Origin: Zootoca vivipara
Taxonomy: Eukaryota
Direction: 5' to 3'
Length of the DNA stretch: 64,000 nucleotides
Assembly (NCBI RefSeq): GCF_963506605.1
Contig: NC_083279.1
Span: 620,001 to 684,000, forward strand
Below the pieces are notes generated by a model. The model was not told the origin of the DNA. It was given only the letters and a program-made list of their open reading frames with translations, and searched no databases. Positions 1-64,000 of this stretch are shown here, one piece after another. Each line of letters begins with the position of its first letter. Position 1 is the first letter of the stretch. The translations under genes were made by a program, and so were the position numbers.

Positions 1-12497: not shown

Positions 12498-13225
12498 CAG
12501 GGGTTCCCAACAAAATTTTCTCGAGGACCCCTCATCGAGCCGCTATTGTGACAAGGACCCCCATTATTTCCTAATCCTAAATCTAATTCCTAATTCCTAA
12601 TCTAATTTTTCCAGTAAGCTTAACACTGATCTTGGAAGAGTTAGGTTCAAGGGACGCCGGCGATTTAGGTTCAATGGACACTGGCAAGATCGGTTTGAGA
12701 GTCACTGACTTACTTGCTTGAACATCAAATGCATTATCTTCCTCTTCATCTGTAGGCCTTTGTCGTTTTAACGAACCACTTTTAAACCAACGGTCCATTT
12801 TTAACTACGCGAACTGTAGCTTCCGCGAAAAACAACGCTTTGTTTACAAACACTACTGTTTTGCAAAGAGGCAGCGCGCGCCAGGGAGGAGGGAGGGGAA
12901 TGGAGAAGAAAGGGTACCTGCGCAGTAGCGCACAAATTAAGCCGAAGCGCGCAAAGCATCTTGGGGAGGTGAGCGTTAGTCGAATGCGCGCGCTGCCTCT
13001 TTGCAAAACAGTAGTGTTTGTAAAGCGCCACCTAACGGCATACAGCAGAACTACTGCCTCTATCTATTTCTAGTTTTGCGCTAGACTCTGCTCATGCAGG
13101 AAGCGGCCAAAACAAAAAATCTGTTATCATACGAAATAGATTTAATATATTTTTTATTCTAATAGCATCTTGCGGACCCCTCTGGCATAGCTGGGGGTCC
13201 GCGGACCACCTGTTGGGAACCACTG
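12498..13225 (-). mobile_element. Non-autonomous hAT (Charlie/Buster-like) deletion derivative
   Basis: TIRs CAGGGGTTCCCAAC / GTTGGGAACCACTG; perfect TSD GTCTAGAT; minus ORF 12583-12798 begins MDRWFKSGSLKR, like hAT-Charlie transposase N-termini. Confidence 0.9.
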
Positions 13226-14006
13226 GTCTAGATCAATTCTTAAGTTAGACTGTAATGTACTTTTAATAGTACTTTTATTTTATTTAAAGGTTATATGTTT
13301 ATTGACACAAATTTTCTACGTGCTATCACTATACAAACAAAAAGCAGTTTGCCCAAATAAACAAGCATAGTAACTGATGTAGATAATAACATTTTTGACA
13401 AAAATGTTATTAAACAACTTATGCAACAGAGTAATAATATATTCAATCTATAAACTCACATAAAATTTAAGGAATATTTATTGTGGCATAGAAATTCAAC
13501 GTTGGTGTTTTCTGGGATTTAGAATTGCCAGGTTCTGACTAGGAGGCCAGTCCAGTAACCCACTTAAGAGTTCACTTCTCCATGAGAAAATAATTTCAAG
13601 TTGTCAGAATTCATTAAAAAAACTCTTCCCCACCCCCACCCCCATATTCTTATATGGCATTTCTTTTGATTGGTACTTTGCTTTTTTCCTGGGGCTATGA
13701 TTACAACAGTTTTCAAGCAGTGCAGAAAATGGAAACTTGCACTTTTAAAAATCAGGAATCTCTGCTTTTGCACCCAAAAATTGAATTATGCTATTTTTTT
13801 CACTGGAGTCAGTTTTAGTTTTCATTTTTTTGGTGATAAAATCCTTTTTCCTTTACATGTGTTGCTGTCTGAGCAAATTCCTTTGATTCTTTGTGAGACT
13901 GATTGAAATTTATTGAACTGATTGTGTAAAATAAAACCTCATGGGAACATTTATTGAGAAAAGACCGTGAAAATTAATATATTTCATATATTTTCATGAT
14001 ACATAG

Positions 14007-14108
14007 AATCTAATAAAACACCTTCCCGAACAAAAACAACTGAATGAATTGTCCAAAATGAAGAGTGAATATGAAAACTTGTCTGAACCAGAACAGTTTG
14101 GTATTGTG
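14007..14108 (+). CDS. DIAPH3: DIAPH3 window exon 9 (FH2)
   Basis: CATAG|, |GTGAGT; 102 nt; NLIKHLPEQKQLNELSKMKSEYENLSEPEQFGIV. Confidence 0.95.
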
Positions 14109-14319
14109 GTGAGTAGCACTGTTCCTTCTGCTTCATATGTGATACTAACAATATCTCTATAATTTTTGAATCATTGAAAAGTATTTTAGTATTTTACCTC
14201 AAGTTGTATTTTTGGCTCTTCTACATAACAATTGTAGAAAACTGGACACTTGCCTACTAGTTTCTGTTGGTTGTTCGATGGCAGTAAGGGCTATGAGTGT
14301 TTGAACAGTGTCCTTATTA

Positions 14320-14668
14320 CAGGCATCGGCAACTTCCTGCCCATGGGCCGGATCCGGCTCACAGAGGCCGTTTATCCGCCCCACGAGCCGCCTGGTCATC
14401 GAGCTGCCCGCGTGGCAAGTCCCCCGTGCACTGCACCAGCGCCACGCGGGGACTCGCCGAGCAGCGCTGGAAATGGAGCCTGCGCAGACGCTGGAAATCA
14501 CTTCTGCGCAGGCGCGGTTTCTGGTGTCTGCGCAGCCACAGAAGTGATTTTCAGCGCTGCAGACATGCGCAGAAGCGATTTCTGGCGCCCCGGACATGTG
14601 CAACGTGGCACCGGAAATTGCTTCTGCGAATGCTCCAGCCCACGGCCGGAAAACATTGCCGACGCCAG
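14320..14668. mobile_element. GC-rich hAT MITE
   Basis: TIRs CAGGCATCGGCAA / TTGCCGACGCCAG; perfect TSD CCTTATTA; internal TGCGCAG/GGAAAT repeats. Confidence 0.88.
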
Positions 14669-15173
14669 CCTTATTAGATGCAAAAAATGTCCAAGATAAT
14701 ACTGGGATTGTGATATACTGCTGGGATTTAGCTTATGCACTTCTGCCACCTTATCCCCTGAATTTAGAATAGTGAAGCAGAAAAAAAGGAAGAAACTTGC
14801 AGTCCCAAGAACACATGTACACAAATAATTCTCCTATAACATTTTCTGAATAATTACGCTTAGAACTATATGTGTCACTCAAACTTTATTATGGCCTAAG
14901 CAACTGCTTATGCACCAGTAGTAATGTGTGGTGCTGTACAAACAGCTTGATAAGAAGCACCTGGAAGGCCAGAAGAAATGCTGGTGGGCTTTTTGGCTTA
15001 GTATATTCACAAGTTAAATATAGCTGAGAAGGATAATTATTCACAAGTTAAATATTGCTCAAACAAGTGTTCTTCGTTCATTCATCTATTTTGGGATAGT
15101 ATATAGGCATGAGGTTATGTCATACCTGTAAATCATCCAAGATTAAACCAACCTGCTCCATGCTAAAGCATAA

Positions 15174-15443
<270 letters not shown>

Positions 15444-16626
15444 TAACGAGCTGTGAATGCTGAGTTGAGTGCTGCAATCACTTGCTTTTCATATTTACAA
15501 TGCAGTTTAAATTGCTTTCTGTTTTTTGACACCTAACATCTTCAATAATTGCAGCTTAAATGTCTATTCATTTACCCCCACCCACTTATAAAAGCAGTTA
15601 ATTTGTTTTGATCTAGACAATAGTAGATATTGTAAATGTGTATGCTCGGTTTAGAGATTGCTGTACGGTTTTAAAAGCTTTGGTGTTTCAAGCTGACAGA
15701 AAGAGGTGTGACATGGTGAGTTATTGTTGCTGCTCATTGTCTCAATTATGAATATTTTTAGCAGTACATCAAAAATGAAACTGAAAGCTTGCACTTAGTG
15801 AATTCTGTTAAGGGTTCAACGGAGCAAGTAATTGGTCCCAGTTCTGCAAGAACTTCAGATTTGTACAACACAGAGTATACTTGTACAACACAGAGTATAT
15901 ATTTCAGCTTTTTCTTCTGATTTTGAAGGCTGATATTCTCCAAATATGCACTAGATATGTACATATTTGGCTACTATCTGATACTAAAGCATCAATATTA
16001 GAATTGAATCTTGCAGTATCTTCCATTAAATGACTCCTGGTGTGCAGTCTTATTTAGAAATTTTGCAATAGCTTCATCCATTAAACACTTTGGGAAACAT
16101 TCCCTGAATAAAAAAAATTCAAACTTTGATGTCAAAATCTGAAAAGCTTATTATTTTATTTTTATTTTAGACATTTTATTTTAGACATTTTTAAGGACCC
16201 CCCCCCCCTTTTCCATCAAGGAACTCGGAGCAGATGGTCTCCCACCTACTCAGACTAAACCTGATCCTGCTTAATTTCAATAAGGTTGCTACATTGTGTT
16301 CCTTTACAAAGTTGGTATCTTCTAGATACTTTAGACTGCATCATGGGAGTTGTAGTCCAAAACATTTGGATAGCACCAAATTGGCAGGGATTGCTTTAGA
16401 CCATGTCCGTGCTAATTGTAACTCTGTATTAGAAAACAAAATTTGGATGTGAAAATCAAATTTTCAATTAAAATGGCAAATTAAATGCAATTTTTTTAAA
16501 GTGGTTCAAAACTCAGTTTTCAGATATTGTGCAGGAAAATTGATTTCAATTTCTATAGTGTGTAAATCATAAAATATATAATCAAAATGTACTACTGCTT
16601 CTGAATATTCACTTACTAATTTCTAG

Positions 16627-16776
<150 letters not shown>

Positions 16777-17263
16777 TAATATATTTTATTCAGCTGTTGT
16801 CCAGAATTATTTTTGATTTGAATATTAAAGTTCGTACCCACACCCAAGAATTTACATTCCAGAATTTACTACTTTTCAAGCTTCCCTGTAAGTGGAAGGT
16901 CATTTCAGGAAAGTTCATATTGAAGTAAGAAAATGTCCAGAGCAGAATAGTGGTGTGCAATAAGAAAGCAGCAACACAGAGTTGGAAATATTGTATGTGT
17001 CTTTGAAAGGTAAGAAGCTACTACACTGGCACAAGAATTCAAATCTGAAAAAAGATAAGTAGTCCTACAGTACCAGAGGCTCAAACAGATGTATATCCAA
17101 ACAGATAAGCAGCAAGGCCTGAAGAGTTCTTCACACTTTCAGTCATAGGGATCCTCCCTCCCTCAGAAAGCAGAAGCCGTGCTGCACTTAATGCCAGGTT
17201 ATCCTGCACATCCTGCATCCTTTTGCTTTGCACCCCAGGGGTAGCAGGCCAGCATGAATATAT

Positions 17264-17842
17264 ATATATAAATATATTAATTCATCTTTATTCATTTTAC
17301 ACACATGAAAAAACAATACATTGAAGCGACAAAAAATACAAAATACAAAAAAAGTGAAAAAGAAAACAAAACACACAGAAAAAAAAGAGAAAAAAATATA
17401 ATAATCTTATAAAATCTTCATAACATTATAGACTTCATAACATTATAGACTGCATCACAACATAATCAATGTGGGAGACCGACTTCCGTTTTTAGAATCT
17501 CCCACCGTGACCAATTCTTTAGAATTATATAGCCAATCGAAGATTTTACTCACGGTGCCCAATGTCAATTTTTTTTCTTTGGGAACAATCCACCGCTCTC
17601 CGCTGCCGGCGCGGAGCTTCACTTCCAGAGGGTAACAATGGCGCTCGATGGCCCGCGACACCCCACTCGCACCGGAGCTCCTACTAGGGCTTACCGGGGA
17701 GTAAAGGGGTCGCTCTTTCAGGCTCTGCCGAGTCTTCGTCTCCAGAACGCTCTATCTGGAGCTCTTTCGGGGGGCGCGTCGCTCTCGTGGCTCTCCCCTC
17801 CCCCTCTTGAAGCCCGTTCCCTCGGAGCTCGAGGGAAACGTC
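17264..17842 (-). mobile_element. Short non-LTR retroposon (L1-like 3' tail plus CpG-rich 5' part)
   Basis: 20-bp TSD GCAGGCCAGCATGAATATAT (17244-63, 17843-62); minus-strand AATAAA at 17287-92 and AT-rich tail. Confidence 0.8.
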
Positions 17843-18492
17843 GCAGGCCAGCATGAATATATGGGCTGAAAAGGTAGCCACTGAAATTTGCCAGGAGTGT
17901 AAGGAACAGATTTAAGACCCCGCTGAGATCCAGAAATGAGCGCCATTACTGGCTCACACGCTTAGTCATCAACCATATTCTGGGCGTAGTACCTACTGAG
18001 CATTTAGTTTCACAGGCCCAGAGGCACCCTGGAGTTTTTTTTTAATGGTGCGACAGAATGTGGATGCTCCAAAGTGGTTCTACATATTCTGAATAAAGGA
18101 GTCAAGATGAAAATATTGAGGTCCATTTGGATAGTGCTTGAACTACAGAGTACCCAGGCACACAGAAGTAGACACACACACTCTGATATGGTGCTCATGG
18201 AAGTTCAACACTTCCCCCAGTATCTCAGCCACTTCCAGTACAGGTAGTTGCTGTTTGGGCTCATAGTCACATCCAAAGTTTCACTGAGGTACTAGTGGTG
18301 CTTGGGGCACATCTCAGGATACAAGTGGTGTTTCTTTATCCCATGGGCAGCTAATCTGTGGTCTTTCAGATATTTTTGGATTCCACTTCCCAACAGCCCA
18401 GGCAGCAAGATAAATGGTCAGAGATAGTGGGAGTTGTAGTCCAGCTAGAGATGGAAGTTTAAAGGTTAGACACCCTGCTCTACTCTGATCTA

Positions 18493-18770
18493 CAGTGGAA
18501 CCTTGGTTTATGAACACCTCGGTTTACGAATTTTCGGTTTATGAATGCTGCGGACCCATCTGGAACGGATTAATTCACTTTCCATTACTTTCAATGGGAA
18601 AGTTCGCTTCAGTTTATGAATGCTTCAGTTTAAGTACTCCGTGGACCGCCTGGAACAGATGAATCCACTTTCCATTACTTTCAGTGGGAAAGTTCGCTTC
18701 AGTTTATGAACGCTTCAGTTTATGAACAGACTTCCGGAACCAATTGTGTTCATAAACCAAGGTAGCACTG
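18493..18770. mobile_element. Tc1/mariner-pogo type MITE (family A)
   Basis: TA-CAGTGGAACCTTGG ... CCAAGGTAGCACTG-TA. Confidence 0.88.
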
Positions 18771-18956
18771 TAGTTGACATTTTATTATGAACATAACTCA
18801 GGTATTCTCTGTAGAGAGGTTTATAAATTCTGGAATGCATAATTATTTGCTCTTGCTCCTTAAATCAAGTGTTTCAGCCCATTCAAATCTATCTCACCCA
18901 ATACTAGAGACAACAGTTTCATGGTGAACTGAGAGAAAAGTTTTCTGGAGCAAATC

Positions 18957-19103
18957 TGAAGAAGTGTGGTATGTGAAGAAGTGTGCATGCACACGAAAGC
19001 TCATACCAAAATAAAAAAGTTAGTTGGTCTTTAAGGTGCTCCTGGAAGGATTTTTTTTATTTTGTTTCAACTACGGCAGACCAACACGGCTACCTACCTG
19101 TAA
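18957..19103 (+). mobile_element. Penelope-like element 3' fragment with mutated hammerhead motif
   Basis: 12-bp TSD CTGGAGCAAATC (18945-56, 19104-15); GAAGAAGTGTGCATGCACACGAAAGCTCATACC ... CTTTAAGGTGC ... CTACCTGTAA. Confidence 0.82.
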
Positions 19104-19653
19104 CTGGAGCAAATCCTGAAACACAGGAGAGCAAAACTAGAAGTTTAAAATTTTAACATGTTTCTATCTGGAAAGCAGACTGGCTGGTACATGAAGTTGG
19201 TCATGTGCACCTCATGGTTATTAGTCTATTCTTGGTAATTATATGCTTCACCAGGATGCTATAGACAAGTTTTGCACCTACCACTGAACAACTTTCTCTC
19301 TTTAAGATGAGAGAGTCTGGCAGAAGCATATGTCCCCATGAAGGGTACTATAGTATGTTTGGTACCAATTGTATACGTATGTACTGTCTCTACTGTGATC
19401 ATTATGCTGCCTCCAAATTACTCTATTTGTGCATTAACTAGTCAGAGCCTGAGTACATTTGCTGCTTCTGGTGATGTGATTGAGTAAGTTTATTAAACTG
19501 ATCATTCATGAAGATATTGAGTAGATAGTAGAACTCTACACATGACAAAAGTATTTCATAATGTGGACTTAGAGGAATCTTTGCAAGAAAGCATCTACTA
19601 ACAGTATTCACCTTTTGATATGTGTGAAGTTTTAATTATAAATATATGCTTAG

Positions 19654-19778
19654 TTTCAGCAGAAAGCTTGGAGAAGAGCCTAAAACAGATGGAAAGGCAG
19701 CTTATACAACTTGAGAAGGATTTAGAGACCTTTCCCCTTTCTGAAGATATTCATGACAAATTTGTGACAAAGATGTCC
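19654..19778 (+). CDS. DIAPH3: DIAPH3 window exon 12 (FH2), followed by U12 donor
   Basis: CTTAG| acceptor; 125 nt; VSAESLEKSLKQMERQLIQLEKDLETFPLSEDIHDKFVTKMS; ends at |ATATCCTTTT. Confidence 0.93.
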
Positions 19779-20546
19779 ATATCCTTTTGCTGTTAAATAA
19801 CTTATCTGGCTTTGTCTAAGGTTCTTTAACACTTTTAAAATTTATTTGCATAATCTTTATTCAAGTTATAGCCATCACTTCTGACAACCCTGACCTCATT
19901 TCTACCTTGAATTACTAAGAACCTAAAACGGCTTTAATGAAGATTCACCTATAATTCATAATCTGAAGGTAGTACTGTGTCATCTCCAGTGGTTTGGCGT
20001 TTTCGTCATACAAGCATGAAAGTGCTCATTGAATGGAAAATATTACTGGAGGAAACAGTTGAGAAGTTGACTAGTTAAGCACTACAACTTAAATTGGATG
20101 GAAAACAGCTTAATTGAGAAACGAGGGAAGAGTTGCCAGTTTGGGGTATCAGTTCAGATTGCCCATTTTGATTATTTTTTTTAGTCTGAACTACAAACTA
20201 ATTTCAATTTTTTAAAGCTTTTCTCTCACTGTTTGGAATTCTATGTGTAATTATTCCTTTGAATTTATAGGAGCTGCCATCATTCTTTTCAATGAATCCT
20301 GTGCTTCTTATCTGCTAATTTTGGTTTTTTCCCTTTCAGATGCTTTTTGATGTGTGTTTTTTCCTGTGTCTGGCTTGTAATTCACTAAGAAGCAAGTAGC
20401 ATGATTAGCACAAAGACAGCACAGAGGGTTCCCCCCCCCACACACAAAAAGCAGATAGATGTGCTATTGTAGGTTTCTTGTTTTTGTTGGCCTAATAGGA
20501 AGGTTTAATGAAGGTATGAAAGAACTAATTGGCTGCAGCTCTAAAC

Positions 20547-20891
20547 CAGTGTTTCTCAACCTTTTTTGGGCCACGGCACACTTGTTACGTGAAAAAAATC
20601 ACGAGGCACACCACCATTAAAAAAGTTAAAAAATTTAACTCTGTGCCACCCTATATTATAATTGTGACTGTAAGAAACACTTGCCAAATATTGCTTTCCG
20701 GCAGGTCAGTGTAGTGTATTGGCGGCCGCCAGGCTTGTTTGCACTGAGCTTTGGGAAAGAGGAGGGGAAATATTGCTTTCCGGCGGGTTAGCCAGGCACG
20801 TGACAATGCAAATCGCCCTTCACGTCGCGGCACACCAGCCAGTGTCTCGTGGCACACTAGTGTGCCGCGGCACAGCGGTTGAGAAACGCTG
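20547..20891. mobile_element. hAT MITE (family C)
   Basis: TIRs CAGTGTTTCTCAACC / GGTTGAGAAACGCTG; perfect TSD CTCTAAAC. Confidence 0.92.
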
Positions 20892-21049
20892 CTCTAAACT
20901 ATTATGCTTCACATTCAGTTCCCATGACACTTCAGGTTACCAACCAGAGTAATTTAGCTTCCTCCAAGACGTAATGTTACCTGTTGGCCATTTGAGGCTA
21001 CAGAACATATTTTCATACTTAATACTTTGTAAGTGTTGTAAGTATTGTA

Positions 21050-22040
21050 CATATATATCTATTTATTTCTTAAAATGTATATACTGCCTGGTTGTAAAAA
21101 AACCTCAAAGAAGATTACAAAAAGAATAAAACAATAAAATTATCAATTAAAATAATTAACAACAGTTTGAATCAGCTATAAAGTAAAAACAGATTAAAGC
21201 ACACACCAACATGCTAGGTATCTGGGTAGGCCTAGCTAAACAAAAATATTTTAGCACATGCTGAAAAATGTACAGTGAGGGCACCTGCCCCATTATCGGT
21301 AGGCAACAAGTTCCAAAGTATAGGTGCTGCCACAATAAAATACTGATTTCTTACAAATGTGGCACCTGCAACAGCGCCACTTCTGCAAATTGAAGCAATC
21401 AAATGGGCCCATGTGGGGTAAAGTGTCTCTCAGGTGAACTGGTCCCAAGGGCTTTATATACTAATTGTAACACCTTGGCCCGGTAGCAAATCTGCAACTA
21501 GTGTTGATCTCTTAAGAGCAAATATTATATGCTGACAATGCCTTATTCCTGTCAGCAATTGTGCTGCAGCAATCTGTACTGACTGCAGCTTTCAGGTCAA
21601 CACAAGGGAAGCTCGACACAAAGAGCATTGCAGTAATCTAGTCTTGAAGTAACCAGAGTGTGAACTACTCTGACCAGGCTTTTCCTGTCTAGAAATGCTC
21701 ATAGCTGTCAAATCGATTGTAGTTGATAAAAGACACTTCTAGCCTCTGAGCACCTGAGCCTCCATTGACACAGATCCAGAAGCACCCCCATAATGCAAAC
21801 CTGCTGAGTGGAACCCCAAACCTGGGAGTGGAACCCCATCCAGGATAGGCAATTGACCAATTTCTCGGACATGGGAACCACTTGTCCATAGTGTCTCTAT
21901 CATGCCCGGATTCAAGCCCAGATTGTTTTCCATCATCTTTCTCACTACTGCATCCAAGCAGTTGCATGTCCAGGCCTGAACCCAGATTGGAATGAATCTA
22001 AATAATTTGTGTCATCCAAGCATACATTCAGCTGCCACAC
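21050..22040 (-). mobile_element. Degenerate L2-type LINE 3' portion
   Basis: Minus ORF remnants MENNLGLNPG..IGQLPILDGVPLP resemble the L2 RT C-terminus; tail toward 21050. Confidence 0.7.
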
Positions 22041-22567
22041 CACAGCCGTCCACCACCTCCCCCCAAAGTGGGTATATGCAACTGGTGAATAGTTGTCCAG
22101 AGGGTCCAGAGCTGGGGTGTTTTTAGGAGCGGCCGCACTACTGCCTCTTTCAAGGCAGCAGGGATCACCCCTTCACACCCACTGAATGGATATAAATGCA
22201 TACCATTTTAAAACAGTCCTGCCTGAAAGTCTCTTGCACCATACTGAGCGATGCTGTTTCTAAGTCACCAAGGTGCAATGACACTTCTATAGGTATTCAT
22301 GGCTTCTAGCTTACAAGTGTTTCTAGTGGAGACTATGACTGTCCAAAATTAGCAGTTGATCATCTGAATGATAAGGATTTGAAGCTCTCAAAATGGTTAG
22401 AGATTTTCTGTGCTTTCACATGTAAGCATGGCTAATGCATGCACATGGTAATTTTATTTTTGTCTTTGCTATCTTGACCGGCACCTTGAAAGCATTCTAG
22501 CATATACATTGCTTGCCTGAAGGACAGCACTGAACAGGAAAACTTATTCATAAACCCTACCTACAGG

Positions 22568-22943
22568 ATAAAAAATTTCCTTCAGTAGCACCTTAAAGAC
22601 CAACTAAGTTTTTATTTTGGTATGAGCTTTCGTGTGCATCCACACTTCTTCAGATACACTGAAACAGAAGTAGTCAGACCCTTATGTATATTCAGAGGGT
22701 GGGGGTGATGGGAATGGGTGATGGGCTGATAGGAGTGGTAAACCTGTTAATGACTGTTAATGACTGCAATTGGTCTTGAATATACATAAGGGTCTGGTGG
22801 ATTCTGTTTCAAGTGTATCTGATGAAGTGTGCATGCACACGAAACCTCATACTAAAATAAAAACTTAGTTGGTCTTTAAGGTGCTACTGAAGGAATTTTT
22901 TTATTTTGTTTTGACTCAGACCAACACGGCTACCTACCTGTAA
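22568..22943 (+). mobile_element. Penelope-like insertion with inverted 5' duplication and two hammerhead motifs
   Basis: Inverted arms ~22568-22692 and ~22780-22905; TSD CCTAC(C/G)TACAGG, 11/12 match; same 3' end as the 18957 copy. Confidence 0.85.
22620..22657 (-). ncRNA. Minimal type I hammerhead ribozyme motif (PLE-associated)
   Basis: Minus strand GUAU-CUGAAGA-A-GUGUG gaug CACAC-GAAA-GC-UC-AUAC: stem I GUAU/AUAC, stem II, palindromic AGCU in place of stem III. Confidence 0.65.
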
Positions 22944-25578
22944 CCTACGTACAGGTTTACACACAGGTTACTCTTATTTATAAGAGTGTATTATCTGAAA
23001 CTTCACAAAAATACCTCACCATTTCAATCAAATTCCCATGTGACACTTAAACAGATGGTTTGATCTTTAAACACTGTTAAGATGCAATAGTTAGCTCTCT
23101 TCTGCTAACACTCCCTATAGGCAGGGAATAATTGAGGAACAGTGGAGTTACATGTGGTTTCTGGTAATGGCTGTGAGCTTGCTAATTAAAGAAACTCACT
23201 TCCAGGAAAAGTGGAGTTACAATAAATTACAAACCAAAGGAGACTTGATGTAAAGGTTAGATGAACCTGCACAGCATGAAGAAGTTGGGGCCTGTCCGAG
23301 CTCTTATTGTTATGGCAGGGGAAGTTGAATGATGCTGATGTCTTTTGAAAGGCACACGGCTCGTAAAAAGCAGTCGGTGGGAAAGCGGAGACAGGAAGGA
23401 TGGGGCTTTGTGAAAACTAATTTTTCACTTGCCATACAATTACGCTCTGTAGGCAACTCGGCTATTACATCCTGTCACTAAATATCTCAACCTGGAGCCG
23501 GCTAATGAATTGATTAGCATTCATATTTCTTTTAGAAGTCAGATATGTGCACAGTCAGTGGGTTCTATTATTGATAGAATCTATAATTATATAAAAGACT
23601 TCCTTACTGGATTATTTTGTTAGCTGTCCATTGCAGTTGTGTACACTACTTTACATGCAATTAAATTCCCTTTTTTTTGTTTGCTGTAGATAGGAATTCC
23701 AGAGAAATAAAGCATGGAAAATTAAAACCATTTATGCAAACATTATGATGAAATGTAATTAAAATTACTTGATAGGTATAGATGTGCAAACAAGTTAAAT
23801 GAAAATTGGGTCCTTGAACAGTTTTGAGAAGCTCACATTTCTCTTTGATTATAATACAGGCACACCATTATCAAAATACACGATAAGCTCTAGAGCTCTT
23901 ATCTGCAAAAACAAATTGATAAAATACTTTTGTCAGTTTTTTCTTCTACCACTTTGTCACTTTAGAAAGCCATTTAAATATATATTGCAAGAGACTACAA
24001 ATCTATAAAAGTAATTTTGTGAACAGTTACTAAATGGTATTTTGTACTTCATACTTTTTCAGAATGACAGGAAAATAGTGTCTCAGTTTATCAAGAAAAT
24101 GACAGTTTTGGAAATAAAGCATTTTAGTACCCAGTTAAATTTTGCTTGATTAATAATAGTAATATGTTTTAATAGTGTGCTGATCCTTAAAGGGATTTGT
24201 ATAAATTGTTCTCTGTGAGATGATAGTATTGGCTATGTATGAAGATCTGTTGATGGAAAATCAAATTGCCACTGGAACCAACTTGATATAGGCACATAAT
24301 GAAAATGCCATCTGAATAATGACTTCCTATTATGCTTAGCAAAATCATAAGAACTGAGACTCTAGAAACACGGGGCAAGAAGTTTAGGAATATTGGTTCA
24401 GTTGTAACAAGCACATGTTAGATTTTCATTGTGCTTTTACTAGAATGGTTTGTTTAAGTATTAGGAGGTTTTTAAAGATTATCAGAAATTCAGCCAAAAA
24501 TCACAAAATGACATGTAGAGGAATAATATGAAGAAAAAGTAAAGTATCGGCTGAGGGTGTTGCAACGTGATCTGTAACATTGTGGTATACTAGATAAAAG
24601 AAAAAGTGATGATTACTAATTGTGAAAAATATAGATATGTTTAAGAAAATGTTGGCAATGTTGTGTATTTTAAACCAAAAAAAGGTGCAGAGGCATGGAA
24701 GTGAACAATTATGTGAGTGAACAGAAGTGAAAGTTTAATTAGAATATTAAAGTGCTGAACTATTTCCCAATACTTTTCTTTATTAAAATTACTGCCAAAC
24801 ATTAATTTTTGAGCATTAGTAAAATATTAGTTAGAGAACAGTAATTCTCAGTGCATTGATTTTGAGAAGGATCAGCAAGTTTGCTACCAAAGAAGTTCAC
24901 TTGTTTCAGAGGACTAGCGCTTTGAGTAACTAACCTATGTATGTATTTTCGCAGTGTTTAATTTGTGTTGTATTGGTGCCCAAGTAGAAATCCCTGATCT
25001 CTTATTTAGAGTATTTGTTCCCTGTTGGGGTGGGGGGGAGCAGCCTCCCAGAGCAGCTTACATGCAGTTACCGGTAGTTAAAGCAAGATACTCCCTCAAA
25101 TTTGTTATCTAAGTGGGACTTGGGTTGTGCAGAGGTAATTAATCTTTGAGGTATGAAAAATGTAGGAAGAATAGGAAGGAATTGAAAAATGCTGACTATG
25201 AGAAGAACTACATGCTTTTGGAGAGATGTTGTTACTGCTGATAACTTGCTATTTCCTCTTTCCTGGAAACTTAGTATTCTCCATTTATTTTGATTGATTG
25301 ATTGAATGAATGAATGAATGAATCCCGCTCCTCTTCCTGAAGAAACCCAGGCTGGCAAACAAAGCAAAAGAATTGTAAAACACCAAAAGTTTCTAAAAGC
25401 TTACTGTTAAAAACTTTCTTCCATCCAGTGATCTTGGAGTTGCCAGGAACAATATTCTTCAGCCACCAAACACCTGAGTAAATGGGAATGTTTTAAATTC
25501 TTCCTGAAAGTTAGTGAGAATGGAGACAGGTGCACTTCAAAGTCACAACCAATTTTGTAACCTTAACAAACTTAATAC

Positions 25579-25743
25579 ACCTTTGTAATTCAAGCACGGG
25601 AACAGTTCCAGAAACTCTTGAGGATGCATAACAGTATGGAAACACTCTATCGGAATGTAATGGAATTTTATGCCATCGATTGGAAGAAAGTTTCAGTAGA
25701 AGAATTTCTAACTGACTTGAACAATTTTAGGACAATGTTTATG
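25579..25743 (+). CDS. DIAPH3: DIAPH3 window exon 13 (end of FH2)
   Basis: After U12 AC acceptor; |GTAAAC donor; 165 nt; TFVIQAREQFQKLLRMHNSMETLYRNVMEFYAIDWKKVSVEEFLTDLNNFRTMFM. Confidence 0.93.
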
Positions 25744-25980
25744 GTAAACCATATGACTATCAAATTCTAGACTCTGCAGAAGTAGTATAGATGAATATGA
25801 TTTTGCTTCACAGGTTCAGCTGTTCTTTACATCACTAAGAGCAGCCAGCCACAACTTTGTGTCTCCATATATTGTTGGACTACAATCTCAGCATGGCCAG
25901 TGGTCAGACATGTTGGAAGTTACAGTCCAACAACATCTGGTGGACTGAAGGTTGGGGAAGGCTGACTAGAAAGATGAGCA

Positions 25981-26195
25981 CCGTATTTTTTCGTTCCATA
26001 GGACGCACCTAGGTTTTAGAGGAGGAAAACAAGAAAAAATCTTTTTGCTTTCTTGAATTGTCCTAGGCGTGGCTTTGGCTCTGTCTCAGGCTTTTGCGTG
26101 GGCTCTGGCTCTCGCATTCGCTCCATAGGATGCACTGACTTTTCCCCTTCCTTTTTGGGAGGGAAAAAGTTCATCCTATGAAGCGAAAAATACAG
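25981..26195. mobile_element. Tc1/mariner-type MITE (CCGTATTTTTCG family)
   Basis: CCGTATTTTTTCG ... CGAAAAATACAG-TA; relatives at 30158-30443, ~31870-32281, 41026-41193, ~45960-46101. Confidence 0.75.
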
Positions 26196-26900
26196 TAGGT
26201 ATTTTGTTGGTCGCAGCAACCTAATACAAGCATGGTGGACCATTTCACCCCAAGTTACATGATGCATTTGAAAGAGCAGCTACTAGTCTAGGTATATAAC
26301 TGTGCCACTGCCTCTTACTTCAAGTGTTCAGGGGTGAGTGTTGATCCTGATTCTTACATACCCATAATAGTTTGATCTCTCATATTAGTACAAAAGGCAG
26401 GTCTCTGCATGCTTGGGGTTTCCCAAGGTATGCACAAATACAAAAAATATTTATCATAAATAAATAGAATGGGGCAACCCTTCCCTGCCACCCCTCCCCC
26501 CTAAACAAAACATAACAGTAAAAGCAGGGAGGAATAGCAAGTGGATGCGCAGGTGAGAAGAGTGGTCTACAAAAATTGCCCACTCACTGCATGAACATCC
26601 TTTTTTTAAGATTATGGCATTACGGCTCAACAGCTGGACTGACTTGGGTGTGTGCAAGAGGAAGACGTGAATAGTTTGAAGGAGTGAAAAGGGGGTAGGA
26701 AAGGCAAGTGATGCCAGCTTTTAAAAACAACCCTAGTACTATAACAGATTATCCTGCTGTGATGGTGTTTTATTGTTGTAAACTCTTTTAGGATTTATTT
26801 TCAAATGAAAAGCAGCATAGAAATTATTGTAAACAGGCATGTAGATATTTTTCTAAGTCATAATTGTTTATGCTGGTGAAATTTTAATATATTTTGCTAG

Positions 26901-27036
26901 CAAGCTGCAAAGGAGAATATGAGAAGAAAAGAAGCAGAAGAAAAGCAGAAACTTGCTAGAATTGCTAAAGAAAAAGCAGAAAGGGAAAAAATAGAAAGAC
27001 AAAGAAAGAAAAAGTGTTTGCTGGAAATGAAAACAG
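26901..27036 (+). CDS. DIAPH3: DIAPH3 window exon 14
   Basis: TTTGCTAG|, |GTAATG; 136 nt; QAAKENMRRKEAEEKQKLARIAKEKAEREKIERQRKKKCLLEMKT. Confidence 0.95.
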
Positions 27037-28111
27037 GTAATGTGGACAGGAACCTTGTTATTTTAGGTAGTAATACTGTTTTTGTGTTACTATCTTGATG
27101 GCTTCTAAAAGCAGAACTGGTTGTTTCACTTCACAAATGTGCTTAAATCATTTCAGGGCAATATTTTGCTTTCTGGAGAATTAAATTCCTATTTAATTCC
27201 AGTTAATGCCACACTTTCTTTGCTTTCCACATTTTTCTTGCCCTCAAGCTAACATTAAGATGCTCGGGAAATGTGGTGCACTTTGCCCATGCGCTGGCTA
27301 CTCTTACCTTACCTCTTGTTGTGCTAATGCCTGTCTCTTGGCTCTTGCTTTGGCATTAGGGTGCTAAGTAAGGTAAGTTCCTTGCTCACCCATGCCAGCA
27401 CTTAACTTAAAAAAAGAAAAGAAATCTCTTTCCTTGATTCAAGATGCTGCATGCTCCTACTTTTCAGCTTTGCACTGCACACCTCCCACAACATGTAGAA
27501 GTAGTGGGTAGGTACCTCCCAAATTTTAAGTGGACCTGAAATTGAAAAATGCTGCAACTGTATCCTAGGCCAGCCTTCCTTGACCTTGGATCCGCATATG
27601 GTGTTAACTACAACTCCCATCATCCCTGACCTGGCTGGTTAGGAATGGATTGAGAACATCTGGGGACTCAAGGATGAAAAAGGCTGCTCTAAACTAATCT
27701 ATCCATGCTGAAAATCCCATTTACTTTCTGAGCTGGAGGAGAGTTTACTGGGGACATGGTGCTCAGTTCATAATGTAGATTGTCATAAAAACTATCATTT
27801 TTAAACTTGATTTCTTCATCTTTTGTTCTGCTGATACAATTTCCTTACCATAGGGGGGGGGGAACTACTTATGATGTAGGTTCAGAGCTATGCTGCAATA
27901 CAATCAGCATATGCCTAAATTGTTAAAAAGGGGGTTGGCATTAGCTCAGTTTGTCAGTTGGCTCAGAAAGCATATCAGTTTCAGTAGGAGGAGAATATTA
28001 ATTTAAAGTTAGCAGTAAAAATGGTAACTTATTGCTGCCTATAGATTGTGCTTTGATCAAAAAATTTAAGGCAGTTTGCAATTCTGTCATCCCAGCTCAG
28101 CTGGGGCTCGT

Positions 28112-28490
28112 AAAATCATAGAAGAGACCCCAAGGAAGGGAAGGGACCTTCAAAGGGACCCCAAGGACATCTAGTCCACCCCCTGCAATGCAGGAACCTC
28201 AGCTAAAGCATCCATGACAGATGGCCATCCAACTTCTGCTTAAAAACCCCCAAGGAAAGAGAGTCCACCACCTCTTGTGGGAGTCTGTTCCTCTGTTGGA
28301 ACAGCTCTTACTGTCAGAAAGTTCTTCCTGATGTTTAGTCAGAATCTCCTTTCTTGTAACTGGAAGCCATTGGTTCAAGTCTACCCTCCAGAGCAGAAGA
28401 AAACAAGCTTGTTACATCTTCCATGTGACAGCCCTTCAGATATTTGAAGATGGCTATTATATTTACTCTCAGCCTCTTATCTAGGCTAAA
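28112..28490 (-). mobile_element. CR1 LINE 3' fragment
   Basis: AATCATAGAA tail, CATCTAGTCCA..CCCCTGCAATGCAGG, AAGCATCCATGACAGATGGCCATCC typical of reptile CR1 3' ends. Confidence 0.8.
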
Positions 28491-29321
28491 TTTTTTGAAA
28501 CGAAACAACTGCAAAATTGTTGTTGAATGGGAAGTATGTGTGCATATCTGCTTTATGTAGCTTTTTTGAAACTATGTAGCTTTATAAGACCCTATAGCAG
28601 AGAAACTAAACTGTTGGCTCAGAGGTAGTACTGGCTTCTGGACAATCCTCCCAAAGGCTGCAAGTCCATGGAAGGTGCAGCCAGTGAAATCAATGCCAGT
28701 GAAAGCATTGCTAAAGTTGGTATGACTACTTTGTACCAGCTATCTCTGGTTTGTGTCTCTGCATATGTGTGTGAACACACACACACACTTTCAGATCTAG
28801 CTATACTTTGAATGAATTCTGCTTTTTTAAATGCAGCGTTAAATTGTTTAAAAAATACAGAGGATCAAAGTATTTAGTGAATGAGAGTGTTTTCATGAGT
28901 GGACATTCAGAAATCCATAAATGATCCATTTAGGGAAGCAGAATCTGAACAACTAATTGTATGCAAATAATCATTTTCATCTTGTCCTACAAAGTAACCT
29001 GCTTCTGCAAACTCACATGGCTTTATGATGTGGCTTCATTCAGGGTTCAGAGATATTAGAAGCATATGAATGATGTTGCATTATATTAAAAGTTACTGCT
29101 CTATTTCATTTTAGGAGGCAGTGGTGTGAGGTGAATCAAATGAACTTTGGTCTGCATTATTGGACACAATATGAACACTAACAGGGCTGACTTCTTGGGT
29201 ATCTGATTTATGAGTAAATTAAAGGCTTGTCTGAATTTGGAATTGCCAGCTTTTTATTGCTACGGTTTCTTCTCCAGCTCTGTAAATCCTTTGGCATTGC
29301 TATGGTAACCATGAAAGCTGA

Positions 29322-29465
<144 letters not shown>

Positions 29466-29648
29466 TAGATTTAGGGCACAGGACTATTTACTGCAGAATG
29501 CATCAATTGGTGGAGAACTACTTGCAGTAACAACATTAAATGATAATTTGTAACGTTTTCAGAGTACATCTTTCCTTCCAGGAAACTACCTTTTGGAAAT
29601 ACACTTTTGTGTAAATATTAAACATATTTGTTTTCTTCTTCTTTTTAG

Positions 29649-29714
29649 ATACAGATGTGCCACACAATTTCAGCCCAACCTCTGAAAGACCTGTTCTGAA
29701 AGCTTGTAACCATG
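29649..29714 (+). CDS. DIAPH3: DIAPH3 window exon 16 (start 29649 or 29655)
   Basis: Two in-frame AG acceptors (29647-48, 29653-54); (DT)DVPHNFSPTSERPVLKACNH resembles the DIAPH3-specific RPVLKVCNH segment; donor |GTAATT. Confidence 0.88.
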
Positions 29715-30157
29715 GTAATTCATAAATCATATGTTTTTACTGTTGATTCCTATTGATTTCCATAAGGGTCTGTTATATTCCTTGTTTGCTGTCATATCTG
29801 GAATAAGCCACTGGGATTGGCTTGCCAAATGGAAGTTGCTTAGTGTCTACATTCTTAGAAGTTTTCTTCTTATCTTTACATATCTGGCCTGCATTTTTAA
29901 TTTGTCTAAAATCTGAAGAGCTGTAGATGCCAAATAACATAAATCAAAATACTAGCAAAGTATGTCTTTAGCTCTTGAATTATAATATACTGTCTTATTT
30001 ATAAAATAGTACCATTTCACATCTTGGGCAAAAAATAATAATTTTAAATACGCAAGTTTGTGAATTTCAGCAGAGGATTTTATCTATTTATTTCACCTAG
30101 AAAGGAAAAGAATATTTTCTTTACCTTATTTTATTAACTAATTTCTTTTATTAAGTA

Positions 30158-30443
30158 CCTTATTTTTCGCTTCATAAGACGCACTTTTCCCTCTTAAAAA
30201 GGAAGGGAAAATGTCTGTGCGTCTTATGGAGCGAAGGCACTGGGCGGCAGTGGGATCCTCAAGCGGAGGGATGCTTCTGCCGCCGGATCCATGGCTCCCA
30301 GAGGCGGCAGAGGGGTGAGCAGCCCGAAAGCGGGCTTCTCTTCCTTCTGCCAGTGGCATTGATTCAGATTTTTTTTTCTTGTTTTCCTCTAAAAACTAAG
30401 TGTGTCTTATGGTCAGGTGTGTATTATGGAGCGAAAAATACAT
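30158..30443. mobile_element. Tc1/mariner-type MITE (CCGTATTTTTCG family)
   Basis: TA-CCTTATTTTTCGCTTCATAAGACGCAC ... TTATGGAGCGAAAAATAC. Confidence 0.75.
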
Positions 30444-32283
30444 AATGTTTACTTATATGTGCACAAAAATCATGGGGGGGGGGGATATAGCTAGCCATTT
30501 TATAGTTTTAGAATATGATGCATTCCCTGTTCCCTGTGGTCTGAAGGCATGTGATACAGCAACTTTGCTGAAGTGAAGCAGGTTTAGAATGCAGTGAAAT
30601 ACATTTCATTATACTTTTATGAGAAAAGTATGTGCAAGCTATTCTATTTGGAGTGATCTTTGTAGAAGCAATACATGGTTTGTTTTTTGTTATAAAAATA
30701 TCCCTGTTGTGAGGTTAAAGCTGATTATTGCTACTGCTGCTAAAAACCATTTCAAAGGCAGGCTGATTCATACGTCCTCGTTTTTTACGATCTGGAAATA
30801 CAAAACCCTCCTAGAACACATGAGTTACCTTGCTGGCTCAGTCTAAAACGCATCTAACGCAGCACCTGCTTTCAGCAGCAGTCAGCCAGATTGCTCATAA
30901 GCAAGGTGTGATGGCCTTCTTCTGTCTGTCTCAGCATCTAGTCTTTAGAGGTATACTGCTTCTATACATATAGAGGTTCCGTTTAGCTACTATGGGCACT
31001 GCTTGATAGTTTATGGCCATTGCTGCACCTTGTAGCAGTGAATTCCATAATAGTGTGTTGTGTGATTCAACACTTGTTTTTTTTTGGTCCCAATCCTACT
31101 GCTGATCAACTTTCTCTTGTTGGAAGATTCTTAATTTACTGTTGCAGTTGGTTGATCCCTGAAACAGGGATGAATAAGTTCTGGCATGCCTTTAAATATG
31201 CAACCTTTAGATGTCAATCTAGTTTTAGAAACAGTTTTGAAGGACAGCAGAAGCTGATCAGACTGTAAAATGGGATCAGGTAAATCAACTTTGTGAAAAG
31301 GGAGAAAATGTCTAATGCACCTATATCACAACTCAGTATTGTTTAAACTGTCTTTGTAAAAAAAGTATTTTTAATGGCACCCGAAGAACTGAATTTTTCA
31401 GATAGTCAGTAAAGAGAAGTTTATGAAAATTGTTTAAAAAGCCATTCTAGACATTGCATCTGGCACTGTGATCTCATTCCCTACCAACAGTGACCATTTC
31501 TGTGTAGACTGGCTAATGATTTTCAGAGCGTCATTAAACCAGTTATAGAAGATTGTTGTCAGGCATTCTCCACTAAATTGCTTACCTAAGCTATGTAGAC
31601 ATGTTGGTCAGGAGTTTCCAAACACTGATTTTAAGTAGCAATATTCTGCAGAATAGGTTGGTGGGGGGAAAGAACATAGCAGAGAAGAAGCATGGCATTG
31701 TGGGAATGTAATTTGCAAAGATAACATGATATTCCTCCTATGCAAGTAAGCCACCAATTGTCAGAGATGGATGTGTTGGCACTTCTCAATGTGTCACTTT
31801 TCCCTGTATGGGTGACTTGCTTCCATTCTCTTATATGGAGAATATGGCCCCTATTCCTGGTGCACCTGACCATAGGACGCACCTAGTTTTAGAGAAGGAA
31901 AACAAGAAAAAAATATTTTGCTTTCTTGAATTGTCCTAGGCATAGCAGCCAACTCGAGGCCTAGGTACCTTTGCCGCCCCGCCCCCCCCCATGTTAAATA
32001 TTTGAGGAAGCTTCTTTTGCAAAGGGGGAAAGCTCCATTTTTGAGGATCAGCTCAAAGCTGTTGAGCTTACCTTGCAAAGGGAAAAAAATCTTTTTTTAT
32101 GGGGTTCAACACACAGTTCTGCAGCTTTTCTAGGAAAGGAAAGGGACACAAGTGCACAATCTGCCTTTGGTCCCTGGGCAATTCGGCTCCAGGGACCATG
32201 CATTCGCTCCATAAGATGCACAGATATTTCCTCTTACTTTTAAGGAGGAAAAAAGTGTGTCTAATGGAGCGAAAAATACGGTA

Positions 32284-32621
32284 CAGTGGAACCTCAGTTT
32301 ATGAACACCTCGGTTTATGAATTTTCGGTTTATGAACACCGCGGACCCATCTGGAACGGATTAATTCACTTTCCATTACTTTTAATGGGAAAGTTCGCTT
32401 CAGTTTATGAACGCTTCAGTTTATGAACAGACTTCCGGAACCAATTACACCCATGTTTCAGTTTATGAACGCTTCAGTTTTAAGTACTTCGCGGACCCGT
32501 CTGGAACGGATTAATCCACTTTCCATTACTTTCAATGGAAAAGTTCGCTTCAGTTTATGAACGCTTCAGTTTATGAACAGACTTCCGGAACCAATTGTGT
32601 TCATAAACCGAGGTACCACTG
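32284..32621. mobile_element. Tc1/mariner-pogo type MITE (family A) abutting the TA of a CCGTA-family MITE
   Basis: TA-CAGTGGAACCTC ... GAGGTACCACTG-TA; 150-bp internal tandem unit. Confidence 0.9.
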
Positions 32622-32659
32622 TACATAGAAGTCTGTAGAGGCTACTTCAGTCCAGCTAA

Positions 32660-32845
32660 GGGGAAGGACCATAAATAACTGGTGGAGACCATGTTTTGCA
32701 TGCAGAAGGTCCCATGTTCAATCCCTGGCATCTCCAGGTAAGGCTGGGAAAGACAGGTCTGAAGCCCTGGAATGATGCTGTTTGATTCTGAGAATACTGA
32801 GTAGTTGAATCAGCTGTCTGATTTGGATTGCCTTGTAGGACAGAA
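32660..32845 (+). mobile_element. tRNA-derived SINE (Squam3-like)
   Basis: GGGGAAGGACCATA ... TTTGCATGCAGAAGGTCCCATGTTCAATCCCTGGCATCTCCAGG with B-box-like GTTCAATCC. Confidence 0.7.
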
Positions 32846-33037
32846 AAGTGGATTGATGGAATCTGGTGTTTCAGTAACCATGGCAGCAACACTTGTTTTT
32901 AGCTAGTGGGCTGCAATCACCAAACACACCTGCAAAGTTGAGTGGCTCAATAGTAGGGATGCCAGATACTATTACTACAAAGCCATTACTACAGGAAGAG
33001 GCATATTGCTAGGCTGATAATGAACATTAGCCTAAGC

Positions 33038-33173
33038 CAGGCATCCCCAAACTTCGGCCCTCCAGATGTTTTGGACTACAATTCCCATATTCCCCGACTA
33101 CTGGTCCTGTTAGCTAGGGATCATGGGAGTTGTAGGCCAAAACATCTGGAGGGCCACTGTTTGGGGATGCCTG
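33038..33173. mobile_element. hAT MITE family B
   Basis: Near-identical to 12052-12187; degenerate TSD GCCTAAGC/CCCTAATC. Confidence 0.9.
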
Positions 33174-33376
33174 CCCTAATCCCTCACAATAGTATTTTTT
33201 TCTGAGTAGTGGAGCTATGTTTTCAAAACCTTTTGTCATTTACTGTATATAGAACTTCGTAGCAAAGTAATAATCTCTTTGAGTGGTGGCATAAATTCCT
33301 CTATATTAATTTTGAGGGCCCATATTTGAAAGCCTTTCCATTAGCAAAATTTCTTCCCAGCATATTTACATTGGTG

Positions 33377-33383
<7 letters not shown>

Positions 33384-33423
<40 letters not shown>
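33384..33423. repeat. (TG)n microsatellite
   Basis: Direct observation. Confidence 0.95.
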
Positions 33424-33426
<3 letters not shown>

Positions 33427-34719
33427 TTAAGACCAGGTCTTTGCAAAGGTTTGTTTAAAAACCACCTGTCTCATAAGCAGTCATTTCCAGACTCCTAGTC
33501 TTGAGAAACTTGCCAATATATCCAGAAAGCTCTTTTGTTAATACCAACACTAGGGGGTGCCATTCATCCATTGTTTAACTCTAGATTGCTTTGAAAATGT
33601 GGGCAGCAAAATTCTCTCACGTCAGAATGAAATGAATTCTAGAATGAAATAAGAATGCATAAAAAAGCTATTATGAAATTCATGTATAACGAGCTAGATA
33701 TATATCTTATAAACTAAAGACCTCTGCTACCTAGCTGTTATTGCCATACTGCCTGGTAAAATAATTATTACTGTCCTGACATTTCATAAATATACATAAA
33801 TGAAGAGGGTACAAGCATTAATTTTAAAGTTTGCAGAACAATATAATGGTAATATTTACTTTCATGATGCTGTATACTGCATGCACTTCATTCAGTTGAA
33901 ACTAATTATATAGTTTTAGCTTAATCAGGTTTGTTCTTAGCCTTAGGCACATTAAGTATTTACAGCTAGCATAAACAGCGCTTAAGTGGTATTATAATAA
34001 TGAACAATTTTTTTATCATTGTTGGATAAAGTGTTAAGATAGCAAGGGAAATGTATACTTTCACAGTTGTACTGTAGGTGGTACTCTTTTACTGCTTCTT
34101 CTGAGGGTAGGGGCAGAATAAATATATATTCAATTCAGTGTGATCCATCATCAGGCAACTGTTCAAAAAGTAGCATTCTTAAATGCTCTCAAATGTCCAG
34201 TAGCAAAAATAAATGAAGGGCATAGTGCATTAAGGGATTTCCAGTGGAGTCTCTCAGGGCAGAGGAAACTGCTGCGAGAGGGAGCTCATGGGACAGATTG
34301 TGCTCTTACTGCCTTTAGCAATAGCTTCCTAACTAATCAGTCTCCAGGCTTACACCCTGCTTTAACTTGAGCTGCTTTCTGTTTGCTAGGCACTGACGGA
34401 AAACAGGACACAGCCAATTATTCTCTGCTGAGTTAACCCATTTCCCTTTATCCAGTGGAAAGCATGATTGCCTCCTTATGGCAGCATATTCTTCATGTGT
34501 TTTCATTTTTAGTTACACATCTTCTAAATTAGGGTAAATAACAAATTATTTCAAATAAATTTTAATTAAAACATTCACATATTTCTGTTAGGTACTCAGA
34601 GGTTTTTCTGTTGAGCCAGTTAGCACATTGAAAAAACCAATCCTGCACATCTGAGTTATGCAAATAATGTGAAATGACACCACAAATAGCCAACACTTAT
34701 GCAGAAGGTAATTGCCCAA

Positions 34720-36070
34720 ATAAGAACATAAGAAGGGCCTGCAGGATCAGGCCAAAGGGACATATAGGCCAACATCCTGTTCTCACAGTTGCCAACCAGA
34801 TGCTTGTGGATAACCCACAAGCAGGATCCGAGCACAAGAGCTCATTTCTCTTGTGGTTTTCAGAAACTGGTATTCAGAAGCAGTACTGCCTTTGACTGTG
34901 AAGGCAGAGCATAGCCATCCTGGCTGGTTGGCTATGATCCGTTATGTTTTGTGGTTTTTAATTTAATGATTTCACTCCACATTTTTGGTCTCTACTTTAT
35001 TCAAAGGATACTCTGTGGCTAGTATTTAAAGCAGAATGTAAGTACATTTCCCCCAGAAGTGCTGGTAAATGATAAGTGTATGTTCCCAATTGACAATATC
35101 CTTTATTTAGAAGAATTTAAACATAAGAGCAACCTGCTGGCTCACACCAGAGGTCTAGCATCCTGTTCTCACAGTGACCACCCAAATGCCTATGGGGAAG
35201 CCCACATACAGTGGTACCTCTACTTATGAATTTAATGTGTTCCGAACACACATTTGTAAGTCAAAAAAAAAATTGTAAGTCGAATCCCATAGGAATGCAT
35301 TGGGGGGGGGATTTGTAAGTCGAAGCAACCCTATCTAAAAATTCGTAAGTAGAAAAAATCCTATCTAAACCGCATCCAAGATGGCGGACAGAGCTCCATT
35401 TGTAAGTAGAAAAATTCGTAAGTAGAGTTATTTGTAAGTAGAGGTACCACTGTATAGGAGATGAGTGTGCAATAGCAGTCTCCCCACTTGTGTTGCAAGC
35501 AATTGGCATTCAGAGGCAGACTGCCTGCCGCAGGGGAGGTAGAAAGTAGGCACTGTGGCTATTAGCTATCAAAAGCCTTGTCCTTCTTTAAACTAACCGA
35601 GTTGATGGCCATCATTACTTCTTGTTGGAACAAATGCCATTGTTTAACTATGCACTGTTTTTTTGTCTGACCTGAATCTTCCTGACTTCTAGTATTATGA
35701 AAGATTGAGAAAAATGTCTTTGTAACCACATCATGCACAATTTTGCAAACCTCTGTCATCTCCCCTCTTTACTCTCCTTTTCTGTAAACTAAAAAGTTCC
35801 AAATCAACCTTTCCTCAAAGGGAAGTTGCTCCATCCCCTTGATTGTCCTGGTTCGCCTTTTCTGAACCCCTTTCAGCTCTATAGTATCCATTTGTTCTCA
35901 ATCAGTTTGACAGCACTTAACATAAGAGAAGCCTGTTGGATCAGGCTGGTGGCCTATCATGTTCAGCATTCTGCTCTCCCAGTGGCCAACCAGATGCCTG
36001 TGGGTAGCCTAGAAGCAGGAACCAAGTATAACTCTGCTCTTCCCTCCTGTGGTTTCTAGTCACTTGCATC
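34720..36070 (-). mobile_element. Cluster of three older CR1-type 3' fragments
   Basis: AACATAAGA...CCTG..GGATCAGGC...CATCCTGTTCTCACAGT motif at ~34725, ~35120 and ~35919. Confidence 0.7.
35209..35452. mobile_element. Tc1/mariner-pogo type MITE inserted in CR1
   Basis: TA-CAGTGGTACCTCTACTTA / TAAGTAGAGGTACCACTG-TA perfect TIRs. Confidence 0.9.
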
Positions 36071-36103
36071 TTGAATCAGGTCCTGGGGCGCAACTTGGTC
36101 AAA

Positions 36104-36105
<2 letters not shown>

Positions 36106-36169
<64 letters not shown>
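36106..36169. repeat. (GA)n microsatellite
   Basis: Direct observation. Confidence 0.95.
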
Positions 36170-36171
<2 letters not shown>

Positions 36172-37001
36172 ACAGGGGGTCTGCAATACTTAGCTAATTG
36201 GGAACCACTGGCATAAAGGACTTAAATGGCTGGACCACATTGCTTGTTTTCAATGTACTACTTTGTTATTTTGTTCATATAATGTTTATTTGTAAATCAC
36301 TTTTAAGACTGTTCTGCAGTAAAGTTTTGAAATAAAAAAGAGAGAAACAATTGCTGTGCTTGACTAAATTGGCAATGAGCAACCTCAGTCTCAGGGACAA
36401 AATGTAGCCTTTCAAACCTCTTTATCCTTCACTCAGGACCTTCCCTAGGCCACATCTCACCAGCCCTGCTCCATCTCTTCCTTGAGTGCTTTCACATGGC
36501 TGGCATATGTGAAATGTGACATTTGATTGCCTTGAGAGAGAGGTTAGAGGAGGGGCAGTAGAAATCTCTGTGTTTTGCATGGTTGGAATATAGCCTACTG
36601 TACAAAGGTACTAAATGTCACATCTGTTGCACCACCCACTTTGACTGTGGTCTTGCCCATCACTGGTATATGTCCACCTGTCAAGCTAGTGCCCCCCCCT
36701 GACTAGTTAAGATGAACTACAGTTTAGGGTTTGGTTGTAATGCTGAGCTGTAGTGACCATAAAGGCTTCATATTTCATGGATGTGCTGGGAGTTTCTTCT
36801 GCAGCTAAATATAGATAATAGACCTAAACAAAGGTCTATTGTGACATCCAAATGCAGCCAAATGTGAGGGTTTTAACTGACCTTACATTTACTTTTTGTA
36901 CTAATCAGAGGAATCTAATAAGTGTGGGACACTAACTTCTGTCACCAGGGGTTACTCTAGTAGCTGATACCTGAAGCGTCTTTGTCACAGTCACATGTTG
37001 T

Positions 37002-37200
37002 GGGTGGTATCCAACTAAACTGTTAGTGCAGCTTTTGACTGTGCAACTGAATTCCCTCTCTTCTCCCCACGAGCCCCCTGCACCCTCCCTAAATCTGCTT
37101 CAGAGGGTTGGGGGGAACCCACAGCAGGTGGGGGGTGGGGGGTACTTTTGCACAGCCAAAAGTATTTGCTGTAGCAGAACTATTTAGTTGGATACTGCCC
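37002..37200. mobile_element. MITE, probably PIF/Harbinger-like
   Basis: TIRs GGGTGGTATCCAACTAA / TTAGTTGGATACTGCCC. Confidence 0.7.
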
Positions 37201-39399
37201 TTAATTTGGATTATATACTTCTAAAATATAACAACCTGAAAATTAACAATAGCGGAGCAGTATCGGTTAGGTTTGCAAAACGTTCTACCAGCGAATTGGT
37301 ATATAGTTGCTTGTTCCTATGTATGGTATCAAAAATGTGAATAAGGAATGTGCTTTTTGTGGACAAGTATTGTAGAATTCAACCTTTTCCTTGTTAACGG
37401 ATATATCTTGGTCTTATCAAAAGTCCTTAGCTAGACAAGATTTATCTTGTGAGCAAACATTGAGAGCTATATTAGGTCTTCTGTAGGAGATTCAGTCATC
37501 AGGGCTGGATGTGTAGGGCTAGCTGCCACAGTAGTGTGTCATAAATAGCTGGAGAGCCATCTGGCCTCAATCTGTTAATACATATTTCCTTTTTACACTC
37601 AAATAGTGTGGGTTTTCCCCTGCTGTATGCAGCAAATGTGATAGCAGTGAGGTGCCTTATTAGAAGGCTGATTAGATTCCATTTCAGGAGGTGTGGTAGT
37701 GTTTGCTGGTGGCAGCAAAAAACAACAACACAGTAGCTTGGCCTACGTTAAAGTGCAAGTTTTCATAGACTTGAGGGGACTTCATCAGATGTGTTATTCT
37801 CAGTTCACAGGTGTGCCCGTATGAAATTACAAAATTCACACAAAAAAGCCTAAGTCTTTGTTGCTACCTAGGTATTTGGTTAAGTTGGAAATACTAATTG
37901 TTGTTGCTGTAGTTTTGCATGTTTACAATAGAATTGTTTGGCTGTTTATTGGTATTTAAATTATTTTGTAGTTAGTGTGTATTGTTTTTCTCTGTTTATT
38001 TTTATTCTGTGTTTCCCCGTTCTGGGATTGGAAACATTCAGTGAAGAGCAAGAAAGATGATACGGGGTGGGGGGGTAGTTTCCTTTGTAATATGACATTT
38101 CCTTAGGCCAGCAGAATTAAATATAAAATTAAATAACCTAGGACAAAATTCTCAATTAAATACCGTAATATGTGAAATAAAATAAAAACTGCAAAAAGCC
38201 TAGTATATTAAAGGAAAACGGACAACTGGCAATAAAATGCCAAAAGTACAGTCTTTGAAAATTCTGTGTAAAATTTAAGATAAGCACATACAAAAATTAA
38301 TTCCAGTAGCAGAAATGGGGGTAGTGCAGTCATCCCAGGTTCGAAATGTTAATTAACACTTGTGTTGGGACTGGACACTATTGTCTCAATTCAAGCCTAA
38401 ACAAATAAATCAAACTTCTTGAATAGGTCTAATTCAACAATTTCACACCAGTCGTCCCTTTAAATTATTTCTTTAGAGAATAACAATGTTCATGTGGGCA
38501 GTGGAGTATCCTTGGAGGCTGAAATGTTCTCCCAATGGATTTCTGAACAAAAAGTTGTGTAGAACCATAGATAACAGAGAAAGCTATTATAAGGTTCTGA
38601 GGAGTAGACTGTAGTTCACAAAAGCATAATCTTATGGCGTTTTTGCTGCTACAGATAATGGCATTAGGCAACTGGGGCTGTTGCATCGTCTGCTTTTGTG
38701 TTGTGTCTCCGTTATGTGGCCTGTTGTTGTTCAAACACTTTCAATCTAAATTTGATATCCTGTAGTTTAAAACCACTGTTTTTATGCTGTAGCTATGCTC
38801 AGCTATTATAGAATCAATTTGCCTCTCTCGTATTTTAATTCTTGCCTGGTAGTCATTGGCAACAAGGAATTGCATGCAACCAAGTGCATGCAATTCCACA
38901 CAGATTAGTGAGCAAGTTGTCAGCGGAGGGATGTAGTAATCCTCTGCGCTCAGCATAGGAACCAAGTGGGCTTCCAGAAATGAGCGGCTCCCTCCTCTAC
39001 ATCCAGAATGGGAATAGTTAAGATTTGCACATAACTGAATTATGGAATTCACTTATCACCAATTTGGAAGGGTTTAGAGGGGTATTAGAATTTTTTTTAA
39101 TGAAGGGTAAGTCTATATCTACCTCTATAACCAGAGCATGCTAGGGAGCAACAGCAGGGCCAGGCTGTTGCGCTCATGTCCTGCTTGGAGACTTATCACA
39201 GGCATCTAGCTGGCCTTGGAGAAAACAGGTTGCTGGTCTAGGTAGGCCTTTGCTCTTGATATAGTAGTGCTTGGCTCTTAAATGCAGTAGGTTTTTACAG
39301 GAGAGATAAAGTTCTCCATCTCTCGACTGCCAGCCCACAGCAGGCTAGTAATGTTTGTGTGCTTATTTACTATGTCTAGAAATGTGTATTCCTCTGTTT

Positions 39400-39550
39400 T
39401 GAAGCGGTTTAGTCATGCTGGCCACATGACCCAGAAAGCTGTCTGTGGACAAATGCCAGCTCCTTCAGCCTGAGGCGAGATAAGTGCTGCATCTCATAGT
39501 CGCCTTTGGCTGGACTTAACCGTCCAGGGTTCCTTTACCTCTTTACCTTC
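39400..39550 (+). mobile_element. Sauria SINE 3' fragment
   Basis: GTCATGCTGGCCACATGACCC and CCTTTA tail; homologous to 45103-45420. Confidence 0.8.
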
Positions 39551-39804
39551 CCCTGGTGTCTTAAGATTGTGACCATTCCTTTAAATACTATGGGAGGAGT
39601 TCAACTCTGTGCTTTTTAAAACATTCTGTCACTGAATACATTTCTGCCTGCCTGGTGGAACATCCTCTCTTTACCACCCCGTATGCTATTCCAGGAGTTC
39701 TTCAACCACCACCCCATGCCAATTTGGGGGGCACATGGTGGAGGAGAGAGGGGAAAGACCATTTGAACCAGCCCTTGCACAGACTTCACTAGCAGGACCA
39801 CATA

Positions 39805-40240
39805 GCTTAATAATTATAATTATAATTCTACCCCACCCACTCTGGACGGCTTTCAACAGAACATTAAAAACAAAACAAAACTTCAAACATTTAAAAACTT
39901 CCCTAAACAGGGCTGCCTTCAGATGTCTTATAAAAGTCGGATAGTCCTTGACGTCTGATGGGAGGGGGTTCCACAGGGCAGGCGCCACTACCGAGAAGGC
40001 CCTCTGCCTGGTTCCCTGTAACCTTACTTCTCACAGGGAGGGAACTGCCAGAAGACCCTCGGTGCTGGACCCCAGCATCCAGGTTGAACGATGGTGGTGG
40101 AGACACTCCTTCAGGTATACTGGGCCAAGGCCGTTTAGGGCTTTAAAGTTCAGCACCAACACTTTGAATTGTGTTCGGAAACGTACTGGGAGCCAATGCC
40201 TTTCAAAACTGGTGCTATATGGTCTCGGCGGCGACTCCCA
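39805..40240 (-). mobile_element. L2-type LINE 3' fragment
   Basis: APALWNPLPSDVK..FIRHLKAALFREVF on minus strand with (ATT)n tail. Confidence 0.8.
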
Positions 40241-40584
40241 TGAATATATTCTACCCCATGAATGTATCCAAGTATGCTGTGTCCCTGCTCTACTTTATCT
40301 GGGCCACTAATCGGGAGCTGCTTCGTGAGCTCTCGCTTATAAAACATGGTACATAAATACCTGAAATAAATTAAAATCTGTGGCACTCCAGGTATTGCTA
40401 GATTACAGCTCCCATCATCCCTGACCAGTGGCCATGCTGGGTGGGGCTGATGGGAATTGAAGTTGCAACACCTGGAGGGCCACAAGTTCCTCATTACTGA
40501 TCTAGGCTAAGGCCTTTATAGCAGACATTGTTTTGGATGTGCATCTTAAAAATATAAAGCGGCTGTGTTTTGAAGACCAGTATA

Positions 40585-40810
40585 CAGTGGTACCTCAGGT
40601 AACAGATGCTTCAGGTTACAGACTCCACTAACCCAGAAATAGTACCTGGGGTTGAGAACTTTGCTTCAGGATGAGAACAGAAATCCTGCACCAGTGACGT
40701 TGCAGCTGCAGGAGCCCCCATTAGCTAAAGTGGTGTCTCAGGTTAAGAACAGTTTCAGGTTAAGAACGGACCTCCGGAACAAATTAACTTCTTAATCCGA
40801 GATACCACTG
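40585..40810. mobile_element. Tc1/mariner-pogo type MITE
   Basis: TA-CAGTGGTACCTC ... GAGATACCACTG-TA. Confidence 0.85.
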
Positions 40811-41470
40811 TATTATGTAAGCACACTCAAGAGGTCAGATTAGCTATGGCTCCCTATATGTTATAACTCTTGCTACTACTCCAGTTTTAGGAAACTTTAT
40901 GAGTGGTTCAGTGTAAATGCATTAACTGCCCAGATAGGACACTCTGGTATTTCAATTTTCGCTTTTTAAAATGTGTTATTTGTCTTCATTGAGCCTCAGA
41001 GGTCAGTAGGAAATAAGCTCAAATACCGTATTTTTTCTTCTATAAGACACCCCCATGTATAAGAACACCCCATATTTTTGCAGCAACAACCAATCGCCAG
41101 TCCACCCTCGGCACTATCTGTGTATAAGACGCCCCCTAATTTTTGACATTTTTAAATGGAAAAAACCCTAGTCTTATACACGGAAAAATGCGGTAAATAA
41201 AAATGACTAGGCTCACTGATCCTCAGCATTCTCATAGTTTTTGTCTAAATGCTTTCTAGTTTATATTGTGAAATGAGAAACAGGCCTTAAGGTTCTTAGT
41301 AGAACATCCTTTACTGGAACAATGTTGTTAATGTAAATCTGTAGCATTGTCTTTATTGATGAAGCATTATAGTGTTGAGCCATCTTCAGTTTTCATAGAC
41401 TTGGAAGGAACTCAGGAGTTATCTAGTCCAACTACCTGCACTTGTAGGTATCTCAACTAAAGCATCCATG

Positions 41471-41560
41471 CATAGCTGCCAAGTTATCCCTTTTTTTAAG
41501 GGATTTTCCCTTATGCTGAATAGGCTTCCTCGCGAGAAAAGGGAAAACTTGGCAGCTATG
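41471..41560. mobile_element. 90-bp hAT-like MITE inserted in a CR1 fragment (~41390-41605)
   Basis: TIR CATAGCTGCCAAGTT(A/T)TCCCTTTT; perfect TSD CATCCATG (41463-70, 41561-68). Confidence 0.88.
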
Positions 41561-42824
41561 CATCCATGACACTTGACCATACAACCTCTGCTTAAAAACC
41601 AATCTCAGTGCTGTGGTTAGTTGATACTGTTTTGAATGTGGGACCATCCTCTAAACTGCTTACTTCATTTCCTTTATCTTTTACAAGAAAGCAGTTGTAA
41701 TATGCTTGAGATTTTAGAAAAAACCATTAAAGATTTCTGTTAAATGTGTGTATCCTAACAGCCTGTGTATGTGTGAGAGAAAGAGCTTTGGCTTCTTCAA
41801 TTTCCATGGTTCAACAGAATTACATAGAAAACAAATGACCATTTTTATCATTTCTTCATTTCTGAAAAAATCATTTTAGTTAACCTAAATTCATTTTGAA
41901 TTAATAACTTGCAATGCACTTTGGAATAATTAAATTGCAGTGGCATACTTATCTTGTTTTTCCAAACAGACTTATCCCACCCATATAGAAGTCTGTACAC
42001 TACTGTTTGGTCAGCTCTGTTGCTTAAGAATAAATCATTTTCTTTTCTTTTTACATCAGTTGCTATAAAATATTAGCCACCTGTGAGAATTTGCATATTT
42101 GGAAGAACCTTCTGTTTGATTTTTTTTTGGCTGTATTCCAAGGTTTGTATGTGTGTTTTTAAATGGTTTAGAAAGGAAAGCAGAAATTGAGCCATTTCAA
42201 ATCTTTCTGGTTAATTACTCTTAGAGGCACTGTATGTTAGGAAAATAAAGACACAATTTCTTAATTAATCTTGAAAAAATAAAGCAAACATTCTGAAATG
42301 CCAGTGGGCAAATGCATGGGACAGAACCATGGCTATTCTGCTTAATAGCGATTATGTTGTACACAAGCTGAAGCCAGAGCCCTGTGTCGTCTGGGCAACT
42401 CCAGTTGCCATAGCAATGGAACTCTGTTGCAGGAGCAGGGTGAATGCTAATTGTAGCCATTTGTTGTTCCCTTCTGAGTCTTTAACTTAGCATGGTTGCA
42501 AAGCAGTCTGAGGTGCTGGGTGCGCAATATTGAGAACCCAAAAAGTACTGTTACTCAAGGAAACTGAATGCTTGACTTGGAAGTAATTATTTCAGCAGTC
42601 AACAGTGCTGACAGTGCCATTTTGTGAGCAGGGATACAATCTGATTTTGTTGATTGGAAAGGGAGAAATTCAGGGATAGAGAGCTGTTTAAAAGCTGGTT
42701 TGTTATTATTTATCTATTTCCAACATTTGTATGCCATTCCACACAGTTTACAGTTAGTAAGTAAGGATAATGCAAATATAATAATAAAAGACAAAACCTG
42801 TTTTTTAAAAAATGAAATGCCCGT

Positions 42825-42996
42825 TTAGAATCATAGAGTTGGAAGAGATCACAAGGGCCATCCAGTCCAACCCCCTGGCAAGCAGGAAACACCACCAAAG
42901 CATTCTTGACACATGGCTGTCAAGCCTCTGCTTAAAGACCTCCTAAGAAGGAGACTCCACCACACTTCTTGGCAGCAAATTCCACTGTCGAACAGT
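42825..42996 (-). mobile_element. CR1 LINE 3' fragment
   Basis: TAGAATCATAGAGTTGGAAG ... CATCCAGTCCAACCCCCTG. Confidence 0.82.
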
Positions 42997-43117
42997 TTAA
43001 AAGACCTGGGTGTCCCAAAGGCTGCAAAGATGGTGCCAGATGAGCTTCCAGTCTGCTCCATTACTAGGTGTCACTAATTAAAAGGGCTTTTATCTGGTAG
43101 TTATCCACCTCACATTA

Positions 43118-43515
43118 GAACCAATGTGGCACAATGGTTAGAGTGTTGGAGTAGGACTTGGGAGAGCAGGATTCGAATCCCCGCTCAGCCATGAAGGTCA
43201 CTGGTAACCTTGAGCCAGTCACAGTCTCTTAGCCTAACCTACCTCACAGGATTGTTGTGAGGATGAAATGGGGAAGAGGAGAACCATGTACATCAGGCAT
43301 CCCCAAACTGCGGCCCTCCAGATGTTTTGGCCTACAACTCCCATGATCCCTAGCTAAGAGGACCAGTGGTCTGGGATGATGGGAATTGTAGTCCAAAACA
43401 TCTGGAGGGCCAAAGTTTGGGGATGCCTGATGTACACCATCTTGAGATCCTTGGAAGATAAAGGTGATATATAAATGTAAATACTACTATTACTACTACT
43501 ACTAATAATAATAAT
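43118..43515 (+). mobile_element. tRNA-derived MIR/CORE-like SINE interrupted by hAT MITE
   Basis: A-box-like TGGCACAATGG, B-box GATTCGAATCC, CTCACAGGATTGTTGTGAGGAT core, (TAC/TAA)n tail. Confidence 0.75.
43294..43429. mobile_element. hAT MITE family B
   Basis: TIR CAGGCATCCCCAAACT; TSD ATGTACAT/ATGTACAC. Confidence 0.9.
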
Positions 43516-43974
43516 ATATGGTGGGTGTGTACATGGAGCAGGGTGTCTGAAGACAATTTTCCTGCATTGCAGAGAGTTGGACTAGATGACCCTTGAGGTC
43601 CCTTCCAACTCTACAATTATATGATTCAAGATCCTTAGGGATTTACCAGTTAAAAGCAGCTATTTAAATTTGGCCCAGAGACAGATTGAGAGTCAGTGCA
43701 ACAGACAGAACACAGAATGAATATGTTCAAATGACACAATCCAGTTAATAATCTTGCAACCCATTCTAGACAACTGCAATGTCCAGACCACTTTTAATGT
43801 CATGTATAGTGCATTACAGCCTAAATGAGAGTTTACCATGGCACCAAATGAAGCATTTTTCTTTGTAGATTTGGCTTGAGCCTGCAAAGAAAAAATGTTC
43901 CTTTGGATAAATGACTCTGCATAGGTACACTGGAAGCTTCCTTATTGGTCAACCTGGCTCAGTACTGTCTACAC

Positions 43975-44227
43975 CAGGGATAGGCAACCTAAGGCCCAGG
44001 GGCCGAATGCAGCCCAATCACCTTATCAATCCGGGCCGTGGACGGTCTGGGAATCAGTGTGTTTTTACATGAGTAGAATGTGTCCTTTTATTTAAAATGC
44101 ATCTCTGGGTTATTTGTGGGGCATAGGAATTCGTTCTTTTTCCCCCCTTCTAAAATATAGTCCGGCCCACCACATGGTCTGAGGAATGGTTGAGCGGCCC
44201 CCTGCTGAAAAAGGTTGCTGACCCCTG
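43975..44227. mobile_element. hAT MITE
   Basis: CAGGGATAGGCAACCT / AGGTTGCTGACCCCTG; perfect TSD GTCTACAC. Confidence 0.88.
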
Positions 44228-44389
44228 GTCTACACCCATGGTTTCAGACATAGACAAGTGAAACCAACTGCCTGCCTGTCTCTTTGATCCTTGCCCATGT
44301 TGGCTAATAAAAGCAAGCCTGGAAGGACTGGATGATGGGCTCCACGGGGTGGTGAATGCTTCCCTCTGTGTTGGGAGTCTTCCCAGACG

Positions 44390-45635
44390 CATTGAAAGAA
44401 GTGGTAATTAAACTGCTTCTTAAAAAAACATATTTGTACCTGGCCACAATGGCCAACTATCGTCCAGTCTCCATTCTCCATTCTTGAGTAAGGTGATTGA
44501 GTGGGTGGTCTCTGAACAACTCCAGGCATGTCTGGAGGATGCAGACCATTTGGATTCCTTCCAATCGGGATTCAGGCATCATCATGGGACTGAAACTTGG
44601 TCATGTTGGTTGATGATCTCCAGCAGGCTAAGGACAAAGGTGAAAGCTGCTTCACAGTTCTGCTGGATCTCTCAGCGGCCTTTGATACCATCGACCATGG
44701 TATCCTTCTGGAGTGGCTAGAGGGGATGGGAGCTGGGGGCACTATAATATAGTGGTTCTGCTCCTTCCTCCTGGGTCGTGTCCAGAAAGTGGTGTTGGAG
44801 AATGAGTGTTCAGACCCTGGGCTCTCACTTGTGGGGTGCCTCAGGGTCCCGTCCTCTCCCCTATGCTTTTCAACATCTATATGAAGCCGTTGGGAGAGAT
44901 CATCAGGGGGTTTGGGCTGGGTTTTCATCAGTATGTGGATAATGTACAGCTCTACCTCTTTTAAATCAGAACCGGTGAAGGTAGTGAATGTCTTGTGTGA
45001 GTGCCTGAAGGTGGTTGGAGGATGGATGGCAGCTAACAGATTGAGGTTGAATCCTGACAAGACAGAAGCACTGTTTTGGGGGGCTAGGGGGTGGGTGGGG
45101 GTGTAAAGGTAAAGGGCCCCCTGACCATCAGGTCCAGTCGAGGGAGCCGGCGTTTGTCCGCAGACGGCTTCCGGGTCATGTGGCCAGCATGACAAAGCTG
45201 CTTCTGGCAAATCAGAGCAGCGCACGGAAACGCCGTTTGCCTTCCCGCCGGAGCGATCCCTATTTATCTACTTGCACTTTGATGTGCTTTCGAACTGCTA
45301 GGTGGACAGGAGCTGGGACCGAGCAACGGGAGCTCACCCCATTGCAGGGATTCGAACCGCCGACCTTCTGATCAGCAAGCCCTAGACTCTGTGCTTTAAC
45401 TCACAGCGCCACCTGGGTCCTGGGTGGGGGGTTTAACTGCCCCTAAAGGACCAGGTGCACAGCTTGGGAGTAATTTCAGACTCACAGCTGTCCATGGAGG
45501 CACAGGTCTATTCTGTGTCCAGGGCAGCTGTCTACCAGCTCCATCTGGTACACAGGCTGAAACCCTACCTGCCCGCAGACTTTTCTCACCAAAGTGGTGC
45601 ATGCCCTGGTTATCTTCCTCTTGGACTACTGGACT
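44390..45635 (+). mobile_element. L2-type LINE RT fragment (frameshifted), split by a Sauria SINE
   Basis: NYRPVS, FQSGFR..HGTET, DLSAAFDTIDH, GVPQG, WMAANRLRLNPDKTE motifs. Confidence 0.88.
45103..45420 (-). mobile_element. Sauria SINE (Squam1)
   Basis: GTAAAGGTAAAGG tail, GGGTCATGTGGCCAGCATGAC, B-box GGATTCGAACC, CACAGCGCCACC head; flanked by TGGGTGGGGG duplication. Confidence 0.9.
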
Positions 45636-46230
45636 TCTGGAGGGTGCCAAGGAAGAGGCTAGGCTGGACATGTAATTAAAAATAAGACATCCCCTGAAAA
45701 TAAGCCATCGTGTTTTGTTTTGTTTTTTGAGGAAAAATAAATATAAGACGGTGTCTTATTTTCGTAGAAACATGGCACATAGCATAGGTAGAGAATTACA
45801 GACTGTGCAATCTACATAAAGGAATCAATTATATGTGTACAGAAAACTACGATATGTGCTCTGGTTGTCCACCCTTTTTCTTTTTCTTACCAGGCCTATT
45901 TTATTGTACAACTGGTTGTATATTACTGGAGCAAGAGAAGCTTCTATTACAAAGACATACTGTATTTTTTCATGTATAAGATTTTTGGGTTTTTTTAACA
46001 AAAAAATTAGGTTTAAAATGGGAGCTCGTCTTATACATGGGTAGTGCTGAGGGGTGTTTTCTTAATCTGGAGTCCCCCCAAATAGGGGATGAAAAATACA
46101 GTATGTATCTAAAAGAATAAATGATCAGAGCACATCACCTACAGTAGGCCTGTATTTGAGCTATACATACGGAAACATCCTAAGAGATGGCCCAACAAGT
46201 AAAAAACTCATTGCTGGTGGAATGCTTGTA

Positions 46231-46469
46231 CAGTCATACCTCGGGTTGCGTCCACTGCGGGTTGCGTTTTTCTGGGTTGCAAACGCGGCAGACCCGGAAG
46301 TGTTTACTGCTGGGTTCTGCTGCATGCGCAGAAGTGTTTGCGCTTCACATGCGCAGAAACGCTCTATTGCGCTTTCACGCATGCGCTCTATCGCCGCTTG
46401 GGTTGTGGACTTTTCGGGATGCGAACGGCACCCCGGAACGGATTGGGTCCGCAACCCGAGGTACCACTA
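46231..46469. mobile_element. Tc1/mariner-pogo type MITE, CpG-rich
   Basis: TA-CAGTCATACCTCGGGTTGCG ... CGCAACCCGAGGTACCACT. Confidence 0.8.
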
Positions 46470-48845
46470 CATCACAGAGAAAAGTCGCATCATAACATTT
46501 TAGCTTTCTGTAGACATAGGGTGTTTGTGGGCAAGTGTCTAATTCCCTACCTTTTGTTCTGCAGTGGTATAGTCCCAGGAAAAATGCCATGTAATGTTTC
46601 TGAATATATGAAGATATTCTGTCTTCAGCATTGAAAAATGATTCCTCAGGTTCCCAAGTTCTTTTATAGCAAGGAAACACACAGAACTCTTGAGTGTGTT
46701 TCTAATAGTTAGCAGATGTAACATTTCAAATAGTTGGAATATTAACTCATATGGACTTGCTTTGATTAAAGTTAGTAGCACTATAATGATAATGTGATAA
46801 CTGATGAAAATGTTCATATACTATATGAAACTTATAGTTTACTGTGGATTTACAGGGTTTGAATAAAAATTAGATGGCTCTCTGATTCTGATAGCAATAT
46901 GACCTTTATTCTGTGTATATATGTTGAATTTATTTCAAATACAGCAAATGGCTTCTATCCCTTTATACTTGGGATTTATTATGTACACAGCTGTTTAAAA
47001 TGAAATTGCATTACTATTTCAAAAGATGATCTCAGGCAAAAGACATTTTGATGAGCTCTTCATAATGCTTTCTTCCTCTGCCCAAATCTTCTCCTTGCAC
47101 TTCCATTTCATAAGTCAAGCTTCCTATGGATTCAAAGAGCCCTGTAAAAGCACCTAAAGCACTTATACATGTTAACAGATGTTCTCTTAATTTTTCTCCC
47201 TTTAAGCAACATTCTTCTCACTTTATTCTGTTCTACTCCAAAAGGACCCCACACTCAAGAACAGATGGGGCGTGGAAGCACATCTGAATCTTTCAGGTGT
47301 CATTGGTATCCAAAATAACCCCCACTCTATTTTTGTCATCTTCCTCCATCTCTTCCACGCCTCACTTCAAAAGCCACTGCTTTAACAGTACCGTTCTTGA
47401 GGTATCCCATCCTTTAACTCAATTTCCAGTGCCATCTTGTACTTTTCATTCACTGCCCCTACTCTTTATATGTTTGCATTTTAAAGGTCTCTAGACCGAG
47501 ACCATGTAGCTTCTGAGTTTTGTGCAGCCCCTAGCACACTCTAGCCACTTTAAATAGTGGTATTAATTTCCTTTTTGTCTGTACTGCACCTGACAGTCCT
47601 CAACTTGAGTATGTCGCAATTTAGTCATCATGAATAGCTTTTGAATAACATTTGTCCTTTTCTTGATTTATGTCCTAAACGATTCCTTACTTCATTATAA
47701 AATGATCAGCATATTATGAAGTGGGAATGTAAAGAGAATTTATCAAGGTAAACTGCAGCTAGTTATCCCATTGAAGTTATGTCACAGATATTTCAGCAAG
47801 GTCCCTGCCTCTGGCATTTACTATCCAAATGACTTGTGGCAGAAGATTATAGATCTTTCTTAGGAGGTAAAGGTTGGAGTGATTCCACCCCCCACCCCAT
47901 TGAAGGCAAGTATTGGCTTATTTAATAGTTCTTCCTTCTGTCAAACCTGCATTCATTATGTACCATTTGGCTAATCTTACAGGTAAGGAAATACACAGTT
48001 CTGTGACTTCATGGCCTCTTCTCATCTATAGTAAATTTGACTTATCAAGGGCAAGCCATGAGAGCACAGCTTTTCTGCAGGTTTGATGGGGAATGTCAGC
48101 TGCTATACCTTTGCAAGGATCCTTGGGGATTTTAGTAACAAGTCTGATATAACTGTAAAAAGCATCAGCTATTCTGGCTGATTTAACCTCATACAGCATT
48201 TGTAGTAGATGGGAAGAGCACCTGCCTATGGTTGCATAAATAGGTAGAATGCTTCAGGTTGTTTTACATGGTGTTATATTTCTTCCACTAAAAATATAAA
48301 TGAAAAACACAATGGATTACATAGGCTGCATTATGAAAGGCATCATATAGCAAGTTTTGAGACTATTATCATTATCTCTTGGTTCCCATCTGCAATGGCT
48401 CCCCCCTTTTTTACTCTATCCAAAATATAATGAATGCCACAGTCCATAAATATATGAAATCCAGGCTAGGACATTGCTTTTGTGGTAAATTAAAGTGGCA
48501 GGTGGCTACCATGGATGAGTAATACGAGGTAGGCTTGGCTTCCTTTCAAAAATGGCATTGCCACCACCCAACACTAAAACACTGCCTGGAGGTCTGATGA
48601 GGAGGGTGGTAAGTTGTGCTGCTACTGTTGTCATTGTAGAAGCAGCCGCCGATCAGAGGGTGGAATGCAGCCCCATTGAGTGTGTATCTATGTTGGGGGC
48701 AGCATTAGAAGCACTTTGCCTAAGCCCCCCAACTCTGGTTGGTGCCAGCCTTGCCTCAAAATATATCTTCACATATTTTCGGCATGGAAAATGCTTTTTC
48801 TCAAAATGTACTTATTTAAAGTACTTATTTATATTTATATATTTA

Positions 48846-50525
48846 TAAACGAGCAATGCAAAAAAATAGAGGAAAACAACAGAATGGGAAAAACCAGAGA
48901 TCTGTTCAAGAACATTGGAGATATGAAAGGAAGATTTCGTACAAAGATTACCATAATAAAGGACAAAAGTGGAACAGAAGCAGAAGACATCAAGAAGAGG
49001 TGGCAAGAATACACAGAGGAATTGTACCAGAAAGATATGGAGGTCTCGTACACCCCAGGTAGTGTGGTTGCTGACCTTGAGCCAGACATCCTGGAGAGTG
49101 AAGTCAAATGGGCCTTAGAAAGCACTACTAATTACAAGGCCAGTGGAAGTGATGATATTGCAGCTGAACTATTTAAAACTCAGCAGTGGCCAGAGGATTG
49201 GAGAATATCAGTCTACAGCCCAATCCCAAAGAAGGGGAGTGCCAAAGAATGCTCCAACTACCGCACAATTGCGCTCATTTCACATGCTAGCAAGGTTATG
49301 TTTAAAATTCTACATTACAGGGTTAAGCAGTATGTGGACCGAGAACTCCCAGAAGTGCAAGCTGGATTTCAAAGGGGCAGGGGAACCAGAAACCAAATTG
49401 CAAACATGCGCTGGATTATGGATAAAGATAGAGAGTTCCAGAAAAACATCTACTTCTGCTTCATTGACCACGCAAAAGCATTTGACTGTGTCGACAACAG
49501 CAAACTATGGCAAGTTTTTAAAGAAATTGAAGTGCCTGATCACCTCATCTGTCTCCTGAGAAATCTCTATGTGGGACAAGAAGCTACAGTTAGAACTGGA
49601 TATGGAACAACTGATTGGTTGTTCAAAATTGGGAAAGGAGTACGACAAGGCTGTAGTGTATATTGTCTCTTGTTTATTTAACTTATATGCAGAATTCATC
49701 ATGCGAAAGCCTGGAATGGATGAATCCCAAGCCGGAATTAAGATTGCCGGAAGAAATATAAACAACCTCAGATATGCTGATGACACAACCTTGATGGCAG
49801 AAAGTGAGGAGGAATTAAAGAACCTTTTAATGAGGGTGAAAGAGGAGAGCGCAAAATATGGTCTGAAGCTCAACATCAAAAAACTAAGATCATGGCCACT
49901 GGTCCCATCACCTGGCAAATAGAAGGGGAAGAAATGGAGGCAGTGAGAGATTTTACTTTCTTGGGTTCCATGATCACTGCAGATGGTGACAGCAGTCACG
50001 GAATTAAAGGACACCTGCTTCTTGGGAGAAAAGCAATGACAAACCTAGACAGCATCTTAAAAAGCAGAGACATCACCTTGCCGACAAAGGTCCGTATAGT
50101 TAAAGCTATGGTTTTCCCAGTAGTGATGTATGGAAGTGAGAGCTGGACCATAAAGAAGGCTGATCGCTGAATAATTGATGCTTTTGAATTATGGTGCTGG
50201 AGGAGACTCTTGAGAGTCCCATGGACTGCAAGAAGATCAAACCTATCCATTCTTAAGGAAATCAGCCCTGAGTGCTCACTGGAAGGACAGATCCTGAAAC
50301 TGAGGCTCCAATACTTTGGCCACCTCATGAGAAGAGAAGATTCCCTGGAAAAGACCCTGATGTTGGGAAAGATTGAGGGCACAAGGAGAAGGGGACGACA
50401 GAGGATGAGATGGTTGGACAGTGTTCTCGAAGCTACCAACATGAGTCTGACCAAACTGCGGGAGGCAGTGGAAGACAGGAGTGCCTGGCGTGCTCTGGTC
50501 CATGGGGTCACAAAGAGTCGGACAC
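48846..50525 (+). mobile_element. RTE-BovB LINE, 5'-truncated, with frameshifts and stops
   Basis: EQCKKIEENNRMGKTRDLFK, ECSNYRTIALISHASKV, INNLRYADDTTLMAESEEELK, RRRGRQRMRWLD, AWRALVHGVTKSRT are characteristic BovB ORF segments. Confidence 0.96.
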
Positions 50526-50639
50526 TCGGAGCAGTTTACATAGTAAAATTGAGCAACAATGTACAGTGCTACCTTGGTTTAAGAACAGTTTAGTTTATGA
50601 ACCACTTGGATTAAGAACACTGCAAACCCGGAAGTAGGT

Positions 50640-50839
50640 AAAATAAAAAAATTCCTTCAGTAGCACCTTAAAGACCAACTAAGTTTATATTTTGGTATGA
50701 GCTTTCGTGTGCATGCACACTTCTTCAGATACACACGAAAGCTCATACCAAAATATAAACTTAGTTGGTCTTTAAGGTGCTACTGAAGGAATTTTTTTAT
50801 TTTGCTTCGACTCAGACCAACGCGGCTACCTACCTGTAA
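50640..50839 (+). mobile_element. Penelope-like fold-back insertion
   Basis: Perfect 12-bp TSD CCGGAAGTAGGT (50628-39, 50840-51); 72-bp perfect inverted arms 50640-50711 and 50732-50803. Confidence 0.88.
50695..50732 (-). ncRNA. Minimal type I hammerhead ribozyme motif (PLE-associated)
   Basis: Minus strand GUAU-CUGAAGA-A-GUGUGCAUGCACAC-GAAA-GC-UC-AUAC. Confidence 0.7.
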
Positions 50840-51825
50840 CCGGAAGTAGGTGTTTTGGTTTTTGAACTTTGCCTTGGAAGCAGAACATGTTTTGCTTCCT
50901 GCTGAGTGTGTTCCTTTTGTAAATTGAGTCTCCTGCTGCTATGGGAAAGCACGCCTTGGTTTAAAAACACTTTGTTTTAAGAACGGATTAAGTTCGTAAA
51001 CCAAGGTGCCACTGTAAGCATCTGGAAAGTAGCATCTTGATTCTAAAGTTTTCATTATAGTTTGATTAATTCCTTAAAAGAGGATTTTAAAGTTTTGCAG
51101 CAGGATGTTGCTTGAGTCTGGTAAGCCTCCTTAGAAAGATTACACCAGTGGCTGTTGGGGGAGACTGGGAGTTTCTGGGAGAGCTGTTGCATTAAAATTT
51201 CTTCTTCCCAGTCCTCTTGTTGCTGTTGACTCACCACACCCACAATGGTCACATGGGAATATGAACACACTTCCATTCAGAGACGGGTTGCTGAGTACCA
51301 GGCCCCCAGGTACCACAAGATTCCCCAAAGGAAAAACGTGTCTCATCCAGACTGAGGCTTTCATTAGTTTCTAGTTCTCAGAACTGTTTTATTCTTGTAG
51401 TTATCTAATATTTATGAGAGCCTTTTCAGTGATGAACACTTTACATGCACAGGGACATTCACCTGTACTCCTGCTGCTTTTTCGGCTGGCCTATTATAAT
51501 CAATATGCTGCAAATCACGATTTTTAAAAAAGATCACTTTAGTTGAAATGTATTCATTTTTATTCCACATTGCTACATTGTAATGCAGAATGTTTAAAGG
51601 TGTACAAGTTTAATGCAAAATATATTTACCTTCAAACAAATTTGAAGAAAAGCAATGTGTTGTCTATAAAGGAGATTTTTTTAAAAACCCTAGTTATTTA
51701 TTATTTGCTTTTTTCTGTAAGAAAAGTCAGCATAAAATAATTAAAAATGCTGTGTACTTTTCCATAAGTTTTTGCTTTGTTCAAAAACTGGTTAGCTCAG
51801 CAGATACAAATAGTCAAATAAACAA

Positions 51826-52185
51826 CTTTAAAAGTCAACACCAACACTTTGAATTGTGCTCAAAAACGTACTGGGAGCCAATGTAGACCTTATAGGGTCT
51901 GCATTGTTATGCAGGTGTTTTATGGTCCTGGTGGCCACTCCCAGTCACCAATCTGGCAGCCACATTCTGTAGTTTCCGGGTCACCTTCAAAGGTAGCTCC
52001 ACATAGAGCACATTGCAGTGAGTAATCCAAGCAGGATATAGCCAGAACATGCACCACTCTGGCGAGACAGCCTGCGGACAGCCCGCGTACCAGATGGAGC
52101 TGGTAGACAGCTGTCCTGGACACAGAATTGACCTGTGCCTCCATGGACAGCTGTGGATCCAATATGATTCCAAATGCTTGAACTG
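51826..52185 (-). mobile_element. L2-type LINE fragment
   Basis: ILDPQLSMEAQVNSVSRTAVYQLHLV, CNVLYVELPLKVTRKLQNVAARLVTG. Confidence 0.85.
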
Positions 52186-52352
52186 ACATTTGGTGGAAGC
52201 GAATCTAAGGAACTGAGACAAACACTGGTGACACTAATAAACAAAACAAAAACTGGCAAATCACCAGATTTTAATGGAAAGGGATCATTTGGGGGGGGGA
52301 TCCTGGATAAGGCTTTAAATGGCTACTAAGTAACCCATTTGGATATGTTATA

Positions 52353-52673
52353 CAGTGGTACCTCGGTTTATGAACACAATTGGTTCCGGAAGACTGTTCA
52401 TAAATTGAAGCGTTCATAAACTGAAGCGAACTTTCCCATTGAAAGTAATGGAAAGTAGATTAATCCATTCCAGACGGGTCCGCGGAGTACTCAACCTGAA
52501 GCGTACTTAACCCGAAGCATGGGTGTAATTGGTTCCGGAAGTCTGTTCATAAACTGAAGCGTTCATAAACTGAAGCGAACTTTCCCATTGAAAGTAATGG
52601 AAAGTGAATTAACCCGTTCCAGATGGGTCCGCAGCGTTCGTAAACCGAAAATTCATAAACTGAGGTTCCACTG
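52353..52673. mobile_element. Tc1/mariner-pogo type MITE (family A, opposite orientation to 32284)
   Basis: TA-CAGTGGTACCTCGG ... GAGGTTCCACTG-TA. Confidence 0.9.
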
Positions 52674-54034
52674 TACTGCCACAGTTGGAGTCAATATACT
52701 TCTGAAGACTTGTGCCACTGGCCTGAACTAGCAAGCTCATGTTCTTAAAATACTACTGGCATTAAACAATGGGGTAGGGCGAAGGAGCAGCACTGATCTG
52801 TACAGATACTAACAAAATGCAATATGCTCCTGAATATTTCTCTCTTCTTTCCTTCATCCAGTCCCTACAGAGTATCATTAATAAGTTTATTTAAGCATGA
52901 GCTATATGAGAAAAATAATATGACATCCAAATTAACATTCTTTTAAAAATATATCCTAAGTTCATGTTACGTTAGTCAGTTTTAATAGAATGAGATAAGG
53001 TTCTCCATCTGTACAATGATGTAGGCTTCTACTGGATAAATCGATGAAATGTTGCTCTTAATAGTACTCAGAAGAGAATGCCTAACAAATCTGTAACATC
53101 TTAACTGCTTTTCTTTCATAAGAAATGTTAAAGTGCAGGTGGTAACTTTTTAACAAAATCTTCTAAGTTTGCTGTGTAGGAAATGTAAACTGCCATGGCA
53201 TTCATCTTTCATAATATAGGCAGACATGAAAATGTCATAAATTTAAGTGCCTTGCATGCTTAAAGCTTTATCTTGGTGTGATTCTACTCTACAGCGGAGT
53301 GTATGGATGAAGCAGTCACAGAAATGGACAAGTCTTTGCATTTAAAAGGAGAAGAAAGTACAAAAAGATGTATCAGCTTGATAGGTCATTTCATAGTTAT
53401 TCACAAACTTTATAAATTACTTACACTCTGCATGCTTCCATATTGGGCAAGCTAGAAATGACCAACTTTATTTTTTAAGGTCTACTGAAATAAAATGGAA
53501 AAGCAGAGTACCCAAAACAAATTTCCTTGGTAACATACTACTCTTAATTTAGAGAGCATGCCAAGTTCACAGTGTGAAAATGTCAGTTCTCTTATGCCAT
53601 TCCATTCATAAAGAGGTGTAGATTATTTATCTCCATTTCCCATTTCAACACAGTATTCAGGTTGTTCATAAAGGAAGTGCCTCAGCAATCATTGTCATTC
53701 TTTTGAAATACTGTGTGTACAATGTATTTTTAAGGGCAATCTAAAAAACAAATAGATTGCAGCAACTAGATACTTGCAAGGTATTATATGATTTATGGAT
53801 ATATGAGAAACCAATTAATCATCTTTTAGGGCAAAATTCTGATATAAGTCAACATGACTCATGTTAATGATATGACAGAATAGTTCTCATCATCTTTCAT
53901 ATTCAAATATTAGCTTCAGGGTGTATTTACCAGTTTCCTTGAAGGCTCACCTTGCCACCTACATGCCTACTTGTCTCCTTGGCCTGAGGAACTTATACAA
54001 GTGCTATACATTTTTCTTCCACATTTGTGAGGAG

Positions 54035-54310
54035 ACAACCTTAGGGGAGGGTAACACCGGGGTCAGACTGAGCCAGTCCAAAGGCCAAGTGGAACAGCTC
54101 TGTCTTGCAGGCCCTACGAAAAGTTGACAACTCCCGCTGGGCCCTAGTCTCTCCTGAGAGAGAGCGTTCCACCAGGTCGGGGCTAGTACTGAGAAGGCCC
54201 TGGTCCTGGTCGAGGCCAGCCTAACCACCTTGTGACTCCAGTATATTATTATTTGTAGACCTTAACGTCCTCTGCGGGGCATACCGGGAGAGGTGGTCCC
54301 GCAGGTACAT
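54035..54310 (-). mobile_element. L2-type LINE 3' fragment
   Basis: VRLASTRTRAFSVLAPTWWNAL motif. Confidence 0.75.
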
Positions 54311-54455
54311 AATTTATGTAATTATGTATTTTATGTAGGAAAGAACAATTCACTTTTACTCTGGTTTTACTACAATACCTAAGACCTATTGAATTTGGTA
54401 GGACTATTTGGGGATAGATAGCTTATCTTGCTATCTGAATTAAGTGGTTCAGTGC

Positions 54456-54858
54456 TGTTATGGTGTTGTTGCGGCTACTCTTGAGTAAAGACGCCCAAGT
54501 CCACTCTGTCTTTAAGAGTTTTATTGTGCATAGTATTTGCAGTGCAGAGATAGCAGAAAACATGACCTTTCAGTCACTTGCAGAATCCGGGAGTGGACGT
54601 TTCCAGCTACGGAACCAGCATAAGAGTTTGGGCACCCGAAAATGCCTCCTCCCGACCTTCCGCTTAGTGGCGCGCCGTAATTCGGGTGCCAGAAGGGGCT
54701 GCCTGTTCCCCTCCACCTCTTGGCCATCGCTGAGCCCTGACACCTCCGTCCCGCTAACTTCCTGATTCCCCTCACCTGACCCAATGCTGCTGCTCTCACT
54801 GGGCAAAGTGCTGGTCAACAGGAGAGGTGGAGGCTCCCTGTACAGAGGTCCCCTGACA
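54456..54858 (-). mobile_element. Solo LTR (Gypsy-like)
   Basis: Minus strand TGTCAGGG...CATAACA; AGTGC duplicated at 54451-55 and 54859-63; minus-strand AATAAA ~65 bp from its 3' end. Confidence 0.72.
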
Positions 54859-54933
54859 AGTGCTGTTATGTGTTTCCTGAAATGTTCATTTCTTTCCTTT
54901 ATTCCTTTTGTTTGCTACACTTTGAGTAATTAA

Positions 54934-55523
54934 GGGCTTGTCCACACTTCCACTTGTCCTTTGTTTAGAACAGCGTTTCTCAACCGCTGTTGTGTGCCGC
55001 TGTTGTGTGCCGCACCACTAGTGTGCCGCAAGACGCTGGCTGGTGTGCCGCAACGTGCGGCGACGAGAAGGGCGATTTGCCCTTCGGAAAGCAATATTTC
55101 TCCTCCTCTTTCCCAAAGCTCAGTGCAAACGAGCCTGGCGGCCGCCAATACACAACACTGACCCGCCGGAAAGCAATATTTGGCAAGTGTTTCTTACAGT
55201 CATAATTATAATATAGGGCGGCACAGAGTAAAATTTTTAAACTTTTTTAATGGTGGTGTGCCTCGTGATTTTTTTCACGGAACAAGTGTGCCGTGGCCCA
55301 AAAAAGGTTGAGAAACACTGGTTTAGAAAGCACAGGTCTGGGTCATTTTCCACTTGTCCAAGCAATTTTGTGTTTGCCCTGCCACTTTACCCAGGAAAAC
55401 TCACTCATTAGTGATAAATTGGAACAAATGGCAAATCATGATTTCTGTTCGCTCTGATTCAGTCCTAAACTGTGGGTTTTCCCAGGGGAAAGCAGCAGGA
55501 CAAATGGAAGTGCAGATGAGCCC
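54934..55523. mobile_element. PIF/Harbinger-like MITE interrupted by hAT MITE
   Basis: TAA-GGGCTTGTCCACACTTCCA ... TGGAAGTGCAGATGAGCCC-TAA (3-bp TAA TSD). Confidence 0.7.
54971..55320. mobile_element. hAT MITE family C (inverted relative to 20547-20891)
   Basis: TIRs CAGCGTTTCTCAACC / GGTTGAGAAACACTG; perfect TSD GTTTAGAA. Confidence 0.92.
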
Positions 55524-56512
55524 TAACTTGGGAAAGCATTGTATCAATTAAAGAAAACACACTGTGGGTTCATCCCTGTTAGGAGGTAAGCTGTGATATA
55601 CGGCAGGCTCCAGACACTATTCTAAAAGTGTCCATTCCCCACAGATCAGAAATACTGGAGCATGGAAAGGAGCTGTTACTTCAGCAATGAATTGCTCCAG
55701 CTGGGAGCTTATAATGGAGCTGGAGGACCCACCCCTTTCTGACTATGTCAGGCCTTGATTCAGGCAGGTGCTTTCATGCACTTCCACTTCCTCCCAAGTA
55801 GCCTAATGTGCCACCAGCTGAGCACTTAGGTGGAGGCTCTAAACCTGGCTGGCTCACCCACTTCTCCTGGGGGAGATGGGGAACAGGAAATCTGTGAGTT
55901 GGCCATGCATTCCAGCACCTGTATTTAATTGTTTACGGTTTGGCAAGCCAAATTTAATTGTTTATGTGGACTTTTATAGATGTTTCTTTTTCTTCGTGCT
56001 TTTATTGTTACATATTATGCAGATTAAAACTTAGGTTTGCCCTTGTCCAAGAAAAGAAATGAGGGTGTATTGTTGGAGAGAGATGTGCTGAGCTCTGTAA
56101 ACATCAAAGGTGGTTTTAAGCAAATTATCAATCAATGTTAATGGTTTTTTTAAATGGATAATTATAATTTCTGCTTTGGAAGTATGTGCTTCAACTTCAG
56201 ATGTAATGTGGTTTCCTTTGAAATACACTTATTCCAGATTTGTAGCAAGGCTACAAGTTTGTCTATTGTAGCTGTTGCTTAACATTTCTGTTTTGTTCCA
56301 TGTTGTGAAAAGCCCTTGTATGGGTATTGCTGGAATGCACCTGCTTGAAGTAAATCTTCTACAAGCCAGTTAATACTGCATAAAATGAAGCTATTTATTT
56401 TAATATTATGTGCAATTATTTTTTCAGTAGAAGTCAAATTAGTTCATTGAACTTTTTATAGGGGTGTAATAACACTCCTGCCTATTGGTCATTCTTGAAT
56501 GGAAGATGCAAC

Positions 56513-57290
56513 TTTTTTTTTTAAAATAAATCTTTATTCGATTTTATAAAACGTACAAATCCAAGAAAAAATAGGACACACAAAAAACAGAACTACAAAA
56601 TCATAAAGAACAAATCATAAATTTTCAGACATAAAAAGATACAGGACAAAAATAGAAAAGCAAAAGGGCACAAAGAAAAAATGAGGGGGGAAAAAGAATT
56701 AAAAATAAAAATTCACTTCCTGTTATTTACCGTACACTTTCCTTTGTAGATTCTCTTTTCCTTGCTATACCTCTTGATCTATTTAATTACCATATTTCTC
56801 TTTGCTTTATAATTTAACCTCTCCTTTTATATCTCTATTCTAAGCATTTTGCCAAATTAGATTCTAAATTTTCTTTTTCCAAGTAATCTTGTACATATTT
56901 CCATTCCCCCATTATCTTTTGCCTCGGAACATTCCTAATTATTGCAGTTAATTTTGCCATCCTCAGATATTGAACCAATTTTTCTTGCCATTCTTGGACT
57001 GTTGGTAGGCTAACTCCTTTCCATTTCGATGCAATTAAAACCCTTGCCGCTGCACAAGCATAAAGCAAGATATTTATTCTGTCCTTCGGGACATTTGAAG
57101 GGGTCATACTTAAAAGGAAGGTTTCAGGACTTTTTCGGAAAGTACATTTTAACAGCTTTTTCAATTTTTCATATATCTTATTCCAGAATTCCGCCACCTT
57201 GGGGCATGTCCACCAACAATGATAGAAATTTCCCACTTGTCTTATCTAAACATTTTATGTCGGAAAGGGCATTTCATAGATGGAAAACTT
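56513..57290 (-). mobile_element. L1 LINE 3' fragment (ORF2 C-terminus, 3' UTR, polyA)
   Basis: ORF 56835-57236 with HCWWTCPKVAEFW and AARVLIASKWK...PTVQEW motifs of non-mammalian L1; minus-strand AATAAA (56533-38) and T-run 56513-22. 5' boundary uncertain. Confidence 0.88.
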
Positions 57291-60200
57291 TTGTTATCCT
57301 GTTTGCATACCCATAAGACAATCCCATGCAAAGTGGAGATGCTGGTATGTAGTGTAGTTATTTTAGAGGCACAGTACTCTTAAAAAATCTACAGTACACA
57401 TCTCAGGTCAGCAATGAACTCTTCCCGCCGAAACCTTACAGGGCTGCTGTAAACTAAGATAATATATGTGTTTTGCTTTAAGCATTTCAAAAAAGTGCTG
57501 CATAAATACTAAGCATTGTACTTCATTTCAACTGTAATTGAGCTTCAATTATTTTTTTCCCTATACATGCAGAAAAAAATGTGTCTTAGTTCTGAATTGT
57601 TGTACTTGCATTCTTTATCATACCTTAAGAACTGAAGTCTATGCATTAATGCTGTTGAATAGTTTTAGCTAAAATTGAGACTAAAATGAAATCTGATGGA
57701 CTGAACACAGTTGACAGCACCTTTTTGAGTGATGAAATTGCTATTGATTTATGACAAATACAAGTAAAAGCAGTCAGGGGCTGTTTTGCTGCTGTCACTT
57801 GAGAACTGAAAGTAGGCAGGTTTTGTTATCAATCATCTCTTGTCGGTATAAGACAGCGGCAAGCTGTTATAATTGATTTGATAGCTACATCTGAGTTTTG
57901 CTCTAGTGGGCACCATGGATTGTGGCAGACCAGTGGTGCAGAGAATTGACATGGAAAGGAAATGGCATTACTCCTCAAAGGCAAAGTTATATGATGATTA
58001 GAAAACATGTTGATCAAAATGCTTCTCTATGCAAAAAAAATTAGGCTGAGATGTAGTTGGGCCTGAGTTTTGTGTAGAAAATGTGTACAGTACAAGAGTA
58101 AAATTTAAGAAGGAACATTCTGGAAAATGCTGTTGATCATCAAACTCTGAAACTACCGGGTCAGAATGTCTTTTTCCTAGCTACTTTGAGGATGACTGTT
58201 GAAGGCCACTCACTAATTGAACTTTTCTCTGGAGAGGGAATGTTAGAGACAAATCTAATTGCCGAACTCACTTTTTGTGGGTAGAATATTTGATAGGGGA
58301 GGTTTATTAGGTGCAAACATAATGCCAAACCATAATGCCTGCATGTTAACTGTTAACTGTCCCTAAGAGTTGTTCTCAGTTTTTCTACCTTCAGTGAACC
58401 TATTCCATATTGGATTGTTCACATATCAACCACAAATTCCCACTGCACTGAAGTGGATTATGAGCCTTTCCTGCAAGTGCCCATTCCAGGAAAAGCCAAC
58501 AGTCATGGGCAGGCAGCCATTCAGGGGAGTTTGCTTGATACTACGGTACTGATTTCTTCAACTGAAGAGCTTTTTGAACAGTTCTGCCTCTGAGGAGGAA
58601 ATCCATGATCCTTCCAAGGGACTTGGGTCACAGAGATCAGGCGGGTGGGTGCGTGCAGATCAGGCATGGAGATGAGGAAAAGCAGCTGCAGAGATTATGT
58701 ATAGGCAATTTGTATTGTTTAACAAAAAAAATCTTAATAAATATTTTTAAAAAGAAAAATAGAAAGAAAAATTGCACAGCGCTAAAACGGACCATAATTG
58801 GGAACCACTGGTTTACGTTCTCTAACTACTCTGAATTCTAAAGGCTTGGTATCCAATATTTACAAATTACTAGTAAGTCAGGCAGTGGGCTCCTTTCAGG
58901 GTCTTATGATATCTTTGGATGGTGCCCTTAATGTCAGATTGGTGAACATAAATGGGGTCAAATTTCGGTAAATGTTCCATTAAAAACTGTTATCTTCTAG
59001 GATTCAATAATCCACTCTAAAAGCAGTATTTAGGTGATACTCTGTTACGCCTTTCCAAAACCAATACAGTACAAATATCTTGTAACACTATTGGAACTTA
59101 TGTGCATGTGTGGTGGGAATGTGAAATTTTGAATAGTTTTTGGATAAAGGTTTTTACCATTATCACTCAAATCATAGATCAATCATTAACACCAGATTGA
59201 GTATTGAACTTGCTTTCAATAGAAAGCACTACAAATCCCAGAGTATCTCATAAGATACTGGTCTTTCTATTACTAGCAGCGGGAAGAATGTCAGATAGTC
59301 AATGGAAAACTTGCTGACCTCCCTTGCTTGATCATTGATTTGGTGGAGTCTGGAATGTAGCTCTCTCTGAGTATCAAAGAAAAGTAAGCAGGGAAGAATC
59401 TAAATCATTTCGATGCTATTTGAACTAAATTTTTGATACATGTCACTGCAACATAGACCCCCAATGGTTCAATTGAGTTTGTGGAGAGAATATATTTTAT
59501 AAGATTAGGATAAATGCTTTGGATTGTGATTAAAAGATGCATCACATGTGTTAATGTAGGGTACTGTCTTCCCTCCCATTCTATCCTAGCTTTCATCCTC
59601 CACCTTTTGTATCACTATGTTTGATTTTGTTTATATTTTGTCTTTATTTTCAAAACTAAAACAATATAAAAAGTAGGATGGGTATCTACAGAACCCTAAT
59701 CCTGTCACACCTTCCTAATATAGCTGTATGGTGCTCTATATAACAAACGGCTGAAAAAAGGTTTGGTGCATACAGGACTGGTACCATAATAACAAAAATA
59801 TATTTGATGAAGGAGGAATAGTATTTCTATTGCAATTGGCATATGTTGTACTTAAATTTTTGTAAGAAAATATCTCTGAGAAACAATAGAAATATAGGTT
59901 AAAGCCGATGACACAGTAATAATATAGAGGCTTCAGAGCTAGTAAGAATTTCCTTTGAATTACAAGACTGTTCTCCTAGGAAGAGCAAGCAGAATTGTCG
60001 CTAGGACTTATTCTTGAGGGACTGAAAACTCTCCATAGGGAGATAGCAGAAAACATAAGCTCTTTATATAGTGATACATTTGTGAACAATATGTAAAAAT
60101 ATAGACTTTCTTCAAGTTGTTTGCCTCTATGTTTTTATAAATTTCATGAAACAATATTGTTATAATGTGAATGTGCAGTTTCTTTATTGTGTTTGTTTTA

Positions 60201-60596
60201 TGTGTGTCACAAATCCCCAGTGTGCTGAATAGGATTCCGAGTCTTTCCTGCAGACGCCCATTTTAGGAAAAGCCAAAGATTGTGGCCAGGCAGCTATTCA
60301 GGGGAGCTTGCTTGACACGACTGATGTCTTCCACTTAGGATAAGCATCTACGGAACCTTGATTCTGTTGAATTGTCCTAATATGCCTGTCTTCATGATGG
60401 CTCCTGATGCACAATTAGGTTACACCCCAGCATAAGGTGGGTTATGCCACTGGAACTGCTGCTACTGCTCCTCTTGTGGGTGTGGGTGTGTATGAGTGGG
60501 TGGGTGGGTGTGAGGGAGAGGAAAAGAATAAGAATGATGGAGTGAGATAAGAAATGAGTTTGGCATAGAATTCTTCTGTTACACAGGATTCTAGAA

Positions 60597-60730
60597 CAGG
60601 CATCCCCAAACTGTCCCTCCAGATGTTTCGGCCTACAACTGCCATGATCCCTAACTAAGAGGACCAGTGGTCGGGGAAGATGGGAATTGTAGTCCAAAAC
60701 ATCTGGAGGGCCGAAGTTTGGGGATGCCTG
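60597..60730. mobile_element. hAT MITE family B
   Basis: TIR CAGGCATCCCCAAACT; partial TSD TTCTAGAA/TTCTAAGT. Confidence 0.88.
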
Positions 60731-62089
60731 TTCTAAGTAAGTGTTTTAGGCACTCTTTCAGAGTAAAGGCCTCAAAAAGTCTGCTTGCCTTAATTGGTGG
60801 GTGGTTTTGCGGCAAGGGGCTGGGCAGGCCTCCCCTGATTTTTAAAAACCCGTCTGACCAATCAGTGCTGGCTGGGCCTGCTCTTGGGCAGGATAAATTG
60901 TGGCCTGGCTTAGGTCACTCCTTCTGCCTCTCTTTGCCAGTCATAGCCCCATCCCAACGGTGGTTTACCTTTAGATGCACTCCCAGCAGAATGGCTAGAA
61001 TGATATAATCTGGCTTCACCCAATGCCTATGCCAAACCTCATCTGTAACCAATACAGGTTGTGGCCTATTTGAACCCATAATACCATATACTGTTGTTTT
61101 GAACTGCGGGATCATGGGGTCTTGGCACACAAATGCCATGCATAATAGAAAAAGATACATAGGTACATTGGACACAAAAAATCGGCATACATTATTATGA
61201 AACAGTACTTTTGCACTTTTGTCATGAACTGCCCTGTGATCTTCGGGTGAAGGGTGGTAACAAATTTAATAAATCAGTTGTGTTTATTGATTTATTAAAT
61301 TGGCAAGGCAGCATGAGTGAGGCTGTCTTTGATTTCTAATGGTTATCAGGAGTTGGTAAATTAGTGGGGAGCTTGGGGCAGTGTGGTCGTAATGTGGGGA
61401 GAATAGGATAGGCTCTAATATTATCCCTGCATCATGCCAAGCTCTTCACTGCCTTTCCCCTCTCCTCTCAGTAACTGCTTGTGATAACCGGTGTTGGGAA
61501 CTCAGGAGAGCAACATAGCCCCCACCTCTGCCACCCTGCAAGCCAGCACTAACTTAAGGCCATTCACCATGATAACGGATCTTCTCAGTGGATATATGAG
61601 CAAGACCTCCGAAGTTGCTCATAAGGTACAAGCAAGATTGTACATATTGAGATAGTGATCATCTGGTTCCAAACCATTTGAAGGTTAACATCAGCATTGT
61701 GTTAGGAGAACTTCTGTACAGTTGATTTCATGTTGTGGCTTCCTAATTCCCACCAACATCCTGCAATTTGCAGCAATTGGAAGTTTCCAAATAATTTTCA
61801 TGCATTACAGAAGTCCAGCTGGGAAGTAACAAGTCAGTTTCTACTGTTTTAGTTAGGATTTCAAGTGGCATGCATTAACTGCTAAGGGGCACCCCTGATC
61901 ACTGGTGTTATTTGCACCTCAGATAGTGGCGAGACCAGGAGCATTTCCAAGCACTGAACATCATTCAGGGGTAGTGTAACCTCATCCAGGACTTCTCACA
62001 CCTCCATTCTGATCAGCTGCAGCCTAACCTTCAGAGCCGTGGTCTTATCTGGATTAATTTTCAGCTTGTTCCTTTTACTGGTTTACTTG

Positions 62090-62270
62090 TTCCAACCTCT
62101 CCTTAAAAACCTCCAAGGAAGGAGAGTCCATCACCTCCCAAGGGGAGACCGTTCCACTGTTGAACAGCTCTTATTTGTTAGAAAGTTTTCCCATACATTC
62201 AGTCAGAATCTCCTTTCTTGTAACCTGAAGCCATTGGTTTGAGTCCTACCCTTCAGAGCAGGAGAAAATA
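62090..62270 (-). mobile_element. CR1 fragment
   Basis: Homologous to 28230-28400. Confidence 0.8.
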
Positions 62271-63152
62271 TTTCTTTCACTTTTTCCTCTCTCTCAAATT
62301 TCTTTCAAGTTCAGCATCATAGTAAAACATTTCAAACTGCTGGAACCTCCCCATTTCAAACATACAGTGATAAAATAAGCATGAGCTGTTGAATTTCTGT
62401 CTGGTGTGCATATTCTGCAGCTGCACGTGCTCACCAGGAAAAAGATGGCAATCTGAAACCCAGAAAGTTACCTAGAATATGTTACATACCTTTCTGCCAT
62501 AACTGATAAGTTGGCTGTGAAACAAAAATTCAAAAAGGGGCATTCTGAGATCTATTTACCTGCCTAGTGATAGCGGTTTTTAAAAAAACCCATTTCTGTA
62601 TTACAGTTTTTCTTTCTTTTAAATTGACTTGGCATGATCAACAAATTATTCTATTCTATTCGTTATTACGTTTGTATACCACCCTTTCTCCCCAAAGAAT
62701 ATTATGGCCTTTTAAAGTCTTAACACATTTAAGACCACTTTGTCAGACTGCGGTATGCACCTACAAATGTTCCTTTATTTTATGCCACAGTAATGTAAGT
62801 TTGACATCTCCTTGTTTCTCCACACTCTTGAGTGGACATGGCAGCCATCATGTGAGAGAGGGAGGGTGGTGCTTACATTAATCTTTTAATGTTTTGAAAT
62901 ACTCTCAAATTCTGGATATTAAAAGAAAGGGGTGCAAAATGCATTAACATTTACATAGGTTGTTTGCCACAGTAAATGTGGCATTCCAGGTATCCAGAAC
63001 ATGAAGCAGGGTTTTGAAGGCTCAGCTGCATAGGCAATCCTGCAAAACATGTTCATAAGCATGCTGCTGGAGAGGTACTGCTAAAAAATAATGAATTATG
63101 TTGCAGTCCCAATCCCATTTGCCTGGGAGTAAGCCCTTTTGAATTCAGTAGG

Positions 63153-63515
63153 ACAGAAGAAGAATGGAAAGATTTTAAGTCATATTTTAAAAAAATATGC
63201 AAAAGTAATATATTAAGATCAGAATTAGGCTGAAAATAAACTGTGGAATTTATGAATATGTTAATTGAAAGGATTAAAAGAAGAGTATATAAGGTGATTA
63301 AAATGGTTTAGAAATTGCTAAAATAAAAGTTTGTCAAAGAACCACAGGGGAAGGGAATCCGAGGGGGTCCCCATATACAATGTGAAGGGAAAAAGAAATA
63401 AGTAACTTGATTTTGTGTTTTTATTTTTTGTGTTTTGTTATCGTTGTAGTGTTTTCTTTTTGTGTCTATTTCTTTGTATTTTGAAAAATTCCAATAAAAA
63501 GTATTATAAAAAAAA
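63153..63515 (+). mobile_element. Probable L1 3' end fragment
   Basis: EEEWKDFKSY-like ORF2 terminus, T-rich UTR, AATAAA then A-rich tail. Confidence 0.55.
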
Positions 63516-63782
63516 TAAGAAATGAAATGAAACTATTGGGCTACACAAAAAGAAAAAAGAAAAAAAGGCTCTATTTCTGTGTAGAATTAATTGGTTAGCA
63601 TTGTGCTGTTAGGCCTGCTCTTCCAATAATTTTGATATATTTTGATATAATGACATATTTGACCACAGTACTTGCTGAGGTTGTGACATAACATACTGGA
63701 TTAAGAGTGTGTGTATGTACACCCCCTCCAGTATTTTTAAATATTAATTATTCAAATGACAATACTGCTGAACTTGGGCCTC

Positions 63783-63859
63783 ATTTATTTTTTGTAATTA
63801 ATTAATTTATTTTTTGTAATTAATTAATTTATTTTTTGTAATTAATTAATTAATTAATT
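63783..63859. repeat. AT-rich minisatellite (~22-bp unit ATTTATTTTTTGTAATTAATTA x3)
   Basis: Direct observation. Confidence 0.85.
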
Positions 63860-64000
63860 GCTATTTAAAAGTGATGTTTCAAATGTGTCACTGATGGGAA
63901 TTGTGTAAGTTCATGTGTTCCGGAGGGTGGGGAAGAGATTATTGTAATTTGTAAAATGTGTGAATGAATTGTTAATTATATTAATGTTGCCAGTAAAAAA

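Follow-up and report, generated by a model that had tools for sequence, protein, structure and literature searches.

Penelope-like elements (PLEs) are the sister group of telomerase, and both the route by which they integrate and the role of the PLE hammerhead are questions on which the family described here bears. Minimal hammerheads have been reported in metazoan PLEs, including those of turtles and snakes, mostly as single dispersed copies (PMC4209133). In PAc, a PLE with a related ribozyme, the substitution C3G abolishes hammerhead cleavage (PMC11167929), and a CX2-5CxxC linker is described as absent in the Penelope/Poseidon clade (PMC8557442).

We analysed a stretch of 64,000 nucleotides of Zootoca vivipara DNA (the window), which holds three related inserts, I1, I2 and I3. 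Our main reading, to which we give a probability of roughly 80%, is that they are stubs of an endonuclease-positive (EN+) PLE, likely of the Neptune clade, that the hammerhead they carry into DIAPH3 is likely a passive passenger, and that they arose by the integration mechanism proposed below.

Three DIAPH3 inserts and their parent element

DIAPH3 lies on the + strand; at 5561-5875, one of its exons matches a lacertid DIAPH3 with 99% identity. All three inserts are intronic: I1 in the intron bounded by the exon end at 16755 and the exon start at 19653, I2 in that bounded by 19778 and 25579, and I3 in the last, 61-kb intron. The 3' end CTACCTACCTGTAA is common to I1 (18957-19103), I2 (22568-22943) and I3 (50640-50839). 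A sequence-only reading of this DNA had recognised three insertions with a common 3' end in DIAPH3 introns, and the insertions, their end and their intronic position agree with it; the 12-bp target site duplications (TSDs) that it gave to all three are exact for I1 and I3, while that of I2 has one mismatch. The features of the host gene and inserts are the following.

5561..5872, + strand: DIAPH3 FH1/FH2 exon of the host gene; the window contains 16 exon matches in all (2-29722)
18945..18956, + strand: left TSD of I1, CTGGAGCAAATC, exact 12 bp; right copy at 19104-19115
18957..19103, + strand: I1, solo pLTR stub with tail in direct orientation, equivalent to unit 2894-3022 at 88.9% identity
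22556..22567, + strand: left TSD of I2; right copy at 22944-22955 with 1 mismatch
22568..22778, - strand: inverted, tail-less arm of I2, beginning at unit ~2983, the second inferred RT start, and extending backwards beyond the TATA-like box
22777..22943, + strand: direct arm of I2, with TATA-like box (~22781-22789), hammerhead and a tail ending GTAA
50628..50639, + strand: left TSD of I3, CCGGAAGTAGGT, in an AAC/12/GTT site, exact 12 bp; right copy at 50840-50851
50640..50734, - strand: inverted, tail-less arm of I3, unit 2986 to 2893
50729..50839, + strand: direct arm of I3, starting inside stem II and ending in the tail, with a short ACAC overlap with the inverted arm

I1 is of the ACTACG-type subfamily, and its first 12 nt duplicate the 5' part of the hammerhead. 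I2 and I3 each form a head-to-head fold-back, with 98-nt arms of 93% complementarity and 75-nt arms of 99% complementarity, respectively, a structure absent from the earlier reading. The inverted arm of I3 terminates at the first base before the hammerhead, the inferred RNA 5' end.

A genome search found the full-length parent with RT and GIY-YIG that the sequence-only reading had proposed to seek. Its tandem unit measures 3,030 bp and contains an ORF of 901 aa. Pfam matches in the ORF of one locus (L065) are RVT_1 (E 2.9e-12) and, C-terminally, GIY-YIG (E 5.1e-5) within a single ORF, and at another locus (L097) the 901-aa ORF is open. Units follow one another head-to-tail, with 4,726 bp at one locus 100% identical, and this identity or near identity of the tandem units bears out the earlier view of a recently active lizard family. 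The tail ends in GTAA, located 8 nt before the ATG. The ORF contains DKG at 308, IVYAIKCQQCPSALYIG at 799 and His at 828, 844 and 850, and thus has the DKG motif and the CCHH arrangement, with two Cys between GIY and YIG, as defined in PMC8557442. The partial tandems that form pLTRs, the inverted 5' copy, the 30-40 bp tail and the TSD that characterise EN+ PLEs are all present, and homologues, which stand at 69-70% in turtles, bear no clade names. Judged by these sequence features, the family is an endonuclease-positive PLE. It is likely of Neptune type, a placement drawn from one motif, the linker CNKPRCQLC at residue 761, which has the form CX2-5CxxC between RT and EN.

Genome-wide, exact matches to the hammerhead motif number 15,699 and exact tails 12,658, with 297 tail-to-ATG junctions, against 0 matches to reversed control patterns. 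Motif and TSD matches are not due to chance, as the reversed controls and the decoy TSDs (2 of 330) show. Local enrichment was absent: the window has 2 exact tails where 0.56 would be expected per 64 kb (P=0.11), and for exact hammerheads the count is 1 against an expected 0.70. With 15,699 motif copies in the genome, three stubs in 64 kb are therefore ordinary, and I1-I3 are unremarkable short stubs from a family that is young and very common; their subfamilies are older than the youngest wave, being 87-99% identical to the youngest unit. Since hammerhead-bearing Penelope stubs in reptiles are already published and some 15,700 motifs exist here, the intronic copies matter little.

Integrity of the hammerhead copies

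The three inserts contain four copies of the motif.

18969..19006, + strand: copy 1 in I1, sense to DIAPH3; GTGAAGA core (C3G); predicted inactive
22620..22657, - strand: copy 2 in I2, antisense to DIAPH3; core intact, one loop II change (GAUG)
22815..22852, + strand: copy 3 in I2, sense to DIAPH3; GAAACCTC; ACCU replaces the palindromic AGCU
50695..50732, - strand: copy 4 in I3, antisense to DIAPH3; intact

The two copies in sense orientation carry mutations and the two intact ones are antisense, a pattern that at n=4 is not significant alone. The features of minimal type I hammerheads, namely the core boxes, a helix I of 4-5 bp, the extra base after A9, G10.1-C11.1 and the palindromic 15.2-16.2, are present in the family motif and in the two antisense copies. 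The two sense copies lack the complete set, through C3G in I1 and through ACCU for AGCU in I2, where the CUGANGA and GAAA boxes at 22815-22852 are intact. Copy 1 is predicted to be inactive because the PAc hammerhead loses cleavage when it carries C3G (PMC11167929). The earlier assignment to the minimal type I hammerhead of PLEs agrees with the description in PMC4209133, and its claim of a hammerhead in all three inserts stands for the two intact copies out of four but not for every copy, since those on the element strand are not all intact.

Folded from the inferred RNA start, the motif has predicted probabilities of 0.4-0.8 for stem I and ~0.9 for stem II. For the intact motif of I3 in its genomic context, both predicted probabilities are 0.0, and the motif at 50695-50732 is predicted to be sequestered in the fold-back hairpin. 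The MFE z-scores of the four 48-nt motifs are weak (-0.4 to -1.4), except for the C3G copy (-2.9), and folding energy therefore gives the motif no support. The covariance scan that the sequence-only reading had suggested matched no hammerhead: the 19 Rfam hits in the window at E<=1 included neither a hammerhead nor another ribozyme family. The miRNA hits among them were rejected, as they fall on the fold-back repeats below gathering scores. Among the first 100 of 214 motif variants within the family, most are one change without a compensating partner. Five diverged motifs, around which no ORF context is recognisable, keep the core and the GUGG/CCAC pairing, with stem II sequences that are different yet paired.

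Insertion junctions and the proposed mechanism

Junctions were studied at 165 tail-bearing loci, with targets rebuilt from TSDs and not from empty alleles. A TSD was found at 113 loci (decoys 2/330) and was missing at 52; its modal length is 12 bp (41/113). The target site is symmetric, AAC/12/GTT: among the 41 loci with a 12-bp TSD, GT follows the nick 18 times on the bottom strand and 20 times on the top strand (p<1e-8). The target of I1 departs from AAC/GTT. An inverted, tail-less 5' arm occurs at 68 of the 113 TSD loci and starts at unit 2980-2990 in 57 of them; the two preferred ends are about 35-40 nt apart.

At the tail end, target and RNA overlap by a mean of 2.07 nt in the 100 in-register loci of the 109 classified, or 1.90 nt when the 9 out-of-register loci are scored zero, against permutation means of 0.77-0.91 with a maximum of 1.25 nt. 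The overlap is zero at 16 of the 100 junctions, and only 1-2 nt at I1, I2 and I3. Target base +2 tracks the RNA base of the subfamily (17C:8T versus 16C:36T, Fisher p=0.003), as it does in the position-sampled set (13:6 versus 6:21, p=0.0025). At the second site the overlap is 1.76 versus 0.95 (37 of 68 loci registrable). Because 52 of the 165 loci lack a TSD and 31 of the 68 inverted arms are unregistrable, these counts describe a subset. Together, the junctions suggest twin priming with primer-template pairing, in which both cut DNA ends prime on the element RNA.

At 90 loci sampled by position, the arm end falls no more than 3 nt from the hammerhead's first base for 17 of 52 inverted arms and for 14 of 90 direct arms. 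This pile persisted with subfamily-matched references and position-sampled loci only, and an artefact of the reference was rejected on these grounds. Within 6 nt of the predicted cut site, in contrast, we found 1 of 52 inverted and 1 of 90 direct arm ends in the same loci, and arm junctions marking the cleavage site were thus not seen here; the 60 loci picked by similarity to I1/I2 were left out here, as they cannot end there. From the stub ends and the TATA-like box we infer that the RNA starts at the first base of the hammerhead; alternatively, the hammerhead structure could stall RT there. In RNA-seq data (3 runs of 1 study, ~6% of each), no read-end pile appeared at the cut or start site, a weak test because ordinary libraries capture such ends poorly. 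Dispersed copies are transcribed, with 48-88% of the RNA reads examined continuing into unrelated sequence.

In the mechanism that we propose, the RNA would start ~30 nt downstream of the TATA-like box, at the hammerhead's first base. An endonuclease, probably dimeric, would nick each strand 5' of GTT with a 12-nt stagger, so that two 3'-OH ends are freed. The bottom-strand end would pair over ~1-4 nt with RNA sequence that immediately precedes the AUG, priming RT internally, at the tail end, and the top-strand end would often prime a second cDNA 35-40 nt upstream. Priming so near the RNA 5' end would copy only the ~130-nt leader, with run-off at the start site, which would explain the thousands of solo stubs; two leader cDNAs joined back to back would yield I2 and I3. 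The template RNA would be uncleaved (or re-ligated) at the hammerhead, and any cleavage would be relevant to multimeric element RNA, not to host pre-mRNA. The full combination, namely a dimeric GIY-YIG cutting AAC/N12/GTT, both 3' ends priming at two fixed RNA sites by 1-4 nt pairing, stubs made by run-off at a hammerhead-coincident start, and hammerhead-dependent circles yielding TSD-flanked retrozyme arrays directly from an active parent, falls a little short of even odds in our judgement.

It is very improbable that the family seeds working self-cleaving ribozymes into introns, where they would cut or regulate DIAPH3 pre-mRNA, for example as dimers. Two of the four copies do have all the minimal-hammerhead features, two sense copies lie 3.8 kb apart within one DIAPH3 pre-mRNA, and dispersed copies are transcribed, as the reads extending into unrelated sequence indicate. 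These sense copies are nevertheless the mutated ones, and insert density in the window equals the genome average. According to PMC4209133, minimal hammerheads are inactive in monomeric and weak in dimeric form; the PAc hammerhead required the element's protein (PMC11167929); and cleavage failed in 8 of 9 Xenopus dimers (bioRxiv 10.64898/2026.07.22.740005). The seeding of self-cleaving motifs into introns, put forward in the sequence-only reading, thus loses its footing, given the mutated sense copies, the stem I and II probabilities of I3, and the lack of a cleavage trace in the genomic junctions and the RNA-seq reads. Cleavage in vivo within the element's own multimeric RNA, with ligated circles copied by rolling-circle RT into tandem arrays, concerns the family and not the DIAPH3 stubs, and we regard it as a tentative but real possibility. 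The model is proposed in PMC4209133, and a TSD-flanked array of ~10 identical 293-bp units with an intact hammerhead in each (G000:C3:91909011-91911899), further arrays (598-bp x4, 263-bp x2) and the paired stem II of the diverged motifs favour it; locus-specific variants common to the tandem or inverted units of one locus are compatible with rolling circles, not decisive. On the other hand, arm ends avoid the cut site, read ends do not pile there in the weak RNA-seq test, the 293-bp array ends at the tail-less site, and the arrays could stem from tandem donors, template jumps, unequal crossover or assembly polishing.

Overlap and fold-backs might also arise independently of primer-RNA pairing, from endonuclease preference plus microhomology-mediated repair or from snap-back self-priming of one cDNA, which we consider unlikely. 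Site preference is real in this family, self-priming on an antisense template has been proposed for Adineta Penelope inversions (PMC3846280), PAc initiation is described as non-homologous (PMC11167929), and the same pattern could result if an over-long cDNA end were joined to the target by repair. Yet permuting targets among loci, which keeps composition, yields at most 1.25 nt, the target base follows the subfamily's RNA base, and inverted arms begin beside the TSD at a fixed second position, where overlap is seen as well; these observations argue for twin priming with pairing. The junction scars are, in our opinion, a more interesting result than the intronic hammerheads, and pairing, twin priming and the circle model can be tested directly in this family, which is young and abundant, has intact parents and two subfamilies that are distinct at the priming site, and shows a clear target dyad.

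Comparison with known systems

The literature that we covered, in which subscription papers were few, contained no paper on this PLE family and no description of a symmetric 12-nt PLE cut with primer-RNA overlap. Hammerhead-bearing reptile PLEs are already published, and the anatomy of the family agrees with published PLEs (PMC8557442; PMC11167929). It resembles canonical EN+ PLEs of the Neptune clade in its single ORF of RT and C-terminal GIY-YIG, its DKG, CCHH-type cysteines and CX2-5CxxC linker, and also in its partial pLTR tandems, inverted 5'-truncated copy, 30-40 bp tail, pLTR hammerhead and TSDs (PMC8557442, PMC3846280). Its target, in contrast, is the symmetric AAC/12/GTT and not a microsatellite, and its tail ends 8 nt before the ATG, whereas theirs ends inside the ORF.

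PAc, of the Poseidon group in Anolis carolinensis, is likewise a lizard PLE with tandem repeats and a pLTR hammerhead (PMC11167929). In both, two adjacent internal RT starts bound the tail, both strands are cut and extended, the nick motif is RTT-like (ATT in PAc, GTT here), and the template is uncleaved RNA, as reported for PAc and proposed here. PAc differs in belonging to the Penelope/Poseidon clade without the Cys linker, in an ORF that begins inside stem II, with RT starts 111-118 nt into that ORF, and in an initiation in vitro that is reported as non-homologous to the cut DNA, while here a 2-nt mean overlap tracks subfamily sequence (PMC11167929).

The hammerhead has the CUGANGA/GAAA boxes, 4-bp helix I, extra base after A9, G10.1-C11.1, palindromic 15.2-16.2 and missing helix III of the minimal type I hammerheads of PMC4209133. 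Its helix II is shorter than theirs (5 bp and a 4-nt loop) and is itself a perfect 14-nt palindrome, and its copies are highly homogeneous (15,699 exact), nearer the D. virilis case than the variable families. Finally, I1-I3 are solo or head-to-head, unlike the tandem arrays of non-LTR retrozymes; elsewhere in the genome, the family does form short, pLTR-derived arrays with a hammerhead per unit, as those retrozymes do (bioRxiv 10.64898/2026.07.22.740005), and since these arrays match parts of the intact parent at 100% identity and are TSD-flanked, their origin can be seen directly.

The parent element and its inserts in DIAPH3

The three inserts proposed in the sequence-only reading, 18957-19103 (I1), 22568-22943 (I2) and 50640-50839 (I3), were confirmed at these positions, and all three share the 3' end (tail) CTACCTACCTGTAA. 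They lie, as proposed, in introns of DIAPH3, which is on the + strand and shares 99% identity with a lacertid DIAPH3 in the exon at 5561-5875; I3 sits in the last intron, 61 kb long. The 12-bp target-site duplications (TSDs) are exact in two inserts, while the third shows one mismatch. Two of the inserts, I2 and I3, have a head-to-head fold-back structure.

Genome copies of the I2 end, traced upstream, lead to a GIY-YIG ORF and, beyond it, to a reverse transcriptase (RT), and the genome-wide search for a full-length parent recovered both in an open 901-aa ORF. Parent units of 3,030 bp are arranged head-to-tail, one locus having 4,726 bp 100% identical, and the common 3' end of the family lies 8 nt upstream of the ATG. 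The protein carries DKG, YIDD, CCHH-type cysteines and a CX4CX2C linker; according to PMC8557442 and PMC3846280, the Cys linker sets Neptune/Nematis apart from Penelope/Poseidon. Its closest named proteins are unannotated turtle ORFs (69-70% identity). Exact copies in the genome number 12,658 tails, 297 tail-to-ATG junctions and 15,699 hammerheads, and the reversed control patterns gave 0 matches genome-wide. The family is very young, because many full-length copies differ at <1 in 100 bases; I1, I2 and I3, 87-99% identical to the youngest unit, are members of older subfamilies, and their density (three stubs per 64 kb) matches that of the family genome-wide.

The window holds other repeats too. 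I3 appears nested (50562-51100) in a likely MITE beginning TACAGTG(G/C)TACCT, with several copies in the window (families D5, D8, D14), and disrupted remnants of LINE-like reverse transcriptase occupy several frames just upstream of I3 (48680-50535). A palindromic repeat of ~140 bp occurs at 12052-12192, 33038-33178, 43294-43434 and 60595-60735, with a weak mir-5408 match under the gathering score.

Hammerhead copies, their strand and predicted folding

The window was scanned with the I3 hammerhead motif, which gave four copies. Hammerhead residue numbering and the standard TPRT geometry are used here as generally known.

Hammerhead copies found with the I3 motif
18969-19006, + strand: hammerhead with the core change C3G
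22815-22852, + strand: hammerhead with ACCU replacing AGCU
22657-22620, - strand: hammerhead changed in loop II only
50732-50695, - strand: intact hammerhead

The hammerhead is thus present in all inserts, as claimed, but one copy has C3G and another has lost AGCU. Since DIAPH3 is on the + strand, the pre-mRNA contains just the two mutated motifs, and the two intact ones lie antisense to it, which leaves the suggested seeding of self-cleaving motifs into introns unsupported at this locus. The 264 kb around and including DIAPH3 hold just two additional copies, both beyond the coding span, and an Rfam scan of the window matched no ribozyme model.

In DIAPH3 pre-mRNA, the fold-backs at 50640-50803 and 22563-22909 would pair into long double-stranded hairpins (75 and 98 bp); if the inserts affect the host gene, this route is more plausible than cleavage. 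In I2, two TATA-like boxes stand back to back with a hammerhead after each, an arrangement that could act as a divergent promoter with one arm antisense to DIAPH3.

The family motif agrees with the minimal type I hammerhead that PMC4209133 describes in metazoan PLEs including turtles and snakes, with inactive monomers and weak dimers. With this fit and the RT + GIY-YIG parent, the original identification of a Penelope-like element with a minimal hammerhead proved correct. Folding from the inferred RNA start predicts stem I with P 0.4-0.8 and stem II with P about 0.9; both drop to 0.0 in the I3 context, and stem I does so in the I2 contexts. Variants inside the family are mostly single changes without compensation. 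Five diverged motifs (L293-L297, e.g. G000:C5:10419966-10419995) keep the core and have other, still paired, stem II sequences; they are probably what is left of a related but older PLE family. The family stem II (L097:4594-4631) is a perfect 14-nt palindrome, and co-folding predicts dimers via stem II, not via AGCU.

Target sites and the probable priming of stubs

Junctions were sampled at 165 loci with a tail: 75 were picked because they resemble query pieces (I1, I2 and I3 included), and the other 90 for their position on contig C1. A TSD was found in 113 of the 165, compared with 2/330 decoys; its length is 12 bp in 41 of these 113 and 12-14 bp in 81. The 41 sites with 12-bp TSDs are symmetric, with AAC before and GTT after the 12 bp, and GT follows the nick on the bottom strand in 18/41 and on the top strand in 20/41 (p<1e-8). 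An inverted arm, which has no tail, starts 68 of the 113 TSD-bearing loci, and 57 of these 68 arms begin within unit positions 2980-2990, with the tail end lying 35-40 nt further downstream.

Target and RNA overlap at the tail end by a mean of 2.07 nt in the 100 in-register loci among 109 classified (four unclassified loci were dropped; scoring the 9 out-of-register loci as zero lowers the mean to 1.90), whereas permutation nulls had means of 0.77-0.91 and stayed at or below 1.25 through 2,000 rounds each. Two subfamily groups are told apart by a C or a T two positions after GTAA, and the in-register target base follows that difference (17C:8T vs 16C:36T, p=0.003; position-sampled set, 13:6 vs 6:21, p=0.0025). 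Second-site overlap was 1.76 vs 0.95 in the 37/68 loci that could be registered.

We infer that stubs likely arise from a staggered double nick that would leave two 3' ends, each pairing briefly with the RNA and then priming internally; copies primed close to the RNA 5' end would run off at the start site. Host repair could, however, mimic such pairing. Counting against pairing are the 16/100 junctions with no overlap, the rebuilding of targets from TSDs, and the initiation without homology reported for PAc, a Poseidon-type PLE of Anolis carolinensis (PMC11167929). A symmetric cut with primer-RNA overlap was not found in the literature searched, mainly open-access papers and the main text of the PAc study.

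Tandem arrays, known elements and the search for cleavage traces

The 90 loci sampled by position provided 90 direct arms and 52 inverted arms, and their ends carry no cleavage footprint, with 1/90 direct and 1/52 inverted lying <=6 nt from the cut site. Ends <=3 nt from the hammerhead's first base, itself ~30 nt downstream of the TATA-like box, number 14/90 and 17/52. Three RNA-seq runs from one study, a weak test of cleavage, showed no pile-up of ends at the cut site; depth reached the hundreds, up to about 1,900, over the hammerhead-tail segment and was mostly 0-10 on the ORF 5' half, and 48-88% of reads continued into other sequence, a pattern that suggests dispersed stubs being transcribed passively.

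Arrays of deleted units elsewhere in the genome
G000:C3:91909011-91911899 (L193:1512-4400): 293 bp x about 10, identical units, flanked by a 10-bp TSD
G000:C1:2777319-2779741 (L194): 598 bp x 4, internally deleted units, ends at the canonical tail
C1:22262855-22263441 (L195): 263 bp x 2, internally deleted units, ends at the canonical tail

All three arrays are TSD-flanked, with a hammerhead in every unit. The 293-bp unit joins the pLTR end (the repeat end made by partial tandem units), with an intact hammerhead, to the ORF's first 135 nt, which carry an 11-nt deletion; this array is retrozyme-like and derived directly from the active element. Locus-specific variants are common to the units of one insertion. 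Both observations fit rolling-circle copying of cleaved, ligated RNA, the model proposed in PMC4209133, and bioRxiv 10.64898/2026.07.22.740005 ties retrozymes to PLE pLTRs; tandem donors or DNA-level expansion may instead account for the arrays.

The family is a further example of the known hammerhead-bearing PLEs, and no description of it was found in the largely open-access literature searched. For PAc, PMC11167929 reports that the hammerhead requires the element's protein, is killed by C3G and is not needed for insertion in vitro. The Zootoca family shows the 'inverted copy plus tail' anatomy known from published PLEs, and its two ends match the two adjacent RT starts of PAc.
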